Positions 1 through 64,000 of a DNA stretch of 64,000 nucleotides are shown one piece after another; positions within the stretch are counted from its first letter, which is position 1, and each line of letters starts with the position of its first letter. The stretch is from Patescibacteria group bacterium. Lineage in GTDB: Bacteria; Patescibacteriota; Minisyncoccia; Phycocordibacterales; PALSA-1337. The translations under genes and the position numbers were made by a program. Under the pieces are notes generated by a model. It had not been told where the DNA came from and did not search any database. It saw only the letters and a list, made by a program, of their open reading frames with translations. The DNA lies in the NCBI GenBank assembly GCA_038065395.1, contig JBBTRB010000003.1, positions 19,851 through 83,850 on the forward strand, written 5' to 3'.

Positions 1-743
1 GCATTTTCGATGATTTGTTTGGCTACAGCCCCTTCATCTTCGCTACGAATACGAGCAATGGCTCGGACGACTTCCCTTACATGGGCTGGTTCATTCTGCG
101 TACCACGATATGGTGTTGGGGATACGAACGGACAGTCGGTCTCTGACATGATATGAGTGAGTGGCACCGAGCGCACAACCTCATCATAGTCTTGGGTGAA
201 TGTCAGAACTCCTGTGAATGATACCGTGTTGCCCATCGCAACGATCGCCTGTGCATCCTCCACGGTCCCTGCGAAGAAATGAAAGTTGGCACGGACACGG
301 GAGTGTTCTTTGAGAATAGAAATTGCCTCTTGGTATGCATTGCCTCCCTTTTTGCCGTTGCGGATATGGAGCATCAGCGGCTTATTGACCTTATTGGCCA
401 ACATGATGTGCTGGATGAATATCTCACGCTGACGAGGGATCTCCTCTGGCGTTGAATGGAAATAATCGAGACCACATTCGCCTATCGCTACGACCTTGGG
501 GTGCAAAGCGAACGTCTCCAATACCTCTGTATCAAATGTTTCATCGGTATCAGTAGGATGAATACCGACGGTTGCCCACATATTCTCATGAGCCTCTGCG
601 AGTACGATCGCTTGTTGAGATGATGCAAGACCAGTACCAACCGTGACCATACCAACTCCCGCGGCTCGTGCACGTTCGATCGCCCCCTCTACGTCTGTGT
701 AGTCAGGAAAGTTCACATGACCATGGATGTCGATGCAGTTCAT
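1..743 (-). CDS. TatD-family metal-dependent hydrolase; 3' end lies outside the window
   Basis: Open frame from ATG at 741-743 running off the window start. N-term MNCIDIHGHVNFPDY. Motifs VAIGECGLDY and NEPAHV are typical of TatD hydrolases. Confidence 0.8.
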   Translation of the reverse strand, partial: MNCIDIHGHVNFPDYTDVEGAIERARAAGVGMVTVGTGLASSQQAIVLAEAHENMWATVGIHPTDTDETFDTEVLETFALHPKVVAIGECGLDYFHSTPEEIPRQREIFIQHIMLANKVNKPLMLHIRNGKKGGNAYQEAISILKEHSRVRANFHFFAGTVEDAQAIVAMGNTVSFTGVLTFTQDYDEVVRSVPLTHIMSETDCPFVSPTPYRGTQNEPAHVREVVRAIARIRSEDEGAVAKQIIEN

Positions 744-745
744 TT

Positions 746-2194
746 TTATTTTCTCATGAACAACGGCTTCTCGGGCATCTTGTTTTCTTTGATCAGATTT
801 TGGATAGTGACAGAAGTTTCGGGTAGATATGGTTCCAACATCAATGCGATCTCGAACAGGTTCTTGAGCATGTCGTAGACGTCTTTCTTGGCGGCCTCAG
901 GGTCGACTTTTATTTTCTTGAAAGGTTCGGTGCGCTGAATATGTTCATCGAGCATGGCGATCTTCTGCCAGATCTCGGACATTTTCTTGGAAAGGTCATA
1001 TGTAGTAACAATTTCTCCAACGAGAGCGGGAGTATAGTAAGAAGTCTTCTTATCTTCTTCTGACAATGTGATGCCATATGTCGTAGCCATTTTGAGAATA
1101 CGACTGGTGAGGTTGCCGATGCCGTTGGCAAGGTTGGCATTGTAGGATTCTTTGAACTTCTCTGTAGTGAAAGGACTGTCTTCGAACGCAGTGAGCTCGC
1201 GGAGTACGTAATAGCGTAGCGCATCAGTGCCGTACTCACCTACGAGTTCTAGCGGATCGATCGTATTGCCGAGCGACTTGGACATCTTGAGGCCTCCATC
1301 ACCTGTGATGAAGCCATTGATGACGACAGTCTTGGACGGAGGAAGGTCTGCCGCCATGAGCATGGCCTGCCACATCGCTGCCTGCTGACGGAGGTTGTCC
1401 TTGCCACAATACTGCACCACCCCACCCGTCTGCTGCCACCACCTGTCGAATGAGTCTACGACCTCTGGCCAACCAACCGCAGAGATATAATTCACCAATG
1501 CATCGAACCAGACATACATGACCTGATCTGGATCTCCTGGCACGGGCACTCCCCATGGCATCTTGGTCGATAGACGCGAGATACTAAAGTCTTCGAGACC
1601 ACGTGCGACGAAAGCTTTGATCTCATTGAACCGAAAATCAGGCACAACAAATCGTGGGTTCTGTTCGTAGAGATCGAGGAGCCTCTGTTGGAATGCGCTG
1701 AATTTGAAGAAATAATTCTCTTCATTGATAAGCTCGAGTTCCTGCACGGGATGGAGCGGACAACGACCTTCGACGAGCTCTGAGTCGGTCTTTTCGAGCT
1801 CGCAACCGACGCAGTATTTGACCGAGTAGGACTTTTTGTAAATAAAACCGTTAGCCTTGACCTTGTCCCAAAATGCCGCAGCTGCCTGTTTGTGGCGAGC
1901 ATCGGTGGTGCGGATAAAGTTCACTTCCCTGCGGACACCGAGTGCAGGGATCAGGTCTTTGTATTTTTGTGCCAGACCGTCGACGTATTCTTGGGTATCT
2001 ACATGCTGCTCTTTTGCTTTGCGATATACCTTGAGACCATGTTCGTCGGTACCGGTGTTAAAGAAGACATCGTACCCACCGAGCACATGAAGACGCGCCA
2101 CAGCATCTGCACGGATAAGTTCCATGGCAAAGCCGATATGAGGATCGGCGTTGACGTACGGGAGCGTGGTTGTGATATAGAAAGGCTGTGCCAT
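746..2194 (-). CDS. metG: methionine--tRNA ligase
   Basis: ORF 746..2293 has a class I motif (PHIGFAME at N-term) and KMSKSLGN. The canonical N-term [22 protein letters not shown] begins at the internal ATG 2192-2194. Confidence 0.9.
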
Positions 2195-2275
2195 AACGCC
2201 CAGTCTATCGCAAAAAGATGTTGGTGTACATTCGGATGACGGTATGGTTATATTGAGGCAGAAAGGTTTTGAACT

Positions 2276-2605
2276 ATGAAAATCATTGCTCACGTCTATG
2301 CCTCACAAAGATTGATCAGCTCACGCAAGGAATCCAACCTCGAAAGAAGTAAGTTGCCCAAACTCGGCAGCCATTCATTCGAATCAGGCCACAATCCAGA
2401 CATCACAAGACCAGGGACAGTGGAACATGGATGCATGATATTCTCCTACGAACCAGAGGATTACGACCCTCAGGAAGGAATCCTCCAGGTGCACGCCCAC
2501 CTCCCTGATGGTCGACCGGAAGCCACAATCAGAAGTCTCAGGTTGATCGGGTTTCGTTTCGATGAAGCTACATGCTTCGACCGTTACCACCTGAGAGTGC
2601 TGTGA
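2276..2605 (+). CDS. hypothetical small protein, member A of a local 3-gene paralog family
   Basis: 109 aa ORF with an AAAGG RBS. Shares N-term I-x-V-x-x-IY-PP and C-term DYDP..LP(D/S)..IE.LK...F.EA motifs with 3689..4018 and 2635..2973. Confidence 0.45.
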
Positions 2606-2634
2606 ACGTTGACGTAAAAACAACCAATCAAAGG

Positions 2635-2973
2635 AACATGATGAACCCACTAACAGTTAGAGTCCACATCTATGTTTATGCACCTCCAGGCAAACAATTC
2701 ACCTCTGGAGTAAATCCGTCTATTGGTGAAAGAGTGAAAGATGTTGCAATAACGAATCGTGAGCAACTAGCTCATCTCCTGGATAAATGGATACTGGTCG
2801 ATGGGATTATGTGTGCGATTACCTTGTCGTACGACTGGCAATCCAACAATCTGACCGCTCGATATGCGCTTCCTGATGAAAACACCTTGAGTACGATCGA
2901 GGAACTGAAACTTCAAGGTTGGAAATTCTTCGAGGAGAGACTCAAGCCCTATAGACTACTCAGGAAAGAGTAA
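2635..2973 (+). CDS. hypothetical small protein, paralog C of the same family
   Basis: Start MMNPLTVRVHIYVYAPPGK after an AAAGGA RBS. C-term LPDENTLSTIEELKLQGWKFFEE matches the family motif. Confidence 0.45.
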   Translation, partial: NMMNPLTVRVHIYVYAPPGKQFTSGVNPSIGERVKDVAITNREQLAHLLDKWILVDGIMCAITLSYDWQSNNLTARYALPDENTLSTIEELKLQGWKFFEERLKPYRLLRKE

Positions 2974-2981
2974 ATCGCACA

Positions 2982-3016
2982 ATCCCATCCCAGACAGACA
3001 GGACGGGATTTTTTAT
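2982..3016 (+). terminator. candidate intrinsic terminator
   Basis: Imperfect hairpin atcccatccc...ggacgggat followed by a TTTTTT run. Confidence 0.4.
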
Positions 3017-3028
3017 TGATTATTTACC

Positions 3029-3589
3029 ATGTCAGATCTATACTCTATCCAGAGTTTGCAACTTCAACCAATTCTTGTTCTTATGAAAATTAGCTTGTTA
3101 CCTGCTACGTACGTGGGATGGCGGTCTTTCAATCGGCGAACACTATGTTACGCAGTACTCTCAGCCTTCGTCTTGCTCGGATTCTGGGAACGACGTAATC
3201 ATGAGACCGGAGAAATCCTCGGAAAAGTTACACTGGGTCACTTTGGGATCCCTCGGATCTTTGATGCCTTTGGCATCTTCCTGCTGGTTTTCTTGTTCGT
3301 TGTCACAAGCAGATTGATGCTATACGCAGTTACTACTGCCAATAAACCTGATTCGAAACACCCATCAATTGCTCCATTCCGTATCATGCAAAGGCTTCTC
3401 GTCTACATTGCGTTCCCGGTACTCGCGGCATCGTCGCTCATCAACACCTTCATTATGCAAGATGTGCTAAAAATGTTGGTCGCTGAAGTGTTTTGGGTTG
3501 TTAGCATGTTACTCTTGTATCTTTTCCTGGAACTGCTCATGTTCTTCATACGTAGAGGTGCGTGCATGAAGGATTCACTTCCGAAGTAA
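3029..3589 (+). CDS. hypothetical integral membrane protein
   Basis: 186 aa ORF with multiple hydrophobic segments, located between the paralog genes. Confidence 0.5.
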   Translation: MSDLYSIQSLQLQPILVLMKISLLPATYVGWRSFNRRTLCYAVLSAFVLLGFWERRNHETGEILGKVTLGHFGIPRIFDAFGIFLLVFLFVVTSRLMLYAVTTANKPDSKHPSIAPFRIMQRLLVYIAFPVLAASSLINTFIMQDVLKMLVAEVFWVVSMLLLYLFLELLMFFIRRGACMKDSLPK

Positions 3590-3606
3590 CCAATCCCGCC
3601 TCTCCA

Positions 3607-3630
3607 CAAGCCCTCCGTAGGGCTTTTTTA
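3607..3630 (+). terminator. intrinsic terminator
   Basis: Stem aagccct / agggctt with loop ccgt, followed by a T-run. Confidence 0.6.
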
Positions 3631-3688
3631 TTTACTAGACAAAACTCCCCAACCGAGTAATATACGTTCTGGAAAGGAAAAGTTCATT

Positions 3689-4018
3689 ATGATAATCAAC
3701 GTCGAAGCACTCATCTATCCACCTAGTGAAAAACATAGCAAAGGTGGAACAACTCTTGATGTGGCATCATTCAGTTTTCCACTTGAAATAACCCCGATAA
3801 ACTTCCGTGAAATCATGAGCGGTATGATTCGACATTCAAGTGGCATGACATTTCAGATGGATAATGCCAATCTTGATTATGATCCTACCGAAAGTCTTCT
3901 GAAGGTCTTTGGTATTCTTCCCTCGGAAGGTACGAGTGAAGTAATCGAGGCACTCAAAAGGTTGGATGTGAAATTCAACGAAGCTCGCTGCCGAGCTTAC
4001 GGGATGGAGGGATTCTAA
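3689..4018 (+). CDS. hypothetical small protein, paralog B of the same family
   Basis: 109 aa ORF with RBS ggaaagg. Motifs MIINVEALIYPP ... LDYDPTESLLKVFGILPSEGTSEVIEALKRLDVKFNEARC. Confidence 0.45.
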   Translation: MIINVEALIYPPSEKHSKGGTTLDVASFSFPLEITPINFREIMSGMIRHSSGMTFQMDNANLDYDPTESLLKVFGILPSEGTSEVIEALKRLDVKFNEARCRAYGMEGF

Positions 4019-4051
4019 CCATTGTTTTAAGTTGCCATCTTCCACCACACG

Positions 4052-4079
4052 CACCCCGATGTCATGTCGGGCTTTTTTA
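4052..4079. terminator. candidate bidirectional terminator between converging genes
   Basis: Hairpin cccga-tgtcatg-tcggg followed by TTTTTT; the AI-2E gene on the minus strand ends at 4080. Confidence 0.4.
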
Positions 4080-5099
4080 TTACACCTTCGGCATCTTACC
4101 TTTCTCAACGTCGTTGACATACTCCATACCAGCTGCGGCCAGAGGCACCGCAATGAGTGCACCGAGTACACCTGCGAGCTTCACCCCGATCACAAAAGAG
4201 AGAATAACGATGATCGGCGAGACTCCCACGACTTTGCGTACCACCAGCGGGTAGAAGACATGGTTCTCGAGTTGCTGGATCAGGACATAGAGCACCGCGA
4301 CCAATAGGCCGACACCTATGCCGTACGAGCCAAATGCAACCATCACTGCCGGTATAGCAGCGACGAATGGTCCGAAGACTGGGATGATCTCAAGGAGCCC
4401 TGCAAAGAGTGCCAGGAGGAGTGCATGCTTGATCCCCACAATACTGAGCATGATGTATACCAGTACCCCGACGATGAAGCCGAGTACTACCTGACCTTGC
4501 AACCACAGACCGATCTTCCGACGAGAACGTTTCCAGAGACCGATGATGTATTCGTGATGATGCAGGGGTGTGATAATACGCAGGAAGTCATCGACTCCCT
4601 CACCTTTTGCAGAAAGATAGAATGATAATGCAAAGATCAATACAAAAGAGATCACTCCTCCGGAGACTGCACTCACCGTCTGGAGTGTATTACCATCACT
4701 TACGAAATATGACTGTGCCAAGGCAATGAAGTCTGATATCGCGATCGTCTTGAGACCGAACAGTGACCCGTCACCAAGTGGCCCCCACACTTCTCCGAGA
4801 GAAATAGTAGCCGGAAGGTTGTTGAGGAATTCTAGTAGTTCTCGGATGACACGTGGCACCAGGAAGATCATCGCTCCGAGCAGAAGAAGTATGATGCTCA
4901 CATACATCACCACGACACTGGCGATACGATTGAGGCCTATACGTGCACAACGACGGATCACCGGTTCGATCGCGGAGGCAACCACGATGGCAGCAAGGAT
5001 CGAGAGTACAATATCGAAGAGATAGTATGCCGCAACCACCGAGAGACCAACTGCAAAAAATCTGACGATCGTGCCGGTACTGATAGAGATACGGTTCAT
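4080..5099 (-). CDS. AI-2E family transporter (PerM/YdiK-like permease)
   Basis: 339 aa polytopic membrane protein with the composition and length typical of UPF0118/AI-2E permeases. Confidence 0.7.
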   Translation of the reverse strand: MNRISISTGTIVRFFAVGLSVVAAYYLFDIVLSILAAIVVASAIEPVIRRCARIGLNRIASVVVMYVSIILLLLGAMIFLVPRVIRELLEFLNNLPATISLGEVWGPLGDGSLFGLKTIAISDFIALAQSYFVSDGNTLQTVSAVSGGVISFVLIFALSFYLSAKGEGVDDFLRIITPLHHHEYIIGLWKRSRRKIGLWLQGQVVLGFIVGVLVYIMLSIVGIKHALLLALFAGLLEIIPVFGPFVAAIPAVMVAFGSYGIGVGLLVAVLYVLIQQLENHVFYPLVVRKVVGVSPIIVILSFVIGVKLAGVLGALIAVPLAAAGMEYVNDVEKGKMPKV

Positions 5100-5143
5100 A
5101 ACCCTAGTATATACTCATCTCACGATCACACAAGACGAACGTG

Positions 5144-6421
5144 CTATTTTGCAGCGAAGGTAAAGTCTGACTTGAAGGCAGAATCATCTTTCACATTCCC
5201 TACCATCGCCATATTGAGATGCTGGTCTACGAAGATTTCCTGTGCCAGCTTTTGTATATCCGATGAGGTCACTGCACGAATCTTGGCAATGCTTTCTTCG
5301 AGGGTCTGCACTTTTCCTTTGAGAATCTCTTGTGAACCGACGAACTCCGACCTGGCTTCGGATGTTTCGAGTTCGAGCATGGTTGTACCGATCATGTAGT
5401 TCTTGGCTTTCTCGAGCTCGGCCTCTCCGACAGGTTCTGTTTTGAGACGTATACATTCTTCCATGATCCCTTTGACTGCTTCTCCGAGACGAGATACGTC
5501 TACTCCAGCGGCCAACACCACATTGCCATGGTCGGTATAGGTGTCATGTCCCGCGTTGACGTAATAACAGATGCCGAGTTGGTCGCGCATCTTGGAGAAA
5601 AGTCTCGAACTCATGCCCTTGCCGAGTACCGTCATCATCACATTCATCACCGGGATACGAGGATCGAACAGAGAGAACGAACGAACACCGATAGCAACGT
5701 GGGCTTGGTCAGTCTCTTTGTGCTTTATGACAAAGCGCGGAACATCTTGCTTCTCGATGACTTTGTCTTTGCCTTTCTTGGCAGATACAGAGAGACTTCC
5801 GAACAACTTCTCCACTTGTGTCTGTATCGTGCTCTCATCGAACGAACCTGCGACCACAACAGTAGTTGCCTGAGAGACATAGTGCTCTGAGCGATATGTT
5901 ATGAGCTGCTCTCGGGTGAACGAGCGCACGTGATCTTCAGTACCTGCAATACTCCACCCGGCTGGCTGATCTCCGTGGATCAATGCACTGAGCACATCAT
6001 GCACGTCTCTATGTGGCATGTCCTGATACATACGGATCTCTTCGACGATCACCCCCTTCTCTCGTTCGATCTCCTCTACCGGGAACATTGGGTTGAGATA
6101 CAAGTCCGAGACAATATCGAGAGCCTTGTCGAGTTGTTGTGCAGCGACTTTTGCATAGTAGCCGGTGTACTCCTGACCCGTGAAGGCGTTGTACTGTGCA
6201 CCGAGACCATCGAGCTCTCGAGAGATGTCGGTTGCTTTGGGACGTCGTGGCGTGCCTTTGAAGACCATATGTTCCAAGAAATGAGAGAGACCATTGATAT
6301 TTTTGGATTCATATTTTGATCCGGCTTCAACCATGACCAACACGGTGACCGATGGATTGTCTTTCATCGGGACAGTTATGAGTCGCAGCCCGTTCGGCAG
6401 GATTGTTTTGGTGAAGTTCAT
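5144..6421 (-). CDS. M16 family zinc metallopeptidase (pitrilysin/insulinase-like)
   Basis: Inverted zincin motif HFLEHMVFKGT (HxxEH) near the N-terminus; length 425 aa. Confidence 0.85.
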   Translation of the reverse strand: MNFTKTILPNGLRLITVPMKDNPSVTVLVMVEAGSKYESKNINGLSHFLEHMVFKGTPRRPKATDISRELDGLGAQYNAFTGQEYTGYYAKVAAQQLDKALDIVSDLYLNPMFPVEEIEREKGVIVEEIRMYQDMPHRDVHDVLSALIHGDQPAGWSIAGTEDHVRSFTREQLITYRSEHYVSQATTVVVAGSFDESTIQTQVEKLFGSLSVSAKKGKDKVIEKQDVPRFVIKHKETDQAHVAIGVRSFSLFDPRIPVMNVMMTVLGKGMSSRLFSKMRDQLGICYYVNAGHDTYTDHGNVVLAAGVDVSRLGEAVKGIMEECIRLKTEPVGEAELEKAKNYMIGTTMLELETSEARSEFVGSQEILKGKVQTLEESIAKIRAVTSSDIQKLAQEIFVDQHLNMAMVGNVKDDSAFKSDFTFAAK

Positions 6422-6446
6422 AGAAATGTAAGTTTAACTTTATTTT

Positions 6447-6527
6447 GTCATCCCCATGAAAATGGGGATCCAGGATGTCACCACACTCTGTGGCTAGATC
6501 CTGGATTCCCGCCTTCGCGGGAATGAC
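6447..6527. repeat. RPE-like palindromic repeat element, short form (copy 1)
   Basis: Left arm gtcatccccatgaaaatggggatccaggat, spacer, right arm atcctggattcccgccttcgcgggaatgac. Intergenic between the M16 peptidase start and the glyQS stop. Confidence 0.8.
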
Positions 6528-6529
6528 AA

Positions 6530-7858
6530 CTACTGAATCTTCCCTACCAGATACTCTACCAACTTATCTTCTGCGATACGCTCCTGCGTGCCACTATCAC
6601 GATCGCGTACGGTGACACCTTCTCCTTTTTCGATCGTCTCAAAGTCGACAGTAACGCAAAACGGTGTACCGATCTCATCTTGACGGCGATAACGTTTGCC
6701 GATGTTACCGTTGTCGTCGAAGATAACTCCGGGGATGTTGGCTTTTAGCGTAGAGAATACTTCTTGGGCTTTCTTGATGAGCTCAGGTTTATTCCTGAGC
6801 AGTGGAAAAACTGCCACTTTGTATGGTGCAACTGATGGGGTCAGTTTGAGATAGGTGCGTTTCTCGCCACCCATATCATCCTCGGTATAGGCATCAGTGA
6901 GAACCGCAAGTACGGTGCGGTCGAGACCAAATGATGGTTCGATGCAATGTGGGACGAACCTCTCTTTGCTCTCTTCGTCATAGTATGACAAATCTACCTT
7001 ACTAAATTCAGAGTGTTGCTTGAGGTCGAAGTCCGTGCGATACGCCAGACCATAGAGCTCTTTCTTGCCAAATGGGAAATCGAATTCGAAGTCGATCGTT
7101 CTCTTGGAATAGTGTGCCCTGTCACCGTCGGCAACTTCGAGTTCATGGACTTTGGCAGCGTTGAGTCCCACGTCTTTGGTGAAAGCCAAGACTTCCTGTC
7201 TGAAATGTTCGAAGGTTTTCTCCCACTCTTTTGGGTTGACGAAATACTCGATCTCCATTTGTTCGAACTCACGTGCACGGAACAAGAAATCTCGTGGAGC
7301 GATCTCGTTGCGGAATGCCTTGCCGATCTGTGCCATACCGAATGGCAGTTTCGGATGCAGTGAGTCAAGGATATTCTTGAAGTTCACGAACATACCTTGA
7401 GCTGTCTCTGGGCGCAGATACGACACCGATGAAGAGTCGTTACTTGCTCCGACCTGTGTCTTGAACATCATGTTGAAAGACTTCACCGGTTCCCAAGAAT
7501 TCTTGGTCTCACACTCAGGACAACTATCTGGCAACTGCCAACTCTTGTCTCCTGCTTGTGTGCCGATCTGATCCGCACGAAAACGATGTTTGCACTTTTT
7601 GCACTCTACGAGTGGATCGGCGAAGCCAGAGACGTGACCGGAGGCTTCCCAGGTACGCTGATTCATCAGGATCGCTGCGTCCATACCATACATATCGTCA
7701 CGAGTATCGACGAAACGTTTCCACCAGATCTGTTTGATATTGTTCTTGAGAGCAACTCCCAGTGGCCCATAATCCCAGGTACCAGCCAAGCCTCCATAAA
7801 CTTCCGATCCCTGAAAAATAAAACCTCTGCGTTTACAGAGAGCCACCAACGATTCCAT
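6530..7858 (-). CDS. glyQS: glycine--tRNA ligase (homodimeric GlyQS type)
   Basis: MESLVALCKRRGFIFQGSEVYGGLAGTWDYGPLG is the canonical class II GlyRS N-terminus. Start placed at the ATG preceded by an AAAGAGGA RBS; the ORF extends to 7885. Confidence 0.9.
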   Translation of the reverse strand: MESLVALCKRRGFIFQGSEVYGGLAGTWDYGPLGVALKNNIKQIWWKRFVDTRDDMYGMDAAILMNQRTWEASGHVSGFADPLVECKKCKHRFRADQIGTQAGDKSWQLPDSCPECETKNSWEPVKSFNMMFKTQVGASNDSSSVSYLRPETAQGMFVNFKNILDSLHPKLPFGMAQIGKAFRNEIAPRDFLFRAREFEQMEIEYFVNPKEWEKTFEHFRQEVLAFTKDVGLNAAKVHELEVADGDRAHYSKRTIDFEFDFPFGKKELYGLAYRTDFDLKQHSEFSKVDLSYYDEESKERFVPHCIEPSFGLDRTVLAVLTDAYTEDDMGGEKRTYLKLTPSVAPYKVAVFPLLRNKPELIKKAQEVFSTLKANIPGVIFDDNGNIGKRYRRQDEIGTPFCVTVDFETIEKGEGVTVRDRDSGTQERIAEDKLVEYLVGKIQ

Positions 7859-7892
7859 TGTGTCCTCTTTTTTCATATGTCGCATTGTATAC

Positions 7893-7923
7893 GAAAAAAG
7901 CCAGGACGGGAAGCGTCTTGGCT
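7893..7923 (-). terminator. leader-region intrinsic terminator immediately upstream of the glyQS RBS
   Basis: Minus strand reads AGCCAAGACG-CUUCCC-CGUCCUGGCU plus UUUUUU, about 30 nt before the start codon. Confidence 0.5.
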
Positions 7924-8239
7924 TGGAAAGTCACCCTCCCGTTCGATGTAGTACACCAGCGAGGAACCTTATCCGAAGGAGAACAAATTAACCTTCGGAG
8001 GCAAATGCCAGTAGAACGATCGGAACGGAAGGGTCCTGGTGGACGCCAGGAAAGTGGACCCGTCTTCAGAGAATACATTTTGGAGGTGGCGAGGAACCAG
8101 TCCTGGGATGTTGTCTGAAGACGGGCGGTATCACACTGAGGAGCACAAGATGTTATCACAACTCTGGTGGAGTTGGTCCAAACAACCTCTCGCGTCGTCA
8201 ACCCATATGACACCTAAAGGGTTCAAAGAATCTGACAGC
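7924..8239 (-). promoter_or_regulatory. long structured 5' leader of glyQS; candidate T-box-like attenuator
   Basis: About 345 nt between the promoter and the start, with several perfect hairpins. An alternative helix GGGAGGG...CCCGUCC overlaps the terminator 3' strand. The canonical T-box motif was not confirmed. Confidence 0.3.
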
Positions 8240-8269
8240 AGTATAACCGATATTAGGGATTTGTCAATA
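8240..8269 (-). promoter_or_regulatory. sigma70-like promoter for glyQS leader
   Basis: Minus strand reads TTGACA, a 16-17 nt spacer, then TATACT. Confidence 0.45.
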
Positions 8270-8677
8270 TTTTGCCAGATCTTGGCTCTGATCTTGCATT
8301 TTCCGTATGTCATATGACCACATATCCCCACCCTGCATAGCCATCGATATGAGTGCAACCATGAGGCCAAAATCTCGCACGCCCGTCGGTGTATATCCGA
8401 CCGACATGACTATCCCAGCCATATGGAGAGCCAGAAGCCCTGCAATGATCCTCACCCGAAATCCGACGAGGAGAAGTATCCCTGCAACCACTTCGAAAAG
8501 TCCGTTGAGTTTGATGAATGCAATAGCTGAGAGTGGCAACGAACCTGCCCAGTCAGGCAAGAATCCCGTCCACTTCTCAGGATGAAGGAGTTGTTGCGAT
8601 CCGAACCATACCATGACGAGCGTGATGCCTATACGGAGAACGACAGGAGCATATGACTTGAGCGTACTGGACTGCAT
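8264..8677 (-). CDS. DoxX family membrane protein
   Basis: MQSSTLKSYAPVVLRIGITLVMVWFGSQQL... with several TM segments. Start chosen at the internal ATG 8675-8677 directly after the stop of the upstream gene. Confidence 0.6.
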   Translation of the reverse strand: MQSSTLKSYAPVVLRIGITLVMVWFGSQQLLHPEKWTGFLPDWAGSLPLSAIAFIKLNGLFEVVAGILLLVGFRVRIIAGLLALHMAGIVMSVGYTPTGVRDFGLMVALISMAMQGGDMWSYDIRKMQDQSQDLAKY

Positions 8678-8678
8678 A

Positions 8679-9128
8679 TTATTTGAGTTCGCCGAGATAG
8701 AACTTGGTGAGCACGTTCGCTGGCGCCCCCTGACCACCATGTTGACCATTGAATGCGGCCGTGCCGTCCTTGCCACAGATCGAGAGTATCGCCTGCTCTC
8801 CACCTGGATGGTTACCGATCCATGAAGTCAGGTTGTAAACTTTGGCATTGATAGCACTCCAACAGTCGGTCTTGGATGCATGTGCTCCAACTTCGACCAT
8901 GGAATATGTCTTGACGGTACTTGTAGCTACTATCTGAGAACTTACCGAGACAGGAACCTTGACCGTAGGGATGCTCGTTGTACTGGTTGCAGTAGAAGTA
9001 ACAGGCGTAGTCGTCGCCACATTCTGCTCAACAGGTATAGTAACTGACACCTTGGAATCATTAGTGACTATATAGACACCACCTCCGATAAGGACAAGTA
9101 TGACGATGATTGAAATTATTTTTGACAT
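8679..9128 (-). CDS. membrane-anchored cytochrome b5-like heme-binding domain protein
   Basis: N-terminal TM helix, Thr/Ser-rich linker, and a C-terminal NHPGGEQAILSICGKDGTAAF (HPGG motif). Confidence 0.6.
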   Translation of the reverse strand: MSKIISIIVILVLIGGGVYIVTNDSKVSVTIPVEQNVATTTPVTSTATSTTSIPTVKVPVSVSSQIVATSTVKTYSMVEVGAHASKTDCWSAINAKVYNLTSWIGNHPGGEQAILSICGKDGTAAFNGQHGGQGAPANVLTKFYLGELK

Positions 9129-9140
9129 AAATCTATTATA

Positions 9141-11111
9141 CTATGGGTTTACATTCTCATCCCTCTCTCGATAGGCAGGATCGGTACTAAAGCGAGTGGT
9201 GATAGAGTCATGAGTACTTTCGAGCATACTCCCGGTAAAGTCGTCTATTGCCGTCAGCCGAGACTGATCTACGAGTATCGGCGCCTGCCCTACCAAGTTG
9301 ACCCCCGGCTCAAGAGAAACTTGGAATGCAACCTCTTTCCTCTGCTGTGAACCTGTCGTACCCGCTGGGATGTTACCTACGTCCCAGGTTATGGTGCCCT
9401 TGTTGCTGTCATAGGTGACACTCTCCGACGCGGGCGCTATCTGCCCCATCCATTTTATATATGCAGGTACAGACGCGGTGACTTGTGCATTATGAACGGC
9501 ATTGAAACCACTGTTGATAGTCCATAGTACGGTATAGGTCGTCTCTTGTTCGGCACGTGGAGGTATCGGGCCCGTGTTCGTGAATGGTCCGACTGTACGC
9601 AACGACCGTCCCGACAAACTCACATCAGAAGCGACTTTGATATTCTTGATCGCGGTAGACGTGAGCTTTTCTGGTACACGAGATTCTTGATTGCGGTTAC
9701 CCGAAATATCGACATGCACCGACACGATCGGGTTGGTGAGTGATGTCGCCTTGCTATTGGTCGGGGTTATGGAGAAAGACACCTTGCCACTATCACCAGC
9801 CGAGACCGATCCGAGCTCGGGTACTGAGATCTGATTCCAGACGATCTCGTTGTCGGCAGAACGATACGTACCGAGATCCGGCTGGATCGCAGTCTTGTCA
9901 TACGCATTCCCCGAGAGTCGTGCAGTGATGTTCATGTTGGATATAGGCACCGAGAGGTTGTTGAACCATGCGACCTCGACGCGCGTCGACTCACCGAAAC
10001 GTGCCACGTAATCTTCTTGGGCTTCGTTATTATTGACATACACTTCTACAGAAACGAACGGCTTTTGGATGGAGAGTTCTCGCTCGACACTGGCGTATTC
10101 AGTACCAATATCCTCTGGGTTACGAGAATGTTGTGCTCCAACGCGGAACCGGAAGACGCGCACATCTGTATTCTCTCCTTGGACGACACCTCGTATGGTG
10201 ATGGTGCGTTTCTGGCCAGGAGGTATGTCACCGATCCTCCAGGTATCCTGATCGAATGCCACCTTGGGATCAGATGACAAGAATTGGAATCCGAATGGAT
10301 ACTCCGCCTTGAGCACTACGTTTTTCAAAATTTCGGCAGAATTGGAGGTGACGTCTATATCAAAATCAAACTCCTGACCCGAAGTCACCTCAGTGAAAGA
10401 AGATACATTGAGCCCGATCGGTGACGAACTGATGAGTACGTCGTAGCTGCGTGTCTTGGTGAATACTGCAGAAGACCCTTTGACCGAATACGTGACGATC
10501 ACTTCGATCTGTTTTTGTAGATTCTCTTCACCGAATATCACTGCTTCGACGGTCTTATCGAGAGAGCGACCAGCGGGTATGTCACCGAGGAGTTCTTTGA
10601 AGATCTTGAGTTCTTTGGAAGTATCTTTGGGGTCGATCGTTCCATCAGGAAATGCTACTGCCAGATCCACAACCTGCAGGTCGACGTTGTTCTTGTTGGC
10701 AACCTTGATATCGAACTTGATGGGCTCCCCTCCTGAGACAGATACCGGACCGTTGATGACGATGTCGATATTGTCGGCAGAGATGAGGTTGGCCCCTTGG
10801 AAGAAAAGAAGTGCTCCGACACCGACCGCGATCGCGCAGAAGAGTGCAGATGCAATGAGTAGTTTGGTGAGAAATGACATAGGGATTTTCTCTTTGTAGG
10901 TTTCGTTAAGCTCGACAGGTTCGGACGGTGTCTCTACAGGACGTTCCCATGCAGTCGGCACCTCGGACGTCTTGTCAGAGAATCGTAGCTTGCGTCGCGT
11001 ACGCACATCAGGAGCCGATCGCGAATACAGCGACTTTTTGAGTTCTTCAATACGACCTTCATCCTCAGAGGGCATTGACTCAATTGTATAGTAAAAAGAG
11101 AAACCCGCCAA
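9141..11111 (-). CDS. large membrane-anchored extracellular protein (beta-rich, CARDB/DUF11-like repeats suspected)
   Basis: 656 aa with a single TM near residue 90 followed by a long Val/Thr/Asn-rich ectodomain. Confidence 0.55.
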   Translation of the reverse strand: MAGFSFYYTIESMPSEDEGRIEELKKSLYSRSAPDVRTRRKLRFSDKTSEVPTAWERPVETPSEPVELNETYKEKIPMSFLTKLLIASALFCAIAVGVGALLFFQGANLISADNIDIVINGPVSVSGGEPIKFDIKVANKNNVDLQVVDLAVAFPDGTIDPKDTSKELKIFKELLGDIPAGRSLDKTVEAVIFGEENLQKQIEVIVTYSVKGSSAVFTKTRSYDVLISSSPIGLNVSSFTEVTSGQEFDFDIDVTSNSAEILKNVVLKAEYPFGFQFLSSDPKVAFDQDTWRIGDIPPGQKRTITIRGVVQGENTDVRVFRFRVGAQHSRNPEDIGTEYASVERELSIQKPFVSVEVYVNNNEAQEDYVARFGESTRVEVAWFNNLSVPISNMNITARLSGNAYDKTAIQPDLGTYRSADNEIVWNQISVPELGSVSAGDSGKVSFSITPTNSKATSLTNPIVSVHVDISGNRNQESRVPEKLTSTAIKNIKVASDVSLSGRSLRTVGPFTNTGPIPPRAEQETTYTVLWTINSGFNAVHNAQVTASVPAYIKWMGQIAPASESVTYDSNKGTITWDVGNIPAGTTGSQQRKEVAFQVSLEPGVNLVGQAPILVDQSRLTAIDDFTGSMLESTHDSITTRFSTDPAYRERDENVNP

Positions 11112-11149
11112 CGAACAGTGGGTTTCCTGTTCGGGCGGGTAATGTCGAA

Positions 11150-11455
11150 TTATTCTGCCAGAGGCGAATGGAGCTCAAGCTCCAGCCCCTTACCAGTGAA
11201 GGCGGATAAGACGATGTTGCGGATTGAGTCATGAACACCCCCTCCTGGTTGAAGTAAGCTGAATTTTTTCAGCTCGTCTTCGTTGCTTCCAAACTTTTTG
11301 TAATCAGGATCTCTCTGACAAATCTGAACCAGATCGCTGACCTGAGTCACACCTGGAATTCCACAAGATTCCCAGAGGTGCTTGATTGACATCATCGTCA
11401 CCGTTACCAATTGCTCTGGTTCTTCAGCGCCATTTTTGAGTTTAACTGTTTTCAC
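11150..11455 (-). CDS. hypothetical protein
   Basis: 101 aa ORF with no recognisable motif. Confidence 0.35.
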   Translation of the reverse strand: MKTVKLKNGAEEPEQLVTVTMMSIKHLWESCGIPGVTQVSDLVQICQRDPDYKKFGSNEDELKKFSLLQPGGGVHDSIRNIVLSAFTGKGLELELHSPLAE

Positions 11456-11543
11456 GAAACAATCCTTTTGTTTGATTTTTCTCGGGTGATCCGAGTACTA
11501 TGGTTTCGGTATATATAGTAGCATATATAGTTACTTATGTCAA

Positions 11544-12218
11544 CTACAACTGTGACGCCTGCAAGGAAGCATTGATGATACCGTTCACTTGCACCCGTAT
11601 TGGTGAAAAAGTAGAGAGCAACTCGGCCGAGAGATCGTAGGACATGACGAATGGCTTGGTGACTTCATGGTCACCGATATAGCCGAGCAGGTTCAGGATA
11701 CGGAGCGCAGTGAGAGACTCGAGTTCCGGCAATTTCTCAGCGGGCATATGGCCACTTATTCCGACTGTTGACTCTAGACAGTCAAAAAGTTCTGGATGGG
11801 GATCTTCACCTTGCAGGAGGCGCTTGAGTAACGTGGACATACGGACGAGGAGTTGTGCGTGTATTTTTCTACTGTTTTTTAGTTTGTCATTCCCATGAAA
11901 ATGGGAATCCAGGATATCACCATGTCTTGTGAGCAGATCCTGGATTCCCGCTTGCGCCTCCGCTGCGCTTTGGCTTGCGGGAATGACAGACTGCTGCGCA
12001 CTCGTGAGCCTCCACACTTCTTTGCCCCTGACCAAAGAGAAAATACCGAGTGAATAGTCACTGGTATGGTAGCGGAGTTTCGACTTCTCGAGACGGATGC
12101 CTTGCGCGGCGACCGAGACGAGGCCAAGGTCACGCGTGAAGATCGACAACATCTTCCCTGCTTCGCCGTAGGGGCGTGAACCGATCACAAATCCAGGTGT
12201 AGTATGGATGCTGTACAT
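11544..12218 (-). CDS. recO: DNA repair protein RecO (short form) carrying an in-frame repeat insertion
   Basis: N-term GFVIGSRPYGEAGKMLSIFTRDLGLVSVAAQGIRLEKSKLR matches the RecO OB-fold. Codons 78-111 are encoded by the palindromic repeat. Confidence 0.7.
   Translation of the reverse strand: MYSIHTTPGFVIGSRPYGEAGKMLSIFTRDLGLVSVAAQGIRLEKSKLRYHTSDYSLGIFSLVRGKEVWRLTSAQQSVIPASQSAAEAQAGIQDLLTRHGDILDSHFHGNDKLKNSRKIHAQLLVRMSTLLKRLLQGEDPHPELFDCLESTVGISGHMPAEKLPELESLTALRILNLLGYIGDHEVTKPFVMSYDLSAELLSTFSPIRVQVNGIINASLQASQL
11886..11987. repeat. RPE-like palindromic repeat element (copy 2) inserted in-frame in recO
   Basis: 102 bp (34 codons) beginning on a codon boundary. Arms gtcattcccatgaaaatgggaatccaggat / atcctggattcccgc...gcgggaatgac. 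Encodes VIPASQSAAEAQAGIQDLLTRHGDILDSHFHGND. Confidence 0.8.
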
Positions 12219-12224
12219 CGTCTT

Positions 12225-15200
12225 TTATATTCTCACCGAGAACACTTCACCGTATTCTATAGCCGACAGTCCTGTTGTCTTCTTGATCTCCTGTTCGTAT
12301 TTCATAGCAAGAGGTCGCGCTTCTTCGGTGAGTGTAAGAATCGCCACATCATTCACAGAGAGATTTTTCTCTTTGCGAGCATCTTGGATCTTACGGATGA
12401 GTTCACGGAGATCTCCTTCTTCTTTCAAACTCGGAGTGATAGTGATATCGAGCTCGACATCCTGTGCGATCGAAGTGTCTGTTTTGACTTCTTTGACATT
12501 AACCTCGTCCTTCACAAGTTCGACGAGTTCTGGGGTCAACGATATTTCCTTCCTGACTTTGAGTGTCTGTAGTGGCTGACGAACATTGATCTTGGATTTC
12601 ATACGAGCTTCGAGACCGCGTGAGGCGAGATCACGTACGGTTTGCATATCGGTGATGAGGTTCTTATCGACTATTCCTGCTACTGGCCACTGCTCCAGAT
12701 GCACACTCTCCTTGTCACCTCCTACTTCCTGGTAGAGATACTCTGCGAAGAACGGCGTGAATGGCGCCATGACTTTCGCAAGTGTCACGAGAACATAGTG
12801 AGTCGTCTCCAGTGCATGTCGTGCATCTTCGCCACCATCTTTGAATCGGTCACGTGAACGACGCACATACCACTGTGACAAGTCGGCAATGAAGTCACGT
12901 ATCGCGCGTGTAGGTTCAAGTAACACGTACGCATCCAGACCTGTGGTCACATGCCCCACCAGTTCATCGAGCTTGGAAACAATCCATTTATCTAGCACGT
13001 GCGATGAATTGTTCAATTGTTCCTTTGTTGAATTGTTCCTTGTCCCTTCGTACATCTTATAAAACGTCGTGACATTCGTAACCAAGTTGAACACTTTTTT
13101 GATGATCTCATCGACGGTCTTCTGGTCGAAGTTCTTTGACTCGCCAGGTTGGTTGACCGAGTACATCCAGAAGCGCAATGCATCTGCACCATAGAGATCC
13201 ATCATGTCCCATGGGTTGACCACGTTGCCGATGGATTTGCTCATCTTCTTACCCTCAGCGTCGAGGATATGCCCGAGACAGATGACATTCTTGAATGCCT
13301 TGCCTTTGCCCATGAGTGCACCGATCGCATGGAGCGTATAGAACCACCCACGTGTCTGATCGATGGCTTCGGAGATAAAATCTGCAGGATAGTTGGTGGC
13401 TTTCTTGATCCCCAACAGCTTGCCGTCGATACGATCCTTATTCTCAAAAGGATAATGATCCTGTGCAAAAGGCATCGCCCCCGAGTCGAACCATACGTCC
13501 ATGACTTCTTTGACACGCTTCATCGGAGAACCGCATGAACATGTGAGCGTGACTTCATCTATATACGGACGATGAAGATCGAGTTCGTATTCATGGTTAT
13601 GAGGGAGGATGGAGAAATCCAAGACATGGAACTGTGCATTGTGTATAAAATCCACATCTTTGCGCATGTGCATGGACTCAGATCTATTCCAACCCTTGGC
13701 CGCAGCGAACAAGAGGAATGCGGGCGTCTCATGAGTGACGATCAGGATCTTCTTGCCTTCATGAGTACGTTCCATATCGTACAAAAAGTCACCCATGCGT
13801 TTCTTGATATCGGCGAATGTCTCACCTCCTTCGGGTGCCTGGGTAAATCGGTCGTGACCCTTAAAACCTTTCACAAAATCAGAAACACTCGTCCCATCTG
13901 CAGAACCAGTACCGAGTTCACGGAGACGCTCATCTGTATGCATCGCGCCCTTATCGAGACCCCACGTACTGCGAAGTATTTCTGCGCTTTCTTGCGTACG
14001 CACGAATGGTGACACATATATCATATCGAACTTTTCTTTCTTGAGAGCTTCAGCGGCCACAGTGACCTGAGTCTTTCCTTTCTCTGTGAGATGATGCGGA
14101 ACATCTGCCTTACCAGAAAGGATCGCCTTCACGTTATTCTCTGCCTCTCCATGTCGCATGACATAGTAGGTATTCTTGGGCTTCTGCGCGATCTCTGCCA
14201 CAGATCCTACGACCTGCCTTTTGTCACATCCAGTACATGCCCACACAGGCAGAGGCGTACCCCAATACCGTTCGCGTGAGATCGCCCAGTCTTTGACTTC
14301 TCGGAGCCATTCACCGAACCGACCCTGTCCGATATGAGCAGGTTCCCAAGCAATCTCTGTGTTCTCTGTGACGAGCTTGTCACGGAGCTCGGACATACGG
14401 ATATACCACGAGTCACGCGCAAAATAGATAAGCGGTGTTTTGCAACGCCAACAATGTGGGTAGGTATGCTCGTGTTTCTCTTTATGGAAAAGGAGGCTGC
14501 CCTCTGGGCGGAGCGCCAAGTTCTTGATGATCTCCACGGCAACTTCTTCGCTCTTCACAAACTTACCTGCAAGAAAACCAGCCTCAGACTTGAATGTGCC
14601 GTCATCGTTAACCAGATGATATTTTGGTAAGCCCACCTTTGTGCCAAGCTCAAAGTCGTCTTGGCCATACATCGGCGCGATATGGACGATGCCTGTACCA
14701 TCTTCAGTTGTAACAAAGTCCCCCGCGTATACCTTGAAGGCATTACTGAGCTTGTCTTTCTCTGTGCCGGTCACTCCGTCTTTCAAGAATGGATACAGTG
14801 GTTCATATTCGAGACCAACGAGGTCAGAGCCTTTGAATTCTTTTTCAATTTGATAGGATTCTTTGATCAAACTGAGACGAGTTTTTGCAAGGATGACTCG
14901 GGCGTCCGCGGTCTGATCCTGGATTCCCGTTTTCACGGGAATGACAATCTGGACATACTCAACATCGTTCCCTACCGCCAATCCGACGTTGCCCGGAAGA
15001 GTCCACGGAGTCGTCGTCCATGCCAAAAGAAATGTATTCTTGAATCTTGGATCCTGAATCTTGAACTTAACGTAAACCGACAAGTCTTTGACTGTCTCAT
15101 ACCCCTGCGCGAGTTCATGCGACGAGAGCCCGGTACCGCAGCGCGGACACCATGGTACGACTTTGTAATCCTTATAGAGGAGTTTCTTCTGTTCAACTGT

Positions 15201-15707
15201 CTTGACGATATTCCACAACGACTCGATATAGTTCGGCCTGTAGGTCACGTAGGGATCCTTGAGGTCGACCCAGTACCCCATGCGGTCAGTGAACTTCTCC
15301 CATTCACCGACATATCTCCAGACACTCTCTTTGCATTTCTCATTGAACTTTTCTATGCCGTAGACTTCGATCTCTTTTTTCGACTTGAGTCCGAGCTCTT
15401 TCTCGACTTGGAGTTCCACAGGTAGACCGTGAGTGTCCCAGCCTCCCTTACGACGAACATGGAAGCCCTGCATGGTTTTGTAACGAGGGATAGCGTCCTT
15501 GAAAGCACGAGCCTCGAGGTGGTGGATACCGGGCATGCCGTTGGCTGTCGGAGGTCCTTCGAAGAAGGTGAACTCTCCTTGTGGCGCGTCTTTGTTCAGA
15601 GTCTTGGCGAAGATCCCCTTCTCCTTCCAGGACGCAAGGATACGCTCCTCACGTTCAGCATGAGTGCTTTTGGTATTCTTCTTTTCTGGGGTAACAGGTT
15701 CAGACAT
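12225..15707 (-). CDS. ileS: isoleucine--tRNA ligase with an inserted histidine-phosphatase (PGAM-like) domain
   Basis: 1160 aa with KMSKS, WCPRCGT, TTPWTLP editing and DLHRPYIDE motifs. An extra ~200 aa between the Zn knuckle and DLHRP carries YVMRHGEAENN and SPFVRTQESAEIL. Confidence 0.95.
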   Translation of the reverse strand: MSEPVTPEKKNTKSTHAEREERILASWKEKGIFAKTLNKDAPQGEFTFFEGPPTANGMPGIHHLEARAFKDAIPRYKTMQGFHVRRKGGWDTHGLPVELQVEKELGLKSKKEIEVYGIEKFNEKCKESVWRYVGEWEKFTDRMGYWVDLKDPYVTYRPNYIESLWNIVKTVEQKKLLYKDYKVVPWCPRCGTGLSSHELAQGYETVKDLSVYVKFKIQDPRFKNTFLLAWTTTPWTLPGNVGLAVGNDVEYVQIVIPVKTGIQDQTADARVILAKTRLSLIKESYQIEKEFKGSDLVGLEYEPLYPFLKDGVTGTEKDKLSNAFKVYAGDFVTTEDGTGIVHIAPMYGQDDFELGTKVGLPKYHLVNDDGTFKSEAGFLAGKFVKSEEVAVEIIKNLALRPEGSLLFHKEKHEHTYPHCWRCKTPLIYFARDSWYIRMSELRDKLVTENTEIAWEPAHIGQGRFGEWLREVKDWAISRERYWGTPLPVWACTGCDKRQVVGSVAEIAQKPKNTYYVMRHGEAENNVKAILSGKADVPHHLTEKGKTQVTVAAEALKKEKFDMIYVSPFVRTQESAEILRSTWGLDKGAMHTDERLRELGTGSADGTSVSDFVKGFKGHDRFTQAPEGGETFADIKKRMGDFLYDMERTHEGKKILIVTHETPAFLLFAAAKGWNRSESMHMRKDVDFIHNAQFHVLDFSILPHNHEYELDLHRPYIDEVTLTCSCGSPMKRVKEVMDVWFDSGAMPFAQDHYPFENKDRIDGKLLGIKKATNYPADFISEAIDQTRGWFYTLHAIGALMGKGKAFKNVICLGHILDAEGKKMSKSIGNVVNPWDMMDLYGADALRFWMYSVNQPGESKNFDQKTVDEIIKKVFNLVTNVTTFYKMYEGTRNNSTKEQLNNSSHVLDKWIVSKLDELVGHVTTGLDAYVLLEPTRAIRDFIADLSQWYVRRSRDRFKDGGEDARHALETTHYVLVTLAKVMAPFTPFFAEYLYQEVGGDKESVHLEQWPVAGIVDKNLITDMQTVRDLASRGLEARMKSKINVRQPLQTLKVRKEISLTPELVELVKDEVNVKEVKTDTSIAQDVELDITITPSLKEEGDLRELIRKIQDARKEKNLSVNDVAILTLTEEARPLAMKYEQEIKKTTGLSAIEYGEVFSVRI
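14916..14945. repeat. solo arm of the RPE-like element inside ileS (in-frame)
   Basis: atcctggattcccgttttcacgggaatgac; on the coding strand it encodes VIPVKTGIQD (10 codons). Confidence 0.6.
15041..15065. repeat. 25-nt mini-repeat (CYTGAATCTTRRATCCTRWATCTTG family) inside ileS
   Basis: tgaatcttggatcctgaatcttgaa encodes KFKIQDPRF; similar to two copies in argS. Confidence 0.4.
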
Positions 15708-15758
15708 GGAGTAAAAGTAAAGCTATTTTAGCATATTGGCAAGTTCGAACCTCGCTCC

Positions 15759-17498
15759 TTACATCCTCTCAGGAATTTTGATACCGAGGATCCACAGACC
15801 ATTCCTCATCACCGTTAGAAACGCTTTGGTTACTGCGACGCGATATGCGGACAACGGTTCCTTTTCATCGACAATAACATTCGTGGCGTAGAAGGCATTG
15901 AATGCTCCTGCTAGTTGGATCAAATATCCTGCCACATGTTGCGGTGCATACTCGGCACGTGCACGAGCGATGATATCTGGAAAACGAACTATCAGTCTTT
16001 CGAGAGTACTGACTTGGATAGACGGCATGTCCTGAATCTTGAATCCTGTATCTTGAATCTGTTTTGCCTTCTCCAGAACCGCTCCCGCTCTCACTGCCGC
16101 ATACTGCAGATATGGACCCGAGTCTCCTTCGAATGATACCGACGTCGCAGAATCAAAGATCACGTCACTACCTACGGCTTGACGGAGGATCGTGTATTTG
16201 ATCGCACCGATCGCGATCTCATCACTTACTTTCTCAGCTTCTTCGGGACCAAATTCTCTACCCGAAATCTTTTCTGTTACCAGTTCCTTGATATCATCGA
16301 TCAGACTTTCTGCAGCAATGATATTGCCTTTGCGTGAAGACATTTTCCCTGAAGCAAAGCGCAACATGCCATGACTCATGTGTTTGGTCTTGTCCCCGAT
16401 CTTTGGATTGACCAACGAAAACACTTTCAGAAGTACTTTGAAATAATCACTCTGTTCATTGGCAGTGATGATCACTGACTCATCGAGATCTGGATACAAT
16501 TCGAACTTTTTGCTGTTGAGGCCGAGCTCTTTGGTCTCGTAGGTTGGTAGACCATTGGAAGTGATGAAGACGCGTGTATGCACTCCATAGTCTTCTCCTT
16601 TGAAAATAGTTGCACCCTCACTTTCTATGAATACTTTGCCGAGAAATTCTTTGACGATCTGTACACCCGCATCGGCGACTTCGCTTTCGAAGAAAAAGTT
16701 ATTAAACTTCGTACCGAGACGCGCATAGATCGTGTCAAAATATTCGAGACTCCACTTCCTCCCTTCTTCATACATCTTGTTGATTTCTGGATCAGACTTT
16801 TCGAAGATCTGTTTGTTGATCGCATGTATCTCCTTCTGTGCCACCGCATCGTCTTCGAAAGCATTCGAACCGATCACGTACATCTCACCGAGCCATTTCA
16901 CCTTCTCAGTAATTGTTGAACTCTCTTGAATCTTAAATCCTAAATCTTGCCTCTTGTTTTGTATTGCCCAAATCGTCTTCGCCACATGCAACCCCACATC
17001 ACCCTGGTAACAGGCACGGACAACCTCTGCACCTGATGACTGGACCAGACGTGAAATAGACTCGCCTACTGCGTTCGACATCAAGTGTCCAATATGAAAA
17101 ACCTTGAAAGGGTTTGGGTCGGTATACTCGACCATGACCTTTTTGCTTTTCGAATCAGTCGCCCACCCATATTCCCCGTCACCACTCGCGATCTCCACTA
17201 CCTTCCCCGCAAAGACAGCATCTTTTATCTTGAAGTTGACGAACCCGGGACCAGCGATAGTGATCTGCTCCACAAACTCGAGATCAGCCTTCTCAAGTTC
17301 TGCGACGATCTCTTCTGCCAAAGCACGCGGGCTGACTCCCTTCTTTTTTGCGTACGCCAATGCGACGTTGGTAGCATAGTCACCATGATCCAGGCTCTCT
17401 GGATATTCGAGACGAACTGAGGAAGGGTCCGTAGTAGCAAGGCCTACCCTTGCAAGCGCCGTAACGAGGGCGGCAGTGAGTTCTTGACGCATATTCAT
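15759..17498 (-). CDS. argS: arginine--tRNA ligase
   Basis: 579 aa with HIGHLMSNAVGES (HIGH) and MSSRKG (KMSK) class I motifs. Confidence 0.9.
   Translation of the reverse strand: MNMRQELTAALVTALARVGLATTDPSSVRLEYPESLDHGDYATNVALAYAKKKGVSPRALAEEIVAELEKADLEFVEQITIAGPGFVNFKIKDAVFAGKVVEIASGDGEYGWATDSKSKKVMVEYTDPNPFKVFHIGHLMSNAVGESISRLVQSSGAEVVRACYQGDVGLHVAKTIWAIQNKRQDLGFKIQESSTITEKVKWLGEMYVIGSNAFEDDAVAQKEIHAINKQIFEKSDPEINKMYEEGRKWSLEYFDTIYARLGTKFNNFFFESEVADAGVQIVKEFLGKVFIESEGATIFKGEDYGVHTRVFITSNGLPTYETKELGLNSKKFELYPDLDESVIITANEQSDYFKVLLKVFSLVNPKIGDKTKHMSHGMLRFASGKMSSRKGNIIAAESLIDDIKELVTEKISGREFGPEEAEKVSDEIAIGAIKYTILRQAVGSDVIFDSATSVSFEGDSGPYLQYAAVRAGAVLEKAKQIQDTGFKIQDMPSIQVSTLERLIVRFPDIIARARAEYAPQHVAGYLIQLAGAFNAFYATNVIVDEKEPLSAYRVAVTKAFLTVMRNGLWILGIKIPERM
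16029..16055. repeat. 27-nt mini-repeat copy inside argS
   Basis: Coding strand caagatacaggattcaagattcaggac encodes QDTGFKIQD. Confidence 0.4.
16931..16957. repeat. 27-nt mini-repeat copy inside argS
   Basis: Coding strand caagatttaggatttaagattcaagag encodes QDLGFKIQE; 22/27 nt identical to the 16029 copy. Confidence 0.4.
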
Positions 17499-17650
17499 GT
17501 GGTGATTGTAGCAGAAAAGATCAGTCCTCTGTTACTTGACGTAATTGACATATCATGTAATTATGCTACCGGATTGAACTCTCTTTTGTTTTCCAATTCT
17601 TTCACCACAATAGCCTTTAGGCTGAAACAAGAGAACTTACATAGGCATGA

Positions 17651-18160
17651 ATGAAGATAAAAGTCATCAAACTTGGAACAGAGTGTGAAGACAAGGCCAC
17701 CAAAACCAAAGGTCGTGTCACACACTGGATATGTGATATGGAATATCGCATCGACTATCTGTTCCAACCGCACGGAACAAGCCCAGAAGACGGACAACCG
17801 ATCAAGAAGTTGTATCTGGAAACAGCGCGACTGCAATTCGAAGGTGAACCTTACGAAGAAGTGGAAGTCCCCGTGGAGATCCTTGGTACCCAGGTCACCG
17901 ACAAGGCCAGTGGCTTTACTGGAATGGCGGTATCCTTCCTCAGATCCATCAATGGGTGTTTCCATGTGTTCATCCAGCCATCAACGATCGTAGAGAAAAC
18001 CGGATGCCCTGTCGCCAAAACAGACTTCGACTTGCGAGAATGTGAAGGTGCCATGATCACACAATTACAGACAGAAGAGCTGGAACGAAGCCGAGTCACA
18101 ACGCCTTCGCCGGAGCCCTCTGATCACGACCGATTCCGACTCCGGAATCCTCTGGACTAG
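17651..18160 (+). CDS. hypothetical protein
   Basis: 169 aa ORF with balanced composition, a promoter-like TTGACA...TAATTAT upstream, and a terminator directly downstream. Confidence 0.45.
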   Translation: MKIKVIKLGTECEDKATKTKGRVTHWICDMEYRIDYLFQPHGTSPEDGQPIKKLYLETARLQFEGEPYEEVEVPVEILGTQVTDKASGFTGMAVSFLRSINGCFHVFIQPSTIVEKTGCPVAKTDFDLRECEGAMITQLQTEELERSRVTTPSPEPSDHDRFRLRNPLD

Positions 18161-18185
18161 TCACCCGACATCTCCCCAACACAAA

Positions 18186-18211
18186 CCCCGATATCTGTCG
18201 GGGTGTTTTTT
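18186..18211 (+). terminator. intrinsic terminator
   Basis: ccccga-tatctg-tcgggg followed by TTTTTT. Confidence 0.55.
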
Positions 18212-19409
18212 ATCTCCTCAAAACCTCATCTATCCTCTTTGCAATCTTCCTAAAATCTTTTTCCTTTTTGCCACGAGTCGTCTCTGCAGCAGTGCCGAGA
18301 CGGATACCGGATGGGTCAACTGCGCTGCGCGTCTCACCAGGGATGGTGTTCTTGTTCACGATGATGCCCACCTTCTCTAGTCGATCACTGGCATCTTTCC
18401 CTGAAATACCTTGCCCGCCCATCCAGGTGTCCATGAGGACAAGATGACTATCCGTGCCGCCAGAGATGATCTTCCAGCCGAGAGTCTTGAGTTCATCGGC
18501 CAATGCTGCAGCATTCTTCACCACCTGTGTAGCGTATTTTTTGAAAGCTGGAGTAGAGGCTTCTTTGAGTGCAACCGCTACCGCCGCGATCTGGTTGAGG
18601 TGAGGTCCACCCTGAAGTCCCGGGAATACCGCCTTGTCGATCAGCTCGCCGAAGGTCTGCTCTTTGCCTTTTGAATTTACGATCTTCTTATCAGTTCTTG
18701 AAAAGATCAGTGCACTGCGTGGACCACGGAGAGTCTTGTGTACCGTGGTAGTGACCACATCTGCATATGGGAATGGTGACGGATAGGCCTTGCCCGCAAC
18801 CAGTCCCGCGAAGTGCGACATATCCACCATCAGGATCGCACCACAGGCATCGGCGATCTCACGGAGCTTTTTGAAGTCTACCGTGCGCGGATATGCCGTG
18901 AATCCTCCGACGATGATCGCCGGCTTCTCGGACAGTGCCTTGGTCTTGAGATCTTCATAGTCGATAGTCTCAGTTTTGGGATCAACTCCGAACGGAACCT
19001 GGACCCACACCTTGCCGGTCATCGAAACTTTGTGACCATGAGTCAGATGTCCCCCGTGATCGAGTGACATACCCATGATCTTGCCTCCGAGCGGGACCAG
19101 TGCCAAATACACCGCCAGGTTCGCTGGTGATCCCGAGAGCGCCTGTACATTGACCTGCCACTCTGTAGGACTGAGACTGAATAATTTCAACGCGCGCTCT
19201 TGTGCCAGAGACTCGACCTTGTCGACGACCTGGTTACCACCATAATATCTCTTGCCTGGATAGCCTTCGGCGTATTTGTTGGTCAGTTCCGAACCCAATG
19301 CTTCGAGCACGTCTTTTGAGACTATGTTCTCTGAGGCAATGAGGTTGATGACGCTTTTCTGGCGCTTCTTCTCGGCATCTATGAGCTTTTTGATCTGGGC
19401 ATCTTTCAT
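18210..19409 (-). CDS. glyA: serine hydroxymethyltransferase
   Basis: 399 aa with TNKYAEGYPGKRYYGGNQVVD and the PLP-lysine context HKTLRGPR. Confidence 0.95.
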   Translation of the reverse strand: MKDAQIKKLIDAEKKRQKSVINLIASENIVSKDVLEALGSELTNKYAEGYPGKRYYGGNQVVDKVESLAQERALKLFSLSPTEWQVNVQALSGSPANLAVYLALVPLGGKIMGMSLDHGGHLTHGHKVSMTGKVWVQVPFGVDPKTETIDYEDLKTKALSEKPAIIVGGFTAYPRTVDFKKLREIADACGAILMVDMSHFAGLVAGKAYPSPFPYADVVTTTVHKTLRGPRSALIFSRTDKKIVNSKGKEQTFGELIDKAVFPGLQGGPHLNQIAAVAVALKEASTPAFKKYATQVVKNAAALADELKTLGWKIISGGTDSHLVLMDTWMGGQGISGKDASDRLEKVGIIVNKNTIPGETRSAVDPSGIRLGTAAETTRGKKEKDFRKIAKRIDEVLRR

Positions 19410-20568
19410 GGCGGCATTGTAGCATACCGATACAAAAAGGGGCCCACCTACTCAATCCTGAGAAGATGGGCCTTGAACTAAGAAGTTTTATGCAATCGTA
19501 TTGTTGAACTGAGAGACCCGAAACACTGAAGTCTGTAGATGCATGCCGGTGAGGAACCGTGGCGAGTAGTAAAACCGTAGCAAGATGTCACGGGGCACCT
19601 ATTGTTTCCAATTCAATCAGTCCGTCTCAGATAATACAACTTTCACAAGAATAGAAAAGGGCTCGCTGCACGAATGCAACGAGCCCGAATGCACGATCTA
19701 ACCAAGGATCGTAGTGGAGATGCGGCCCAATGGAACCGCGCAATATCTCGGCACAGACACCAGGAAGGGCGCTGACCGAGCTGCATCAGATTCAAACAAA
19801 GAACCGCACCTCCACATACAACTATAACCTATATGTGGAGAAAGTCAATGATTCAAGCTAGAACTTTAGTACACCTCTACCCCGTTCCACCCTTCGACCT
19901 ATAAAAGAAAGGGGGCTGCCATCTTGCGAATGGCAGCCCTTGTCTATACACATATGCTTTTAGACAGATCGATGCGCCAGAGAGTCCGAGTGATGCGCCG
20001 GGGGCGGTTGAGGGAACCTGAAGAGACCTAGTAGCTATAGGTCGGCATTACTCGGAACGACACGACCAGTCCGCCGACTATAATAGACCCTTCATCCCCA
20101 TGCAGTCAACAGGTTATCCACCGAGTTGTGCACAGGAACAATTCTCCGCAGGTTAAGAGCGTATCCACAATCTTCATATGCGAGGCAGCTTCGAGCGAAG
20201 ACTCGAGCCTTATTCCGGCTAACGAGGAGCGCGTGAATGTATCCTACATTCACAGCGTCCGAGTGAAGACGGGACAAGTGAATCTTATTGGATATAAGGT
20301 GAGAGTTTGAGCGAAGAAGATAACGAAGCAGATGGAGATTGTGGCCTAGCTCTAAGAAAAAAGACCGTCCCGAAGGAAGGTCTTGAGATTGGTCGGTGTC
20401 GAGGTCAGGTCTAACGGAACCTATGCAGCCAGGCTTGGTTGACCCAGGAAGGATCGGTCGAAGTACCCCCATATCTAAGTATTCTCACACAGGTCAAAGA
20501 AGATGGTTGCCACAATGAGCCCTCGACACCGGCCATAGAGAGTAGCGTGTTATGAGGATGAAGTCAAT
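19410..20568. other. ~1.15 kb ORF-poor hairpin-rich region; candidate large structured ncRNA or decayed element
   Basis: Only low-complexity short ORFs. Many perfect 6-10 bp hairpins. Contains one copy each of the 38-nt promoter-like motif (19878) and the 40-nt motif shared with 33783. Confidence 0.3.
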
Positions 20569-20991
20569 CTATTTCCCTGTACTACCAAAACCCCCTTGTC
20601 CTCTCGTTGTATCAGTAAGCTCTGAAACCTCCTCAATTTCCATCTGCTCCACTTTTTGGATAAGAATTTGTGCAACTTTATGACCAGCTTCAAACACATA
20701 TTCTTCTGCAGAAAGATTGATCGTACCAACAAGGACTTCACCCCTATATCCCGCATCAACCACTCCACCCAGTGTTTTGATACCCTCTTTTATAGCAATA
20801 CCACTCTTATCCCAGATCAGCCCCACATACCCTTCAGGAATCTCCAGAGCAATACCCGTACGAACAGCCTTTCGTTCCCCTGATTTCAGAATGGTCTTTT
20901 CCAGAGCATAGAGATCCAGGCCCGCATCATACTCATGTGCACGTGAGGGTAGCTTCGCGGCAGGATCAAGTTTTTTGATACGGAGGATCAT
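20569..20991 (-). CDS. dut: dUTP diphosphatase
   Basis: 140 aa with AGLDLYA, RTGIALEIPEGYVGLIWDKSGIA and GVVDAGYRGE motifs. Confidence 0.85.
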   Translation of the reverse strand: MILRIKKLDPAAKLPSRAHEYDAGLDLYALEKTILKSGERKAVRTGIALEIPEGYVGLIWDKSGIAIKEGIKTLGGVVDAGYRGEVLVGTINLSAEEYVFEAGHKVAQILIQKVEQMEIEEVSELTDTTRGQGGFGSTGK

Positions 20992-21043
20992 GATGCCTTT
21001 ATAGTATCACGACAATACATTTGGAAAATGATATATTTGTGCC

Positions 21044-21955
21044 ATGAAACCTACCGACCAAAGAACTCCCGATTCTCAATATCAACGCTTGCTTCGAGAT
21101 ATCCTAGAAAAGGGTGAACGAAGTAGTAGTCAGCAAGGAGTTGATACCATCAGTCTGATCGGTCCTTCACCACTTCGTTTCAAACTTGAGAATGGTTTCC
21201 CTATTATCAATGAACGCAACATGGCGCCGAAAGAGTCTGACCGGCTACCTGTGACTGTATGGAAGCAGGCTATAGGAGAAATATGCGCCTTTGCAAATGG
21301 TGTACGTACCCAGAAAGGTCTCGAAGAGTTTGGATGTCACTGGTGGAGCTCGTGGGTCACCGAAGAAAAATGCAAAAAGCGTGGTCTTGAAACTGGCGAT
21401 CTCGGACCAGGTTCGTATGGCGCAGCATTCCACGACTTTCCTACTGCCGAGGGTACGCCTTACAATCAATTCCAAAATATCATCGAACAGATCATCGAGT
21501 TCCCTCATCTGAAAACTCATTTCATTTCCCCTTGGATCCCTCAGTACATCATTCGAGGAACAGGTAAACAGCAAAAAGTAGTTGTATGTCCATGTCATGG
21601 CTGGATTCATTTTCGTGTACTGGATAACAAGTTGACCCTTCACATGTTCCAACGTTCCGGAGACGTACCAGTAGGCGTTCCTTCGAACATGGTTCAGTAT
21701 GCGGCCCTCCTTATGATGGTTGCGCAGGTTACCAACACTATCCCTTATGAATTCGTTCATAGCTTTTCGGATGCACATATCTTCGTAGATCAAATCCCTG
21801 CAGTCGAGACGATGCTTGCACGTGAACCAAAACCATTTGCAACCATGAAGATCGATACCTCTGTCAAAGACTTTTTTGAGTTCAGAAAAGATCATTTCAC
21901 TCTCGAAGATTACAATCCTCATCCAGGAATAAAAGGTATTCCTGTTGCAATATAA
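21044..21955 (+). CDS. thymidylate synthase (ThyA) family protein, divergent
   Basis: CPCHGWIHFRV (catalytic Cys), FQRSGDVPVGVPSNMVQY (R, S, D, N conserved), DLGPGSYG and HPGIKGIPVAI. Phosphate-binding Arg positions appear substituted (by-eye alignment). Confidence 0.75.
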   Translation: MKPTDQRTPDSQYQRLLRDILEKGERSSSQQGVDTISLIGPSPLRFKLENGFPIINERNMAPKESDRLPVTVWKQAIGEICAFANGVRTQKGLEEFGCHWWSSWVTEEKCKKRGLETGDLGPGSYGAAFHDFPTAEGTPYNQFQNIIEQIIEFPHLKTHFISPWIPQYIIRGTGKQQKVVVCPCHGWIHFRVLDNKLTLHMFQRSGDVPVGVPSNMVQYAALLMMVAQVTNTIPYEFVHSFSDAHIFVDQIPAVETMLAREPKPFATMKIDTSVKDFFEFRKDHFTLEDYNPHPGIKGIPVAI

Positions 21956-22008
21956 GGGGATAAAAAGCCTTAAATTAAGATGCAAATTAGGATATAATAA
22001 GATTCTCA

Positions 22009-22497
22009 ATGAATCGTTACATAAACCTTGCGAATGTTCGGGAAGAAGAACAGCTGAAGGTCATGGCCGAGATTAATATTCAAGGTCATTGTCCTTTTTG
22101 TACTGAAAATATACAGAAATATCACAAAAAACCCATAATCAAGGAAGGAAAGTATTGGTTTTTAACAGAAAATCAGTGGCCTTATACAAATACCAAACAT
22201 CAACTTTTGGCAATTCATAAAAAACACATAGAACATATTACCGAGATGGAAAAGGAGGCTGGAGCAGAATTAATAGAACTTTTTAACGAAGAATCCTTAA
22301 AAAGAAATATTATTGGTGGTGGAATAGCAATACGATTTGGAACCAATCCAGATAAAGGTAATTATGGCAGTACTGTTGCACATATTCATGCCCACTTAAT
22401 TGAACCAGATTTGGAAGCTCTAAAATCTGATGAATCTTGGAAATTCAAGTTTGGCCAACCAAAAAACTACCAGAAAGGAAAAAGGAAGGATGATTGA
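22009..22497 (+). CDS. HIT superfamily protein, GalT-branch-like
   Basis: HCPFC zinc knuckle plus VAHIHAHLIEP histidine triad; 162 aa. Confidence 0.55.
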   Translation: MNRYINLANVREEEQLKVMAEINIQGHCPFCTENIQKYHKKPIIKEGKYWFLTENQWPYTNTKHQLLAIHKKHIEHITEMEKEAGAELIELFNEESLKRNIIGGGIAIRFGTNPDKGNYGSTVAHIHAHLIEPDLEALKSDESWKFKFGQPKNYQKGKRKDD

Positions 22498-22563
22498 CAA
22501 AGTCTTTTTTCTCTATAGTATTGCGATTGGACTGTAGTAAACAATTGAAAACGAAAGGTATGT

Positions 22564-23160
22564 ATGAACTCTTTGTCACTCCCTGTTATTCTGGGACTTT
22601 CTGAGCATCAGGTTCAGACTCTCGTTAACTGCCGAACACTCAAACAGTATGCGAGCATGATTGCGGATTACTTGGCGGGCAAATGCCCTTTCTGTGATCC
22701 GCTCGACAGTAAAAATCGCATTCTTGTCCAGCACGGGAATACTCCCGAAACTCGCTGGAGAATCTGGGAAAATCCATTCCCACTCAAACACACGAGCCTT
22801 CATCTGGTCATGGCGCCAGAACGGCACGTTTCTCCGAATGCAGATATCCTTCCTACGGACATGGAAGCGATGACGCACCTTTTTCTCTGGGCCAAGAATG
22901 GCTATGGTGCCAGAGGTGGTTGCCTTGCAATGAGATTCGGCCCACCGAACTTCAATGCGGGTAGCGTTCTTCATTTGCACGCCAACATCATTGTTCCTGA
23001 TGGCACAGGTAGAGTCCATGTGACTTTGGCCAAAGAAAATAAAGAGATCACCGAAAATGTTCGACGGATGCATGTTTTCGAACGCCTTCGTACAAACAAA
23101 ACGACTCCGAAATACCTGAGCCCTGATGAGCGTGAACTAGTCAAAGGGCGTCTTGAATAG
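22564..23160 (+). CDS. HIT superfamily protein, GalT-branch-like (tandem paralog)
   Basis: KCPFCDP plus GSVLHLHANIIVP triad; 198 aa. Confidence 0.55.
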   Translation: MNSLSLPVILGLSEHQVQTLVNCRTLKQYASMIADYLAGKCPFCDPLDSKNRILVQHGNTPETRWRIWENPFPLKHTSLHLVMAPERHVSPNADILPTDMEAMTHLFLWAKNGYGARGGCLAMRFGPPNFNAGSVLHLHANIIVPDGTGRVHVTLAKENKEITENVRRMHVFERLRTNKTTPKYLSPDERELVKGRLE

Positions 23161-23177
23161 CCGTTTGGATGACTCTA

Positions 23178-23208
23178 CCTCTTGCGAGAAAATCGCGGGA
23201 GGTTTTTT
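23178..23208. terminator. bidirectional intrinsic terminator
   Basis: cctcttgcga-gaaaa-tcgcgggagg (with G-U pairs) followed by TTTTTT, between converging genes. Confidence 0.5.
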
Positions 23209-24043
23209 ATTTTACATCAACAAAAACAATTTCTACCCCCTGGCTTCGTAGAATACTTTCTCCATCGAGCACTTTATATCCTGTACGATAATAAAGTCGC
23301 CGAATACCTGCATATGCGAGTTGCTTTGCACATGGAGGGCACGGAAACGCTTCCGCGTACACGTCTGCCCCCTTGAGAGATATTCCCTCTTTTGCAGCCT
23401 CAGCCACCAGTCCCGCCTCTGCATGTAGAGCAAGAGATGATTCTAGATGAATCCCGCTTTTAAAATTACTTCGAGGATCACCTTGATCATACGCTATCTG
23501 ATCCGAAGGAACGTATCTGTTGTGCGTCTTGAGGATAACCTTACCATCTTTCACTGCAATAGCCCCCAACCGACGCCACCAATCTTTCGCTTTCACACCC
23601 TCTTCTTCCGTCACGCTCATCATTTTCTTATCAAATTCATCCTCACTTATCGTAATATCTGGAGAAACCTGGATTGGTTCAACTGCGGTTTTTTTATCCC
23701 ATCGAAGGAAAATGGTATCTATTTCTACTCGATTTTTTGAAAAATATCTTTCTTTTATTTCAGACGTCACATCATCATTTGGTATGCATATATGAAGATC
23801 TACAAATTCAGGATTTCCAATGTCCTCCTTATGCAAAATCCTTACATCCTTGAAAAGATTCCAAGCTGAAACAGCTTGTACTATCAATTCTGGATTCAAT
23901 GCTCGAATATCTTTTTTCAAATGTTCAAACTCAGAAATAAAATCTAACCCTACCACGTAGAGAATATTCGCATCTGCATGCTTTTTAAAAAACGTTCTAT
24001 ATCCCTCATGAAGTACAGGAATATATGCAATGATTATTTTCAT
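23207..24043 (-). CDS. CMP/dCMP-type zinc deaminase with an N-terminal domain of unknown function
   Basis: C-terminal HAEAGLVAEAAKEG...PCPPCAKQLAYAGIRRLYY (H(A)E...PCxxC). Start chosen at MKIIIAYIP adjacent to the upstream stop. Confidence 0.65.
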   Translation of the reverse strand: MKIIIAYIPVLHEGYRTFFKKHADANILYVVGLDFISEFEHLKKDIRALNPELIVQAVSAWNLFKDVRILHKEDIGNPEFVDLHICIPNDDVTSEIKERYFSKNRVEIDTIFLRWDKKTAVEPIQVSPDITISEDEFDKKMMSVTEEEGVKAKDWWRRLGAIAVKDGKVILKTHNRYVPSDQIAYDQGDPRSNFKSGIHLESSLALHAEAGLVAEAAKEGISLKGADVYAEAFPCPPCAKQLAYAGIRRLYYRTGYKVLDGESILRSQGVEIVFVDVK

Positions 24044-24044
24044 A

Positions 24045-24668
24045 TTATTTTCTCTTCCCTCCCGTATGTCCCAAGGCATCACTGATCATGTCTGCAAGCT
24101 TGGGAACGATGGCTTTCTCGAAGCGTTTGGCAAGTTTGAGTTGCATCAGACGAATCTTTGCACTTGTAGAAGTAGTTGCGCGTGGTTCCAAGATTTTTAC
24201 CTCTCCACACAACTTTTTCATTTCATTCATTTTGGCCTTACTATACTTTGCAACTGTTTCTTGCGTAACAATGAGTACATCAGGCTGAACAACGCGTATG
24301 AGTTCCCATTGCGGCATTCCCTCTTCTTTAACGGTCACGATGTCGACAGGGCGAAGATGAGTAACCATCTCCAAACGTTCCTTTTCTGGAACCAGTGGAC
24401 GATCTGGGCCTTTGCGGGCACGAACCTTCTTGTCACTATCAACTCCAACCACAAGGAGATCCCCATGCTTCTTGGCTTCTTCGAAGTAACGAGCATGACC
24501 AATATGAACCATATCGTACGTTCCTTGAGTAAGAACGATCCTCAGACCAATACCTTTACAATGATCGACGATTTTCTTGAGATGTTTGTAATCAGAAATA
24601 AAACGCTCATTAAAGTTTGAACCGTGTCCGAATATACCTCCATTAGTGAAAAATCCTTTGGTAGTCAT
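24045..24668 (-). CDS. cytidylyltransferase-like nucleotidyltransferase (HldE domain II / RfaE-like)
   Basis: VLTQGTYDMVHIGHARYFEEAKKHGDLLVVGVDSD resembles the TNGCFDxxHxGH adenylyltransferase core. Confidence 0.65.
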   Translation of the reverse strand: MTTKGFFTNGGIFGHGSNFNERFISDYKHLKKIVDHCKGIGLRIVLTQGTYDMVHIGHARYFEEAKKHGDLLVVGVDSDKKVRARKGPDRPLVPEKERLEMVTHLRPVDIVTVKEEGMPQWELIRVVQPDVLIVTQETVAKYSKAKMNEMKKLCGEVKILEPRATTSTSAKIRLMQLKLAKRFEKAIVPKLADMISDALGHTGGKRK

Positions 24669-24727
24669 GATGGTGTTTATGAGTGTATCTTAACTTATCA
24701 TATTACACCTCATGCTACAATAATCCT

Positions 24728-25237
24728 ATGCAAACCTTCATCATCGCCGCCCTGTCAGCAGATGGATACATCGCTCGAGATGCACGACACGCTTCGCTCG
24801 CCTGGACGAGCAAAGAAGACAAGCGACGGTTCATCGAGCTGACCAAACGCGCTGGAGTTGTGGTGATGGGCTCGACTACCTATGCAACACTCCAGCGACC
24901 GCTCAAAGAACGCGTCAATATCGTCTACTCTACTTCGAAGAAGTTCGAGGGTGCCGAGACGACCAACAAACCCCCTTTCGAACTTCTGGCCGAGCTCAAG
25001 GAACGCGGCTTCAAAGAAGTAGCCATCTGTGGAGGTGCCCATATCTACACCATGTTCATGAAGGCCAAGGTCGTCGACAAACTCTACCTCACCATCGAAC
25101 CGATCATCTTTGGTTCAGGAGTCAGACTCTTCAACGAAGACCTGACCCATCATCTCAAACTCGTTGCCTGCGGACAGACCGAGGGTGGTGCGATCCTTCT
25201 GGAATACGATGTACTTCAGTCAGGAAACGTTGAGTGA
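24728..25237 (+). CDS. dihydrofolate reductase family protein
   Basis: MQTFIIAALSADGYIA...VVVMGSTTYATLQRPLKERVNIVYS matches DHFR N-terminal and NADPH-binding patterns. Confidence 0.65.
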   Translation: MQTFIIAALSADGYIARDARHASLAWTSKEDKRRFIELTKRAGVVVMGSTTYATLQRPLKERVNIVYSTSKKFEGAETTNKPPFELLAELKERGFKEVAICGGAHIYTMFMKAKVVDKLYLTIEPIIFGSGVRLFNEDLTHHLKLVACGQTEGGAILLEYDVLQSGNVE

Positions 25238-25253
25238 TAATGACCCTGGTTTT

Positions 25254-25431
25254 GTCATCCCCGCGAAGGCGGGGATCCAGGAGTAAGGGCGTAGCTACTT
25301 ACTTAACTCTATACAATTACAAAAGTCAGCATCATGTACATGAATGCTGACTTTCTGTTTTCTGTGATTAGATAAACCGATCGAACCATATACTGAAAGT
25401 GATTCTGGATCCCCGCCTTCGCGGGGATGAC
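25254..25431. repeat. RPE-like palindromic repeat element, long form (copy 3)
   Basis: Arms gtcatccccgcgaaggcggggatccaggag / attctggatccccgccttcgcggggatgac flank an AT-rich core with a perfect 9-bp hairpin agtcagcat...atgctgact. Confidence 0.8.
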
Positions 25432-25438
25432 ACGCAAT

Positions 25439-25861
25439 TTACTTCACCTCCACTCCCATCTGTCTTGCAGTACCTGCAACGATCTTCATGGCAGCATCGA
25501 CATCGTTGGCATTGAGGTCAGGCATCTTGCGCTCGGCGATCTCTTTGAGTTGCGCCTTGGTCAGAGTGCCTACCTTGGTGAGGTTCGGTTTGCCTGAACC
25601 CTTGTCTTTCTTGAGGGCTTTGAGGATAAGACTCGAGGTCGGAGGAGTCTTGAGGACGAAGTCGTATGAACGATCTTCGTAGACAGAGATGACCACGGGG
25701 ATCATATCTCCGATCTTGTCTTTGGTGGCATCGTTGAACTTCTTGGTGAAGTCGCCAATGTTAACACCAGCCTGACCAAGGGTCGGACCGAGTGGTGGAG
25801 CTGGGGTTGCCTTGCCTGCTGGGGCGATGACTTTTACTTTCTTTACAATCTTTTTTGCCAT
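25439..25861 (-). CDS. rplK: 50S ribosomal protein L11
   Basis: [35 protein letters not shown]... Confidence 0.95.
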
Positions 25862-25881
25862 AGTAGTAGATGGATATTACA

Positions 25882-26427
25882 TTAAACCTTCTTGACTTGC
25901 AAGAAGTCGAGCTCGACTGGTGTTTCGCGACCGAACATCGAGACGAGCACTTTGACCTTGCCACGCTGAGTGTCGATCTCGCTGACCTTGCCTTCGAAGT
26001 CCTTGAATGGGCCGTCACTGACCTTGATCAGGTCACCTGGCGTGAGGTCGATGGTGTGTTCTGCATTATTGTTAGACATACGGTCGAAGAGTGACTTGAG
26101 ATCCTTTGCGTCGATCGGAACCGGAGAGACTCCTGCGCCGACGAAGCCAGTCACGCGTGGAGTGTTGCGAACTACATACCATGAATCATCGTTGACGATC
26201 ATCTCTACGAGGACGTAGCCTGGGTAGATCTTCTCTTCTTCTTCGACACGCTTGCCAGACTTGATCTTGATCTTCTTCTCTGTTGGGACGATCACATTGA
26301 AGATGCGGTCCTCCATACCGAGAGACTCGATACGCTGTTTGAGGTTGCGCGCAACGGCATTCTCATAGCCAGCATACGTATGGATGGCGTACCAATTGCG
26401 TTCCCCTGTTGAGTGTTGTTTGGACAT
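25882..26427 (-). CDS. nusG: transcription termination/antitermination protein NusG
   Basis: 181 aa with an NGN domain and C-terminal KOW (GDLIKVSDGPFKDFEGKVSEID). Confidence 0.9.
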   Translation of the reverse strand: MSKQHSTGERNWYAIHTYAGYENAVARNLKQRIESLGMEDRIFNVIVPTEKKIKIKSGKRVEEEEKIYPGYVLVEMIVNDDSWYVVRNTPRVTGFVGAGVSPVPIDAKDLKSLFDRMSNNNAEHTIDLTPGDLIKVSDGPFKDFEGKVSEIDTQRGKVKVLVSMFGRETPVELDFLQVKKV

Positions 26428-26442
26428 AGGAATAAAAAGATA

Positions 26443-26619
26443 TTAGAAGAGCAAGGTCAGAAGCTTCGAAAATACGAAGTCTGCAACTCCGAGCAATGCT
26501 GCGGTGAGGATAGAGATAGCAACGACCAAGAGAGTGAAGTTGAGTGTCTGGTTACGACTTGGCCAGACGACATGACTCATCTCGACCTGTGTTTGTTTGA
26601 TGTATTCGTTGAGTTTCAT
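26443..26619 (-). CDS. secE: preprotein translocase subunit SecE
   Basis: MKLNEYIKQTQVEMSHVVWPSRNQTLNFTLLVVAISIL... with a single TM. The upstream ATG options would overlap a terminator. Confidence 0.65.
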   Translation of the reverse strand: MKLNEYIKQTQVEMSHVVWPSRNQTLNFTLLVVAISILTAALLGVADFVFSKLLTLLF

Positions 26620-26638
26620 ATGTGTATGCTCTGTTATT

Positions 26639-26662
26639 AAAAAACCCCTCGGGGGGATTGAT
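26639..26662 (-). terminator. intrinsic terminator
   Basis: Minus strand reads CCCCCCGAGGGG followed by TTTTTT. Confidence 0.5.
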
Positions 26663-26713
26663 ATATGCAGGATATCATTACGAATTGCCGAAGTCAAGCC
26701 TTTATTTTGAGAA

Positions 26714-27124
26714 TTAGCTCAAAAATGTAGCCGCTAATCCGTATACCCCTGGCAAACATATGAGCACTAAAAATAACCAGATTACCACCTTGAGCAACTT
26801 AATTCCTTTCTCTTTGGCTTTGCCATACAGAAGACCTAAAACACTGCCTATCAAGAACCAAGAGATTGAACCGTACACATAATATAATCCGAAATGATTC
26901 AAACGAACTGAGTGAAGCAAGGTCGAGGTGATCATCTCATAGAGAATAAAAGGTAACGCATTTGGAAAAAACATTACAATCAAATCACTGAAGCCTGTAG
27001 GATTTTTGACTCCGGGCAAATTCAACATCCATAAAGAAAATAATATGTTGAGTAATGCGAGACTCATACCCCACCACAACCAATATTTCTTCGATGACAT
27101 GTATTTATTATAACTCTTCGTCAA
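26714..27124 (-). CDS. hypothetical membrane protein
   Basis: 136 aa with 4 predicted TM segments. Confidence 0.45.
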   Translation of the reverse strand: MTKSYNKYMSSKKYWLWWGMSLALLNILFSLWMLNLPGVKNPTGFSDLIVMFFPNALPFILYEMITSTLLHSVRLNHFGLYYVYGSISWFLIGSVLGLLYGKAKEKGIKLLKVVIWLFLVLICLPGVYGLAATFLS

Positions 27125-27197
27125 ACAAAAAACACCCCGACATCATATCGAGGTGTTTTTCCAGTTACGAGTTACTTTTTTCTTGATTACTTGTGAC

Positions 27198-27986
27198 TTA
27201 CTTTATCTCATACGTCACTGTGACTCTCGACACGATCTCCTGTTCCCCTGTTGGGATCATAGGTGCTGCGGCATTCTTGACTGCTGATGCCTCCATCATG
27301 TCACCGCCACGACCGTAGTAGTACGGATTCATATCGTCACTAGAATCATAGAAACTGGTGATGCGGACGATACGGACACCGAGCTGTTTCGAAAGCTCCT
27401 TGGCTTTGGTCTGAGCATCAGCGATAGCCTTTGCACGAGCCTTGGCCTTCACGGTTTCGATATCATCGATCGAGAATGCAAGGTTATTGACGGTATCAAC
27501 ACCAAGTGCGCCGATCGTACTGAAGACTTCTCCAGCCTTGGCGATGTCACGGATTTTGACATCTATGTTCTGACTGACTTCATAGCCGATCAAGACACTC
27601 TTGCTTGGAGGGCATGAGTACATGGTACATACGCCCTGGGTGTACTCGTAATTTGGGTTGATAGAGTACGAGGTAGTCTTGATGTCCTTCTCTGCGATAC
27701 CTGCCTCCTCGAGAGCCGCGAGAGCCGCGTTGATACGCTTGGTAGCGGCTTCTTGTGCGACAGCGACCTGTTTGTTGGTCTCAGTTACACCGAATGAGAA
27801 CGTAGCGACATCAGGGATACTGACTTCTTCGCCTTTGCCACTGACTGATATGCTGTTGAAGACTGGTGTGTCCTTGCCAACATATCCGATAGCCTTGAAC
27901 TCTTTGATAGAAATAACCGCAAGGAATACTGCGAGGAGTATCCCGACCCACATGCCCACTTTCCATACTTTTTCTTGAATATTCAT
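27198..27986 (-). CDS. SIMPL domain (DUF541/BP26-like) periplasmic protein
   Basis: N-terminal TM/signal, then KDIKTTSYSINPNYEY and a C-terminal Ala/Lys-rich helix, typical of SIMPL proteins. Confidence 0.65.
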   Translation of the reverse strand: MNIQEKVWKVGMWVGILLAVFLAVISIKEFKAIGYVGKDTPVFNSISVSGKGEEVSIPDVATFSFGVTETNKQVAVAQEAATKRINAALAALEEAGIAEKDIKTTSYSINPNYEYTQGVCTMYSCPPSKSVLIGYEVSQNIDVKIRDIAKAGEVFSTIGALGVDTVNNLAFSIDDIETVKAKARAKAIADAQTKAKELSKQLGVRIVRITSFYDSSDDMNPYYYGRGGDMMEASAVKNAAAPMIPTGEQEIVSRVTVTYEIK

Positions 27987-28028
27987 ATAGATATATTTAT
28001 CTGGTAATTACGTTCATTATACATGCGT

Positions 28029-28110
28029 GTCATCCCCGTGAAAACGGGGATCCAGGATATGACCACGTCATGTGACCAGAATCCTGGATTCCCGCATACG
28101 CGGGAATGAC
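28029..28110. repeat. RPE-like palindromic repeat element, short form (copy 4)
   Basis: gtcatccccgtgaaaacggggatccaggat ... atcctggattcccgcatacgcgggaatgac; ends 4 nt before the folD stop codon. Confidence 0.8.
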
Positions 28111-28113
28111 ATT

Positions 28114-28965
28114 CTACTTACAGAGATCGAGTACGTTCTCGAAGAGAGCACAGACTGTCATGGGTCCCACTCCACCTGGAACAGGAGTGATCATCGCGAC
28201 AACATCTGCAACTTCTCTCGACACATCACCGACCATCTTCCCTTCCGATGAGGTATTGATACCTACATCGATAACGATCTGGCCTTCCCGCACATGATCC
28301 TTACGAATAAGACCGGCTGACCCGGCTGCCACGATTATAACGTCGGCGGCCTGTGTTTCTTTCACGAGATCTGGAGTGCCCCGATGACATACCGTTACCT
28401 GTGCACCAGCCTGCCTACACATCTCTGCTACCGGAGTTCCTACCAGGAGCGATCGTCCGATAACCGCCACCTTCTTCCCTGAAATGGGTACGTGGTAAAA
28501 CGCCAGCAATTCTCGGATACCTCTGGCTGTTGCGGGCATGACTTTTGCACCTGTAGTCAGACCATCTGCATCCTTTGCAGGGTCGATGTGTGCGATGACC
28601 TTGTCTCGGTTCATATGTGGAGGCAATGGAAGTTGAACTATGAGGGCATGTATCGATGCATCATCATTGCACTCTTGGATTTTGGAAATGAGCTCGGCTT
28701 CAGAAATAGTTTCGGGTAGCTGAATGTGTTTTTCCTGCACACCGATCTTGGCGGCAAATCGTCTTTTTGCATTGATAAAAGCCGTAGAGTCCTCGCGTGT
28801 ACCGACCTGAATGATCGCCAGAGTGGGCACAAAAGAAAGCGCCTCTATCTTCTTGATGAGTTCGGGGACTAGAGCATCACGGACAGTACGACCAGAGAGG
28901 ATGGTTGCGGGCATATGGGAGAGCGTAGCATTAAAATAATGCGAATCAAAAATTAATATATTCAC
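28114..28965 (-). CDS. folD: bifunctional methylenetetrahydrofolate dehydrogenase/cyclohydrolase
   Basis: 283 aa with GRSLLVGTPVAEM and VIDVGIN...GDV motifs. Confidence 0.9.
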   Translation of the reverse strand: MNILIFDSHYFNATLSHMPATILSGRTVRDALVPELIKKIEALSFVPTLAIIQVGTREDSTAFINAKRRFAAKIGVQEKHIQLPETISEAELISKIQECNDDASIHALIVQLPLPPHMNRDKVIAHIDPAKDADGLTTGAKVMPATARGIRELLAFYHVPISGKKVAVIGRSLLVGTPVAEMCRQAGAQVTVCHRGTPDLVKETQAADVIIVAAGSAGLIRKDHVREGQIVIDVGINTSSEGKMVGDVSREVADVVAMITPVPGGVGPMTVCALFENVLDLCK

Positions 28966-29263
28966 TCATTACAATCAAGCTGAGCAGGATCAGAACATAT
29001 GCAATAAACCACAACGGTAAGGACTTTTGGAATAAAGGTTTAGCTGGAACATTTAATTTGGCGTATATTTTATCATTATTCTTTATAAAATATATGCCTG
29101 CATAGAGATCGAGTACAACGTAGATAACTATCCCTAGTAATCCCCATACACCATCTCCGAAATCGATTCCGAATTGAAGCATAGTAAGTAATTTGAATAA
29201 CCCCACAAAACCAAGGGTGAGCAGTATTATACCGAGTGCGATTATAAGTTTTTTACTTTTCAT
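28946..29263 (-). CDS. hypothetical small membrane protein
   Basis: 105 aa with 3 TM segments. Confidence 0.4.
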   Translation of the reverse strand: MKSKKLIIALGIILLTLGFVGLFKLLTMLQFGIDFGDGVWGLLGIVIYVVLDLYAGIYFIKNNDKIYAKLNVPAKPLFQKSLPLWFIAYVLILLSLIVMSEYINF

Positions 29264-29402
29264 AATTAAATTTAAAAATTATCAATCTCTGCCACGTCAT
29301 CCTCTACGAACATATACTAACATGATTCCAGAAAAAGCTTCGTGCACTCATCTTAGCTCCACATCTTCACGCACAGCAAAGGTAGGCCTTGCTACCCTGG
29401 AC

Positions 29403-30338
29403 TCACCTCCCCCACCTTGCGAAAATACCACATGGCAACAGCCTTTTCTCTGGACCGGATTCTTGGAGAGTGAGCTCCCCTATTTCGATCTCGCCACCAA
29501 ACGTCTTCTGGAGAGAAAGAAGGTTGTTCTCATAGGCGATAGCGGAATATCCGGCAGAGTAACCATTGATCAGGAAGAATAGTGGCCCGCCTCGAGCGTC
29601 GTCGAGAGGCTTCAAAAGCTTCTTGCACTCTTCTACTAATGTACGAAAATGCTCTTCGATCTTCCAGACTTCACTGTCAGGTCCGTGGCCAAAAGCCGGT
29701 GGATCCATGATGATGCCGTCGTAGGTACGACCACGTTTGATCTCACGTTCGACGAATGCACGCACATCTTCGACGATCCAACGGATCGGTTTGTCTGACA
29801 GACCAGAGAGTTCGGCGTTCTCACGCGCCCAGGTCACCGCCGCCTTGGAACTGTCGATATGGACCACCTTGGCTCCCGCCTGCGCACAAGCCAAACTCGC
29901 CCCACCCGTATATCCAAAAAGGTTGAGGACTTCTATGTCTTCACTTACGCCTTGCACCTTTTCACTGTCACTTTTTGCTTTTTGCTTTTTGATTATGTCT
30001 TGCAGCCAACTCCAGTTGCTCGCCTGTTCTGGGAAGAGTCCGGTATGTTTGAAAGCCGTCGGCTTGATCCACAGCTTGAGACCTCCGAATTCGATGGACC
30101 ACTTCTCGAGCGGCATGTTACCGCGGTATGCCCATTCGGCCCCACTACTGTCACGGGTAAAATATGCATCAGCCTTTTTCCAATCGGTTTCGGGCAAGGA
30201 CTTGTTCCACAACGCTTGCGGATCTGGTCGCGACAATACATGCGCACCAAAACGTTCGAGCTTCTCCCCTTCTCCAGAGTCGAGGAGTTCGTAGTTGGCC
30301 TGGGATGGGATGGTGAGTATGTGTGAGTTTTTGTTCAT
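29403..30338 (-). CDS. class I SAM-dependent rRNA methyltransferase (RlmI/RlmK-like)
   Basis: LNLFGYTGGASLACAQAGAKVVHIDSS (SAM motif I) and GIIMDPPAFG (motif IV). Confidence 0.65.
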   Translation of the reverse strand: MNKNSHILTIPSQANYELLDSGEGEKLERFGAHVLSRPDPQALWNKSLPETDWKKADAYFTRDSSGAEWAYRGNMPLEKWSIEFGGLKLWIKPTAFKHTGLFPEQASNWSWLQDIIKKQKAKSDSEKVQGVSEDIEVLNLFGYTGGASLACAQAGAKVVHIDSSKAAVTWARENAELSGLSDKPIRWIVEDVRAFVEREIKRGRTYDGIIMDPPAFGHGPDSEVWKIEEHFRTLVEECKKLLKPLDDARGGPLFFLINGYSAGYSAIAYENNLLSLQKTFGGEIEIGELTLQESGPEKRLLPCGIFARWGR

Positions 30339-30477
30339 AGGAGTAAGAGCGAAGGATATGTAATTCTGAGGTAGCCGAGGACTGTCTGAGCGACTATGTG
30401 CCCCTTAGTCGAAGGATGAGTGCGGATTTGGCGAATCCTGAGACTTAGGGGCACAAGGAGCGAGTTCCGCAGGCAAC

Positions 30478-30954
30478 TCAGAATTGCGTGTCCGGAGCTC
30501 CAGAATACTTCGAAAAGATATAAATAGCCAGTCCAGCCAAGAGCGTCGAGGTCGTCGCAGAACCCAAACAATAGAGACAGAAAGACTCGATCACGACCGC
30601 CTGCAAGATGAACAGATAGACCGTAAAGACGAATCCTGGCAATGTTGCATAGAGCACCCATCGGAACAGTCTCTCCTGTTTCGACTCAAGATAGGCGAAT
30701 GTTCCGACCAAGATCAGAACATAGAACAACGCCCCCATCAGTGCCACAGGAATACCGAGCAAGGTCGCATAATCACTGGTCAAGACCTGTTCACATCCGC
30801 CGACCGCACATGGAGGCACGACTCCTGCATAGTGCTTGATGGTCAAATACGCCGCATCAGCGAACCCAAGAAGTGCGATGCACAGAACTGCGATCGTGAA
30901 TTTATGGGGTACTGCTTGTAATCGCCTCGTCAATAAGTTTCTTGAATGATTCAT
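30478..30954 (-). CDS. vitamin K epoxide reductase (VKOR) family protein
   Basis: 4-5 TM segments and a CAVGGC motif followed by TSDYATLLGIP. Confidence 0.6.
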   Translation of the reverse strand: MNHSRNLLTRRLQAVPHKFTIAVLCIALLGFADAAYLTIKHYAGVVPPCAVGGCEQVLTSDYATLLGIPVALMGALFYVLILVGTFAYLESKQERLFRWVLYATLPGFVFTVYLFILQAVVIESFCLYCLGSATTSTLLAGLAIYIFSKYSGAPDTQF

Positions 30955-31561
30955 AGTCGCGAGGATTGGTTATGGCTTTGCCGTTGATAAAGAAGGTGGG
31001 TGTACCACTGACGCCGATAGCTCTACCGTCCGCAAGGTCTTCATCGATCTTTGTTTTTGTTTCGGTACTCTTGAAGTCAGCCTCGAACAAGGCAACGTTG
31101 AGCTTGAGACGTTCTGCGTAGCCTTTGAATACATCATATGCTTGAGATGCAGTGAGTGTCTCCCATGAAGTCTGGTTGTCATAGAGGAGTCCTGCCATAT
31201 CCCAGTATTTGCCTTGTGCCCCCGCTGCCTCTGCTGCCTGAGCGGCGGCGATCGCATTACGATGTTGAGCGAGCGGGAAATGTCTTCCGACAAATCTGAC
31301 CGTCGTCGAAGAGTTCGTCAGGAGGCGCTCGACGATAGGATAAAAAGCTCCGCACGCTGGACATTGGAAGTCGGCATACTCCATGAGCGTCACGGTCGCC
31401 GTATCTGAACCGCGGACATGGTCGGTTGCACGCTCTGCCATCGGAGTACCGAGACTCAAGCCGCCCGTTGACTCTTTGTGCATAGCTACGATGAGGCCCC
31501 AGATAATAAGAGCTAATACCGCCACAAAACATACCCAAAAAATAATTCGTTTGATATTCAT
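30902..31561 (-). CDS. DsbA-like thiol:disulfide oxidoreductase
   Basis: Signal/TM followed by a thioredoxin fold with DFQCPACGAF (CPxC). Confidence 0.75.
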   Translation of the reverse strand: MNIKRIIFWVCFVAVLALIIWGLIVAMHKESTGGLSLGTPMAERATDHVRGSDTATVTLMEYADFQCPACGAFYPIVERLLTNSSTTVRFVGRHFPLAQHRNAIAAAQAAEAAGAQGKYWDMAGLLYDNQTSWETLTASQAYDVFKGYAERLKLNVALFEADFKSTETKTKIDEDLADGRAIGVSGTPTFFINGKAITNPRDYESFKKLIDEAITSSTP

Positions 31562-31581
31562 AATGGTTGGATTATATACGG

Positions 31582-32136
31582 TCAGAGCACATTCGTAAAC
31601 CAGATCAGGCCATATATGCCGAGCATATTCATGGCAAAGGCTATAGGGATGAGTACTGCCACACGGATCTTGGACATCCCCAGAAGCGCCATACCGAACT
31701 CATCGGGCAAAGGCGAGGCGATGATCAGTGCCCCAAGGATCGGTGACAACCACTTCATGAACCCGAGGTGGAACGAAGCCAAGATACGTCGCACCCGTGA
31801 AGGACGAAGTGACTTGGTGATATGCTCCGCAAAGTGATCACGTATAAAAAAGAAAAGTACCAGATCTCCACAGACCGCACCAAGTGCACCCCATAAGGCA
31901 ATCGTATGAGGATCGCCATATTCAGAAATATTAACCAAGGTCACCGATGCGGGTCCGAGAGTGAAAACTGAGGTAAAGAATATACCTGCAAAAAAGCTCG
32001 CCGCAGCAGTGTTGCCAATGAGAGAGATCATCTGGTCAAGCATGCCTGAAGTACTCAAGAAGAGTGCAAGCGCGATACCGATACAGATCAACAAAAAGTC
32101 TTTGATGAGTTCTCGACGAGCTTGGGAGCGCTTCAT
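31582..32136 (-). CDS. hypothetical membrane protein (DedA/VTT-like, uncertain)
   Basis: 184 aa polytopic. Confidence 0.4.
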   Translation of the reverse strand: MKRSQARRELIKDFLLICIGIALALFLSTSGMLDQMISLIGNTAAASFFAGIFFTSVFTLGPASVTLVNISEYGDPHTIALWGALGAVCGDLVLFFFIRDHFAEHITKSLRPSRVRRILASFHLGFMKWLSPILGALIIASPLPDEFGMALLGMSKIRVAVLIPIAFAMNMLGIYGLIWFTNVL

Positions 32137-32141
32137 ATGAC

Positions 32142-32651
32142 CTATAGTATACCAGATGCGATATTACCGATGATAATGCCGATAGCAACCGCGATACCGC
32201 CGACCACCACCATCGTGATCGACTTGGATACAACCGATACGCCCGAGACACGAGCGCTGACCGTACCAAGCAACACCAATGCGCATAGTGAGATGCCGAT
32301 CGATAGCGGGAGCGCCACTGCATGTTCCCAGAACATATATGGAGCGATCACCAAGACACCTGAGATAATATAGGAGAAGAACATGACCCCTGCCCCAAAG
32401 AGCGATTTACTGAGTTTGAGAACACCCTTGCGAGCAAATTCATCAGCAGAATTATCCGACAACAGAGATCCTGCTGCCATCGAGAATGCTTCTACCAAGA
32501 TCAGGATGATGCCTGACAAGAGAATGGTCTCAGTAGCGACATCAGACGTCGCTATACCAGAGACAAACCCAACAGTTGAGACGAGACTATCCTCGACTCC
32601 GAAGACGAAGTTGCGTACTGCATCTGACGTGAGATATGAGCGACGTACCAT
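32142..32651 (-). CDS. VIT1/CCC1 family membrane protein (putative Fe/Mn transporter)
   Basis: FGVEDSLVSTVGFVSGIA matches the VIT-family FGxxDGLVS motif; 169 aa. Confidence 0.55.
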   Translation of the reverse strand: MVRRSYLTSDAVRNFVFGVEDSLVSTVGFVSGIATSDVATETILLSGIILILVEAFSMAAGSLLSDNSADEFARKGVLKLSKSLFGAGVMFFSYIISGVLVIAPYMFWEHAVALPLSIGISLCALVLLGTVSARVSGVSVVSKSITMVVVGGIAVAIGIIIGNIASGIL

Positions 32652-32680
32652 ATGTGTAGTATATCATTCCTTATGAACAC

Positions 32681-33769
32681 TTAGAGCTCGTACTCGAGCA
32701 AGTGTGGTTGATCATCGACGTATGATATCTCGAACAAGATGCGACCGATCACTTGCCCACGTAGCGTCTCTACAGCCACTTCCCAATTGCCGGGCATGAG
32801 GTTCTGCTTCATCGAATATCCTCGATACCCTCGATCATTGCCACCGACGATCGTATACGGGATCTTGTTGATCGAACGCCAACGACTCGCCTCTTCATCG
32901 AAATGTTTCCAATGATGAACAACTTCAACATCGATATCGGTCGGAGCGAATACCGAGCTGTAGACGTAGAGTGCTTGCCCTTCGACGAGATTCACATTCT
33001 CGAAAAGGTCGATCCATGACCAGCGCGAGGGTGTTTCGTGGAAGCCGATATATCCTCGGCCAGTTTTGATCAGTCGTTGATATACACCAGCCTCTTTGAG
33101 AGAGAGTGGGATCGGCGGGATGATGTTGGTGAAATAGAGGATGTTGATCCCGATGAACACTGTGCCGATCGAGTAGAGTAAGAAGTTCCTGCTCTGTGAT
33201 ACATGGCGTGGCACAAAATACGCCAGTATCGCAATGAAGAACGAGACAAGCGCCAGTGCACTGATCCCGCTCAAGAGGAATATCCATGGACCCATCTTCC
33301 CCAGGAGAACAGGGATAAAGAAAATCAAGAAAAAGAAAAGTGCCGTGAACAAGATACTGACTTGGAGTACGAGGCGTGCATAATGTCTCCGCAACATCTC
33401 ATTGGCGATCAAGAGACCAACGAGTACTGCGATCAGAGGCCAGCTGGTAGCGAGTGATCCGCTCCGGAAATAAAAGACGGTGAACCCACTGAACAATGCA
33501 CCGAATGCAAACTGGATGACGAGCGGGATCAGACTGACGACTCTGTGTACGGTCACACTCTGCAGTTTGCGCGTGTCGTAGATATGGAGCACGATGATAC
33601 CGATCGAGACGACACTGAAGTACGTCAGCATGATGATATTCTCGAGGGGCAAGTCGACCCTGCGGAGGGTCAGCGTATCAACGATGAAACCACTCAGCAA
33701 TGCTCCTGCCGAGAGGTATCTATCGTTACGTCGTATCCATTCGTATATATTCTTGATGGTATCTTTCAC
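32681..33769 (-). CDS. hypothetical polytopic membrane protein with a C-terminal soluble domain
   Basis: 362 aa. Confidence 0.5.
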   Translation of the reverse strand: MKDTIKNIYEWIRRNDRYLSAGALLSGFIVDTLTLRRVDLPLENIIMLTYFSVVSIGIIVLHIYDTRKLQSVTVHRVVSLIPLVIQFAFGALFSGFTVFYFRSGSLATSWPLIAVLVGLLIANEMLRRHYARLVLQVSILFTALFFFLIFFIPVLLGKMGPWIFLLSGISALALVSFFIAILAYFVPRHVSQSRNFLLYSIGTVFIGINILYFTNIIPPIPLSLKEAGVYQRLIKTGRGYIGFHETPSRWSWIDLFENVNLVEGQALYVYSSVFAPTDIDVEVVHHWKHFDEEASRWRSINKIPYTIVGGNDRGYRGYSMKQNLMPGNWEVAVETLRGQVIGRILFEISYVDDQPHLLEYEL

Positions 33770-33782
33770 TCTCTAAGAATAA

Positions 33783-33830
33783 CAGATCGTAGAAAATAAC
33801 GAAGCGGATGGAGATCGTGGACTAGCCTCT
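33783..33830. repeat. ~40-nt motif shared with 20315-20358
   Basis: aataacgaagcggatggagatcgtggactagcctctaaag versus gataacgaagcagatggagattgtggcctagctctaag. Confidence 0.4.
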
Positions 33831-34770
33831 AAAGTGCATCTGATGCATCTTCGGCCAAGTCTTCGGCTTCTTTGGCAAGCTCCTCAGCCTTGTCATAATC
33901 CTCGTCATCAAATTCAGATCGCGCATCATCGAGCTTGTCTTTCGCATCGTCATATATGTCTTGTGCTTCGTTGACATCGTCACCATCGTCATCTGCTTCA
34001 CTGATATCATCTCGTGCCTGACTCAATGCTTCCTTGGCACGCTTGATAGCCTTCTCAGCATCGTCTGAACTACCACTAATATCTTCTACGGAATCTTCTA
34101 CATATTTGTCTGCTTTCTCTATAGCCTCTGTTGCTTCGTCGTATTCACCGTCAAAATAGGCGTAGACCGCATCGAGGAATTTATCTTGTGCACGTTCGAG
34201 CTGTTTCTCTGGAGTAGCCACATCTTCTCCATCGTCTTTGGCATCATCGATGTCTTCTTCTGCCTGCTTGATAGCATCACGAACTTTCTTGATCAGATCT
34301 TTGAGTTTGCGTTCTGTAGAACTCGTATTCGAAACTACAGGAACGGCATTGGCTACCGTGGCAGTAGAAGCCGCAGGAGGCGTGACGACAGTCACCGGTG
34401 AAGGCGTGGTAGGGATCACAGGAACCACAGCGACTGGCTGGAGAGAGACTTCATAGAGCTTGCGCGACTGAGGGCCAAAGTTCCCTGTTGCCGGGAAAAT
34501 ACCTTTGGAGACCTGCCACTTGGTCAAAGCCTCTTTTGTCTTTTCGCGGAAGGTGTTGGTTTCTTTGCCTGGTGATCCGGCTCCTTCTGAAGTAATGATG
34601 AATCCGTTTGTATTCAAGAATCTCTGGAGACAACGTACGTCTTCACCGACAGAACCGAGAGTCAGTGTATCTGAAAATATGCAGACCTCTGCAGCATGCA
34701 CTGGTGACGTAGTAAATGCTATTCCTACAACAAGACTTGTAATGATGGCTAATGTGTATGGCTTTTTCAT
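33829..34770 (-). CDS. secreted peptidoglycan-binding domain protein with an acidic coiled-coil tail
   Basis: Signal peptide, then LGSVGEDVRCLQRFLNTNGF...GNFGPQS (PG_binding_1-like) and a long D/E/K/A-rich repeat region. Confidence 0.6.
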   Translation of the reverse strand: MKKPYTLAIITSLVVGIAFTTSPVHAAEVCIFSDTLTLGSVGEDVRCLQRFLNTNGFIITSEGAGSPGKETNTFREKTKEALTKWQVSKGIFPATGNFGPQSRKLYEVSLQPVAVVPVIPTTPSPVTVVTPPAASTATVANAVPVVSNTSSTERKLKDLIKKVRDAIKQAEEDIDDAKDDGEDVATPEKQLERAQDKFLDAVYAYFDGEYDEATEAIEKADKYVEDSVEDISGSSDDAEKAIKRAKEALSQARDDISEADDDGDDVNEAQDIYDDAKDKLDDARSEFDDEDYDKAEELAKEAEDLAEDASDAL

Positions 34771-34793
34771 AATGAGATAAGTATAGCAAATCA

Positions 34794-35048
34794 TTACTCT
34801 TGCAACATAGCCCTGTCACGAGCCTCCAAAGTTGCCTTGGCGTCAAGGGCTCGATCTATCGGATAGAGTATCTTGCCGTCATCTTGCGGTTGTGTCCCCA
34901 CCTTCTGCTCTTCTGCAGTGTCACGTGTACGTTGTCCGATCCGTTCATACTGCTGTACCGCCAGGAAAATGACAAAGGCAGTTCCTAGAAAGATGAGGAG
35001 GATACCTATGTAGCCGCCGGAATATAGTTTCGTATTCGTGTGTCTCAT
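34794..35048 (-). CDS. hypothetical small membrane protein
   Basis: Start chosen at MRHTNTKLYSGGYIGILLIFLG (single TM); the longer ORF extends to 35177. Confidence 0.3.
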   Translation of the reverse strand: MRHTNTKLYSGGYIGILLIFLGTAFVIFLAVQQYERIGQRTRDTAEEQKVGTQPQDDGKILYPIDRALDAKATLEARDRAMLQE

Positions 35049-35393
35049 GCACACATTGTAGCATCTGTAATATCCCCCAGTGTATGTATGGGAATAAAAA
35101 AGAGCCGCCCGTGCGATTCGCATGCAGATGCGAGATGCGCGGGCGGTGCTCTGGTGGGTGTGTGTCTTGCGACACATGGGGATGATGTCCCTTTTACGTA
35201 GACGCGAGGAGCGGCTACGCGGTCAGTACAATAGGTTCAGTGAAACGATTGCCGTTCATGATGCCTGCTTGTTCGAGTGGACCTTTGGTCGACTTGTTCA
35301 GTACAAACTGGTCCGAGGAATATACTACTCCTTCATAAAAAGTCATGCAAGCCCACGTGTGCATATCTCAGTAGCAAGGTCGGACCTTGCTGG

Positions 35394-35972
35394 TTATATG
35401 AGGGCCATCTTCTTCAACTCCTCGATCGCGACTGGTAGCTCTTTCACTCCGTCTGACTCTGTAAAGTGTCCCTTGCCTGACTCGACGATCACCTGAGCAT
35501 CGAGTTTGGCAGCGAACAAATCACGATTTTCCGCCAAGGAAACCTCGGTATCATTATCAGAGAAAATGAGAGTAGCTTTTTTGAGGACCTTCTTGATCTG
35601 AGCAAAGTTGATCGGATTCTCGAGCCATGGTCGTGCAATGTCTTTGTCCTCTTCGGTTTCGAGCTTCGCGAGGGTCAGCCACGGTGCAATGCAGACAACT
35701 CCACCAACATCGGTGATCTCTGGTGCCTGGATGTATCTGAATATCGCCTGACAGCCGATACTGTGCCCAATGAAGAACGTATTCTCATCTGGATACATCA
35801 CAACTGACTCGAGATGGTTGACCCATGCATCGACGGTAGGGCTATGTGAGTTCGGCATCTCGAGCACCGTCGTCTCGAAGCCAAGCTTCCTGCCCTCTTC
35901 ACCTAACCATGCGATCATCGGTTCAGTCGCGCTTCCACCCCAGCGATGTACGATAAATAATCTTTTATTCAT
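35394..35972 (-). CDS. alpha/beta hydrolase (YdeN/RBBP9-like serine hydrolase)
   Basis: FIGHSIGCQAI (GxSxG nucleophile elbow); 192 aa. Confidence 0.65.
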   Translation of the reverse strand: MNKRLFIVHRWGGSATEPMIAWLGEEGRKLGFETTVLEMPNSHSPTVDAWVNHLESVVMYPDENTFFIGHSIGCQAIFRYIQAPEITDVGGVVCIAPWLTLAKLETEEDKDIARPWLENPINFAQIKKVLKKATLIFSDNDTEVSLAENRDLFAAKLDAQVIVESGKGHFTESDGVKELPVAIEELKKMALI

Positions 35973-36051
35973 GGAAAGTAGTATAGCATTTCATATATTA
36001 AAAAATCTCCAGCACTGTTGCTGGAGATTGAGAGAGTACGTGACAACGAGA

Positions 36052-36684
36052 CTACGCCGTGCCATGTTGTGTTGATTCGAGATAGTCAGCGATAACCTTG
36101 TCATACTCGGACGTATGCCGGATCGCTTCGGCAGCAAGATGGTGTCGGAGTTGCCGGCTTGTTGTCGGACCTCTATTGTCGATCATTGCATTTCGGATCA
36201 GGTCGTAATGTTCGATCTTGGAAGCCACGGTTACGAACCTATGGTTCTTTGCAGCACTTCGCAACAACGTAGGTCCACCAATATCGATCTCCTCGATAGC
36301 CTCATCGAATGTGACCCCCGGCTTCTGTATCGTCTTTTCGAAGGGGTAGAGATTTACCACCACCAAGTCGATAGGTTCCATTCTCAGGACATTCACGCTT
36401 TCTTCATCATCACGATGATGACGTCGGTAGAGCACTCCTCCCATGAGTTTCGGATGCATCGTCTTCACTCTCCCACCCAAACACTCAGGGAAACCAGTGA
36501 TCTCAGAGACATCTTCCACGTGGATCCCTGCATCGCGAAGCACCTTCGCAGTGCCGCCCGTGGAGATGATCTTGGTGTCGTATCTTGTTTTCAAGAATTT
36601 TGCGAAATCCACAACGCCCCTCTTATCCGACACAGAGATAAGTGTCGTCGCTATCCGTACAAAACCTTCGTCGATCTCACTCAT
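36052..36684 (-). CDS. stand-alone IMP cyclohydrolase (PurH N-terminal MGS-like) domain protein
   Basis: ISVSDKRGVVDFAKFL...ISTGGTAKVLRDAGIHVEDVSEITGFPECLGGRVKTMHPKLMGGVL...VVVNLYPF...IDIGGPTLLRSAAKN. No AICAR transformylase domain follows. Confidence 0.7.
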   Translation of the reverse strand: MSEIDEGFVRIATTLISVSDKRGVVDFAKFLKTRYDTKIISTGGTAKVLRDAGIHVEDVSEITGFPECLGGRVKTMHPKLMGGVLYRRHHRDDEESVNVLRMEPIDLVVVNLYPFEKTIQKPGVTFDEAIEEIDIGGPTLLRSAAKNHRFVTVASKIEHYDLIRNAMIDNRGPTTSRQLRHHLAAEAIRHTSEYDKVIADYLESTQHGTA

Positions 36685-36773
36685 GACTAACCTTTCGTTT
36701 TGATTGTTTCATGTCCCGAGACGGTATGTCTCAGTCTGACGTATGGATACCACCAAATACCCCCGAGGTCAAC

Positions 36774-37631
36774 TTATCTGAACGTCATTGAGCCTCCCGT
36801 TTTGAGATCGAAGACAAGCTCGCCTTTTGAGGTGAAATGGTATGCAGAAGTATTCCCAAGCAATGTGACGAATTCTGTTTCTTGAGAACCTTCACAGAAC
36901 ATCTTGGTCGAGATCATTTCAGAAAAAATGATCGTGTTCCCCGTAGTCGTTGCATATGACCCTGCCACCTGGTTGCAGTCGGTTGTAGCTGAGAATCTCT
37001 TTTCAGATGAGAATGTTATCGCAAAGGCATCGGTCTTGCGTGGCTTGATCTCTTGTCCATCTCCGGAACGAGCACTGATCCACAACCATTTATTCATCAA
37101 CAAGTTCATCCGTGCAGGATCTGCTTCACCTTCGAAGTTCGGCTCTATCTGCTCGAATGCCATACTCTCTGTATTCAACTTGAGCCACAGAGTCTTGCCG
37201 ACTGACGGCTGAATAGCAAAACTTTCTCCTGCCTTACGATCGGCATAATTCACGATCACCATACTCCCTGTGCCCTTTTCGATCGTCTGGAGCGCGATGC
37301 GGTCACCGAGGAACAACCCTTCCGATCCGACATATCCGCGTTCGGTATTGAGTGCCGCCACTACATAGTAGAACGTGCCACTTCCTCCTGGCTGCTGAGT
37401 GAGAACAAAGATGACGTCCTCTCTGCCGTCAGCATTGAGATCTGTTCGCACCTCATTGCCGAAATAGTCTGCTTCGCCCAGCGTGATACGCTGCCCCTCG
37501 ACGATGTATTCTGCCTCCTTGAAATCCGCAGATGCCGGAGCCTGCTTCTGTTCGTATATGTAGTTGTTGAAGGCGTAAAAGCCGCCGACGAGGATGGCGA
37601 GGGTGATGAGGATGTAGAGTATGGTTTTCAT
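36774..37631 (-). CDS. secreted META (HslJ-like) domain protein
   Basis: Signal/TM followed by C-terminal TDCNQVAGSY...MFCEGS motifs of META domains. Confidence 0.5.
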   Translation of the reverse strand: MKTILYILITLAILVGGFYAFNNYIYEQKQAPASADFKEAEYIVEGQRITLGEADYFGNEVRTDLNADGREDVIFVLTQQPGGSGTFYYVVAALNTERGYVGSEGLFLGDRIALQTIEKGTGSMVIVNYADRKAGESFAIQPSVGKTLWLKLNTESMAFEQIEPNFEGEADPARMNLLMNKWLWISARSGDGQEIKPRKTDAFAITFSSEKRFSATTDCNQVAGSYATTTGNTIIFSEMISTKMFCEGSQETEFVTLLGNTSAYHFTSKGELVFDLKTGGSMTFR

Positions 37632-37641
37632 AGTGAGGTTA

Positions 37642-38163
37642 TTATAGATTATTTTGTAAGATATTTTGTACCCTCTCCAAGATCGACGACTCGTCCATGG
37701 TACTGTTGAGACGAGCCACCTGGGCTTTCATTTTTGGAATGAGAAAGTCGATCGTTTGCCATTGGATCTCACTTTCTTTTTCAGCATCTTCGGTAGCTCT
37801 GAGTTCTGGTTCGAATGTCTTCATTTTTACCAAGAAATATAGCGTGGTCTTTTCGATCGAAATATCTTCGATGGGATAATTCCCCTTGATCGAACCGATG
37901 TAGGTAACAATATCTCCCGTCATCCCGAACTCTTCCTTGAGACCCCGATGCAGAGTATCCTCTATCGACTCGCCCATCTCCATAGTCTCTCGCATCAAAA
38001 TATAGAAGTCTGTAAAATGTCTGAATTTATTTCTTGAAGTTACCTTTTCGAAATAGTGGCAACAGATCTTATTTTCTCCATTGACGATAACAGCACCGAC
38101 CGAAAGATGGTACGGATGTTGTTTCGTCCCTCTGAAATAATTCTCCATACACCAATTATACAC
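37642..38163 (-). CDS. NUDIX hydrolase
   Basis: Nudix box RETMEMGESIEDTLHRGLKEEFG (GX5EX7REUXEEXGU). Confidence 0.65.
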   Translation of the reverse strand: MYNWCMENYFRGTKQHPYHLSVGAVIVNGENKICCHYFEKVTSRNKFRHFTDFYILMRETMEMGESIEDTLHRGLKEEFGMTGDIVTYIGSIKGNYPIEDISIEKTTLYFLVKMKTFEPELRATEDAEKESEIQWQTIDFLIPKMKAQVARLNSTMDESSILERVQNILQNNL

Positions 38164-38177
38164 CCTCGACTATTGTT

Positions 38178-38351
38178 AGTTGCTACTATCCGTCGAGCCA
38201 CCTAGGTTGATCTCGAGTCCCCCCTTATCTTCCCCTTCTTCTTTGCCCATGAAGAATCCTTGCGTATACGCGATCCATACCACGATCGCGATGACGACGA
38301 TCACGAGAATGCCCACCACCATACCTGTACCCGAAGATTCGTTATTCATAT
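38178..38351 (-). CDS. hypothetical 57-aa single-TM peptide
   Basis: MNNESSGTGMVVGILVIVVIAIVVWIAYTQGFF...; below the ORF-track cutoff. Confidence 0.25.
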
Positions 38352-38410
38352 TTTAATTTGATTAAAAGCGAATAATACCTACCATGTATAGTATAGCGTG
38401 GAATGAAATT

Positions 38411-38431
38411 GGGTGCCTAATGGGATTCGAA
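38411..38431. repeat. 21-bp direct repeat of the tRNA-His 3' end (distal att site of the integrated element)
   Basis: gggtgcctaatgggattcgaa is identical to 56965-56985 inside tRNA-His. Confidence 0.8.
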
Positions 38432-38673
38432 GCTTACAGCTTCAGTACACCTTTCGCATTTTCTTCCCTTCTTCGCTAAAGCTTCGAAGTGTCGAAAATA
38501 TGCTCAAGGTCTTCGAATCCCATCCGCAAGGTGCGCAGGCACCTTGCTTAGTCACCCCTACGCAAAAATTCCCACGCGGGAATTTTGCTACGGGGTCGCG
38601 TGGTCGCGCAGGTTAGGACAATATTCGAGAAAATTGATGACGCGACGATCTACATTCCAAGCTTCAAAGATTG

Positions 38674-38712
38674 TTACCCCACACCTGCTCTCACTATATC
38701 TAAAAAATAATC
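38674..38712. repeat. promoter-like 39-nt motif, copy at left end of the island
   Basis: ttaccccacacctgctctcactatatctaaaaaataatc; 38/39 identical to 45677-45715. Confidence 0.5.
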
Positions 38713-38727
38713 TGACTCCCAAAATTG

Positions 38728-39921
38728 TTACAGATCACTTTCAAATTTATCCCTAATTACCTGAAAGCTGCTCATTTCTGTCTGAGACACAGCTTCGCCA
38801 CGAGGAAAATCTGTAGTTAGAGGATTAATAGGTGACCCGTTTTCAAACATGGCATATTGAAGATGGGGACCGGTAGAAATCCCTGTTGATCCTACATATC
38901 CGATCACGTCACCTTGCTCAACCGTTGCTCCGGTCTCTATGTCTTTGGCAATCTTTGAAAGATGAGCATACTGAGTAAGGTAGTTCCCATGTTTAACTTC
39001 AACTGTAATACCCAGACCTCCCTTTGATCCTGCAACGGTCACCTTACCGTCTGCTGTAGCAATAACAGGTGTACCGGAATCAGCTGCATAATCTATTGCA
39101 CGATGCGGAGTAACCTGTTTAGTAACTGGATTGGTACGCTTGTAACTAAATCCTGAGCTTATACGAGCATAATTAAGTGGTGATTTGAGAAACTGGCGAG
39201 CAAGAGACTTTCCTTCTGAGTCATAAAATTTATCATTGAAACGAAAAGCTGTGTATGTTTTGTCGCCGTTTGTGAATTTTGCAGCCAGTATTCTTCCAGC
39301 TCCTGCATCCTTGCCGTCAAGAGTTCGCTTTTCATAGACAACAGAAAAAGAATCCCCTTCGCGTATGTCGGTTGCGAAATCAATATCGCTTGAAAAGACA
39401 TCTGCAATTCCCATGGTTGCCTTGTCTTCGAGCCCTACAGACTGTGCCGCTAAAAATAGAGAGTCGGTGATCGTTCCTCTGGCTGTCGCATTCTCAATCA
39501 CATAAGGGATTTCTTCCTCCGTAGCAACGAAGGCATCTTCCTGCTTTTTTACATGAACCACCGTATCGCTATTTAATGGATACTCCATCGCTGCGAACGC
39601 TTCTTGAACAAATACGAGCTTAAGGACCTTCCCGGCGTTCATTTTTGTAAAATCAAAAACATCCTTCGAGGAGCTAAGGATGGAGTACGCTTGCTCATAG
39701 GGAACATTCATACCAGTCATTACCTCGGCGAAGGTATCTCCTGGTTCAATTTTATACTCTTTCACAATACCCTCAGGTAGATCACTTTGAGGCAACAATT
39801 GAAGCGCCTCACCTTGCTTTGATACTGCTTTTACATTATCCGATGCTCCAATTTTGATGCTAACGAGGGGGATGGTCGCAACAACAGCGAGCCCAAATCC
39901 CCACAGGGCAAATTTCTTCAT
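38728..39921 (-). CDS. M23 family (LytM-like) peptidoglycan endopeptidase
   Basis: HxxxD and HLQYAMFENG (HxH) M23 motifs; N-terminal signal/TM. Confidence 0.8.
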   Translation of the reverse strand: MKKFALWGFGLAVVATIPLVSIKIGASDNVKAVSKQGEALQLLPQSDLPEGIVKEYKIEPGDTFAEVMTGMNVPYEQAYSILSSSKDVFDFTKMNAGKVLKLVFVQEAFAAMEYPLNSDTVVHVKKQEDAFVATEEEIPYVIENATARGTITDSLFLAAQSVGLEDKATMGIADVFSSDIDFATDIREGDSFSVVYEKRTLDGKDAGAGRILAAKFTNGDKTYTAFRFNDKFYDSEGKSLARQFLKSPLNYARISSGFSYKRTNPVTKQVTPHRAIDYAADSGTPVIATADGKVTVAGSKGGLGITVEVKHGNYLTQYAHLSKIAKDIETGATVEQGDVIGYVGSTGISTGPHLQYAMFENGSPINPLTTDFPRGEAVSQTEMSSFQVIRDKFESDL

Positions 39922-39978
39922 AGGCTGTATATTGTAGCGAAAAAAGAAGAGCTTTTCAAGCTCCTAAAAGCCCTTATT

Positions 39979-41916
39979 TTATGAGGTTTTAAACAATCTT
40001 AGTCCGTTAAGTATCACCAGAATCGCCACTCCAGTATCGGCAGCAATGGCAATGCCGAGATTCGATATACCAAAGATGGCAAGGACGATGAAAGCGAGCT
40101 TGGAAATGAGCGCTGCAGTCACGTTCTGCTTTACGGTACGAAGCGCCTTTTTCGAAAGCCCCACAGCGTATGGGATGTTCAGAATATTGTCATTCATGAG
40201 AGCAATGTCAGCCGTTTCAATTGCCACGTCCGATCCCTTTGCTCCCATGGCAATACCGACATTTGAAAGTGCCAAAGAGGGGGCATCATTGACTCCGTCC
40301 CCGACCATCGCCACCGATCCGTATTTGTCTTTGAGCATCTGAATCTTCTTCACCTTTTCATCAGGAAGAAGTGACCCGTGCGCCTCCTTGATGCCGAGAG
40401 TTTCAGCAACGTATGAAGCAGTGTGCTGATTGTCTCCGGTAAGCATGATGGAAGTCACTCCCATTGCGGTAAGTTTCTCAATAGTCTGCTTAGCTTCATC
40501 TTTTATCCTGTCCGAGATAGCAAGAGCGCCCATGATTTTGTCACCTTCACTTACAAGAACCACCGTTTTACCTTCACGCTCGAGTTTCTCTGTCTTTTCA
40601 AGAATCTCCTTAGTCGTGACTCCATGGGCATCCATGAGCTTTAAATTGCCAACACAGTGTTCGAGATCATCACAGACCATGCAGGTTGCTTTACCTCCCT
40701 TACCAGCAATGTTCTGGTAATCCTGCATAGAGTGAGGATTGATCCCTTTTTCCTTTGCGTAGGCAAGGATGCTTTTCGAGAGCGGATGTGAAGAAAATTG
40801 CTCAACGCCGGCAGCGTCTTCAAGTACATCTTTCTCCGTGAAGCCATTAAAAGCGATCACATCAGATATGTAGGGTTCTCCGAGAGTGAGCGTGCCGGTC
40901 TTGTCGAACGCAACAGCTCTGACGTTCTTGAGCTCCTCAAGGTGTTTACCTCCCTTGATGAGTACACCTCGATGCGACGCTCCGCCGATTGCCGATGTGA
41001 TGGCTACAGGAGTGGAAATGACAAGAGCGCATGGACATGCGATGACGAGAAGCGTGATCGCCCTCTCAAGCCATATTACAAAAGGTTCACCAGTTATGAG
41101 AGGCAGCGCAGCAGCAACGATGAGAGCGATTAGAACGACCGACGGCGTATAGTATTTCGCAAAACGATCAATGAATTCCTGTGTAGGGGCCTTTGCCTTC
41201 TGTGCCTGTTCGACAAGGGCTATGATTTTTGAAAAAGTAGAGTTCTTGCTTTCCTTGGTTACCTCTATTTCTAAATATCCATTTTCATTGAGAGTTCCCG
41301 CAAAGACAGTATCGCCCTCTCGCTTGTCCTTGGGAATGGATTCGCCAGTGATAGTTGCCTCATTTACTGCTGATAGGCCTTTGATGACTTTGCCATCGAG
41401 TGGAATGAGTTCTCCAGGCTTTACCTGCACCTTTTGACCGACGATCACTTCACTTACTGGAATAGTCTTTCCATCAAGAAGCGTTGCTGTTTGTGGCGAC
41501 TTATGAAGAAGCGCTTGAAGCGCCCTTCGGGACCTGTCTATACCATAGTCCTCGAAGGCTTCCGCAAGAGAGAAGAAGAAAATGACAGCCGCTGCTTCCG
41601 GAAGTTCTCCGAGATATATCGCTCCGAGCGAAGCGATGACAACTAGGAAGTCGATATTGAGAAATTTCTGTTTTGAGAGTCCCCGCCACGCTCCTTTGAT
41701 GACGTAGATGCCCCCTGAAGCAATGGCGAGGGAGTAGATCGCTGTCACTGTCTCTGGATTGAATCCGAAGAGATTGAGAAAAAAGCCTGTAACAACGGAA
41801 ATCCCCGCAACCCAAGTAAGGAGTTTTTTCCAATTCACACTCAATGACGAAACCGCAGACTTATCTGTCTCGGGTTCGCAATGGTCACATGTGTTGTTTT
41901 GGATTTTGCTTGACAT
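39979..41916 (-). CDS. heavy-metal translocating P1B-type ATPase
   Basis: N-terminal CDHCEP metal site, TM CPC (IACPCALVISTP), DKTGTLT, SSHPLSK (HP), GDGVNDAP. Confidence 0.9.
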   Translation of the reverse strand: MSSKIQNNTCDHCEPETDKSAVSSLSVNWKKLLTWVAGISVVTGFFLNLFGFNPETVTAIYSLAIASGGIYVIKGAWRGLSKQKFLNIDFLVVIASLGAIYLGELPEAAAVIFFFSLAEAFEDYGIDRSRRALQALLHKSPQTATLLDGKTIPVSEVIVGQKVQVKPGELIPLDGKVIKGLSAVNEATITGESIPKDKREGDTVFAGTLNENGYLEIEVTKESKNSTFSKIIALVEQAQKAKAPTQEFIDRFAKYYTPSVVLIALIVAAALPLITGEPFVIWLERAITLLVIACPCALVISTPVAITSAIGGASHRGVLIKGGKHLEELKNVRAVAFDKTGTLTLGEPYISDVIAFNGFTEKDVLEDAAGVEQFSSHPLSKSILAYAKEKGINPHSMQDYQNIAGKGGKATCMVCDDLEHCVGNLKLMDAHGVTTKEILEKTEKLEREGKTVVLVSEGDKIMGALAISDRIKDEAKQTIEKLTAMGVTSIMLTGDNQHTASYVAETLGIKEAHGSLLPDEKVKKIQMLKDKYGSVAMVGDGVNDAPSLALSNVGIAMGAKGSDVAIETADIALMNDNILNIPYAVGLSKKALRTVKQNVTAALISKLAFIVLAIFGISNLGIAIAADTGVAILVILNGLRLFKTS

Positions 41917-41919
41917 TGA

Positions 41920-42117
41920 TTATTTGTTACCGCTCTTGCTCTTTGCGGCAGCCTTTAACTCTTTCCAAAAAGCTTTGTGTATCGACATTGTATCCTTCAG
42001 ATGTTTGCTGACCAACTTCTTAACGTCGGTTTTCGCGTCAGTGAATACCTCTTTGTGAATACGTACCTCTTCGTTGGCGTGATCTTTTAAAGATTTCAAT
42101 ATTTTTTGTATGTTCAT
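41920..42117 (-). CDS. hypothetical small Lys-rich protein
   Basis: 65 aa. Confidence 0.3.
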   Translation of the reverse strand: MNIQKILKSLKDHANEEVRIHKEVFTDAKTDVKKLVSKHLKDTMSIHKAFWKELKAAAKSKSGNK

Positions 42118-42131
42118 AGATTTAAATTAGG

Positions 42132-42788
42132 TTAATAGTTGACGTAATATTTTATCTTGGCATTTGCAGTCAAATCAGACACCCACTGTTGCGCTTCAGA
42201 CTGGAATTTCTGCTGTTTGAGCTGATCGCTGATCTGCTTTCTGAAATCCTCCATCTTCACGTCTTTTGGAAGAGTGGCTTTCGAGTCTTTGATGTATGCG
42301 TCTATCTCCGCTTCGCTCACAGCTACCTTTTCTGCTAGCAATTTTTCAAGCTTCTTTTGGATAGTGATCTGCTCTCGAAGTTTTTCCTCGGTCAAACCCT
42401 GTTGCGCAAGTGCCATTTCAAGTGTTCCGCCTTGAGATGTAACTTGAGTTTTTATCTTCTCAATTTCCGCATCAACTTCTTCTTTTGAGACATCTATTTT
42501 CTGCTTGTTTAATTCGGTCTCGATAAGTTTTTTATCGATGATCGCTTCGAGAGCCTGCTTGCCACCTTGCTTCTCAAGTTCTTTGATAACTGAAAGACGG
42601 CTGATAGGACTTCCATTTACCGTCGCAGCCACAAAGAGTCCTTTGGCAAAGATCAGGGCAATGATGATAAGAAGTACCGCTACTCCAATTGCAATATAGA
42701 GCGGCTTGGGCTTCTTGAATTTCAAATTGACGTAGCTTGCTTTAGGATCATCTTGAACATTTTTGTTTTCTGGTGTTGTATTTTCCAT
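42132..42788 (-). CDS. SurA N-terminal domain-like periplasmic chaperone, membrane-anchored
   Basis: TM anchor followed by a coiled helical domain resembling SurA_N/PrsA. Confidence 0.45.
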   Translation of the reverse strand: MENTTPENKNVQDDPKASYVNLKFKKPKPLYIAIGVAVLLIIIALIFAKGLFVAATVNGSPISRLSVIKELEKQGGKQALEAIIDKKLIETELNKQKIDVSKEEVDAEIEKIKTQVTSQGGTLEMALAQQGLTEEKLREQITIQKKLEKLLAEKVAVSEAEIDAYIKDSKATLPKDVKMEDFRKQISDQLKQQKFQSEAQQWVSDLTANAKIKYYVNY

Positions 42789-42801
42789 ATATATTTAATG
42801 A

Positions 42802-43458
42802 TTAATTATTTTTTGCCTTCTCGATAAGGAGCTTAAATGACTCGTATCCTTTCGGATTTTCTATCTTTTTTCCATCGAGGAAGAATGATGGGGTACCTTG
42901 GAGATTGAGACTGACTGCTTCCTTGTAGCTGTCATCGACTCGCTTCATGACCTCATCGCTTTTTACATCAGTTTTCCATTGCTCAATATTCATCACACCT
43001 GCTTCAATTGCATACTTTTCAAACTGATCTTGGTTTGCGACCGGCTTTTCGCTCCATTCTGACTGCTTGGTAAAGAGGATGCTGTACATCTCCCAGAACT
43101 TACCTTGCTTTCCGGCTGCTTCAACTGCATGCGCTGCTGTTCGGGAATTCTTATGTCCTGGCAACGGAAAGTATCGAACGACTAATCGCATATCGTCTTT
43201 GTATTCCTCTTTAAGCTTGGTAACTATTGGATAGAATGCTCCGCAAGCTTCACATTCGAAGTCGAGGTATTCAACAAGTGTTACCTTTGCGGTGCTCGTC
43301 CCAGAAACCCAATCATTTGCTTTGATCTCAAGTGCCGAAGCTTGACCGGTGTTTGTAGGTTCTACTTTATCTTCCGTCTTCTTGTAGCCTCCTTTCGCCA
43401 GAAGAAAGACGACGACAATCACGACGACGATTCCAATAATGATTTTAAGATTTTTCAT
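42802..43458 (-). CDS. DsbA-like thiol:disulfide oxidoreductase
   Basis: DFECEACGAF CxxC motif in a thioredoxin fold. Confidence 0.75.
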   Translation of the reverse strand: MKNLKIIIGIVVVIVVVFLLAKGGYKKTEDKVEPTNTGQASALEIKANDWVSGTSTAKVTLVEYLDFECEACGAFYPIVTKLKEEYKDDMRLVVRYFPLPGHKNSRTAAHAVEAAGKQGKFWEMYSILFTKQSEWSEKPVANQDQFEKYAIEAGVMNIEQWKTDVKSDEVMKRVDDSYKEAVSLNLQGTPSFFLDGKKIENPKGYESFKLLIEKAKNN

Positions 43459-43903
43459 AGGTATTTTTCTTTAAGCTGATAAATGCAAGCAGGTTAATAA
43501 TAATGAACGCCACCAATGCCATGAATGGAATGGTAATGAAGCCGAACCATTCAAAGAACTTGGTAGTGCATGATACTCCGAGCATGCATGGCGCAATGCT
43601 TTCGGGGAGAATCTTCCAATAAAGCAGGTTGTGGTAAATCGATATTAGAAGACCTGGAAGTGCGAGAGCAAGGACCGAGATGTAGGTCTTTCGGTCATTT
43701 CGAATAATACCTATCGCAACGAGAATCACTATCGGGTACATGGCGATGCGCTGATACCAGCATAATACACATGGTGGCAAGTTCATCACTTCACTGAAGA
43801 AGAGGCTTCCAGCCATGGCGATTCCTGCCTGAAGCAGGATGGCGTAGTGAAGTGTTTCGACTGATATTTTATTGATTAATTTTTTCATAATTTTAATTCT
43901 CAA
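43445..43903 (-). CDS. disulfide bond formation protein B (DsbB/BdbC family)
   Basis: PPCVLCWYQRIAMYP motif; 4 TM segments. Confidence 0.7.
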   Translation of the reverse strand: MRIKIMKKLINKISVETLHYAILLQAGIAMAGSLFFSEVMNLPPCVLCWYQRIAMYPIVILVAIGIIRNDRKTYISVLALALPGLLISIYHNLLYWKILPESIAPCMLGVSCTTKFFEWFGFITIPFMALVAFIIINLLAFISLKKNTYEKS

Positions 43904-44438
43904 CTTTACATACTTGAGGATCGATAATCTTTTTGGCGATCATGTAGACTGCGACTGCAAGCAGGATTGCTCCGATGATTCCAAACTCGCTGCCTCCGAG
44001 CGGTAGAAGCGTTAATATTCCTCCTGCGCCCACAAGCGTAAGGGTTGTGAGGAGAAATGACCCGCAGGCGGCACACCCCACTCCCAAGACTCCGCTTGCG
44101 ATACCAAGAAATCCAGTCGCAACACCTGTTTGTCCGACTTCCCTGATTCTGCGCTTCAGGAAGTAGGTGATCATTGCGATGTACATTCCAAATAGAATAG
44201 CAATCGCAATCGTGTAGGTAGCGGAGAGCGGTGTGAAGTTTGTTCCTATCGAACCCAGGAGACTGAGTGGCAATTGAATCTTACTTACGAAAGGTACATC
44301 CGATGAACTGACTACGCCCGCAACCAGTCGGATATTTGGAAGCCAAACAGCAAGCACAAATACCGACGCACTTACGACAAGTGCAATAACCACATAGGCA
44401 GGTTTGCGGAATACTTTTTGTAAAGCATCAAGAATCAT
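43893..44438 (-). CDS. hypothetical polytopic membrane protein
   Basis: Start chosen at MILDALQKV, abutting the upstream stop; contains GVGCAACGS. Confidence 0.4.
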   Translation of the reverse strand: MILDALQKVFRKPAYVVIALVVSASVFVLAVWLPNIRLVAGVVSSSDVPFVSKIQLPLSLLGSIGTNFTPLSATYTIAIAILFGMYIAMITYFLKRRIREVGQTGVATGFLGIASGVLGVGCAACGSFLLTTLTLVGAGGILTLLPLGGSEFGIIGAILLAVAVYMIAKKIIDPQVCKVEN

Positions 44439-44440
44439 AA

Positions 44441-45172
44441 TTATTTTGATGCAAGATCGATCAATTGCTTTATTGCAGAGATTGGCTGAGCTCCTGAAAG
44501 CGGATACTTCTTGCCATCTTTGCCGACCACAATGCTCCATGGTGTGCCATTGCCACCGGTTGCTTGAGCATTTTCAACTTCATCTTGAATATGCTTATCG
44601 TACTTCGTACTCGTGAGACAAGTGTTGAATTTTGCTGTGTCTAACCCTACGAACTGCGCAATCTTCGGAAGCTCTGCGGGATCGAGTCCATTGTTTGCAG
44701 GTGTGACCTCATAGAGGCGATCCGCAAATTCCCAAAACTTGTCGTTTCCTCCCAACTCGTTGGCGCATTCCATGGCGACAGCTTCCTTCCGGGCCTTAGA
44801 ATGAAGCTGATCGATTGGAAAGTGTCGGTATACCCATGCAACCTTTCCGTCTTTGCCGTAGGTATCCATCACATCATTCATCGTGTCTTGGAATCTCTTG
44901 CAGAATGGACATTCGGTGTCCGAGTATTCGACTATCTTCACTGGTGCGTTTATATCACCTCGAATGTGATCTTTTGATGTGACTGGTGCCATCTGCTCAA
45001 GATCACCCGTTTGCTGTGCCACTTGCTGTTGTTGTGGCTGATTTGCAGTACCTGATGCTGGTGCTTTGCCACCGCTGTAAATTACTGCGCCGGCAATGAG
45101 GGCTCCAGCAATAACTACAGCTATGGGCATTGCCAGCGTATTTTTTTGTATTGTTTCTTTGTTTTCTTCCAT
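44441..45172 (-). CDS. DsbA-like thioredoxin-fold protein
   Basis: DTECPFCKRF CxxC motif. Confidence 0.65.
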   Translation of the reverse strand: MEENKETIQKNTLAMPIAVVIAGALIAGAVIYSGGKAPASGTANQPQQQQVAQQTGDLEQMAPVTSKDHIRGDINAPVKIVEYSDTECPFCKRFQDTMNDVMDTYGKDGKVAWVYRHFPIDQLHSKARKEAVAMECANELGGNDKFWEFADRLYEVTPANNGLDPAELPKIAQFVGLDTAKFNTCLTSTKYDKHIQDEVENAQATGGNGTPWSIVVGKDGKKYPLSGAQPISAIKQLIDLASK

Positions 45173-45236
45173 AGCGACATAAAGTTAATAGTAAAAGCCG
45201 CAGTCCGAAAAACTGACGGCCAGCATTTCTTTGCCA

Positions 45237-45677
45237 CTAGAAAAGTTTAGGGTTTAAAATACCGCTTGAGAAAGCTTCCTTTAGAGGATTCGGGATGGAA
45301 ATCCTGTTTTTTAGGAAAAAGTTTCTGTATAAATTTGAAAGAGGCGGATTGGATGTATAAAAGATTTCACGCACGCCAAGCAATGCAAGCAGAGCGAGTA
45401 GAGAAAAGACGAGAGAAAGTGCTTCCTTTGCCGGAAGGACAGTAAACATATTTTGCCATGCCTGAATGTGCTCCATTGGCGACATTTTACAGATAGAGCT
45501 ATGGCCCGGCATGAACGGACAGTTAATAGGCTTTGGTCCGTAGTGTCCCGCCATTGCAAAATGGGATATTCCAAAAAGAAGAGTGACTAGAGTAAGCCCG
45601 ATGATAGCAAAGGTTAGAATTTTGAGGATTTTTGATCGCACGGTGTTAATTATATATTTTTGTTGGCCAATCGTCAT
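45237..45677 (-). CDS. hypothetical membrane protein
   Basis: 146 aa; the start codon lies inside the 39-nt motif. Confidence 0.4.
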   Translation of the reverse strand: MTIGQQKYIINTVRSKILKILTFAIIGLTLVTLLFGISHFAMAGHYGPKPINCPFMPGHSSICKMSPMEHIQAWQNMFTVLPAKEALSLVFSLLALLALLGVREIFYTSNPPLSNLYRNFFLKNRISIPNPLKEAFSSGILNPKLF

Positions 45678-46090
45678 TACCCCACACCTGCGCTCACTAT
45701 ATCTAAAAAATAATCCTGAACCCCCATTTTACCTGTAAATGCAGGTGTTCACCATTTTCCACCCTTTTTAAATGGGGGTTGACCACCGTTTTTTCACCGT
45801 TTTTAAACGGTGGTTACCCCCACTCTCACTCGCTATCTCGCTCAAAAAGTAGTTCCCGTTAATTTCCCGTTATTACGGGAACTTGGAAAGGCCTACCCCA
45901 CAGTCTCATTCACTATTTCGAGCTACTTCACCGATGACCGTAATCACCGTAATTTTGGACCGGACCAACTCACCTGTTATTCTCCTGTTCTATCAGGTGA
46001 GTACCCGCTAATTCACCGCTAATAAGGGTAGGAGAAACAGGTGCTTATCAGGAGTTATCAGGCTGCAAGGTTTTACCGTAAATCACAGCT
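45677..46090. repeat. non-coding array: three promoter-like motifs, each followed by duplicated 8-10 nt iterons and hairpins
   Basis: Motif copies at 45677, 45826 and 45893. Iteron pairs caccgttttt x2, cccgtta x2, accgtaat x2, cctgttat x2, ccgctaat x2, ttatcagg x2, several with adjacent inverted copies. Confidence 0.5.
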
Positions 46091-46095
46091 TGCGA

Positions 46096-46617
46096 TTATT
46101 TCACCCCACCTTGCTCCGCACTATTTCCAAGAACCTCTTTAACTTTCTGTGCGAGGTCACTCGGATCGAAGCGTCCATGATTGCCCAATCTCAAGAGCGG
46201 CACACCGGCTGATTTGAGAATACGCTCGACTTCATGGTCCCGATCTTGTCTGTCGGAACGCTCATGCGTTTGGTCATCAAGCTCAATGGCGAGCTTCGGA
46301 GCGATGTACGCCCGGTCGCAGAGCACGAAATCTACCGACTTACCGTTGATGTGGCTGAACGCACCGCGCCAGTTCTGGCCGGTTACCTTATGGTCAACGA
46401 TGGTTGGGAGATGCACTTGGGCGAAAATCAGATAGTCCTTGCCGACAGTCTGGACCAAAGCGTCATGGCACTCATGCTCTGCCCGGGAGAGGAAGAAAGG
46501 CTTTCGTTTGTAGAGGTAGCCTTTGGGACCAATTGGACCAGTGCCACCTTTTCTAAAAAACTCAATGAGTGCGATAGCTGCGATAATTATGACTAATAAA
46601 ATAATAAGTTTTGTCAT
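46096..46617 (-). CDS. DUF2726 domain protein
   Basis: FLSRAEHECHDAL...VDFVLCD...LAIELDDQTHE...RDHEVERIL matches the DUF2726 pattern. Confidence 0.6.
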   Translation of the reverse strand: MTKLIILLVIIIAAIALIEFFRKGGTGPIGPKGYLYKRKPFFLSRAEHECHDALVQTVGKDYLIFAQVHLPTIVDHKVTGQNWRGAFSHINGKSVDFVLCDRAYIAPKLAIELDDQTHERSDRQDRDHEVERILKSAGVPLLRLGNHGRFDPSDLAQKVKEVLGNSAEQGGVK

Positions 46618-46621
46618 TGGT

Positions 46622-46960
46622 TTATTTTTGAATCTGCTCGTAGTCCTCTTTGTTCCCGATCATGCGTATGTAGCCGTCAGTACCATCTACAGAAATAGCG
46701 CCGCATGCACATGGAGTCATTTTCTTATGCGTATTCCAGTAAATCTCTGTGCCACACTTTTTACACCTGATGTATGCCTCTTTCTTATTTTTCTTGTTGT
46801 AAGCATCAAACTCGTCTTTGGTGATTGGCCGATAGACTTTATCCATGATCGTCAAAAGTGCCGTCGCCTCGTCCATAGCGGTTTGATCATCGATATCCTG
46901 ACCGGGATTCTCTTTACGCCAGATTGCTTTGTATTCTTCTAGTGCTTGTTTTGAAATCAT
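46622..46960 (-). CDS. hypothetical zinc-ribbon protein
   Basis: CKKCGTEIYW...CACGAIS; start chosen at MISKQ. Confidence 0.35.
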   Translation of the reverse strand: MISKQALEEYKAIWRKENPGQDIDDQTAMDEATALLTIMDKVYRPITKDEFDAYNKKNKKEAYIRCKKCGTEIYWNTHKKMTPCACGAISVDGTDGYIRMIGNKEDYEQIQK

Positions 46961-47056
46961 ATAATTTGGGGTTAGTTTGGTTATTCCTCGAATACTTGCC
47001 GAAAAGCGTACACGAGGGCAAACAGGTGGCAAGAAGGCCTAAGATAAAGGGGTGGT

Positions 47057-47491
47057 TTAACTCTGAAACTCTACCTCAAACGGATACATGCCCATTCCGC
47101 ATGAACCTTGAAGCGTGCCGAGTTTTCCTTCGCCAATATCAATATCCGTTGCTCCTGACTGCGGTAAAGACTTGCTTATATTCAAGCTCGGAATACGAAC
47201 TGATGACGAGCAGTCGAAGGTTCCTTTTGTGTTGAATCGAATGATTGTTGGAATGCCTGCCTTGGCAATACTCTTTCGTGGCTGATATCCGCCTTTAGCA
47301 CTTATCTCTATAATTTGTTTTCCATCAACAATGGTGACATTGTTTGCATTTGCTACCTGTCCGGCATTACCACCACTTCGGGTGAGTATAAAAGCTCCCC
47401 CAATGAGGACCACTGCCACGATAACTGAAATAATAGTTGCTTTCATAAGGACAATTATACTAGAAGTTAAACACTGGCGGTATGACTCCAA
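47057..47491 (-). CDS. membrane-anchored cupredoxin-like protein (putative)
   Basis: TM anchor then a beta-rich domain ending GSCGMGMYPFEVEF (Cys/Met ligand-like). Confidence 0.4.
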   Translation of the reverse strand: MESYRQCLTSSIIVLMKATIISVIVAVVLIGGAFILTRSGGNAGQVANANNVTIVDGKQIIEISAKGGYQPRKSIAKAGIPTIIRFNTKGTFDCSSSVRIPSLNISKSLPQSGATDIDIGEGKLGTLQGSCGMGMYPFEVEFQS

Positions 47492-48479
47492 TTACTACCA
47501 GGCTATTAATAAGATTAAAGAGTGCGAACATGATGACGATCAGTCCTGCAGTCTTGAAGAACACTCCGGCCTTGGAACTCTTTTGAATGCTGAATGAACT
47601 GAAGCTAATAAGGGCAAGGACCGGTAAAGTTCCGAGTGCAAATGCAAGCATGGTAAGTCCACCACTGAGGAAACTCCCCGTTGTTAGGGTGTATAGCTGC
47701 ATTGACTGAGTGAATCCACATGGTAGGAAGAATGTTGCCACACCTACAAGAAACGGAGTGAGAGTATGGTTGAACTTTGAAACCCCGTGTGCATGCTTAG
47801 CAATAAACTTTGGCATTGATGGCTGAAGTTTCTTGGCCCAATGGAAGGTATCAAGAAGATTGATACCGAGGATAAGCATTACGATGCCAATGATTAGACT
47901 CAAGATAAATGTAGCTGAGGTGTTCAGAGTAAAGGCTGAACCAATAGCACCAATTACTCCACCGAGAATAAAGAACGCTACTATTCGGCCACCATGGAAC
48001 ATGAGCTGAGGACGTATCTTGTCACCTTCTTTAGCAAACGTTGCGGACATTGATAGGACCAGGCCACCAACAACCGCCATACAGGTTGAAAGCGAAGCGA
48101 TTATACCGATCACAAATGCTGTGCCGTAGGTCACATTACCTACACTAACAAGATTCACGATTCCCATTTTCTGTAGCACTACGAAGAGTACAGCAAAGCC
48201 CAGTGCTATCGGGACCGCAATTTTGAAGTCTCCCCATTTAGCTATATGCTGCTTTTTTTCAACTGAAACAGTGTAGCCATGAGGCCTCAGCGGTATTGTA
48301 AGATCCTCCGCAATCTGCACTTCCGTCTTATCACCGAACTCTCCGGTGACTTCTACTGAATGCTTTTTAAGACTCGATTTAACATGAGTGATATTAGGCA
48401 GATCGCCAAGCTCGCTCTCGGTCATGAGAACACAAGCGTTGCAGTGCATGCCGTGTACGTGAAAGGTTAATGTTTTCAT
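47460..48479 (-). CDS. HMA domain fused to DsbD_2/UreH-like transmembrane domain (putative metal transporter)
   Basis: N-terminal GMHCNACV (HMA MxCxxC), then about 6 TM segments with FFLPCGF. Confidence 0.6.
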   Translation of the reverse strand: MKTLTFHVHGMHCNACVLMTESELGDLPNITHVKSSLKKHSVEVTGEFGDKTEVQIAEDLTIPLRPHGYTVSVEKKQHIAKWGDFKIAVPIALGFAVLFVVLQKMGIVNLVSVGNVTYGTAFVIGIIASLSTCMAVVGGLVLSMSATFAKEGDKIRPQLMFHGGRIVAFFILGGVIGAIGSAFTLNTSATFILSLIIGIVMLILGINLLDTFHWAKKLQPSMPKFIAKHAHGVSKFNHTLTPFLVGVATFFLPCGFTQSMQLYTLTTGSFLSGGLTMLAFALGTLPVLALISFSSFSIQKSSKAGVFFKTAGLIVIMFALFNLINSLVVIGVIPPVFNF

Positions 48480-48501
48480 GATTTGATAATATTTCTCAGG
48501 A

Positions 48502-48723
48502 TTATATAACCTCTCCTTTTTTCTCAAGCATCATGTGATGGATGGTTGCAATCTGAAGCCATGTTGCGATGAGGATAAGAATTGCCGAACATGCTAATGC
48601 ATCCATTTTTGTAATTCCGAACACTAGATTGTCACCACCACCGATGAGTGTCCCCACAAATGCGATTACTCCAATAAAACCCGTGATAACACTTCCTACA
48701 TGCATTACTTTTGATAGTTTCAT
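48502..48723 (-). CDS. hypothetical small membrane protein
   Basis: 73 aa with 2 TM segments. Confidence 0.3.
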   Translation of the reverse strand: MKLSKVMHVGSVITGFIGVIAFVGTLIGGGDNLVFGITKMDALACSAILILIATWLQIATIHHMMLEKKGEVI

Positions 48724-48753
48724 ATATTTTTATGTTTAATTATTTTAATAAGT

Positions 48754-49362
48754 TTATTTATACCAAGTTGCGTACCAGCCCTGCATTTGCTGAATCTCTT
48801 TTGCCTGGGAGCTAATAATGTTTTTTGCTAGCTGCTGCATTTCGGACTGATTGCTTCCAGGTTCAAGCATGTTCGCCATCATGATTGCCATTTGATGATG
48901 TGGAATCATCTGCTCTATGAATGCCTTATCGAAGTCTTGTGCATTTCTAAGAGCAGTAAGGTCTTCTGACCCACCCATGTGCATACCACCTTGCGACATC
49001 ATTCCGCCCATCATCGCACTACCTTTTGGCACATCTTTTCCAAACCAGTTCTTATACCAGCTTTTCATCTGCTGATTCTCAGATTCTTGTGCGCCTATAA
49101 TCGCCTGAGCCAATGCTTTTATTTCAGGTCGCTTTGCTTTTTCTAAAGCAAGATTAGCCATAGCGATTGCCCCTTCGTGGTGAGGAATCATCTGTTCGAT
49201 AAAGTGCTTATCAAGCGCATTTGCAGTTACAGCATTATTGGTTGAATCTTGAACAGTATTTGTGACAGTCGAGCCGCCACGCATCATTGGGCTGATAAAC
49301 ATCCCAAGAATGAGACCGACCACAATTCCTCCTATAACGAATCCAATTTTATTATTGTTCAT
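48754..49362 (-). CDS. DUF305 domain protein (copper-resistance associated)
   Basis: Duplicated MIPHHEGAI / MIPHHQMAI motifs. Confidence 0.7.
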   Translation of the reverse strand: MNNNKIGFVIGGIVVGLILGMFISPMMRGGSTVTNTVQDSTNNAVTANALDKHFIEQMIPHHEGAIAMANLALEKAKRPEIKALAQAIIGAQESENQQMKSWYKNWFGKDVPKGSAMMGGMMSQGGMHMGGSEDLTALRNAQDFDKAFIEQMIPHHQMAIMMANMLEPGSNQSEMQQLAKNIISSQAKEIQQMQGWYATWYK

Positions 49363-49386
49363 ATATTTTTATAGTTAAGTTAATAG

Positions 49387-49587
49387 TTACTCTCCGGCAT
49401 ACTTCACAGGATCGGCTGTAAAGTGATTCTTGCAGTGGATAGCGCAAAAGTAGTAGGTTTTACCTTTGTAGTCTGCAGTTGCCTTAATGCTGTCTGCATC
49501 AAGCTCCATGCCGCAGACGAGATCGAAAGCCACGTCTGGGTCAGCAGGGTTATGGTTTTTATTATGTTTGTGATTTTTTGTTTGCAT
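49387..49587 (-). CDS. YHS domain protein
   Basis: LVCGMELD...YKGKTYYFCAIHCKNHF. Confidence 0.7.
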   Translation of the reverse strand: MQTKNHKHNKNHNPADPDVAFDLVCGMELDADSIKATADYKGKTYYFCAIHCKNHFTADPVKYAGE

Positions 49588-50021
49588 AGATTTTTAAGAT
49601 TAGAAATAGTAATAGAAGCTCTATGCAACGAAGGACTGTTTTCAAATAACGAAAGCCAACGGGTAATTTTCCGAGGACGACTGAGCTGGCGTTCCGGATC
49701 ATGCCGGACTCGCCAAGATACCAGATTGGTTAAAAGTAAACCCCGATGTTTTATATAGATAAATCCTACGCTTAGAAATAGGGCCAAGAGTAATGCAAGG
49801 AGAAAAATAAACGGAATTGACGGGACCACGCTGAAGAATGAAATGAATGCCTGGATGTGATGGACCGACATCGCCGCAATGTTTTCCGGACATGGAGTAT
49901 TGTCTACGGATGATGCAATACAACCTGTGGAGTGACCAATTCCATGATTCATTGAGGTAAAGCCAAACACCCCTATTACTAGGACACTTGTGATTATTAG
50001 TAATGAGAGGAGTTTTTTCAT
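49404..50021 (-). CDS. hypothetical membrane protein
   Basis: N-terminal ~110 aa hydrophobic with His pairs. The C-terminal part overlaps the YHS gene out of frame and is probably not real. Confidence 0.3.
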   Translation of the reverse strand: MKKLLSLLIITSVLVIGVFGFTSMNHGIGHSTGCIASSVDNTPCPENIAAMSVHHIQAFISFFSVVPSIPFIFLLALLLALFLSVGFIYIKHRGLLLTNLVSWRVRHDPERQLSRPRKITRWLSLFENSPSLHRASITISNLKNLCKQKITNIIKTITLLTQTWLSISSAAWSLMQTALRQLQTTKVKPTTFALSTARITLQPIL

Positions 50022-52348
50022 TATAGTTTTTTAGCTTTAATGCGAAGCGAGTTCGACACGACTGACACTGACGACATGGCCATAGCAAATCCTGCAAAGA
50101 CTGGATTCAAGAGCCATCCGAAAACCGGATACAAAGCTCCTGCTGCAAGCGGTATTCCTACAATGTTATAGATAAAGGCCCAGAAGAGATTCTGCTTGAT
50201 GCCACGCATAGTGATCTTTGAAAGCTTGATTGCTTTCACAAGCTTTGAAATATCTCCACCAAGAAGCGTGATGCCAGCCGATTCGATCGCCACATCTGTT
50301 CCAGTCCCCATGGCGATACCCACATCTGCCTGAGCGAGTGCAGGAGCATCGTTTACGCCATCACCAGCCATAGCAACCACTCGACCTTGTGACTGTAGTT
50401 CTTGAATCTTTTTCAGCTTATCTTCTGGAAGCACATGAGCGACTACGTCATCGATTCCCACTAGAGAAGCAATATATTTAGCTGCCTTTTCATCATCTCC
50501 GGTAAGCATGACTACTTTGATTCCGAGAGCATGGAGATTTTTTACTGCCTCGACCGACTCTGCTTTTATTTCATCAGCTACCATAACAAAACCGAGAACC
50601 TTCTCTTTGGTAGAAAGAATGACTGGCGTTTTACCCTGGGAAGTGAACTCGTTAAGTTTTGCGGTATCAAAGGAAACCTTAAGATCGCTTACGAGCTTAG
50701 CGTTGCCTACAAAGTATTCAGTACCTTTAACTATTCCCTTGAGACCCTTGCCTTGTATACCCTCGAAATTTGAAATGTCTGATGTTGAAATGTTTTTCTC
50801 TTGGGCGTAATTTACAATCGCATGAGCAATTGGATGCTCTGATTTTTTCTCAAGTGAAGCGAGAATTGAAACAAGTTCATCGTCTTTTAAATCAGAAAGG
50901 TTTTGTATATCAACGAGTGTTGGCTTGCCCTTGGTAATGGTCCCTGTTTTATCAACCACAACTGTATTTACTTTATGGAGCTTTTCAAGTGTTGCTGCAT
51001 CTTTAATGAGAATGCCTTCTTTTGCACCTTTACCAACTCCAACGATAATTGCCGTGGGAGTGGCGAGACCAAGAGCACAGGGGCATGCAATGACTAAGAT
51101 TCCCACAAATGATACGAGGCCGAATGAGAGAGCTTGTGAAAAACCAAGATACTGTGAACCGATAATAAGCCATGCTCCCAGGGTCAGGAATGCGATTACC
51201 AAAACTATTGGCACAAAGATTGATGATATTTTGTCAGCGAGTGCTTGAATTGGAGCTTTACTGCCTTGGGCGTCTTCCACCATCTTTATGATCTGAGCCA
51301 GGAGAGTTTCGGACCCGACTTTTGTGGCTTTGAATGTGAATGACCCACTTGTGTTTATGGTTCCAGAAACAACACTGTCTCCAGTCTTCTTTTGTGCTGG
51401 CATCGGCTCTCCGGTAACCATAGATTCATCTACGAATGATGAGCCTTCAGTAATCACACCGTCTACAGGAATCTTTGCGCCTGGCTTAACGATAATGAGA
51501 TCGCCATGCTTTACGTCATTCACTGAAATCTCCATTTCTTTTCCGTCACGAATCACCAATGCTGTTTTGGCTTGGAGATTAAGGAGCTTTTCTATAGCAT
51601 CACCGGTCTTTATCTTTGATCGAGCTTCAAGATATTTACCGAGCGCGATAAAGGTGATAACCACGATCGTCACATCGTAGTATTGATACTCAACATTAAT
51701 AAAAGGCCGGAGAACGTCTTCAAATGCGGTGACTGCAAAGCTGTATAAAAAGGCGGCACTCGTTCCGATACCGATCAATGTATCCATGTTTGCCTTGCCG
51801 TATCGTAGGAACCTGTAAAAACCAAGGAGGTAAGGCTTACCAACTACAAAGAGTATATATGTTGCAAATATTGGAAGAAGATGGTGAAAAAACTCTTTGA
51901 TCGTATAGCTCATTTCTCCGACGACACCATATTGAGCAAGAATGTCCCATCCCATAACGATAGCCGCAAAAATTGCCAAAGGTATTGCCGAGATCACCTT
52001 TGTTCTCATATCAGCTACCTCGGCAAGTTTCTCTTTCTTTGACTGATTGAGTCCAAGGTGTGCAGCATGTTCATCTGCCGACATACCCATATCCTTAGCT
52101 GATTGATCACCATGCTCGTGTGACATCTCCTGGTCCAGAGCAAGAGAGTAACCAAGCGGTTCTATCTTCTTTGAAAGTTCTTGTGCGCTTATTTTTGATT
52201 CATCAAAAGCTACCTTTGCTTTTTCGGTCCCATAGTTTACTTCAGCAGAGTGAACTCCTTCGGTTTTCTTAAAGGTTTTCTCAATGATGCCAGCACAGGA
52301 GGCGCAATGCATTCCTTTTATTCTGTAAGTTTTGGTGGGATGATTCAT
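50021..52348 (-). CDS. copA: copper-translocating P1B-type ATPase
   Basis: [15 protein letters not shown] ([11 protein letters not shown]), [20 protein letters not shown]. Start chosen at [12 protein letters not shown]. Confidence 0.9.
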
Positions 52349-52352
52349 ATTT

Positions 52353-52619
52353 TTATTTACGCTTAAGCTTATAAACCTTAAGAATCTCATCGACCGCTTT
52401 CTTTTCGCTCCCATGCTTCATCTGATGAACAACGTGTGTAGAAAGGTGGTTTTCAAGAACTAGGTTCTCGATTCCTGTAAGCGCCTCCTTGATAGCGGAT
52501 GCTTGAGTAATAATGTCGATGCAATACTTCTCATCCTCAACCATTTTCTGGAGGCCCCTAATCTGTCCCTCAACAATTTTTAATCGACGAATAGCTTTTG
52601 TTTTGATATCTTGTCTCAT
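52353..52619 (-). CDS. csoR: CsoR/RcnR family metal-sensing transcriptional repressor
   Basis: [40 protein letters not shown] with the conserved Cys and His of DUF156. Confidence 0.8.
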
Positions 52620-52723
52620 ATACATACATAATACCCCCTAGGGGTATAGACTGTCAAATCAGTAAATGCAAACATTGGAAAAAAGGCGAATTCGTTGTAG
52701 ATTTGTAGCAAATTACTATTACC

Positions 52724-53365
52724 ATGACTCCAGCTGCCAAAATCAGGTTTGTGAAAAACCGAATTGAAGATCAGGTCGCCATAAGCCCGAAAGGGCCTAT
52801 TGTTCTGCCTGTGCATGATATTTTCACTAATTCTTTTACCTTTCTGGCCAAGGAGCAATATTTGATACTCAAAAAACTTCAGGAGGACGGCTACATAAAA
52901 GGCCTCTTTCCTCTTGAGAAAAAGGAGGTCTGGTTTGAAATGACCGGCAAGCCTCTCGATCCGTTCGGCCTCATCGCCATGAATGCTGCCAAAGGCAGGA
53001 AGCCCGCGCGAGTGGCTGTAAAAGATACTCTGCTCATGACCAAGGAGCTTGAGCCCGACTTCGAGGTGAGCGGTCTTGCCTCATATTCTGACGGGACCAT
53101 TCGCTACAAAGACACGATCGTCCCTCTCCGTGGCCAGATCAAGGATTTGTGCCGCCTGTTCATGCGCAATCCGAAACGGCTTATTACCCGCGAGGACATC
53201 AAGGAGAACATCATCGCCGCCGACAAGCGCAAATCTGTTCCGAAAATCACCATTTCCAAATATGTAAGCGAGCTTCGTAATTCATTGAGAGTTCATTTCA
53301 AGAAAGACGTGATCTACAGCCAGAAAGATGAGGGCTGGTACTTCGACCCGAGCAAAAAGAGCTAG
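52724..53365 (+). CDS. putative winged-helix (OmpR/CadC-type) DNA-binding regulator
   Basis: C-terminal LITREDIKENII...ISKYVSELRNSL...WYFDP resembles a trans_reg_C domain. Confidence 0.4.
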   Translation: MTPAAKIRFVKNRIEDQVAISPKGPIVLPVHDIFTNSFTFLAKEQYLILKKLQEDGYIKGLFPLEKKEVWFEMTGKPLDPFGLIAMNAAKGRKPARVAVKDTLLMTKELEPDFEVSGLASYSDGTIRYKDTIVPLRGQIKDLCRLFMRNPKRLITREDIKENIIAADKRKSVPKITISKYVSELRNSLRVHFKKDVIYSQKDEGWYFDPSKKS

Positions 53366-53466
53366 AAATCCGATTCATTTCTGAATATTGAATGAGCGCA
53401 CTCACCGAAACTGTGAGTGCGTTTTCATATTGAATACGCGCATTACTAATCTAGCGAAATTACTCT

Positions 53467-53739
53467 ATGACAAGAAAATTAAAGCCTCGGTCCCACCAGG
53501 ACGACGAGGCATCAGTGTTTACTACTTACGACCTTGGAGTATCGGCGGCACTCTTGTGCCTCGGGTACAAGCTAATACGCTTGGACCGCGACGATCCTCG
53601 CAAGGCCCTTTTCGTATTCAGGAAAGAAGCGGATATCGATACGTACGCCAATCAGTATTTTTCAGATCAGCTCAAAGTCAAAGCTCGGTCGTTCTTTGAC
53701 AGCATCAAGGCGTTGAAGAATAAGCTCTACTCCGAATAG
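53467..53739 (+). CDS. hypothetical protein
   Basis: 90 aa. Confidence 0.35.
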   Translation: MTRKLKPRSHQDDEASVFTTYDLGVSAALLCLGYKLIRLDRDDPRKALFVFRKEADIDTYANQYFSDQLKVKARSFFDSIKALKNKLYSE

Positions 53740-53741
53740 CT

Positions 53742-54008
53742 ATGCTGCTTTTGGACGTGGACATCAAAAAGTTCCAAGAGCTTTACAAGGCTCGCTTTGG
53801 AATGGACATAAGCAAAGAAGAAGCCTTAGCAAAAGGCACTCAGCTTGTGCGCCTGATGGAGCTCGTCTATAAGCCAATGTCTCAAGAAGAACACGAGCTC
53901 ATCCACAAGCGACGGCTCGAAACGCTTCCCTTACTAGCACATAAATTACAAAATCATGAATCAGAATCTAGAGTCACTTACAATCAAAGACGAGCTCGAC
54001 AAAATTAA
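53742..54008 (+). CDS. hypothetical protein
   Basis: 88 aa; overlaps the start of the next ORF. Confidence 0.3.
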   Translation: MLLLDVDIKKFQELYKARFGMDISKEEALAKGTQLVRLMELVYKPMSQEEHELIHKRRLETLPLLAHKLQNHESESRVTYNQRRARQN

Positions 54009-55317
54009 GGAACGCATTACCCCGCCTGAACCGATCACCCTTGATCAGGTCCGACATGTCCTGGACCTCACCATCAAAAAAGATGATGGAAATAAAATCA
54101 TCACGTTTCTTGCAATGCTTGCTGCATACACCGACAATGCGCAATTCAATATCAGTTTTAATGCTCCCTCATCGTCCGGCAAGAGCTTTATTCCTCTCGA
54201 GATCTCAAATCTCTTTCCACAGGAGGATGTTATGAAGCTCGCCGGGGCATCGCCCACATCATTTCTTCACGAGAGCGGTGTGTATAAAAAGGAAACGAAT
54301 GAGCGCTTTATCGACCTATCAAGGAAAATCATCATCTTCCTCGATATGCCGCATGCAACGCTTTTAACAAAGCTCCGATCTCTATTATCTCATGATGAGA
54401 AAGAGACGAGGCACAAGATTACGGATAAAACGGAGAAAGGCGGTACACGCACAAAGACCGCCGTCATCAGAGGCTTCCCGTCGGTCATATTCTGCTCGGC
54501 CAATGCCAAAATGGACCAGCAGGAAATGACCCGCTTTCTACTTCTCAGTCCTGAAATAAATCAGGAGAAGATACTTGCCGGAATCCACCAGTCCTCTCGC
54601 AAGGAATCCGACAAGAAGAAATATTATAAAGAGCTCAATGAGAATCCTCTGCGTAAAGCGCTAATCGAGCGCATAGCTTTAATCAAGGCTGCCGGTGTCG
54701 ACGAGATTATCATTGAGGACGAGAAAGGCGTTCAGCAAAGATTTCTCGCTCACATACAAAATCCGCAACCGAGAAATCAGCGAGACATTAAACGTATTTA
54801 CTCAATCATCAAATCAGTTGCTCTTTTGAATGTCTGGCATCGCAAGCGCCAAGGCACTACGCTCTACGCATCCGAACTAGACATCGATACCGGCTTTGAG
54901 ATTTGGGATAAGATATCGCTCTTTCAGGAGCTTGAAATATCGCCATACCTCTACGAATTCTATTCGCAGATTATTCTTCCTTTGTGGAATCGGGACCAGA
55001 TCGACGAGTTCGGTGATCCTGTGGCTGAAGAAAAGAAGATAGGCGTTACCCGTCAAGACATGCTCAAGCAATACGCCCACGTCTATGGCGGCAACCTTGG
55101 CATGTTCAGGCTTCGCTATGACTATCTGCCGAACATCGAATCGGCTGGCCTTATCTTCCAGGAACCTGATCCGAATGATCGTCGGCAACTCCTGACATAC
55201 CCAACTATCGCCGCTAAGAGGCTTGAGAAAACGGAGGAAATACATAGTGCGTACGAGCCGGGGGTAAATATTACCAACGTTGAAAATGAGATAAAAGCCG
55301 AGGACGTTCCGTTCTAA
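53956..55317 (+). CDS. P-loop NTPase, putative replication/mobilisation protein of the integrated element
   Basis: Walker A NAPSSSGKS; 453 aa. Confidence 0.5.
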   Translation: MNQNLESLTIKDELDKIKERITPPEPITLDQVRHVLDLTIKKDDGNKIITFLAMLAAYTDNAQFNISFNAPSSSGKSFIPLEISNLFPQEDVMKLAGASPTSFLHESGVYKKETNERFIDLSRKIIIFLDMPHATLLTKLRSLLSHDEKETRHKITDKTEKGGTRTKTAVIRGFPSVIFCSANAKMDQQEMTRFLLLSPEINQEKILAGIHQSSRKESDKKKYYKELNENPLRKALIERIALIKAAGVDEIIIEDEKGVQQRFLAHIQNPQPRNQRDIKRIYSIIKSVALLNVWHRKRQGTTLYASELDIDTGFEIWDKISLFQELEISPYLYEFYSQIILPLWNRDQIDEFGDPVAEEKKIGVTRQDMLKQYAHVYGGNLGMFRLRYDYLPNIESAGLIFQEPDPNDRRQLLTYPTIAAKRLEKTEEIHSAYEPGVNITNVENEIKAEDVPF

Positions 55318-55386
55318 GGGACTTGCAATTACCCCACGAAGAAGGTAACACAGCAACACCCCTTAGAATTAACATTACCCAATTAT

Positions 55387-56973
55387 ATGGCTACAAACGT
55401 TGAATACTTCATGTATGCCCGCAAATCCTCTGAGTCCGAGGATCGGCAGGAGCAATCAATCGAGGATCAGATAAATCGATTAAAAGAACGAGCTAATTCC
55501 CTTGGTATTTCAGTCAAAGAAATCTTGACCGAAGCGAAGTCGGCCAAACAGCCAGGACGACCTGTATTCAACGATATGTTGAACCGAATCAAGAAAGGTG
55601 AAGCTCAAGGAATTCTCTGTTGGCAAATAAACCGCCTCTCACGTAATCCCATTGATAGTGGCGCGCTCTCGTGGATGCTTCAGCAGGGTGCTTTGAAAGC
55701 TATACAGACGATGGAACGAGAGTACTTACCGGAGGACAATGTACTTCTCTTTAGCGTTGAGAGCGGAATGGCGAATCAGTTCATCATCGAGCTCCGCAAA
55801 AACACAAAGCGAGGCATGCATGGTAAAGCAGATCGTGGATGGTTTCCCTCAAAAGCTCCAGCTGGATACGTCAACGAACGACTCGAACACACGATTCAGC
55901 CTGATCCAGAACGTTTCGACCTCATCAGAAGGATGTGGGACCTTATGCTTACCGGAAATTACACGCCAGTGTCGATAGCTGAGATCGCAAGCAAGGAATG
56001 GGGTTATCGGTCCCTGAAAAGTAAGCGGAGTGGCGGAGTCGAGATGGCTCCAAGTGTAATTTATAAAATGTTTAAGAACATTTTCTATACGGGAATGTTT
56101 GAGTGGGGTAAGAAAATCTATAAAGGAAATCATAGACCGATGATCACGCTTGAGGAGTATGATCGAGTCCAGGCTATCTTCGGCAGGACCGGAAAGCCTC
56201 GAGGTCAAACGCACGAGTTCGCATTCACCGGACTTATTCGCTGCGGTCTGTGCGGTGCGATGTATACCGGTACTGAAAAAACCAAGACAATAAAGAAAAC
56301 CGGTGACCTCAAAACATACACCTACTACCATTGTTCAGGCCACAAGAAAGGCGTGCCATGTCCAAAGCGAAATCCAATCAATCTTATTGACCTCGAACAG
56401 CAGATCGAGCTTCTGCTTGAGGAGTACACGATACTCCCCGAATTTCAGACCTGGGCTATTGAGGCTTTGAATCGTAACAACGATAAGGAAATCGAGGAGC
56501 GTACAAAGATTTATGAGATGCAGCATAAGACTGTCGTCGAGTCGCAGACTGAGCTCGATAACCTAACTAAGATGCGTTACCGCGATCTTATCGATGACGA
56601 CACCTTCGTCAAAGAGCGTGACATCTTAAAGGATAAGATTGCCCGATTACAGGCGAAACTCCGAGAAACCGAGGGACGTGCTTCAAAGTGGCTGGACCTT
56701 ACTGAACAGGCGTTTAGCTTTGCCTGCTACGCTAGAAAAGAGTTTATTATGGGCGATCTTCAGCGAAAGCGTGAGATATTCTCATCACTTGGCCAAAACT
56801 TCTATCTCAAAAGTGGCAAAGTCTTTATCACTGGCAATGAATGGTTCCAGCCAATCAAAGAAGCATACCCTGAATTTAGGGCTAAATTTGAGAGGTTAGG
56901 ACTGAGAGAATACGCCTCTGTTGAGGCACGAAATGTTGCTTTTGCAACACTCATTCTCGAATGGGGTGCCTAA
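55387..56973 (+). CDS. large serine recombinase
   Basis: N-terminal resolvase catalytic domain YARKSSESEDRQEQSIEDQ, recombinase domain, zinc ribbon CGLCGAMYTG...YYHCSGH, C-terminal coiled coil. Confidence 0.85.
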   Translation: MATNVEYFMYARKSSESEDRQEQSIEDQINRLKERANSLGISVKEILTEAKSAKQPGRPVFNDMLNRIKKGEAQGILCWQINRLSRNPIDSGALSWMLQQGALKAIQTMEREYLPEDNVLLFSVESGMANQFIIELRKNTKRGMHGKADRGWFPSKAPAGYVNERLEHTIQPDPERFDLIRRMWDLMLTGNYTPVSIAEIASKEWGYRSLKSKRSGGVEMAPSVIYKMFKNIFYTGMFEWGKKIYKGNHRPMITLEEYDRVQAIFGRTGKPRGQTHEFAFTGLIRCGLCGAMYTGTEKTKTIKKTGDLKTYTYYHCSGHKKGVPCPKRNPINLIDLEQQIELLLEEYTILPEFQTWAIEALNRNNDKEIEERTKIYEMQHKTVVESQTELDNLTKMRYRDLIDDDTFVKERDILKDKIARLQAKLRETEGRASKWLDLTEQAFSFACYARKEFIMGDLQRKREIFSSLGQNFYLKSGKVFITGNEWFQPIKEAYPEFRAKFERLGLREYASVEARNVAFATLILEWGA

Positions 56974-57037
56974 TGGGATTCGAACCCATGCTGCGGCTTT
57001 CACAGAGCCGAGTGCTAACCATTACACCATAGGCACC
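56962..57037 (-). tRNA. tRNA-His (GTG) with encoded G-1 and CCA
   Basis: Manual fold: 8-bp acceptor stem with G-1:C73, anticodon loop CUGUGAA, T-loop TTCGAAT, 3' CCA encoded. Confidence 0.85.
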
Positions 57038-57142
57038 ATATAACTACCTGCTCATTTATACCAGATTTACGGCATAAGTACAGATGAGACTATAGTTGAC
57101 TTCCCCTTCATAACGAGTAATGTTGTCATTAGAAAGGCTCTT

Positions 57143-57616
57143 ATGAAAAAAATTGAAAATGCGAAATGGGAGGATATTCTCTTCAAAATCGGTGGAGTGA
57201 TCGGAACGCTAGGTACACAACCTCATGAATTCGAGATCGAATTCATTGATAATGAATTCTATATAGGAGATCTTGAAGGAGGCGGCAACCGACTGATCTT
57301 CCGATCGCCAGCCGTAAGCAAATTCATCACTCCTCAAGGTCATGGAATGGCGATAATTTCTTCCAACCGTGAAGCATGGTTGGAAGATCCTGCGTTTTAT
57401 CAATTTATTTTTTACAGTCTTGATAAAAAAGCCAGTGTACGGAGGATGTGCAAGATTACCTATGCCCGTAGCGAGAGACGCAATGTTTTCAGATCCATAG
57501 AAGTTGGAGAGATGGAATATTTGAAATTCTACAAATTTAAGGAGGTCAAAGATGCTGAGACTTTTATGGAGGCCACTCTCCTGTATCTCAAAATACTCGA
57601 CGCGAGCATCGCCTAA
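57143..57616 (+). CDS. hypothetical protein
   Basis: 157 aa with a terminator downstream. Confidence 0.4.
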   Translation: MKKIENAKWEDILFKIGGVIGTLGTQPHEFEIEFIDNEFYIGDLEGGGNRLIFRSPAVSKFITPQGHGMAIISSNREAWLEDPAFYQFIFYSLDKKASVRRMCKITYARSERRNVFRSIEVGEMEYLKFYKFKEVKDAETFMEATLLYLKILDASIA

Positions 57617-57618
57617 CA

Positions 57619-57643
57619 CAACGAGGACAGCCTCGTTTTTTTG
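57619..57643 (+). terminator. intrinsic terminator
   Basis: acgagg-acag-cctcgt followed by TTTTTTT. Confidence 0.55.
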
Positions 57644-57724
57644 TTTTCACTGAAGTCATTGAAAAAGTAAGTCGTTTCAGCTATAGTGCAGGAAGTCTCG
57701 TTTGAAAGAGCTTAGCGACAATAT

Positions 57725-57808
57725 GCACGGGTGGCGAAATTGGTAGACGCACTACCTTGAGGTGGTAGCGCCCATTTGGGTATGGAGGTTCGAGTCCTCT
57801 CCCGTGCA
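57725..57808 (+). tRNA. tRNA-Leu (GAG), class II with long variable arm
   Basis: Acceptor GCACGGG/CCCGTGC, anticodon loop TTGAGGT, variable arm gcccatttgggt, T-loop TTCGAGT. Confidence 0.85.
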
Positions 57809-57867
57809 CAGCATTTAGTATGCCTGAGGGCAAATCAACTTCTTGACTTGCGTCCAGGGACACAAAA

Positions 57868-57897
57868 AATCGCCCGAGGATCTGGGGCGATTTTTAT
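57868..57897. terminator. bidirectional terminator
   Basis: tcgccc-gaggatctg-gggcga flanked by A-run and T-run; downstream of tRNA-Leu and rplS. Confidence 0.5.
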
Positions 57898-57910
57898 TTT
57901 TCTGTATTCC

Positions 57911-58345
57911 CTATTTTGCCTCCACCGGAGCTTCTGCAGGAGTAGCGACAACTGGCGCCTCTTCTTCGGCATAACTAGCATTCATAGTGCGACGCATCTG
58001 GTGACGGATCTCTTTGGCGGCCTTGCGGCGGACGAAGTAGAGCTTGGCACGGCGGACTTTGGCACGGCGGACCATCTCGACCTCGTCGATCATAGGAGAA
58101 TAGAGTGGGAAAATGCGCTCAACACCGATACCGTCGATGACTTTGCGAACGGTGAAGGTTGCACCAGCTTCACTGCCGTGTTTGCGAGCCATGACGAGAC
58201 CTTCGAAAGCCTGGAGGCGGAACTTGCCCTTGGCTTCTTCGATCTTTTGCCAGACGCGAACAGTATCACCAGGACGAACGTCCAGTTTCTTGCGGAATTC
58301 CACGTTTGCAGGAGAAATAATTGCGGTTGCCATATAGGAGAACAC
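57911..58345 (-). CDS. rplS: 50S ribosomal protein L19 (with C-terminal extension)
   Basis: RPGDTVRV...RLQAFEGLV...[19 protein letters not shown] are L19 signature blocks. Confidence 0.9.
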
Positions 58346-58448
58346 CTTACCATATAGTTATTTTATGTTCAAGTTTTTCCTCATACATAGGCCCTGAAAG
58401 TATCGTTTTCATGAAACATTGTGCTACAATCAATTTCATAAAAACTAT

Positions 58449-59963
58449 ATGAAAAAAGCCAAACTATTCTTCCTCAAGCGCCCGTATATCTACTCGATTA
58501 TCATCCTTATCATGGTCGTCAGTGTCAGTTTTGCTGCATTTGGCGGCAACGACAACGGACACGAGACGCTCACCGTCACCCGGAGCACCTTCAAGCGTCA
58601 GGTCGCCGTATCAGGCAAGGTTGTCGCTACCGAAAGTGCTGACCTCGGGTTCGAACAAGGCGGTCGCCTCGGGTTTATCAGTGCACCACTCGGCACCGTC
58701 GTCAAAAAAGGCGCTGTGATAGCGAGTCTCGAAAATGGCGACGTCCGCGCCGAACTCCTCCAGAGACAGGCCTCCCTCGAGCGTGAAGAAGCCAAGCTCG
58801 CATCATTGACCCAAGGTACTCGTCCTGAACAGCTCCGTATCGACCAACAAACCTACGAAGACGTCACTCAGACATTTGTCACCGCGATGCGTACCGCACA
58901 CCTCGAAGCAGAGAAAGTCCTTATCGAAGAGATCAATACGTTCTTTGATAACGGCTCAAGCGTCAATCCAGATTTCGTTATCACACTTCAGACATACGAA
59001 AAAGAGAATCGCATTGAGAACGGTCGTATCATGGTCGGAGAAAAGGCATCTGAACTCAAAGGGGCTATCTCCGCACTCTCTGTTCCCTACTCCGAATCTG
59101 CCGTAGCAACCGCTGGCAGCATGACTATAGATACTCTCAACTCGATCAACACCTTCATCGCCGATCTTTCACGTACGGTAGACGACGTCAACCTAGACGC
59201 GAGCACACTAGACTCATACCGTTCAACACTCAATGATGCCGAACAAGCAGTGGCCGATGCTCTCGACACTGCACAGACTGCCCGTACTTCATGGAACAAC
59301 GCTCGCGAAAAGCTCTCCCTTTCCAAAGCCGGCACCACCGTCAACGATCTCAACGCTCAGAGTGCCAGCGTCAAAGCCGCTCGCGCTGATGTCGATAGTG
59401 CACAGGCACGTCTACGCAAAACCCTGATCATCGCACCATTCGACGGTACCGTGACTCGCATGGATGTCAAAGTCGGCGAGATCATCGCTTCGAACTCTGC
59501 TGAGATCTCTCTCATGAGCACCGCTTCGTTCAACATCGAGAGCTACGTCCCCGAGGTCCATATCGCTCATATCAAAGTTGCTGACCGCGCCACTGTCACC
59601 CTCGATGCATATGGCGACACCGTCACCTTTGCTGCAACCGTAGCAAGTGTCGATCCTGCAGAAACTGTCCGTGACGGCGTCTCGACGTACAAGGTCACTC
59701 TTGCCTTCGCAGAGCCTGACACGCGCATCAAGTCTGGCATGACGGGCAGTATCACGATCATCACCCTAGAAAAGGACAATACTATCGTCGTACCACAGAG
59801 CGTCATCATCCGACGTGACGGTGACGCATTCGTCCAAAAGATGGTCGATGGATCCCCTGTCGAAACATGGGTGACCCTAGGCGACTCGACCTCTCTCGGT
59901 CAGATCGAGATCGTCGACGGGCTCAACGAGGGAGACGTCATCCTCGTCGCTCCGACGAAATAG
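58449..59963 (+). CDS. efflux membrane-fusion (periplasmic adaptor) protein, MacA/HlyD-like
   Basis: N-terminal TM, long coiled-coil, C-terminal beta-barrel. Start chosen at MKKAKLFF. Confidence 0.75.
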   Translation: MKKAKLFFLKRPYIYSIIILIMVVSVSFAAFGGNDNGHETLTVTRSTFKRQVAVSGKVVATESADLGFEQGGRLGFISAPLGTVVKKGAVIASLENGDVRAELLQRQASLEREEAKLASLTQGTRPEQLRIDQQTYEDVTQTFVTAMRTAHLEAEKVLIEEINTFFDNGSSVNPDFVITLQTYEKENRIENGRIMVGEKASELKGAISALSVPYSESAVATAGSMTIDTLNSINTFIADLSRTVDDVNLDASTLDSYRSTLNDAEQAVADALDTAQTARTSWNNAREKLSLSKAGTTVNDLNAQSASVKAARADVDSAQARLRKTLIIAPFDGTVTRMDVKVGEIIASNSAEISLMSTASFNIESYVPEVHIAHIKVADRATVTLDAYGDTVTFAATVASVDPAETVRDGVSTYKVTLAFAEPDTRIKSGMTGSITIITLEKDNTIVVPQSVIIRRDGDAFVQKMVDGSPVETWVTLGDSTSLGQIEIVDGLNEGDVILVAPTK

Positions 59964-59964
59964 C

Positions 59965-61221
59965 ATGTTTTCACCACTCAACTTCCGCATCGCATTCTTC
60001 CTGGCCGTACGCCAACTGCGTCGCTCCAGCAAATGGACCAACAGTCTGATCATCTTCGTAATGATCCTGACCTTTTTGAACCTGGTCATCGTCTCCGGTA
60101 TCCTGGTCGGTCTCATCCAAGGTGCGATCGAGGCGGTACGTGAACAATATACGAGTGACGTGATCGTCTCCAACCTCAACACCGAGACCTACATCGAGTA
60201 CAGTCCTGACATCATACGCACGATCGAGTCACTCCCCCAAGTCGACGCCCTCTCCGCTCGCTATGTCAGCGGTTCGACACTCGAAGCGAATTACAAATCT
60301 CGCACTGATCCGAACGAAAAGCCGAACACCGCTGGTGCACAGATCGCGGGTATCGACCCTGTTGCAGAAGACGAACTCACCGGGCTTTCTCGATGGGTCA
60401 TCGAGGGTGAGTATTTGCAACCTGGTGACTACGACCAAATACTGCTCGGATCATACCTCATCAAGAAATACATCCCCGTCGACAATCCAGGCTTCAGTGC
60501 ACTCGATGATGTCGGTCCTGGTAGCAAGATCCGTATCAAGATCGGCGACGTCGAACGTGAAGTCACGGTCAAAGGTATCCTCAAGAGTAAGGTCGACGAA
60601 GTGAGCTTCAAAGCGTACATGGTCGACTCACAACTCCGCGGCATGATCGGTCGCAATGACTTCAACGTCGATGAGATCGCTATCCGTCTCAAGCCAGGAT
60701 CAGATCCTGTAGTAGTACGCGACACTCTCCTGCGCAACGGAGTCGGCACCTATGCCAAGGTCCAGACATCTGCCGACGCTCAACCCAAGTTCATCAAAGA
60801 TATCCGTGACACCTTCGCACTGCTCGGCAACATGATCAGTTCGATCGGCCTCGTTGTAGCTTCGATCACCATCTTCATTGTGATCTTCATCAACGCCCTG
60901 ACTCGACGCAAGTTCATCGGTATCCTCAAAGGTATCGGCATCAACGGCCAAGCTATCGAACTTTCGTATGTGATGCAGTCGATCTTCTATGCCTGTATCG
61001 GTTCGGCAGTCGGCCTGGTCTTGCTCTATGCCTTCCTGCAACCATTCATTGCCGCTCATCCGATCAACTTCCCTTTTAGTGACGGCATCCTGGTTGCACC
61101 ACTCTCGGGAACCATGCTCCGTATCAGTCTCCTGGTCTTCGCTACGATCATTGCTGGGTACATCCCCGCAAGGATGATCGTGCGCAAGAACACGCTCGAC
61201 TCGATCCTCGGTCGCAAATAA
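59965..61221 (+). CDS. ABC transporter permease (FtsX/MacB-like)
   Basis: N-terminal TM, large periplasmic domain, 3 C-terminal TM segments. Confidence 0.75.
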   Translation: MFSPLNFRIAFFLAVRQLRRSSKWTNSLIIFVMILTFLNLVIVSGILVGLIQGAIEAVREQYTSDVIVSNLNTETYIEYSPDIIRTIESLPQVDALSARYVSGSTLEANYKSRTDPNEKPNTAGAQIAGIDPVAEDELTGLSRWVIEGEYLQPGDYDQILLGSYLIKKYIPVDNPGFSALDDVGPGSKIRIKIGDVEREVTVKGILKSKVDEVSFKAYMVDSQLRGMIGRNDFNVDEIAIRLKPGSDPVVVRDTLLRNGVGTYAKVQTSADAQPKFIKDIRDTFALLGNMISSIGLVVASITIFIVIFINALTRRKFIGILKGIGINGQAIELSYVMQSIFYACIGSAVGLVLLYAFLQPFIAAHPINFPFSDGILVAPLSGTMLRISLLVFATIIAGYIPARMIVRKNTLDSILGRK

Positions 61222-61230
61222 TATACATAT

Positions 61231-61914
61231 ATGATTGAAGTCAAAAATCTCTACAAAACATTCAAAAACGGACAAGTCGAAACGACCGTCCTCAAAGACA
61301 TCGATTTCAAGATCGAGGAGGGTGAATTCATCGCTATCATGGGACGCTCCGGTGCCGGCAAAAGTACCTTCATGTACCAACTCAGTCTGCTCGACGAACC
61401 GACTCGAGGACAGATCACGATCGACGGTATCCGTACAGATACGATGAGCAACGAAGCCAAGACGCTGTTCCGTCTATCTCGACTCGGCTACGTGTTCCAA
61501 GACTACGCGCTGATCCCCGAACTCACTGCCGCAGAGAACGTAGCTCTTCCCCTCCTGATGCAAGGTATGCCAACCAAAAAGGCGTTCGAGACTGCCAAGA
61601 AGGCCCTCAATACGGTCGGTCTCAAAGATCATATGAATCAACTCCCGAGTCAACTCTCTGGTGGCGAGCAACAGCGCGTGTCTATCTCTCGTGCCATCGC
61701 GCATAACCCTGACATCCTCTTTGCTGACGAACCGACCGCCAACCTCGACAACGAATCCTCTCGCACGATCATGGGCATCTTCAAAGAACTTCATAAGCAG
61801 GGCCAAACGATCATCATGGTCACTCACGAACCTGAGTATGGTGAGATGGCCGAGAAGATCGTTACTCTCGATGATGGGCAGATCGTTAAGGTGAAGAAGT
61901 CCGCCTCCGCATAA
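61231..61914 (+). CDS. ABC transporter ATP-binding protein
   Basis: Walker [10 protein letters not shown], signature LSGGEQQR, Walker B ILFADEPT. Confidence 0.9.
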
Positions 61915-62037
61915 AGCTCCGGCATGACGAGGAATTAGCCCCACTACGCCAAGGCTTCGCGGGATGTATAGAGTATAAAAAGCCCCATCCTTCGGTCGCG
62001 TGTGCGAATGAGGGATGGGGTGTTTGATTGGTTCAAA

Positions 62038-62769
62038 TTATCTGGAACCTGTAGGAATGACCAGCCCTGGTTCATACTGTGCGAAACCGGCAAAGACCAT
62101 CTGTCTATGCACGTAACTCAAAGACAAAAATGTTTTCGTCAGCAGTTCCGACTTGATCCAGGTGAGAAGATCTTTTGGCTCACCGTAAGCAACCAGTGGG
62201 AAAAAGGCTACCGAGGGAGAGATCTGACAACCTTCTGTAGTTAACGTTATGGTTTGAAGAAGACGAGAGCGTCCCGCAGCATTGCCAAAAACTTCTGCTG
62301 AGTAATACGTGAATTTCCCTATCGCTTTACTCAGACGACTTCTCACAACTTCAAAATCAGTCGATGTTGCAGAACGCTCTCGAAAGTTGGAGGATTCTTC
62401 AAGGAAACTGAAGAGACCCGCATCATCTTCCTCTTTTGTGAAAATTTCGAAAAACGCCGTGATTACACCCTCCACAGAGAGAACGAGCCCTGGAGTCTTC
62501 ATTATTGTACGATGCACCCAAGGAGCAACATGATCGTACTTGAGACCCCATGTCGCAAGGCAATCTGCGACATACAAACTATTACTCGACCTTGAACGAT
62601 CACTAGCAAGAAACCCGACGGATTCTTCTATCATGTTCTCAGCAGTCTTTTCAGTCGAAGCAACTACCAGATCATGGACAAACCATCTATCCGGATGTTT
62701 ACTCTGCATCCACATTTCACGAATCGCTTTTGCAGCGCCGATTTGATCTTTTCTAAGTACTGGTTTCAT
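62038..62769 (-). CDS. hypothetical protein
   Basis: 243 aa. Confidence 0.45.
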   Translation of the reverse strand: MKPVLRKDQIGAAKAIREMWMQSKHPDRWFVHDLVVASTEKTAENMIEESVGFLASDRSRSSNSLYVADCLATWGLKYDHVAPWVHRTIMKTPGLVLSVEGVITAFFEIFTKEEDDAGLFSFLEESSNFRERSATSTDFEVVRSRLSKAIGKFTYYSAEVFGNAAGRSRLLQTITLTTEGCQISPSVAFFPLVAYGEPKDLLTWIKSELLTKTFLSLSYVHRQMVFAGFAQYEPGLVIPTGSR

Positions 62770-62909
62770 ACCAACCTTTCTGATCCTCTCGGATCTCTTG
62801 CAATCCCCTCTCGGGGATATTATGTATGTTCTTGCTCTCGCAAGAGGCTTACAACGTGCAAACCTGACTGAACTCTATGCTTTTTCGGGAAGATGTCAAA
62901 TGCGGTTGT

Positions 62910-63095
62910 GTCATCCTCGCGCAGGCGGGGATCTAGGAGCAAGGGCATGGCTACTTATTTAATATCTATACAACCACAAAACATTAGATACTATCCCTGT
63001 AAGTAAATGCCGAACCTATCACATTTATTATTTACATAGCCTAAGTCGACTATATACTGGGAGTGATTCTGGATCCCCGCCTGCGCGGGGATGAC
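62910..63095. repeat. RPE-like palindromic repeat element, long form (copy 5)
   Basis: gtcatcctcgcgcaggcggggatctaggag ... attctggatccccgcctgcgcggggatgac. Inner termini aagggcatggctactta... and ...atatactgggagtg match the 25254 copy. Confidence 0.8.
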
Positions 63096-63118
63096 ACAGG
63101 ACAGAGAGATATGTAGGT

Positions 63119-63904
63119 TTACTTCATCTCAATCCCCAACTCCTTGAGCGCACCACTCATATCCTCTGGCAAAGGTGCAGTGACGGTGATACGTTCTCCA
63201 TCGAGAGCAGTGAATGAGACCACGTGAGAATGGAGTGCCAGACGTTCGAAACCAAAAAGGTATGGTCTCTTGGGTGCATAGAGACTGTCCCCTACGACAG
63301 GATGGTTCACTGCGGTTAGATGCACACGGATCTGATGCGTGCGACCAGTCTTGGGTTCTGCTTCGATGAGGGAGAATCTTTTGCCGAGATCTGGCGAGAC
63401 ATCTGCTGGTATATCGTGGTACGTTCCCGTCCACAATCTGGTCCAATAGGTCTCTGCTTCACGAGTCTCGCCACGAGTACCGCGTTGTGCAGACCATTTG
63501 CGAAAGTCACTACCACTACGACCGATCGGACGGTTGATGGTGCCGAACTCTTCTTGGACTTCACCCCAGACGAGTGCCAGATATTTTTTGAGGATGGTAC
63601 GATCTTGGAATTGTGCCTTGAGAGAGTCGTAGCCTTCTTTGGTCTTGGCGACGATCAGTGCGCCGGAAGTTTCTCTGTCGAGGCGATGCACGATGCCCGA
63701 ACGCTCGATGTCGTCACCCTCGATCGATCGTGCAGTCTCGCCCACACCTTTGGATTCTGGGAAGTTTACAAGTATCCAGTCAGTCAGGAATGGCCCAGTG
63801 GCTTTGCCATCTCCATGTACCATAAGATGCGCCGGTTTGTTGATAACGGCACAATGGGCGTCTTGGTAGAGGATTTCTATGGGTAGGATGTCTTTATTGC
63901 TCAT
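63119..63904 (-). CDS. RluA family pseudouridine synthase
   Basis: HRLDRETSGALIVAKT catalytic Asp motif. Confidence 0.85.
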   Translation of the reverse strand: MSNKDILPIEILYQDAHCAVINKPAHLMVHGDGKATGPFLTDWILVNFPESKGVGETARSIEGDDIERSGIVHRLDRETSGALIVAKTKEGYDSLKAQFQDRTILKKYLALVWGEVQEEFGTINRPIGRSGSDFRKWSAQRGTRGETREAETYWTRLWTGTYHDIPADVSPDLGKRFSLIEAEPKTGRTHQIRVHLTAVNHPVVGDSLYAPKRPYLFGFERLALHSHVVSFTALDGERITVTAPLPEDMSGALKELGIEMK

Positions 63905-63954
63905 ATCATGAATATACGCTAGTCTATAAGTCAGCGCAAAGTTTCACGACGTAT

Positions 63955-64000
63955 GCGCGATTAGCTCAGTTGGTAGAGCAGCGCTTTTACACAGCGAAGG
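63955..64000 (+). tRNA. tRNA-Val (TAC), 5' part only (runs off window)
   Basis: GCGCGAT acceptor, D-arm TAGCTCAGTTGGTAGAGCA, anticodon loop TTTACAC. Confidence 0.6.

Follow-up and report, generated by a model that had tools for sequence, protein, structure and literature searches.

Repeats of the CGTC-1 family of REPs consist of an unpaired (C/T)GTC tag, an 8-bp stem that starts with AT, a 4-nt loop and a CCA tail (PMC3733652). Di Nocera, De Gregorio and Rocco (2013) assigned the dRS3 repeat of Neisseria and RPE-6 of Rickettsia conorii to CGTC-1, and RPE-4 to the sister family CGTC-4. CGTC-1 repeats form inverted dimers, often heterodimers, with conserved spacers of 20–100 bp. In the genomes analysed, the upstream ORF ends less than ~20 bp before the repeat, and the flanking genes run in one direction or converge; in-frame copies within DNA-repair and tRNA-synthetase genes are also known. 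The same survey located CGTC repeats in five phyla, mainly in Alphaproteobacteria (PMC3733652). Neisseria SsnA, a GIY-YIG nuclease, acts on ssDNA: it binds the hairpin and makes its cut a few nucleotides to the 5′ side of the GTC tag. The three nucleotides before the palindrome are reported to be critical for cleavage, and the C after it for binding (Chenal et al. 2025, PMC11893778). Binding and cutting of ssDNA and modulation of transformation have been shown for Neisseria Ssn, while mobility of the repeat is put forward by those authors as no more than a hypothesis (PMC11893778). In addition, Bertels and Rainey have described ATTCCCGCGCAGGCGGGAATC as the seed of a Neisseria REPIN tied to Group 2 RAYT.

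Here, six elements of this kind are described in a Patescibacteria MAG (~47% G+C). The window, that is, the whole 64-kb stretch of DNA analysed, contains 11 arms of ~30 nt, arranged as five inverted dimers and one solo arm (Table 1). The tag, the 8-bp AT stem with its 4-nt loop, the CCA tail, the inverted dimers and the gene context of CGTC-1 REPs were all found, including location at gene 3′ ends and in-frame copies in a repair gene and a tRNA-synthetase gene. The differences from CGTC-1 REPs described so far are the host phylum, a tag that is always TGTC, and a tail extended to CCAGGAT.

Table 1 Positions and genomic surroundings of the elements in the window
Element	Position	Arms (strand)	Surroundings
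Copy 1, short inverted dimer	6446–6528	6446–6476 (+), 6498–6528 (−); spacer 6477–6497	1 nt 3′ of the stop of a class II aminoacyl-tRNA synthetase gene (6530–7858, minus strand); 24 nt upstream of the start of an M16 peptidase gene (6421)
Copy 2, dimer	11885–11988	11885–11915 (+), 11935–11988 (−)	In recO (11544–12218, minus strand)
Solo arm	14916–14946	(−)	In ileS (12225–15707, minus strand)
Copy 3, long dimer	25253–25432	25253–25283 (+), 25402–25432 (−)	Intergenic; a DHFR-like gene (plus strand, to 25237) and rplK/L11 (minus strand, to 25439) converge on it
Copy 4, short dimer	28028–28111	28028–28058 (+), 28081–28111 (−)	2 nt downstream of the folD stop (28114–28116); upstream of a SIMPL-family gene (start 27986)
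Copy 5, long dimer	62909–63096	62909–62939 (+), 63066–63096 (−)	22 nt downstream of the stop of a pseudouridine synthase gene (63119)

Anatomy and family membership of the arms

All 11 arms open with an unpaired TGTC tag, followed in every case by an 8-bp stem of the form ATYCCCRY/RYGGGRAT, the first two pairs of which are A-T and T-A. The loop comprises 4 nt (GNAR) in ten arms and has grown to 25 nt in the eleventh, the minus-strand arm of copy 2; the 3′ tail reads CCAG in ten arms and CTAG in one. Ten arms lie within 0–4 mismatches of the consensus, the left arm of copy 5 being the most decayed (4 mismatches). The chance expectation for such arms is zero: with the consensus of an earlier note on this DNA, ten arms were found at ≤3 mismatches, as against 0.00 in 100 shuffles. 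A search that allowed up to nine substitutions recovered no further decayed arms in the window, and we therefore regard the inventory as complete. The elements are identical in the NCBI MAG, the ENA contig and Logan contigs, which rules out an assembly artefact; two of the Logan contigs start exactly at an element, as expected where a repeat breaks assembly.

Pairing within the stem is preserved by compensatory changes. Among 178 arms from 120 loci, the pair Y6–R21 was T-A in 152 and C-G in 26, with no non-Watson–Crick combination, even though the search pattern would have permitted T-G and C-A. The pair Y11–R16 in the same set was C-G in 162 arms, T-A in 15 and T-G in one. These results show that the arm is a sequence-specific hairpin whose stem is kept paired, as expected of a hairpin under selection.

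Including the outer T and A, the three short forms measure 83, 104 and 84 nt; they share a conserved spacer of 19–22 nt and are 70–86% identical in pairwise comparisons. The two long forms (copies 3 and 5; 180 and 188 nt) are homologous end to end and 76% identical overall, with inner termini conserved over ~44 nt on the left and ~22 nt on the right and a diverged centre. Their cores are AT-rich (35% G+C), and the 118-nt core of copy 3 contains a perfect, terminator-like hairpin of 9–10 bp followed by a T-rich tract. Folding was strong both in RNA (z = −7 to −11) and in ssDNA (copy 1, −26.4 kcal/mol, z = −6.35). The earlier note, which had proposed such folding, listed five full copies and a solo arm, and its positions proved correct within 1 nt throughout. 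Its description of every arm as a hairpin, and of the long forms as ~180 bp with an AT-rich core, conserved inner termini and a perfect 9-bp hairpin in copy 3, agrees with the present data. One measure needed adjustment: the conserved unit of the arm runs 1 nt further at each outer end (T before GTCAT, A after ATGAC).

The arms closely resemble those of Neisseria. Of the 28 positions of the Neisseria NTS consensus, the right arm of copy 1 shares 27 and the other arms share 21–25. The 20-bp dRS3 sequence ATTCCC-N8-GGGAAT is present exactly in four arms, and six carry the compensated variant ATCCCC-N8-GGGGAT; the arm at 62909 is of the latter type with an extra C-to-T stem mismatch. The Ssn-related motif (SRM) pattern HGTCWYN(0-2)YYVSBRHN(0-5)WNVSBRGN(0-2)RNCYNB matched eight of the 11 arms (0.42 expected from 100 shuffles), the exceptions being two arms with an ATG stem and the expanded-loop arm. 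A private, lineage-specific set of terminal repeats was considered and rejected, as the arm motif recurs nearly base for base in unrelated phyla. On sequence and anatomy, we assign the six elements to the CGTC-1 REPs, known also as Neisseria dRS3/NTS, Ssn-related motifs and Rickettsia RPE-6.

Insertion sites in recO, ileS and behind stop codons

Two of the six elements lie in frame within genes. In recO, the 102-nt core of copy 2 supplies 34 codons that separate the OB-fold domain from the helical domain and encode the peptide VIPASQSAAEAQAGIQDLLTRHGDILDSHFHGND. This insert is absent from the RecO proteins of relatives (185–193 aa, ~58% identity). One closer relative (L133, 77% identity) has the copy in decayed form: 79 of 102 nt are identical, which at 77% is the same as for the whole gene, and both hairpins have decayed, whereas the arms in the window are canonical except for the 25-nt loop. 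In ileS, the solo arm contributes 30 nt, that is, ten codons (VIPVKTGIQD, residues 255–264), to the CP1 editing region. Exactly these ten residues are missing from the 77%-identical ortholog in L131 and from PDB entry 8c8w. Both insertions have clean boundaries, and both ORFs are intact and annotated as genes. At this site in ileS, the relative natively reads AAAACGGG, which is identical to the loop and 3′ stem of the arm inserted here.

The four intergenic copies lie 1, 2, 6 and 22 nt past a stop codon; the neighbouring genes are unidirectional at three of these sites and convergent at the fourth. At the rplK–DHFR site, relatives have an arm-free gap of 55–84 nt, which holds a bidirectional terminator hairpin of their own; at the folD–SIMPL site, the gap is 28–54 nt, likewise without arms. 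Copy 4 has the stop codon on one side and a conserved TATAAT box on the other, and a −35-like hexamer now falls within the arm. The elements land just past stop codons or, in frame, at variable-length or insertion-tolerant regions of proteins.

Across ~20–35 kb of syntenic DNA in relatives, no arms were detected. Empty loci, which the earlier note had suggested looking for, exist at the folD–SIMPL, rplK–DHFR and ileS sites, and together with the absence of the RecO insert at ~58% identity they show that the elements entered this lineage by insertion. In 132 distinct dimers there was no sign of target-site duplication (flanking 2-nt direct repeats, one observed and 1.3 expected); beyond the arms, only the inverted symmetry extends, by 1–3 nt. 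At 70–86% identity, the copies in the window are not near-identical and thus give no sign of recent transposition.

The Ssn nuclease and possible origins of the dimers

Among the loci fetched, more than 350 carry the same arm; they represent many phyla and include viral contigs. In 13 of them, a plus-strand arm and a minus-strand arm enclose an ORF of 93–94 aa for a GIY-YIG protein of the Ssn type, in units of ~340 bp. Two of the 13 ORFs were compared with Pfam and matched PF01541 (E = 1e-13 and 1e-15), and the 94-aa ORF of locus L030 has the three residues that were mutated in the work on SsnA (Y6, Y17 and E64). Clustering of neighbouring ORFs showed that this gene is the only recurrent cargo between arms. 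None of the ten canonical arms departs from the bases reported as critical for SsnA, namely GTC ahead of the palindrome and C behind it, and the expanded-loop arm has them as well. The Ssn-bearing loci recovered, among which there is no Patescibacteria ssn, have 53–69% G+C, and no close homologs link them to the window. A profile HMM of the 13 Ssn proteins found nothing at E ≤ 10 in the six-frame translation of the 64-kb window, and Pfam annotation, which covered almost all of it, gave no nuclease or transposase genes. The earlier note had held that arms matching a repressor operator shared with unrelated taxa would speak against its reading; the arms are indeed shared with unrelated taxa, as a dispersed repeat with an associated nuclease and not as a repressor operator.

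Based on these findings and on the published work on SsnA, we propose that the elements are probably CGTC-1 REPs that inserted here as non-autonomous ssDNA hairpins recognised by Ssn. The arms (for example, TGTCATYCCCRYGAARRYGGGRATCCAG) would act as ssDNA hairpins for a small Ssn-family GIY-YIG nuclease, and the dimers would be non-autonomous companions of an arm–ssn–arm cassette that moves between phyla. Such transfer would explain the near-identity over 28 nt between Neisseria and this Patescibacteria genome. Once inserted, copies would be kept or lost depending on whether a lineage still maintains the system. RNA hairpins at gene 3′ ends would be a by-product, with a possible role in transcript stability or termination. 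Only one of the two arms of a dimer is oriented for cleavage on any given strand, so this scheme does not explain a simple cutting out of the dimer. This point counts against the proposal, as do the lack of an ssn gene in the window and of a Patescibacteria ssn among the recovered loci, the divergence of the copies, and the merely hypothetical status of repeat mobility in Neisseria itself.

A different origin, which we judge unlikely, is that the arms are relics, seeded long ago by a horizontally transferred cassette since lost, and that they now persist, with occasional spread, only by host processes such as gene conversion, microhomology template switching or recombination. The divergence of the copies, an insertion older than a split at 77% identity and the lack of an enzyme gene in the window are consistent with this, and the match of AAAACGGG to the arm at the ileS site hints at microhomology-guided conversion. 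However, ten arms remain at 0–4 mismatches with compensated stems while the cores and the L133 copy decay, which points to constraint or homogenisation still at work in this lineage.

Still less probable is a REPIN origin, in which a REP-associated tyrosine (Y1/HUH) transposase would copy the dimers; Bertels and Rainey suggest this for the Neisseria sequence, which is identical. Several features are shared with the REPIN/REP–RAYT systems of Pseudomonas and E. coli: two inverted REPs that fold as ssDNA, a short conserved spacer, no target-site duplication, vertical persistence, and decay once the system is lost. The enzyme and its signal are what differ. A tblastn search with E. coli RayT found no match in the window or in ~370 arm-bearing loci, so that no RAYT lies near any arm examined, whereas ssn lies directly between arms in 13 loci; nor did Di Nocera et al. 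(2013) find a tyrosine transposase gene flanked by CGTC repeats (PMC3733652). Moreover, the arms carry the tag TGTC, of the CGTC type, and lack the GTAG tag that RAYTs cleave.

We consider it very improbable that the elements are host cis-regulatory devices (3′-end stabilisers, terminators or protein-binding sites) and not usefully mobile DNA. The post-stop siting of all four intergenic copies, within 1–22 nt, and the strong RNA folds would suit such a role, as would two local effects: copy 3 replaces the bidirectional terminator of relatives and brings its own hairpin and T-rich tract, and copy 4 places a −35-like hexamer ahead of a conserved −10 box. Yet a regulatory role leaves unexplained both the in-frame copies in ileS and recO and the occurrence of the same 28 nt in unrelated phyla and viral contigs; the arms have no T-run and were not flagged in a terminator scan of 24500–29000, and close relatives manage without the elements. 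Descent from a DDE-transposase IS as classical MITEs, moved by cut-and-paste through terminal inverted repeats, is scarcely credible: the ~30-nt inverted arms, small size and short and long forms would fit, but the 132 dimers lack target-site duplications, each arm is itself a hairpin and occurs also as a singleton, and neither of two clusterings of neighbouring ORFs showed a recurrent DDE transposase close to arms.

Relation to described repeats and wider bearing

The kind of element is already described, and only the host is new. The family, its dimers, its siting after stop codons and its in-frame habit were published in 2013 and the nuclease in 2025, so the present data add a host and not a principle. 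With them, CGTC/NTS repeats extend to (groundwater) Patescibacteria, which are likely under-sampled by RefSeq-based surveys. They also provide a small set of syntenic genomes in which sites are filled, empty or decaying, one of them in the essential IleRS; with this set, insertions could be dated and active maintenance of the arms could be tested. A genome of ~1 Mb is, in addition, a handy system in which to ask whether persistence of the repeat needs an Ssn gene.

Two bolder readings are possible, although we hold them only tentatively and think it improbable that either is correct: the arm–ssn–arm cassette might be a minimal, ~340-bp GIY-YIG-driven transposon whose non-autonomous dimers entered the ultra-small Patescibacteria, or the arms might propagate by host machinery only. 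The former, if true, would be a class of mobile element so far undemonstrated, with dimers written into essential proteins and possibly spread to DPANN archaea too (one Nanoarchaeota MAG contig, L062, of unverified binning). If the latter is true, a ~1-Mb genome keeps more than 100 canonical arms without any Ssn or RAYT, and the replication and repair machinery of the host alone propagates and homogenises them.

The comparison with Rickettsia palindromic elements made in the earlier note is borne out by insertion in frame within functional genes at two of six sites and by the arms themselves, which on the published assignment of RPE-4 and RPE-6 fall in the same superfamily. Its basis is the placement of R. 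conorii RPE-6 in CGTC-1 by Di Nocera et al. (2013); the equivalence is taken from that literature, and the arms are likened to RPEs by description. The host is not a Rickettsia, and no relation of the arms to the longer RPE-1-type elements (~100–150 bp) was shown. Peptides encoded by the elements matched no NCBIfam model at E ≤ 10, a result that covers RPE-domain models only if the library holds them.

With the Neisseria dRS3/NTS repeats and SsnA, the elements share a nearly identical arm sequence and an orientation set by the 5′ GTC and the 3′ C. NTS form large clusters around surface-protein genes in Neisseria, whereas the dimers are dispersed here; 2% of NTS are intragenic in N. meningitidis (PMC11893778), as against two of six elements (three of 11 arms) in the window. 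SsnA modulates natural transformation, a process not known for this Patescibacteria organism. The two long forms resemble NIME, in which dRS3-type hairpins likewise bracket segments of 50–150 bp; NIME form tandem arrays, whereas each site in the window holds a single dimer. Arrays of arms do occur in one Rhodopseudomonas locus (L044) and in some viral contigs.

Arm inventory, anatomy and folding

Reading the sequence at each of the six sites listed in the earlier note bore out its description nearly base for base. Its arm consensus recovered ten arms at ≤3 mismatches, compared with none in 100 dinucleotide-preserving shuffles. The eleventh, the right arm of copy 2, went undetected there owing to a loop of 25 nt in place of 4. 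Allowing up to nine substitutions revealed no extra decayed arms in the window, which leaves five inverted dimers and one singleton as the complete inventory of this stretch. The arm limits had been drawn almost exactly, except that the conserved unit, TGTCAT...ATGACA, is one base longer at each end.

Hairpin elements and other features of the window, with the corresponding sites in syntenic relatives
Feature	Coordinates (strand)	Window	Relatives
Copy 1, short dimer	6446-6528	in aaRS-M16 gap	different palindrome, ~125 nt
Copy 2, short dimer	11885-11988	in recO	
Expanded-loop arm of copy 2	11935-11988		
Solo arm	14916-14946	in ileS	
Copy 3, long dimer	25253-25432	rplK-DHFR gap 201 nt, element 180	gap 55-84 nt, bidirectional terminator hairpin
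Copy 4, short dimer	28028-28111	folD-SIMPL gap 127 nt, element 84	gap 28-54 nt
Copy 5, long dimer	62909-63096		
Promoter-like site	28016-28044 (-)		
42-aa ORF	62820-62948 (-)		
IleRS gene	12225-15707 (-)	1160 aa	1150-1173 aa
26-nt motif, three copies	15038-15063; 16030-16055; 16924-16949	in ileS and argS coding regions	
39-nt direct repeat	38674-38712; 45677-45715	7 kb apart	
Lower-G+C region	~44000-57100	43-46% G+C	
Large serine recombinase	55387-56973	528 aa	
tRNA gene	56965-57036 (-)		

The division into short and long forms also held. All three short forms carry a conserved spacer of 19-22 nt (pairwise identity 70-86%), and the two long forms are homologous from end to end (76% identity); their inner ends are conserved and the centre, of 35% G+C, has diverged. 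A search of the window and of fetched loci L001-L130 gave no other occurrence of the long-form inner termini. Folding each copy, as the earlier note had proposed, gave compact single-stranded DNA structures for the short forms, with a separate 8-bp hairpin in each arm and pairing both between CCAGGAT and ATCCTGG and between the outer ends, TGTCAT and ATGACA. The free energies were -25.7 and -26.4 kcal/mol for copies 4 and 1 (z about -6.3) and -25.0 kcal/mol for the recO copy (z = -4.5). Both long forms have strong RNA folds (z = -11.2 and -7.1).

At gathering thresholds, Rfam reported only tRNAs in the window. Relaxed searches with the long form returned Wolbachia sRNA 46 below threshold (31 bits, against a gathering score of 65) and sub-threshold matches to miRNA-precursor models; the latter were dismissed, the displayed alignment being merely that of a long hairpin. 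The public annotation places a 42-aa ORF over the left arm of copy 5, which is probably a spurious call due to the repeat.

Exact-protein look-ups located the window sequence in a second assembly as well (GCA_964357315.1, contig CAYHKE010000001.1 of 761,713 bp, ~510,453-574,452), and the identical sequence is present in Hainich groundwater assemblies. The first base of copy 1 is the exact start of two Logan contigs, the expected picture where a repeat interrupts an assembly.

Repeat family, spread and stem covariation

CGTC-tagged REP family 1 (CGTC-1) is defined by a CGTC/TGTC tag, an 8-bp stem starting A-T/T-A, a 4-nt loop and a CCA tail (PMC3733652). Every window arm has all four features, save for the one expanded loop, and expanded loops in CGTC-1 are known from Bradyrhizobium (PMC3733652). 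Within the arm lies the dRS3 repeat ATTCCC-N8-GGGAAT, and the arm corresponds more exactly to the 28-nt Neisseria Transformation Sequence (NTS) CGTCATTCCCGCGMAVGCGGGAATCYRG (Chenal et al. 2025, PMC11893778). The best window arm differs from the NTS consensus at the first base only and the remaining arms at 3-7 positions. Moreover, a degenerate motif related to the GIY-YIG single-strand nuclease Ssn (PMC11893778) fits eight window arms, versus 0.42 in shuffles. We are nearly certain that the arms are CGTC-1/NTS-type repeats.

The analogy with Rickettsia palindromic elements (RPEs) drawn in the earlier note is sound: Neisseria dRS3 and R. conorii RPE-6 belong to CGTC-1 and RPE-4 to CGTC-4 (PMC3733652), and it is this published classification that places the window arms in one superfamily with RPE-6 and RPE-4. 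The in-frame copies in ileS and recO likewise behave as RPEs do inside genes. RPE-1-type elements appear unrelated to the window arms, as judged by a search of the encoded peptides against NCBIfam models (no match at E ≤ 10). In anatomy, position and gene targets, the elements do not depart from the 2013 and 2025 publications; the novelty lies in the host, a member of the Patescibacteria, and in a neat series of orthologous sites in filled, empty and decaying states.

A scan with GTCATYCCCRYNNNNRYGGGRATCYAG across one genome per species yielded at least 120 loci, whereas we estimate about two matches by chance in 596 Gb. The matches listed include Dehalococcoidia, Alpha-, Beta-, Gamma- and Deltaproteobacteria, Planctomycetes, Nitrospirae, Bacteroidetes, several Patescibacteria classes, a Nanoarchaeota MAG, a Rickettsiaceae endosymbiont, Neisseria lactamica and N. 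dentiae. Separate scans of viral and of metagenome contigs gave further matches, their number likewise a lower bound. The Nanoarchaeota contig (L062; 3.8 kb, 37% G+C) bears a canonical arm, TGTCATTCCCGCGCAGGCGGGAATCCAG, at 1508-1535; if its putative DPANN binning is correct, the motif crosses domains. Regularly spaced arrays of 6-23 arms, 75-310 nt apart and same-strand or alternating, lie in one fetched locus (L044, 5845-7310) and in viral contigs L143, L150, L183 and L208. Unlike the isolated dimers, they resemble the clustered NIME organisation of Neisseria.

The arm hairpin is under selection. In a set of 178 arms, drawn from the window and the 120 genome loci, 152 have T-A and 26 have C-G at stem pair 6-21, with no T-G or C-A, both of which the search pattern permitted; pair 11-16 is C-G in 162, T-A in 15 and T-G in one. 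The loop reads G-N-A-R in nearly every arm. Within the window, the ten canonical arms divide evenly at pair 6-21 (five T-A, five C-G), and the inner pairs are GC/GC, GT/AC or AT/AT, compensated without exception. The short-form dimers are heterodimers, their two arms differing in stem sequence, as are many metagenome dimers; both arms of long copy 3 are identical. Heterodimers have been suggested as a way of keeping long perfect palindromes from forming (Di Nocera et al. 2013, PMC3733652).

Filled, empty and decaying sites in relatives

Contigs from relatives bear FolD homologs at 68-70% identity and share the gene order of the window (folD-SIMPL-secE-nusG-rplK-DHFR... and argS-ileS-recO-...-aaRS-M16). 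The empty sites that the earlier note had suggested seeking were found there: 20-35 kb of syntenic DNA contains no arms at all. The insertion point of copy 4 has the folD stop codon on one side and a conserved TATAAT box on the other. In the rplK-DHFR gap, the window lacks the native hairpin and has a new one, supplied by the centre of copy 3. The aaRS-M16 gap is uninformative on insertion because a different palindrome occupies it in relatives. This palindrome, exactly at the site of copy 1 in the syntenic relative (L131, 14268-14390; L132, 9297-9419), has 22-nt terminal inverted repeats (AAGTGTTGTGGATACG...) and two internal hairpins, and is single-copy among the fetched loci and the window.

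All elements lie 1-22 nt past stop codons or in frame. In a comparison of 132 distinct dimers, direct repeats next to the elements were no commoner than expected by chance, with no target-site duplication, and beyond the arms inverted symmetry alone continues for 1-3 nt. A promoter-like site (10/12 positions) overlaps copy 4: the loop of a copy 4 arm provides the -35 hexamer (TTTTCA), and the TATAAT box that relatives share 5' of the SIMPL-family gene provides the -10. Insertion of copy 4 may have re-made the promoter of this gene.

Alignment of the window IleRS with a 77%-identical ortholog and PDB 8c8w showed exactly ten extra residues in the CP1 region (VIPVKTGIQD, 255-264), which the 30-nt solo arm encodes. 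Similarity that seemed to run past the arm had raised the reading of a full-dimer remnant; the ortholog alignment instead shows a clean 30-nt insertion. The native ileS sequence at the insertion point in L131, AAAACGGG, equals the loop and 3' stem of the inserted arm, which may be coincidence or microhomology guiding insertion or gene conversion. The same enzyme carries, at aa ~509-705 between the halves of its catalytic core, a ~190-aa insertion of the histidine phosphatase family (His_Phos_1, E = 4e-33) where PDB 8c8w has ~6 residues. A domain fused into an essential synthetase in this way is unusual, and the same architecture is annotated in relatives. A 26-nt motif, TCTTGAATCTTGGATCCTGAATCTTG, also recurs in this neighbourhood (88% identical, spaced about 0.9-1 kb).

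RecO has 224 aa in the window versus 185-193 in relatives. The 34 extra residues, VIPASQSAAEAQAGIQDLLTRHGDILDSHFHGND, translate the 102-nt dimer and lie in a variable linker after the OB fold. A closer relative (L133, 77% protein identity) shares this insertion at the identical position, expanded loop included, with both hairpins degraded. It matches at 79/102 positions and has thus diverged as far as the whole gene, which marks the recO insertion as old. The arms have been preserved in canonical form along the window lineage and have degenerated along that of L133. A further recO (L135) carries a different arm in the same linker, again with an expanded loop. In both expanded arms (4 -> ~25 nt), stem and flanks are kept, and the 21 nt added to the window loop preserve the recO frame. 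Five of the six arm reading frames are open, and one frame is open throughout the whole short dimer. Since DNA-repair genes and tRNA synthetases are among the usual hosts of intragenic CGTC/GTAG repeats (PMC3733652), the choice of recO and ileS is typical.

Ssn and the proposed mobility of the arms

The analysis thus shows a sequence-specific hairpin and lineage-specific insertion. Directly between inverted arms, 13 fetched loci carry an ORF of 93-94 aa, in a unit of ~340 bp. Pfam GIY-YIG matched both ORFs tested (E = 1e-13 and 1e-15), and the 94-aa ORF of L030 has Tyr6, Tyr17 and Glu64, which were the targets of mutagenesis in the work on SsnA (Chenal et al. 2025, PMC11893778). A rarer arm variant seen in the window, GTGAAAAC, recurs in 4 of the 13 ssn loci; in the cassette of P0241 (the Ssn from L321), the arms read CGTCATTCCCGTGAAAACGGGAATCCAG. 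SsnA binds the NTS hairpin as ssDNA only and cuts a few nt 5' of it, with three bases before the palindrome controlling cleavage and a C after it controlling binding (PMC11893778). These bases are invariant in the ten canonical window arms and present in the expanded-loop arm.

A transposase origin fares poorly. Bertels and Rainey assigned the same Neisseria sequence to Group 2 REP-associated tyrosine transposases (RAYTs), which conflicts with the arm loci here: no fetched locus contains a homolog of E. coli RayT, and unbiased ORF clustering near arms (120 genome and 118 metagenome loci) gave no recurrent transposase, only generic families plus, in the metagenome set, Ssn. The lack of RayT agrees with the description of CGTC repeats as having no dedicated tyrosine transposase (PMC3733652), and the arm-enclosed GIY-YIG ORFs agree with the link of the motif to Ssn made by Chenal et al. 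(PMC11893778).

In an Ssn-linked mechanism, the dimers would be non-autonomous partners of an arm-ssn-arm cassette; movement of the cassette between phyla would account for near-identical arms, and loss of the enzyme would lead to arm decay. Several points weigh against it. The candidate partner gene ssn is not found within the 64-kb window (nothing at E ≤ 10 with an HMM from 13 proteins against the six-frame translation), the window copies are not recent, on a given strand just a single arm of each dimer can be cleaved, and Ssn-driven mobility of the repeats is put forward only as a hypothesis in the Neisseria work (PMC11893778). On balance, we lean slightly towards an Ssn-linked mechanism operating in this genome. 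The long-form core was considered as a degraded ssn and rejected: neither tblastn nor the HMM detected ssn there, and the core does not resemble the inner ends of ssn cassettes. A homolog search with an Ssn query gave at least 8000 candidates, of which all among the matches listed were at least 80% identical and on short contigs; the PDB sequence search returned spurious WD40-repeat matches only and no solved SsnA structure.

Precomputed and fresh Pfam searches over nearly all genes found no nuclease or transposase in the window save one recombination-type protein, the large serine recombinase, which belongs to an unrelated lower-G+C region, likely an integrated island. No hairpin arms lie in this region (search at ≤9 substitutions). 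The recombinase adjoins a tRNA gene at the island end, and the region carries copper/metal genes (HMA/P-type ATPase, CsoR-like repressor, cupredoxin, DsbD/thioredoxin). A 97%-identical 39-nt direct repeat (TTACCCCACACCTGC.CTCACTATATCTAAAAAATAATC) flanks a second P-type ATPase and Dsb/thioredoxin genes, and could represent paired attachment sites or the duplication of a promoter or terminator.

Follow-up and report, generated by a model that had tools for sequence, protein, structure and literature searches.

Does the long structured RNA encoded just upstream of a Patescibacteria glycyl-tRNA synthetase gene control that gene and, if so, does it belong to a known class of switch? The question arose from a 64,000-nt stretch of DNA (the window), in which the first-pass annotation had marked the region before a gene called glyQS as a possible "divergent T-box or another attenuator". 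On the minus strand, between 8267 and 7858, we find in this order a promoter (P1), a folded RNA of ~340 nt, an intrinsic terminator (T), a TATACAAT box and the ATG codons of the synthetase gene.

The Synthetase Gene and Its Start Region

The gene (6530–7885, minus strand) encodes a single chain of 442–451 aa, a class II GlyRS with the Pfam domains tRNA-synt_2b and HGTP_anticodon (PF00587 and PF03129). Its product is 100% identical to protein P0001, encoded by contig CAYHKE010000001.1 (761,713 bp; assembly GCA_964357315.1), and its relatives in MAGs of Paceibacterota/Patescibacteria go by the name of glycine--tRNA ligase. The enzyme is a GlyRS of the dimeric type. The name glyQS had to be dropped, given that the Pfam domains describe one chain in place of separate GlyQ and GlyS subunits; we call the gene glyS. 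The next gene downstream encodes an M16 peptidase.

The start region (7856–7885, minus strand) contains in-frame ATG codons at 7885, 7876 and 7858, together with a Shine-Dalgarno (SD)-like AAGAGGA at 7869–7863. Gene callers choose ATG 7858, as in P0001. ATG 7876 is a candidate leaderless start, from which the protein would begin MKKEDTME; an N-terminal MxKKEDxM is kept at the protein level among the glyS relatives.

A Distal Promoter and an Intrinsic Terminator Delimit the RNA

P1 (8240–8267, minus strand) consists of TTGACA at 8267–8262, a 16-nt spacer and TATACT at 8245–8240, and agrees with the consensus at 11 of 12 positions. Its −35 element coincides in part with the stop codon of the DoxX-family gene upstream, and transcription is predicted to start at ~8233. 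Promoters of such strength are rare in this DNA, with 11 sites of the form TTGAC[AT]-N16-18-TAnnnT in the whole 64 kb.

The terminator (7894–7924, minus strand) comprises a stem-loop at 7924–7898 and a U run at 7899–7894, reading AAGCCAAGACG-CUUCC-CGUCCUGGCUU and then U6; the hairpin alone is worth −12.7 kcal/mol (RNAfold). Its 1x1 internal loop hid the hairpin from a simple terminator scan. Measured from the end of the U run, the distance is 2 nt to the TATACAAT box, 25 nt to the SD-like AAGAGGA and 36 nt to ATG 7858, in keeping with an earlier claim of an intrinsic terminator shortly before the ribosome-binding site.

Homologous Leaders Occur in Three Close Lineages

By BLASTN and nhmmer, no similarity to the leader was found in 160 glyS loci of species-representative genomes and metagenomes, whose GlyRS proteins are at most 78% identical to that of the window; in most of these loci, glyS lies 0–100 nt after a 645-aa CLIPPER-like gene. 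Homologous leaders surfaced only on the contigs of the closest GlyRS proteins, where they precede glyS in three close Paceibacteria lineages: locus L163 (GlyRS 83% identical, leader about 325 nt), and loci L164 and L165/L166 (GlyRS 80–81% identical, leaders of 198 and 189 nt from transcription start to U run). We refer to these leaders and that of the window as type A. On the upstream side, the window has the DoxX gene, L163 has the 645-aa CLIPPER-like gene and L165 has a divergently oriented S9 peptidase gene; the type A RNA always adjoins glyS despite these three different neighbors. Other close relatives, L167–L172, lack the leader.

The −35/−10 arrangement of P1 was found in every homologous leader, which bears out the near-consensus minus-strand promoter of the first-pass annotation. 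Taking type A and other leaders together, promoter equivalents (TTGACA or TTGACT with TATACT, TATAGT, TAGATT or TACATT) occur at L163, L164, L165, L081, L173 and L001. Four loci (L001, L173, L081 and L087) repeat the layout in a sequence unrelated to type A, from a strong promoter through a long structured RNA and a terminator to a −10-like box and an ATG; L001 and L173 have one hairpin in common. Seven loci besides the window thus show the co-oriented layout of P1, terminator and glyS, and a hairpin with a U run ends the RNA in eight of the eight leader-type loci. A profile of the type A alignment, searched against the window and 173 loci, revealed no further copy of the element, and the terminator-box pattern was not found in viral contigs.

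The Fold Is Conserved

The RNA from ~8233 to the U run has a predicted folding energy of −130.8 kcal/mol, with z = −5.76 relative to dinucleotide shuffles. The opposite strand gives a weaker z of −3.61, and the helices include G-U pairs that would be lost if that strand were the one transcribed. For other type A leaders the z-scores were −7.8 and −3.2 (window, −5.8). The predicted architecture of type A starts with three hairpins (H1, H2 and H3) and a longer one (P4), whose closing helix joins two strands that we term X and X'; the terminator follows after a short linker.

H1 (8127–8214, minus strand; MFE and centroid structures) is a long irregular hairpin that forms a 5' accessory domain with H2 (8058–8126, minus strand), a predicted hairpin closed by a 13-bp helix, GCCCGUCUUCAGA/UCUGAAGACGGGU, and topped by an apical hairpin UGGU-UCCUC-GCCA. 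Both are confined to the window and L163, being absent from L164/L165. H3 (8035–8050, minus strand), a small hairpin CCUGG-CGUCCA-CCAGG, is present in all four type A leaders. X (8023–8034, minus strand) is the CU-rich strand ACCCUUCCGUUC, which closes P4 from its 5' side; X' (7933–7944, minus strand) is the GA-rich, SD-like strand GAACGGGAGGGU, able to pair either with X or with the terminator. As another alternative, X' may form a small hairpin, P5, with CUUUCC (7940–7925).

We scored a change as compensatory when a column was altered on both sides and a standard pair was retained. Such changes affect 6 of the 12 columns of the X:X' helix and one of the six in the outer stem of the terminator, across the four leaders; in H3 the figure is 1/5, L164 having CCUAG/CUAGG. 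Between the window and L163, two of the 10 closing pairs of H1 and three of the 13 pairs of H2 are altered on both sides. Judging from these changes in the alignment, selection clearly acts on the fold of the RNA. The long structured noncoding region described in the first-pass annotation is therefore borne out by the z-score and the covarying helices. Conservation in relatives, to which that annotation had tied its reading, was also found, in that the fold is kept.

No reading frame in the leader is conserved among the relatives; sequence similarity shifts frame and shows on both strands. We rejected a leader peptide, as there is no conserved ORF and a Met-Gly-stop mini-ORF is not kept in relatives. 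We likewise rejected a small ORF that would use X' as its Shine-Dalgarno sequence, the only candidate seen by eye being a GUG-initiated ORF (MDFSSRLF) in L164/L165.

An Alternative Helix That Would Compete with the Terminator

In its best register, the alternative helix pairs ACGGGAGG (7942–7935, in X') with CUUCCCGU (7913–7906, the terminator loop and the start of its 3' arm), overlapping the GGGAGGG/CCCGUCC pairing originally proposed. In the four leaders, which represent three lineages, 32 of 32 cells of this X':T helix are paired, as against 52–69% in slid controls. Two pairs are doubly changed, from G-C to A-U, and these lie in the terminator loop, where the terminator itself imposes no constraint. 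With so few sequences, shuffles equaled the observed covariation values in 29 of 500 trials. RNAalifold, run on a MAFFT alignment, returned X':T as the consensus structure of the 3' module, with a 4-bp extension over the 3' arm of the terminator, which suggests that X, X' and the terminator are in three-way competition.

Within single sequences, the X':T complementarity is about what chance would give (p about 0.18; z about 0), and when RNAduplex energies and the best contiguous helix were compared with shuffles, no single leader proved significant, with the weak exception of L173. The claim of a competing helix that sequesters the 3' strand of the terminator finds tentative support in the alignment, where the complementarity is positionally conserved and covaries in four homologues, and is no better than chance at the level of one sequence.

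Forcing the X':T helix costs 16–20 kcal/mol in full leaders and 2–10 kcal/mol locally; in L164/L165, the local values are −17 kcal/mol for the antiterminator and −19 for P5 plus the terminator. A difference of 16–20 kcal/mol in favor of the terminator state implies that an effector would be needed for read-through. We identified no sensor element in type A: from one homologue to another, the inside of P4 and the 5' domain are variable or missing. A second antiterminator, in which the 3' arm of H3 (CCAGGAC) would pair with the 3' arm of the terminator (GUCCUGG), fits the window and L163, but was rejected because it is lost in L164/L165.

Comparison with the T-box and Other RNA Families

Both glyS and glyQS are well known to be preceded by T-boxes in other bacteria (PMC4574755, PMC7583486). 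In all known cases, the 7-nt bulge of the T-box antiterminator has UGGN at its 5' edge, which pairs with the 3' NCCA of the tRNA (PMC7583486). The element studied here resembles a T-box (RF00230) in being a long structured leader before a glycyl-tRNA synthetase gene, in which a terminator faces an intrinsically weaker helix that requires an external factor. As a divergent T-box, it would use a specifier codon and a UGGN bulge to capture uncharged tRNA-Gly, and this binding would stabilize the antiterminator.

The first-pass annotation suggested checking this with the T-box model and a search for a specifier loop. Rfam (RF00230 included) gave no T-box or other family over 7700–8500 at E ≤ 10, nor in the leaders of L163, L164, L165, L081, L001 and L173 at E ≤ 5; over the whole window, Rfam 15 at the gathering score reported two tRNAs only. 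The canonical T-box sequence is absent from the window leader, and the four-way type A alignment contains no invariant UGG, as the first-pass annotation had already sensed in noting that neither this sequence nor a UGGA bulge was evident. UGGA does occur in the 5' arm of the terminator of L164/L165, and not in the window or L163. Nor did we find a Stem I or specifier signature: no GGN is conserved in any loop, the 5' domain with H1 and H2 is missing from L164/L165, leaving nothing like Stem I common to the long and short versions, and no conservation is seen in the loops of H3 and P4. Without a model score, a UGGN at the bulge edge or a specifier-bearing Stem I, the element is, by its sequence features, not a T-box. 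Moreover, unlike in a T-box, the alternative helix takes up the loop and 3' arm of the terminator, and not its 5' arm, the proposed switch employs an extra anti-antiterminator strand, X, and the leader sits in Patescibacteria; a full-text literature search found no paper joining the T-box riboswitch with the Candidate Phyla Radiation. The T-box reading is hence close to refuted, and we give it hardly any weight.

Other families fared no better. The Rfam 15 aptamer models of metabolite riboswitches, that for glycine included, had no match in the window or the six leaders. RNase P RNA, tmRNA and SRP RNA were rejected for want of an Rfam match (and, for tmRNA, of an ARAGORN prediction), and 6S RNA because there was no model match and the leader does not fold into a single rod interrupted by a central bubble. 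A candidate for mimicry of tRNA-Gly or its anticodon loop, UUUCCAAG, is found in the linker of just two leaders, those of the window and L163. Neither the window nor any fetched locus contains a tRNA-Gly gene.

A Proximal Box and Probable Leaderless Transcription

The TATACAAT box (7884–7891, minus strand), which ends 7 nt before ATG 7876, is a putative −10 element of a proximal promoter, P2. In the form (A/G)TATACAATGC, it is invariant between terminator and start in the four type A leaders; in these loci it lacks a −35 element or a TG extension. A TATACAAT-type box ending 6–7 nt before an ATG is also seen in L001, L173 and the leader-less L172, and other leader-less glyS loci have TAGAAT, TATAAT or TATTAT at the same position. 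Overall, 97 of 170 related loci carry a TAnnnT box 5–9 nt before an in-frame glyS ATG.

The same layout is common in this genome. Among the 55 long ORFs of the window, TAnnnT ends 6–7 nt before the first ATG in 16 (typically TGCTACAAT-N6-ATG) and lies 9 nt before it in eight more; none has a GGAG, GAGG or AGGA core 4–12 nt upstream of the first ATG. As the box layout marks leaderless genes here and recurs at glyS loci that have no leader, glyS probably has a proximal promoter of its own. It is very probably expressed also, or only, from the proximal box as a leaderless mRNA, as far as such a layout can tell, and ATG 7876 is probably the true start. Since the box is shared by relatives without a leader (L167, L169–L172 and L082), glyS need not depend on P1. 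On the other hand, type A loci have an SD-like element whose AGG stands ~5 nt upstream of the ATG chosen by gene callers, a spacing found in the few leadered genes of this genome.

Similar Units near glyA

Between dut and glyA (19436–20570), we noticed three or four tandem units, each with a TTGACT promoter, a structured RNA of 165–200 nt and a terminator. A further promoter follows them, which rules them out as leaders; autonomous RNA genes of such a design therefore exist in this genome. One structured, terminated RNA lies directly upstream of glyA, whose product, serine hydroxymethyltransferase, makes glycine. We rejected the idea that the glyS leader is a paralogue of the four RNAs upstream of glyA, as shared 8-mers are at chance level. 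BLASTN and nhmmer showed no similarity between these four units and the fetched loci, and Rfam searches of the region at E ≤ 10 gave chance matches only.

Proposed Attenuation and Its Rivals

The reading that we favor, at a probability of roughly 45%, is that the element is a lineage-specific, cis-acting, effector-dependent attenuator of glyS with three states, confined to a small clade of Paceibacteria (Patescibacteria/CPR). P1, a strong promoter of the sigma-70 type, would start an RNA at ~8233 that folds into H1, H2, H3 and P4 and ends in the terminator. In the OFF state, X would capture X', leaving the terminator free to form; in the ON state, X' would pair with the loop and 3' arm of the terminator and block it. 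By default, X:X' and the terminator would both form and P1 transcripts would stop as an RNA of ~340 nt. An effector, perhaps tRNA-Gly or a protein (GlyRS itself, for instance), might keep X from X' or stabilize X':T, thereby letting transcription from P1 reach glyS and add to a basal, probably leaderless, transcript from the TATACAAT box. Of the two possibilities named in the first-pass annotation, the T-box has thus fallen away, and the "other attenuator" survives tentatively, given the weakness of the antiterminator and the −10 box behind the terminator.

What speaks for an attenuator is that P1, the stable RNA and the terminator lie directly upstream of glyS and in the same orientation, that the linkage to glyS persists through rearrangements, that mutually exclusive helices covary, that an SD-like element precedes the gene and that P2 has neither a −35 nor a TG extension. 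Several of our observations weigh on the other side: the ON state is 16–20 kcal/mol less stable than the OFF state, a proximal −10 box is present, close relatives do without the element, and its 5' domain and P4 interior are variable, unlike a ligand aptamer. Furthermore, the window has other units of promoter, structured RNA and terminator that cannot be leaders. Because the −10 box stands at leaderless distance between terminator and start, a separate small-RNA gene is a serious rival, and one that we consider quite possible. The P1–T unit would then yield a product of ~200–340 nt, acting in trans or merely stable; glyS would be separately leaderless, their adjacency would reflect inherited synteny, and the terminator would also end the upstream operon. 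An RNA with its own promoter and terminator, noncoding and under selection for its fold, is what such a gene would look like, as are the canonical hairpin with U6 and the large energetic lead of the terminator state. The TATACAAT box 7 nt before ATG 7876 conforms to the layout of 16 of the 55 window genes (none of the 55 having an SD core), and glyS loci preserve both box and spacing whether or not they have the RNA. The tandem units at 19436–20570, the fast sequence turnover and the patchy phylogenetic distribution are equally in line with a small RNA. CU-rich motifs (CUUYCC, UCCUC loops) recur in it, and such motifs occur in seed regions of known sRNAs. However, a small-RNA gene would hardly be expected to stay joined to glyS through three different upstream rearrangements, and a constitutive terminator has no need of a loop that covaries with X'. 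There is also no second copy or paralogue in the window or the 173 loci, and we could not delimit any conserved single-stranded seed.

We consider it improbable that the element is a structured spacer or insulator devoid of sensing, with the terminator ending the upstream operon and so uncoupling it from glyS, the hairpins stabilizing the 3' end of that operon and P1 incidental. In favor of this reading, the upstream genes of the window and L163 have no other terminator before glyS, and in relatives lacking the element no terminator separates the 645-aa gene from glyS, which follows at 20–90 nt. P1, however, is near-consensus and kept in every version, including L165, whose divergent upstream gene needs no terminator, and the covarying helices span more than 300 nt, far beyond what a 3'-end hairpin requires. 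Returning to the attenuator, a more specific version would have the three-state, non-T-box switch read glycine charging, through GlyRS or tRNA-Gly acting on the X':X or X':T helix, beside a leaderless basal promoter, and the RNA upstream of glyA could share the circuit. We regard this elaboration as unlikely, if worth keeping in mind.

Relation to Known Regulatory Systems

The element lies outside every curated family, while terminator-based riboregulation is of a known general type. In the pyr leaders of Bacillus subtilis, which are bound by PyrR, anti-antiterminator, antiterminator and terminator are mutually exclusive, and the anti-antiterminator, whether formed by default or stabilized by the factor, leads to termination. 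By analogy, X:X', X':T and the terminator could play these parts in the glyS leader. It differs from the pyr leaders in having no sequence relation to them and no identifiable loop of the PyrR-binding type, and in that it would regulate an aminoacyl-tRNA synthetase gene. The thrS operator of Escherichia coli, bound by ThrRS, acts on translation initiation; the glyS leader may be analogous, as a structured RNA before a synthetase gene that is possibly recognized by the gene's own product, except that it would act on termination. The X':T helix (e.g., GCGAGAAG:CUUCUCGU, then CC) loosely recalls an acceptor-stem minihelix, but this is an impression only.

Small RNAs that are independent or of the 3'-UTR type can be transcribed from a promoter located where the upstream gene ends, with a shared terminator. 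The glyS leader is similar in its promoter over the upstream stop codon, its own terminator, strong structure and CU-rich motifs, and in the existence of like units in the genome. It departs from them in its repeated tight linkage to glyS, in the covariation of the terminator loop with an internal strand, and in that no target or seed can be defined.

Patescibacteria have tiny genomes, and no RNA regulators of theirs turned up in limited full-text literature searches. If the element gates glyS, an RNA switch for a synthetase gene would have arisen separately from the T-box, in a lineage with apparently mostly leaderless genes. Even as a small RNA, it would join the tandem units upstream of glyA as candidate new RNA genes of an uncultivated clade. 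Irrespective of the mechanism, the annotation of the locus changes: the gene is not glyQS, the element before it is not a T-box, and translation probably starts at the leaderless ATG 7876. For experiments, the locus offers a small, testable system, with four natural variants, defined X, X' and T strands, and a minimal version of 198 nt in L164.

Gene starts and tandem RNA units in the window

Most genes in the window look leaderless. A TAnnnT-type box, frequently of the form TGCTACAAT, ends 6–7 nt 5' of the first ATG in 16 of the 55 long ORFs of the whole window and 9 nt 5' of it in a further 8; ORFs 15759-17531, 18210-19409, 24683-25237 and 35394-35990 exemplify this layout. A GGAG, GAGG or AGGA core 4–12 nt before the ATG was present in none of the 55, and a few leadered genes carry GAAAGG 5–6 nt 5' of the ATG.

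Between dut (20569-20991) and the SHMT gene glyA (18210-19409), three or four tandem non-coding units occupy the minus strand (19436-20570). Each consists of a TTGACT-N16-18-TAnnnT promoter (at 20567, 20109 and 19848, with a possible fourth at ~19650), a strongly folding RNA of 165–200 nt and an intrinsic terminator; no unit had an Rfam match. The final unit stops directly 5' of the leaderless –10 box of glyA, a layout shared with the glyS leader, the structured minus-strand RNA preceding the glycyl-tRNA synthetase gene. Like glyS, glyA is a glycine-related gene.

A motif, GGUUCCUC(G/A)C, occurs twice in the glyS leader (8088-8100 and ~7957-7968) and once in the glyA-proximal RNA (19540-19556). 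One of the leader copies is the apical hairpin of H2 (the leader hairpin at 8058-8126), UGGU-UCCUC-GCCA, and the glyA-proximal copy reads CGGU-UCCUC-ACCG and adjoins a shared CUCGCCAC. The recurrence could be due to chance or could reflect a common binding motif.

The glyS leader also contains, on the minus strand, a Met-Gly-stop mini-ORF (AUG GGU UGA, 8206-8198) preceded by AGGUG (8215-8211), which is not conserved in the homologous leaders of the relatives' loci L163, L164 and L165.

Other glyS loci and other promoters

Long structured RNAs also precede glyS at loci L001 (2481-3012), L173 (19-315), L081 (1074-1357) and L087 (2337-2864) of relatives; they resemble the window leader in layout but are unrelated to it in sequence. 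The hairpin CGGCUCGC...GCGAGUCCG is common to L001 and L173, and the RNAs of the window, L163 and L173 have UCAGnnUUCUUUGA in common at their 5' ends. In L173, the terminator segment CGCAGGCAUU is complementary to an upstream hairpin strand, GGUGCCUGCG (10 bp, p ~0.05). The long spacers 5' of glyS in L008 (2481-3000) and L009 (2497-3000) seem to hold an ORF for a small membrane protein of ~85 aa instead of a non-coding RNA; between this ORF and glyS lie a terminator and a –10 box, the latter 6 nt 5' of the glyS ATG.

In the majority of relatives, a 645-aa CLIPPER-like gene lies immediately 5' of glyS or its leader; in the window, two inserted genes, one cytochrome b5-like and the other DoxX (8264-9128), separate it from the glyS leader. 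On the minus strand at 11080-11543, a strong TTGACA-17-TACTAT promoter drives a small leadered ORF of ~100 aa (GTG start, SD AAAAGGA), after which come a terminator and then TATACAAT, the leaderless –10 box of the 645-aa gene. Another minus-strand promoter, TTGACT-17-TATCCT (26650-26697), is followed within ~12 nt by the hairpin CCCCCCGAGGGG and T6. By its layout, this resembles either a transcript terminated after very few nucleotides or a hairpin with a regulatory role.

Follow-up and report, generated by a model that had tools for sequence, protein, structure and literature searches.

A palindromic in-frame insertion in the RecO linker of a Patescibacteria group bacterium and its likeness to head-to-head REP dimers

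The genomes of Patescibacteria are minimal, and their annotation repeatedly meets with insertions in core proteins that lack an explanation. The locus described here presents this puzzle in a compact form. Within the 64-kb stretch of DNA that we analysed (hereafter the window), 34 consecutive codons of the recO gene also form a palindrome at the DNA level. Where did this segment come from, does the gene that carries it still function, and do the additional residues have a role? A preliminary description regarded the segment as a mobile palindrome, inserted in frame in the manner of the Rickettsia RPEs and tolerated by the protein. The host gene and the layout of its product are as follows.

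11544..12218, minus strand: recO, 224 aa; assigned by RecO_N, TIGR00613 and the fold model, omega 0.05 against the orthologue of the closest relative, P0002
aa 1-76 of RecO: OB-fold N-domain
aa 75-125 of RecO: linker bearing the insert
aa 111-224 of RecO: helical C-domain (model)

The 224-aa ORF product matches Pfam RecO_N (PF11967) over aa 4-75 (E 7e-12), RecO_C weakly over aa 127-180 (E 0.004), and TIGR00613 with an E of 7e-11, which lies under the curated cutoff of that family. The AlphaFold model, predicted from an alignment of 118 sequences (pLDDT 87, pTM 0.81), consists of two confident domains, an OB fold with strands between residues 4 and 76 and a helical domain from residue 111. The top eleven PDB matches of this model in Foldseek were all RecO structures (top: 3q8d, 1w3s, 8ab0, 7ymo). 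RecO_N was present in the listed members of a set of 974 homologues, and the best 120 of these are mostly 185-205 aa in length; a C-domain this short is usual throughout the Patescibacteria RecO family. The identical protein is found on 5 contigs from two sources and is named in NCBI/ENA as a RecO N-terminal-domain protein. The operon order, ArgRS-IleRS-RecO, also occurs in relatives.

Codon 78 of recO begins at 11987 (12218 - 77*3), and therefore positions 11886-11987 comprise exactly 34 codons, 78 to 111. These coordinates bear out the initial reading of a 102-bp element starting on this codon boundary. The encoded peptide, VIPASQSAAEAQAGIQDLLTRHGDILDSHFHGND, is hydrophilic, is free of stops in the recO frame and has the pattern VIPA..AGIQD...LDS.F.GND; HGDILDSHFHGNDK is a tryptic peptide predicted from it. 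Folded as DNA, the insert reaches -26.7 kcal/mol (z = -5.7), with 0 of 200 shuffles as good, and as mRNA -50.8 kcal/mol (z = -6.3). Including its unpaired tags, TGTC at 11885-11888 and the reverse complement GACA at 11985-11988, the element extends over 11885-11988 and resolves into two arms and a spacer.

11885..11988, no strand assigned: recO REP dimer, head-to-head, two hairpins assigned to the CGTC-1/NTS type, TGTC tags outside
11885..11912, plus strand: REP arm A, canonical; TGTC, ATTCCCAT, GAAA, ATGGGAAT, CCAG
11913..11939, no strand assigned: spacer between the arms, 27 nt
11940..11988, minus strand: REP arm B, long-loop variant; TGTC, ATTCCCGC, 25-nt loop, GCGGGAAT, CCAG

The unit pattern of the recO dimer is TGTC, ATTCCCGC, GAAG, GCGGGAAT, CCAG, that of a CGTC-1-type REP hairpin. 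Read on the gene strand, arm A encodes ...LDSHFHGND (aa 103-111), while arm B encodes VIPA-SQSAAEAQ-AGIQ (aa 78-93) and exceeds the canonical arm by 21 nt, or 7 codons.

The same hairpin recurs through the window. Its terminal module of 27-28 nt, [T]GTCATYCCC-N8-GGGRATCYAG, was found 10 times against 0.01 expected, and the long-loop unit in recO is the eleventh REP unit, giving 11 units at 6 loci in 64 kb (expected 0.01-0.19). A looser scan for the module across the 64-kb window gave no extra convincing copy. The loci other than recO are listed here.

6446..6528, no strand assigned: short intergenic dimer, 83 nt including tags, 1 nt past a stop codon
28028..28111, no strand assigned: short intergenic dimer, 84 nt including tags, 2 nt past a stop codon
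25253..25432, no strand assigned: long variant, 180 nt, same REP termini, non-coding interior, between convergent ORFs
62909..63096, no strand assigned: second long variant, 188 nt, non-coding interior related to that of the 25253 copy
14916..14945, minus strand: single REP unit, in frame in the IleRS gene (12225..15707, minus strand), which adjoins recO

Five of the six loci are head-to-head dimers with 27-132 nt between the arms, the recO spacer being 27 nt. The copies align end to end, and the recO copy aligns in this way with the short intergenic dimers except for the 21-base excess in its loop (102 = 81 + 21). A T precedes GTCAT and an A follows ATGAC in all five full copies, and CCAG follows the stem in 11/11 units. 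The IleRS unit adds exactly VIPVKTGIQD, which is absent from an orthologue of 76% identity. No target-site duplication and no conserved target was found next to the five full copies, and an Rfam search of 5-30 kb of the window with permissive filters returned no family matching the hairpins. Both the folding scores and the presence of a multi-copy family agree with the earlier view of a palindrome of mobile type.

We compared these units to described repeat families. CGTC-tagged REPs are defined by a CGTC tag (often TGTC), an 8-bp stem starting from AT and a CCA tail; in family CGTC-1 the loop is 4 nt, and some CGTC-1 sets have other loop lengths (Di Nocera 2013, PMC3733652). They mostly form head-to-head dimers, tags outside, with partners 20-100 bp apart, and the intergenic ones lie <20 bp from the 3' ends of ORFs (PMC3733652). 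The window units share the tag, stem, loop, tail, head-to-head arrangement, sites at ORF 3' ends and peptides with CGTC-1. The TGTC tag of the recO dimer is among the permitted forms (CGTC; TGTC or CCTC allowed), arm A has the 8-bp stem from AT with a GAAA loop, and both the CCA tail and multi-copy head-to-head dimers are found in the window. Arm B is a variant, having a loop of 25 nt compared with the 4 nt of CGTC-1 (PMC3733652). By this structural correspondence, we assign the recO insert as a head-to-head REP dimer of CGTC-1/NTS type.

The NTS hairpin provides the second half of this assignment. The window units conform to its consensus, CGTCATTCCCGCGMAVGCGGGAATCYRG (Nat Commun 2025, PMC11893778), except that a T replaces the first C. 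The SRM search pattern of the same study detects 8 window units against 0.19 expected; the units at 6447 and 11886, with an A-T pair in the inner stem, and the long-loop arm fall outside it. In a BLAST search against plasmid and chromid records, one window unit was matched at 100% over 27-29 nt in Azospirillum lipoferum, Sphingobium and Sphingomonas, and at 93% identity in Neisseria (including Neisseria gonorrhoeae) and Legionella. The CGTC-1/NTS hairpin ranks among the most widespread repeats in bacteria.

The resemblance to Rickettsia RPEs that had first been suggested goes beyond analogy, because the unit fits the definition of CGTC-1, which Di Nocera 2013 equated with Neisseria dRS3 and R. 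conorii RPE-6 (PMC3733652). Intragenic CGTC REPs are inserted in frame, add 20-30 aa, and encode the peptides VIPAKAGI and LDSRFRGND (PMC3733652). They often reside in genes for DNA replication and repair and for aminoacyl-tRNA synthetases (PMC3733652); the supplementary entries include SIPAKAGIQTGPSMDSRLRGNA in a Micavibrio DNA polymerase I and a dimer in an Erythrobacter IleRS. The window peptides match R. conorii CGTC-1 entries in that supplement, and the recO insert, as a CGTC-1 unit with the same peptides as these intragenic REPs, upholds the idea of an RPE-like in-frame insertion. The link of the recO repeat to RPE-6 would be an indirect one, running through the equation of CGTC-1 with RPE-6 and through the common peptides. 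The name RPE is not applicable here, since the host is not Rickettsia.

Next, we considered the site of insertion. We defined the linker as the segment from the end of the OB fold (...WRLTSA) to the first conserved helix of the C-domain (R-x-x-LL-x-RLL). Its length across 118 aligned sequences from the best RecO homologues is 12-69 aa (median 22), and the 51 aa of the window protein equal 17 plus the 34 of the insert. The preliminary description placed the insert between conserved RecO blocks without a break in the frame. The frame is indeed kept, and the conserved blocks are separated by this variable linker instead of abutting. The 34 residues are missing from most orthologues in the alignment that had been proposed as a check, recognisable element peptides being present in only 5/118. 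Among orthologues that lack the insert, the nearest (P0005-P0008; 57-58% identical by BLASTP, 185-193 aa) have a short linker (L003). A metagenome scan for closer RecO relatives or an empty site yielded no locus above 48% identity, and no empty site was found in a close relative. In the structure model, which had also been proposed as a check, the insert lies in the inter-domain linker, with pLDDT values of 55-61 in the ten-residue blocks of 81-110. Thus, the 34 residues are an insertion into a hypervariable, low-confidence linker at the boundary of the OB fold and the helical domain.

This linker has been hit by such elements more than once. The P0003 RecO carries part of another element variant further along the linker, and a distant pair of orthologues, P0011 and P0015, which are close relatives of each other, carry full elements of two variants. 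The latter two share a right arm (TLDPRFRGDD) and have two different long-loop left arms, which hints, from these peptides, at replacement of an arm in situ; the long-loop arm of P0015 (VIPASRSEAKAQAGIQ) is like that of the window. In a manual comparison, the window loop and the reverse complement of the L006 loop (SRSxAxAQ and PxxRRGQAP types, possibly flipped by inversion) had only patchy similarity. Unrelated small repeats occupy other RecO linkers, as suits a site that tolerates almost anything.

The age of the insertion can be judged from the closest RecO relative, P0002, which is 77% identical and represented by two independent assemblies. It carries a homologous insert at the same codon, long loop included (GIPASRSVAEAQAGIQDLVTKRGDISGPILRGE), and because of this the insertion is, as far as the comparison of the two sequences tells, older than the split of the window and P0002 lineages. 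The DNA of the P0002 insert folds no better than shuffles (z -1.0 and +0.8). At the outset, the same residues in a sister lineage, with normal codon drift and no palindromic signature, had been named as an observation that would refute a mobile insertion. Taken literally, P0002 is such a case, with the residues shared, drift at the codons and a decayed palindrome. It does not overturn the insertion, because more distant orthologues are insert-free and the window copy genuinely belongs to the repeat family.

We then scanned species-representative genomes with the inner part of the dimer as query, where symmetric hits mark true dimers. Symmetric hits were obtained in a Paceibacterota MAG (5 contigs), a Kaiserbacteria MAG, two Saccharibacteria MAGs, an 'uncultured bacterium' bin (3 contigs), a Sphingomonas MAG and a Rhizobium MAG. 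The 'uncultured bacterium' bin gave an additional single-strand hit at a locus with a REP module. The hits on a single strand only in Streptomyces, Lachnospiraceae and others lack the REP module, and we treated them as chance matches. Among other Patescibacteria, dimers lie inside long ORFs identified with Pfam as SecA, RseP (M50/PDZ), RsmH, PheT and a PHP-domain protein, and the frame in these five is always VIPAKAGIQD...ILDSRLRGND. Including three RecO events and the IleRS unit, 9/9 in-frame insertions use the same frame. The TGA within ATGAC closes one of the three frames; if the remaining two were equally usable, a roughly estimated p of about 0.002 would apply to this uniformity.

The 2013 survey concluded that CGTC REPs are without a dedicated transposase (PMC3733652). 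A candidate mobiliser is offered by the Ssn proteins. SsnA, a GIY-YIG protein of 94 aa, binds and cuts the NTS hairpin only as ssDNA, and the ssn gene is typically placed between inverted hairpins in an IS-like manner (PMC11893778). Binding and cutting of the hairpin were shown for the Neisseria and Wolbachia homologues only, and the role shown for Ssn is the modulation of transformation in Neisseria, not transposition; mobilisation by Ssn is raised in that study as a hypothesis only (PMC11893778), and is not known to have been demonstrated for any REP.

The hairpin-ssn-hairpin architecture of PMC11893778 also occurs in Patescibacteria relatives. At one locus (L010), a 92-aa GIY-YIG ORF (PF01541, E 2e-18) lies between two inverted units with a distance of 328 bp, and its sole sequence relative in the PDB is the UPF0213 protein 1zg2. 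At least about 8000 homologues of this nuclease exist, and the listed ones are 67-82% identical and belong by name to several phyla. At L010, L046 (Paceibacterota) and L047, exactly this REP stands in inverted orientation on both sides of a gene of 92-96 aa from the GIY-YIG family. The gene-less dimers and the REP-ssn-REP units have about 10 nt inside the hairpin in common (GGTAATATCC), which is what a derivative formed by internal deletion would show; in recO, the GGTGATATCC end of the spacer matches the subterminal sequence of the REP-ssn-REP units from other Patescibacteria. Neither a GIY-YIG regular expression nor tblastn with the L010 nuclease detected an ssn-like gene in the 64-kb window, and none of the best 120 Ssn-like proteins is encoded on a contig with the length of the one that carries this recO. 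By analogy with these units, an Ssn-like GIY-YIG nuclease is the probable mobiliser of the REP dimers.

We propose that the insert is a tolerated, non-autonomous REP dimer, derived from a REP-ssn-REP unit and inserted in the RecO linker before the split from P0002, a reading to which we give a probability of roughly 0.85. The dimers would be internal-deletion derivatives of an IS-like unit in which a small GIY-YIG gene of Ssn type is bounded by REPs, and, to judge by the literature and the units in relatives, they may have moved through single-stranded intermediates with the help of the GIY-YIG nuclease. One such dimer would have entered the linker between the OB-fold and helical domains in an ancestor common to the window and P0002 lineages. 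The gene would have stayed open because the length of the insert is a multiple of three and its sequence is stop-free in frame. The 34 residues would then be translated and carried as a flexible, hydrophilic loop on the surface, a passenger presumed neutral or nearly so for RecO that adds no new functional domain.

The comparison with P0002 strains the view of the insert as a pure passenger, as judged from the low divergence of its 5' part. Across the 176 codons of the two RecO domains, which flank the insert, synonymous sites are saturated (pS 0.71, pN 0.105, omega 0.05). Under neutral drift since the split a near-saturated insert would therefore be expected, unlike the 23/102 differing positions that we observed. 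Of 25 synonymous sites in the insert, 7 differ (binomial p 1e-5), and changes at third positions number 8/34 in the insert compared with 96/176 in the flanks (Fisher p 0.001). The divergence is also uneven. In the long-loop arm and spacer, which make up the 75 nt on the 5' side, 10/75 positions differ (87% identical, pS 0.24, pN 0.115), and in the other (3') arm 13/27. Selection at the protein level alone is no explanation for conserved synonymous sites in the insert. Possible causes are conversion or re-insertion at a later time with other copies as the source, a small recombination tract, and selection that acts on a DNA or RNA hairpin.

The first two of these causes amount to a refreshing of the insert after the split from P0002, with gene conversion, a repeated insertion into the identical site or a short recombination tract as the means, which we regard as possible, though unlikely. 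The insert would in that case be younger than the divergence of the gene implies. It would account for an insert with so few differences beside saturated neutral sites, and the shared right arm and two long-loop left arms of P0011 and P0015 look like just such a replacement in situ. Donor copies would be available, REP families being multi-copy. Against it, the 64-kb window contains no other long-loop copy, no REP turned up within the 5.2 kb that surround the P0002 gene, and an insertion at the same codon in both lineages is most simply a single event.

The third cause, that the insert, or its 5' long-loop arm and spacer, has been co-opted and is kept by selection at the nucleotide level, seems improbable to us. 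The roles possible for it are a single-strand hairpin site bound by Ssn or another protein, an mRNA structure controlling recO, or a peptide useful to RecO. The slow 5' 75 nt next to a drifted 3' arm favour such retention, as do the near-perfect palindrome kept in the window copy (z about -5), the similar long-loop arm in the RecO of the distant P0015, and a low-confidence helix at aa 85-97 of the AlphaFold model. However, most RecO orthologues do without the insert, the palindrome has been lost in P0002, so that the structure is unmaintained there, and the same element in many unrelated proteins argues against a role specific to RecO. The contrast in pS is, moreover, drawn from an insert with just 25 synonymous sites.

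A recO pseudogene, or an ORF untranslated through the insert whose in-frame appearance is coincidental, might be suspected from the weak RecO_C match and the TIGR00613 score under the cutoff, and is effectively refuted. The ORF is intact and full length in comparison with the 118 orthologues, keeps all invariant residues and has a confident RecO fold, the short C-domain is the norm of the family, and an identical protein was assembled on the 5 contigs from two sources. Since strong purifying selection acts on recO to either side of the insert (omega 0.05), we take the window recO to be a functional gene that carries its insert in a flexible inter-domain loop, and the proposal that the protein tolerates the insertion is supported. 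The remaining explanation, that the 34 residues are native linker and palindromic by chance or through an assembly error, can appeal to the natural variability of RecO linkers and is refuted by the 10 terminal modules where 0.01 are expected per window, the full-length alignment with intergenic copies and the homologous insert in an independent assembly of a sister lineage.

A bolder proposal goes further than the passenger reading. Ssn-type elements may be active and may be systematically remodelling essential proteins of Patescibacteria (RecO, IleRS, SecA, PheT, RsmH and RseP among those seen here), always in one frame, with the 5' arm in recO kept at the nucleotide level as a functional single-strand hairpin site or RNA structure. 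We consider this a long shot; if true, it would tie the target of an ssDNA nuclease to the gene of an ssDNA recombination mediator.

That REPs and RPEs insert in frame into housekeeping genes, preferentially those for DNA repair and tRNA synthetases, is known already. What is new here is the phylum, the host gene recO and the long-loop arm, as well as the occurrence of ssn-carrying units and of gene-less dimers in essential genes within one group of genomes. A literature search found no paper combining CPR with MITEs, REPs or palindromic elements, and no recO entry was found among the host genes in the supplementary tables of PMC3733652. The present case extends in-frame insertions of REP/RPE type to Patescibacteria (Candidate Phyla Radiation) and joins two literatures, the 2013 survey of REPs without an enzyme and the 2025 Ssn paper without coding insertions. 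In practice, peptides of the VIPAKAGIQD...LDSRLRGND type in MAG proteins become recognisable as repeat-derived, and can be masked in alignments, phylogenies and structure predictions.

Comparison with the known systems indicates which features are held in common. The CGTC survey names hosts among Proteobacteria, Chlorobi, Bacteroidetes, Spirochaetes and Thermotogae (PMC3733652), whereas the host here belongs to Patescibacteria. PMC11893778 is without Patescibacteria, in-frame coding insertions or RPEs. GTAG REPs and BIMEs with RAYT transposases (REPtrons), and MITEs, are likewise short hairpin repeats that form inverted dimers and are occasionally intragenic, and each descends from, or is served by, a small gene that lies between the same hairpins, as is proposed for the recO repeat. 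GTAG REPs have a GTAG tag and an HUH tyrosine transposase, in place of the GIY-YIG protein of the CGTC/NTS type. Classical MITEs (Correia/NEMIS, ERIC) generate target-site duplications, whereas the window copies have TIRs but no duplication. The Rickettsia RPEs (Ogata 2000, 2002), above all the classical RPE-1, are likewise palindromic and placed in frame in housekeeping genes, always read in one frame and at sites that the fold tolerates. Among them, the equation with CGTC REPs covers only RPE-6 and RPE-4; RPE-1 is a longer family (about 100-150 bp), specific to Rickettsia. Rickettsia is an obligate intracellular alphaproteobacterium, whereas the bacterium that carries this dimer in its RecO linker is a free-living or episymbiotic Patescibacterium.

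We found a single REP unit inserted in frame within the isoleucyl-tRNA synthetase (IleRS) gene of the window.

14916-14945, single REP unit, in the IleRS ORF 12225..15707, minus strand.

The unit contributes exactly the residues VIPVKTGIQD, which are missing in a 76%-identical orthologue at locus L003. The L003 IleRS has a separate 6-residue extra, VPAHAG, about 40 residues upstream of the position of VIPVKTGIQD in the window protein, and this is possibly a decayed REP unit. The window IleRS (12225-15707, minus strand) also contains a histidine-phosphatase domain (His_Phos_1, PF00300, E 4e-33) at residues 515-682, nested in the class I synthetase core, and the orthologue in L003/L004 shares this nested domain.

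A REP unit also lies near the annotated N-terminus of another synthetase, reading WIPAFAGMT in the second of the two open frames.

L010 787-2118, minus strand, class II aminoacyl-tRNA synthetase (probably ProRS) that carries an HGTP anticodon-binding domain.

Here, the unit is probably upstream of the true start codon and not coding.

Different small repeats occupy the same RecO linker in other lineages.

L048 2501-3112, RecO orthologue P0031, linker with a run of xxACGAAT units giving the peptide NTNLRIYANDTN.
L049 1180-1788, RecO orthologue P0112, linker with the direct repeat CACCGAGGTCCGAC in two copies, with a palindromic core.

Peptides similar to NTNLRIYANDTN are also present in the orthologues P0034, P0085 and P0104.

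Complete units, in which a GIY-YIG gene is enclosed by hairpins, were located in Patescibacteria.

L010 2053-2436, hairpin-GIY-YIG gene-hairpin unit.
L046 5947-6329, hairpin-GIY-YIG gene-hairpin unit.
L047 6009-6395, hairpin-GIY-YIG gene-hairpin unit.

The encoded proteins, 92-120 residues long, are members of a family with at least about 8000 entries in the database. The family matches listed, at 67-82% identity, carry names from Paceibacterota, Chloroflexota, Planctomycetia, Nitrospinae and Defluviitoga, and this suggests frequent horizontal spread.

Two longer elements of the window have the same REP termini as the short dimers.

25253-25432, long element, 180 nt.
62909-63096, long element, 188 nt.

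Their AT-rich, non-coding interiors are related (86% over 59 nt). Every reading frame is interrupted by stop codons, and neither interior resembles the ssn nuclease gene. A 39-nt direct repeat (38674-38712 and 45677-45715, 97% identical; TTACCCCACACCTGC.CTCACTATATCTAAAAAATAATC) is unrelated to the REP family, its copies lying 7 kb apart, each immediately downstream of a gene.

Three intergenic REP dimers of the window lie very near ORF 3' ends.

6446-6528, REP dimer, 1 nt beyond the stop codon of ORF 6530..7885.
28028-28111, REP dimer, 2 nt beyond the stop codon of ORF 28114..28965.
25253-25432, REP dimer, between two convergent ORFs whose ends are at 25237 and 25439.

This placement is suggestive of a role at the RNA level. 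The same pattern is seen for CGTC-1 REPs, whose intergenic copies are likewise close to ORF 3' ends (Di Nocera et al. 2013, PMC3733652).

Follow-up and report, generated by a model that had tools for sequence, protein, structure and literature searches.

The closest described relative of the repeat analysed here is the Ssn/NTS system, which was described in 2025, mostly from Pseudomonadati, and discussed as intergenic (PMC11893778). In Neisseria, N. elongata, N. wadsworthii and Wolbachia, small GIY-YIG nucleases termed Ssn bind NTS-type repeats and cut them as ssDNA, and Neisseria NTS copies lower the integration of transforming DNA through SsnA (PMC11893778). Most homologues are found in Pseudomonadati (PMC11893778, Nat Commun 2025), and the published architecture is NTS-ssn-NTS (PMC11893778), in which the motif typically flanks a gene for a small single-domain GIY-YIG protein (cd10448). 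The Neisseria NTS consensus is the 28-nt CGTCATTCCCGCGMAVGCGGGAATCYRG, a strict NTS being this 28-mer with at most one mismatch, and the SRM is published as the degenerate expression HGTCWYN(0-2)YYVSBRHN(0-5)WNVSBRGN(0-2)RNCYNB (PMC11893778). The authors of that work themselves liken NTS to REP/REPIN (PMC11893778).

RPE (Ogata et al. 2000) provide a second precedent: as reviewed in PMC3184786, they are palindromic repeats located in frame in protein genes of Rickettsia. Our search for literature on repeat-encoded peptides found no paper, and searches on RPE together with GIY-YIG, and on CPR together with palindromic in-frame repeats, found nothing relevant. Here we describe a 30-nt hairpin arm in frame in ileS of a groundwater Patescibacteria genome, which joins Ssn/NTS hairpin repeats with RPE-type repeats in essential proteins, two literatures that are otherwise unjoined in what we searched. 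We consider it most likely, with a probability of about 0.8, that one NTS/SRM unit lodged in ileS and is a tolerated selfish passenger, not a functional part of IleRS.

Results

The window, by which we mean the whole 64-kb stretch of DNA analysed, contains ileS at 12225..15707 on the minus strand. The gene encodes an IleRS of 1160 aa, for which the best-matching solved structures are deposited as IleRS2, with a His_Phos_1 domain inserted at about aa 520-700. At 14916-14945, minus strand, ileS reads GTCATTCCCGTGAAAACGGGAATCCAGGAT, in the codons GTC ATT CCC GTG AAA ACG GGA ATC CAG GAT (14945..14916), which are codons 255-264 and encode V255-D264 (VIPVKTGIQD). Because this arm comprises exactly 10 codons and its frame is free of stops, ileS stays open. 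As ssDNA, it is predicted to fold into a hairpin with an 8-bp stem (-7.9 kcal/mol, z -2.8), ATTCCCG-TGAAAA-CGGGAAT, which is perfect and free of decay.

The original prediction held this to be a single arm of the inverted-repeat family of the window, read in frame within the part of ileS that encodes the editing (CP1) region, and a profile of the family arms bears this out: it recovers 11 arms in the window, with none expected by chance, at E = 3.9e-11 for the ileS arm. Comparison of the DNA with the arm consensus gave the same answer, in that a 30-mer pattern with <=3 mismatches matched at four sites of the window, the ileS arm included, compared with 0.00 in 100 dinucleotide shuffles. The published SRM expression matched eight times in the window against 0.19 expected from simulated sequence, and one of these matches is 14919-14946 on the minus strand. 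Rfam identified only two tRNAs in the window and assigned no family to the arms.

The ileS arm is identical to the NTS/dRS3 consensus at 25/28 positions, and two of the three mismatches form a compensatory stem change from C-G to T-A. With three mismatches it is classed as SRM/NTS-like and not as a strict NTS, a class that within the window holds only the copy at 6501-6528 (27/28, one mismatch). Paired stem changes also distinguish the copies from one another (CCCCATG/CATGGGG, CCCGCG/CGCGGG and CCCGTG/CACGGG). The degenerate expression, together with a predicted ssDNA hairpin that shows compensatory variation among copies, places the ileS arm with the SRM, and we identify it by these sequence features as one unit of the NTS/SRM hairpin repeat family, present here as a solo arm.

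We also considered whether the arm could resemble the family by chance, belong to the ancestral IleRS sequence or result from a chimeric assembly. The arm is usually open in five of its six reading frames, so that an open frame alone is weak evidence. Chance is opposed by the E-value against the arm profile and by the absence of matches in the shuffles. An identical IleRS protein is encoded on seven contigs of separate assemblies, one of them 761,713 bp long, and the insert is therefore no assembly artefact. Ancestry is opposed by the homologues: the residues VIPVKTGIQD occur in none of the best 120 examined, and the outcome named in the original prediction as refuting it was not observed. Taken together, we regard the probability of any of these three explanations as negligible.

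Alignment of the same 120 homologues confirmed that residues are added in this IleRS. The segment around the insert has a modal length of 33 aa (47/120 homologues) compared with 43 aa in the query, and removal of VIPVKTGIQD from the query leaves YVQIQTADARVILAK, which aligns residue for residue with the modal YVKVKVGDEIYILAK. The solved IleRS2 structures 8c8u and 8c9d have a gap of exactly 10 residues at this site. The excess is thus exactly 10 residues relative to these references, and not the roughly 12 that had been estimated by comparison with E. coli. In the AlphaFold model, the insert lies in the CP1 editing domain at the tip of a beta-hairpin, where strands 250-256 and 269-274 flank a surface loop at 257-268 that is predicted to be disordered. 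The pLDDT falls below 50 over residues 261-266, and the neighbouring blocks 241-250 and 271-280 average 96-98. Among homologues, the CP1 loop that holds the insert is variable in length.

Vaguely similar peptides occur in this loop or one close by in three homologues (QPKAGIQK in P0117, VPARNASGIAD in P0012 and LPAQAGE in P0005); they were considered as decayed arm copies and rejected, there being no DNA similarity to the arm profile; P0005 carries a different 18-nt hairpin. Our search of the databases for an ileS allele with an empty site, expected to read ...GTCCAGAT followed directly by CAGACC... once the 30 bases are removed, found none. This IleRS is alone in its 90% identity cluster, and identity to the best homologue is 72-74%, so that the databases contain no relative above 74% identity in which an empty site could be seen at the DNA level.

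Further copies of the family are located in the window as two-arm elements. An 84-nt element at 6446..6529 lies between the ORFs 5144..6421 and 6530..7885, consists of inverted arms separated by a 24-nt spacer, and folds at -28 kcal/mol (z -8.2). Another of 85 nt, at 28028..28112 between a SIMPL/DUF541 gene and folD, has as its left arm the closest copy to the ileS arm (two compensatory differences). Two longer intergenic elements are related to each other: one of 180 nt at 25253..25432, between a DHFR-like gene and rplK and with 124 nt between its arms, and one of 190 nt at 62908..63097, upstream of a pseudouridine synthase gene. The two-arm elements of the window end in TGTCAT...ATGACA, and their flanks have no direct repeat, that is, no target-site duplication.

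One two-arm element, at 11884..11990, is in frame in recO (11544..12218, minus strand, 224 aa, RecO_N domain). Its arms lie at 11884-11916 and 11935-11988, the second being a long-loop variant, and the element reads SVIPASQSAAEAQAGIQDLLTRHGDILDSHFHGNDKL. The recO translation, SVIPASQSAAEAQAGIQD...ILDSHFHGNDK, establishes that this arm is read in the same frame as the ileS arm, in agreement with the original prediction. The element occupies a variable linker after RecO_N and is missing from most orthologues. A length of 185-200 aa is found in most RecO orthologues.

Outside this genome, the same 31-mer was present in at least 116 genome loci from many phyla, about one third of them Patescibacteria. 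A scan of 2.9 million viral contigs gave one match, so phages are no evident vector. In-frame copies of the element are present in genes of other Patescibacteria, namely tgt, polA, secA (twice), uvrA, dnaG, hisS, an M50 protease gene (twice) and a TPR gene, and these copies share the VIPAKAGIQD/ILDSRLRGND frame. When secA and M50 genes of other Patescibacteria were compared between orthologues, the arms proved nearly identical and the spacers and synonymous sites had diverged, a comparison subject to ascertainment bias, as these loci were chosen for a perfect arm.

These copies bear on the possibility that the solo arm in ileS is the remnant of a two-arm element such as that in recO, an in-frame deletion having removed the spacer and the other arm. 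The two-arm form is the commoner one, accounting for 156/241 arms in the fetched loci, and apart from ileS every intragenic copy that was verified has either two arms or a second arm in decay (recO of P0242 and L071). Furthermore, similarity between repeats extends over 58 nt at 74% identity (14890-14947 compared with 6472-6529). However, the additional AGGATG similarity coincides with codons for the conserved ILAK and is thus native IleRS sequence, and a profile built from 45 short two-arm elements aligns in ileS with the arm only and picks up neither a spacer nor a second arm there. The net excess in IleRS equals exactly one arm of 10 codons, and solo arms are themselves frequent (85/241). 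We consider such a deletion unlikely.

GIY-YIG ORFs of about 95 aa adjoin arms in five fetched loci (L016, L101, L039, L089 and L119, the first and last of which carry a Saccharibacteria label). Except in L119, the ORF is bracketed by inverted arms. All three of the ORFs tested (L016, L101 and L039) matched PF01541. On the basis of their size, their single GIY-YIG domain and the flanking arms, we classify the encoded proteins as putative Ssn. Their best 120 homologues were dominated by environmental sequences of about 95 aa, with Patescibacteria as the source wherever one was named, and no Neisseria entry was found among them. No GIY-YIG/Ssn gene was detected in the 64-kb window by a regular expression, by phmmer with GIY-YIG query sequences, or by a profile made from the arm-flanked ORFs.

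Discussion

The elements described here share with NTS/dRS3/SRM a near-identical sequence, GTCATTCCC-stem-loop-GGGAATCCAG, the same hairpin and a directional 5' GTCAT flank, as well as the presence of many copies as singles or inverted pairs. Small single-domain GIY-YIG genes of related genomes are bordered by arms, in line with the NTS-ssn-NTS architecture. There are also differences. The host belongs to Patescibacteria, a phylum not mentioned in the main text of PMC11893778, and the ileS copy is intragenic, in an essential gene, with a translated reading, whereas the terms "intragenic" and "within genes" are absent from PMC11893778. Moreover, the window is without an ssn gene.

Like RPE, the elements are short palindromic repeats that lie in frame in housekeeping genes of a small-genome bacterium, leave the ORF open, are missing from orthologues and also occur between genes. 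The ileS arm has each of the corresponding features, being in frame, missing from orthologues and located at a permissive site (10 extra residues at a hairpin tip predicted to be disordered). RPE-encoded peptides have been reported on protein surfaces. The ileS arm is set apart from RPE by length and lineage: the RPE sizes given in PMC3184786 are about 105-146 bp, compared with a single 30-nt hairpin in ileS, and the hosts are Rickettsia and Patescibacteria, respectively. The ileS arm is functionally like RPE without being a member, and by sequence it is an NTS/SRM repeat.

REP/REPIN-RAYT systems and BIMEs likewise consist of hairpin units of ~30 nt, single or as inverted doublets, and the lack of a target-site duplication in the window elements is a further likeness. 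REPs are extragenic by definition. Membership was rejected on the conserved 5' (T)GTCAT, in place of GTAG, and on the GIY-YIG nuclease gene of related loci, in place of a Y1 transposase (RAYT). A classical MITE was also rejected, given that the two-arm elements have no direct repeats in their flanks and that the ileS copy is one arm only.

The insert could alternatively have been co-opted, with the peptide aiding IleRS, for example in the tRNA or partner contacts of CP1, or with the hairpin offering Ssn a place to cut, so that incoming DNA would replace the locus less readily. The hairpin in ileS is perfect, the retention of secA and M50 arms beside diverging spacers and synonymous sites hints at constraint at the DNA level, and the SsnA-dependent effect of NTS on transformation in Neisseria offers a precedent (PMC11893778). 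Yet most homologues manage without the insert, the loop is predicted to be disordered, and arm conservation at loci picked for a perfect arm is equally well explained by re-insertion at permissive loops. In addition, an Ssn gene in this genome is putative, with none inside the window. We therefore hold co-option to be improbable.

For the preferred reading, that of a tolerated passenger, the following course may be envisaged. The family is dispersed in this Patescibacteria genome as single hairpins and inverted pairs, and a single unit would have lodged in ileS in a manner that kept the gene open. It probably arrived through the family's own spreading, a process likely to involve hairpins in single-stranded form and a putative Ssn-type nuclease whose gene would lie elsewhere in the genome. 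IleRS carries ten extra residues at the tip of the CP1 beta-hairpin, in a loop predicted to be disordered, and judging from the structural model the activity of IleRS is probably unaffected. The ileS arm is a real, though not unprecedented, case of what is most likely selfish DNA in a housekeeping protein.

A broader proposal, to which we give somewhat less than an even chance, is that essential housekeeping genes throughout Patescibacteria are systematically colonised by NTS/SRM elements. The elements may almost always use the VIPAKAGIQD...ILDSRLRGND frame and often occupy the same loop of orthologues (secA, M50 protease, recO and possibly ileS), with arms that apparently stay near-perfect in DNA as spacers and synonymous sites diverge. 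Such colonisation would be a CPR-wide counterpart of Rickettsia RPE, tied to a known nuclease family, and would imply either an Ssn-linked process of ongoing homogenisation or re-insertion, or else selection for hairpins in essential genes.

For annotation, our results carry the warning that peptides of this kind in CPR proteins derive from repeats and are not lineage-specific functional motifs. If the wider pattern is true, it would account for many odd VIPAKAGIQ/LDSRLRGND peptides seen in metagenomic protein databases and would provide a natural substrate set for Ssn nucleases outside Neisseria. In ultra-small bacteria, the repeats would then supply proteins with insertions in their loops.

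Results

A repeat arm is translated within the editing domain of IleRS

The ileS gene lies on the minus strand (12225..15707) as a long open reading frame for an isoleucyl-tRNA synthetase (IleRS) of 1160 amino acids, the closest relatives of which are Patescibacteria/Paceibacteria proteins with a best identity of 72-74%. On the same strand, the repeat arm occupies 14945..14916 (codons 255-264) and reads GTC ATT CCC GTG AAA ACG GGA ATC CAG GAT, encoding VIPVKTGIQD. In the CP1 editing domain, the conserved TTTPWTLPGN block precedes this peptide by 19 residues. The original prediction of an in-frame repeat arm in the editing-domain region thus holds (profile E = 3.9e-11), as does its claim that the arm is read in the frame of the recO element. 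Within the 30-mer, ATTCCCG-TGAAAA-CGGGAAT makes up a perfect hairpin; folded as single-stranded DNA, the arm forms a stem of 8 bp with an energy of -7.9 kcal/mol (z = -2.8 relative to shuffles). An identical 1160-residue IleRS is encoded on seven contigs of separate assemblies, among them GCA_964357315.1 (CAYHKE010000001.1, 761,713 bp) and two ENA 'Hain_H41_02um' replicate assemblies, which rules out an assembly artefact as the source of the arm. A separate 26-nt repeat, with copies 88% identical, is present in coding sequence at 15038-15063 (ileS) and at 16030-16055 and 16924-16949 (argS); it encodes FKIQD/FKIQE once in IleRS and twice in ArgRS and may be due to chance.

The arm accounts for a 10-residue insertion

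In an alignment of the best 120 IleRS homologues, the segment corresponding to D248 to E290 ranges from 22 to 79 residues, with a mode of 33 residues (47 of the 120) compared with 43 in the query. Once VIPVKTGIQD is removed, the query segment, YVQIQTADARVILAK, aligns position by position with the modal YVKVKVGDEIYILAK. The best match among solved structures, 8c8u/8c9d (deposited as IleRS2), lacks exactly 10 residues at the insertion site. Extra sequence had been anticipated here, at about 12 residues relative to E. coli IleRS; the extra sequence is present, but its size is exactly 10 residues relative both to the protein's own relatives and to 8c8u/8c9d.

An AlphaFold2 model of IleRS residues 1-520 (46-sequence alignment, mean pLDDT 82) places strands at 250-256 and 269-274 around an unstructured loop at 257-268. 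The pLDDT falls below 50 at residues 261-266 and averages 96-98 in the adjacent 10-residue blocks 241-250 and 271-280. Because the two strands flank this low-pLDDT loop, the insert is predicted to lengthen a beta-hairpin turn on the editing domain.

Other features of IleRS genes were observed. At 3705-3746 of fetched locus L003, another Patescibacteria IleRS carries a different perfect 18-nt hairpin, CCTGCCTGCGCAGGCAGG, as a 6-residue insert (LPAQAG) about 20 residues downstream of the ileS arm site; the L003 contig is an inverted duplication of the locus and probably an assembly artefact. A histidine-phosphatase domain (PF00300, RHGE motif) lies between the halves of the catalytic domain of the IleRS studied here (amino acids ~520-700, window ~13600-14150), as it does in most of its Patescibacteria homologues. 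Two fetched loci have the IleRS gene called as two open reading frames, L002 at 2115-5613 (518 and 613 amino acids), where the second begins with the PF00300 domain, and L001 at 1475-4433 (426 and 565 amino acids).

All arms in the window except that in ileS are paired

Allowing up to 3 mismatches, the ileS 30-mer has 4 sites in the window compared with 0.00 in 100 dinucleotide-preserving shuffles. A core pattern and a profile HMM identified 11 arms and nothing else. Ten of these form five inverted pairs with their TGTCAT termini outward, leaving the ileS copy as the only solo arm. Four pairs are intergenic: two short elements of 84-85 nt (6446-6529 and 28028-28112) and two longer, mutually related elements of ~180-190 nt (25253-25432 and 62908-63097). 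The fifth, at 11884-11990, is in frame inside recO. Stem changes between copies are paired (CCCCATG/CATGGGG, CCCGCG/CGCGGG, CCCGTG/CACGGG), indicating that the hairpin is the conserved feature. No target-site duplication was detected in the flanks of the window elements. The window also holds a 39-nt direct repeat, TTACCCCACACCTGCKCTCACTATATCTAAAAAATAATC (38674-38712 and 45677-45715, copies 97% identical), both copies of which are intergenic and adjoin minus-strand genes, and two tRNA genes, at 56965-57036 (minus strand) and 57725-57808 (plus strand), which are its only Rfam matches.

Elements inside other genes share one reading frame

The recO element is located in the hypervariable linker that follows the RecO_N domain, and RecO has 224 amino acids here compared with 185-200 in most orthologues. 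An orthologue of 77% identity has a partly decayed copy of the element, orthologues of 48-49% identity have full elements, and one of 58% identity has none. A long-loop variant, reading VIPASQSAAEAQAGIQD, forms the second recO arm (11935-11988); the recO linkers of two distant relatives, P0255 and P0251, contain the same variant (VIPASRSEAKAQAGIQ) and another (VIPAPGLRRGQAPAGIQD).

Among 241 arms counted in the window and in fetched loci, 85 are solo, and 35 of the 241 are located deep within open frames of 200 or more amino acids. All 10 such frames compared with Pfam are real genes: tgt, polA, secA (two genomes), uvrA, dnaG, hisS, an M50/RseP protease (two genomes) and a TPR protein. Usually five of the six reading frames of an arm are stop-free, so that an open frame alone is weak evidence. 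The element is nevertheless read in the ileS/recO frame (VIPAKAGIQD ... ILDSRLRGND) in 10 of the 10 genes checked, and this constant choice suggests filtering by what protein loops tolerate.

Two-arm elements occupy the same loop in secA of L022 (5587-5670) and L033 (1689-1772), whose proteins are 72% identical, and in the M50 protease of L071 (1424-1500) and L101 (3226-3312), whose proteins are 66% identical. In both pairs the arms are near-identical in DNA, the spacers are too different to align, and synonymous divergence in the flanking codons is of the usual kind. These loci were chosen for having a perfect arm, which subjects the arm identity to ascertainment bias. The pattern suggests either repeated hits on permissive loops or a DNA-level process that keeps the arms uniform.

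The arm resembles the Neisseria Transformation Sequence

The Neisseria Transformation Sequence (NTS), CGTCATTCCCGCGMAVGCGGGAATCYRG, includes the dRS3 repeat ATTCCC-N8-GGGAAT, and a degenerate 'Ssn-related motif' (SRM) has been defined in the same work (PMC11893778, Nat Commun 2025). Small single-domain GIY-YIG nucleases (SsnA and homologues) bind and cut such repeats as single-stranded DNA, on one strand only; their genes are typically repeat-flanked, and in N. meningitidis SsnA causes transforming DNA that carries the NTS to be integrated less (PMC11893778). The SRM expression matches 8 window sites compared with 0.19 expected, one of them the ileS arm (14919-14946). Over the 28 positions of the NTS consensus, the copy at 6501-6528 has 1 mismatch and the ileS arm has 3, two of which form a compensatory pair. 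Judged by sequence, the ileS arm is a known NTS/SRM hairpin; as the queries of PMC11893778 allowed at most 1 mismatch, it is SRM/NTS-like rather than a strict NTS.

An exact scan for TGTCATYCCCRYGAARRYGGGRATCCAGGAT, with one genome per species, matched at least 116 loci in many phyla. Those listed include Patescibacteria classes (the label of about one-third of these loci), Planctomycetota, Omnitrophota, Nitrospirota, Proteobacteria, Bdellovibrionales, Zixibacteria and others. The arm was present in 1 of 2.9 million viral contigs. In five of the loci, a GIY-YIG-like reading frame of ~95 amino acids, highly conserved across phyla, adjoins the arms. Inverted arms flank it on both sides in L016 (5686-6101, labelled Saccharibacteria), L101 (2054-2435), L039 (1072-1477) and L089 (1110-1464), as in the published NTS-ssn-NTS layout; in L119 (7356-7856, labelled Saccharibacteria) one arm was found, just upstream. 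All three frames tested (L016, L101 and L039) match Pfam GIY-YIG PF01541. Environmental sequences hold a great many members of this arm-flanked nuclease family, with 7,997 of 8,000 scored candidates passing E <= 1e-5, and its source-named hits are from Patescibacteria. Its profile has no match within the 64-kb window, where the short two-arm elements look like gene-less derivatives of the NTS-ssn-NTS layout.

Discussion

We propose that ileS received a copy of a single NTS/SRM unit. Since the unit has a length that is a multiple of three, an open frame and a floppy surface turn as its site, the essential enzyme would have survived and the unit would persist as a translated passenger. By analogy with Ssn and REP/RAYT systems, these repeats probably spread through single-stranded DNA hairpins with the help of an Ssn-type nuclease. 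Less probably, the solo arm is the remnant of a two-arm element: the full-element profile detects neither spacer nor second arm in ileS, and the sequence gained amounts to exactly one arm, in favour of a single-unit event.

In its behaviour the ileS arm is similar to the Rickettsia palindromic elements, the classic case of repeats inserted in frame in housekeeping genes (PMC3184786), but it does not belong to them. Neither 'intragenic' nor 'within genes' is used in the main text of PMC11893778, and no paper in the literature searched contains the repeat-encoded peptides; translated SRM hairpins in essential Patescibacteria genes thus seem undescribed in that literature. This combination is still a fresh instance of already known kinds.
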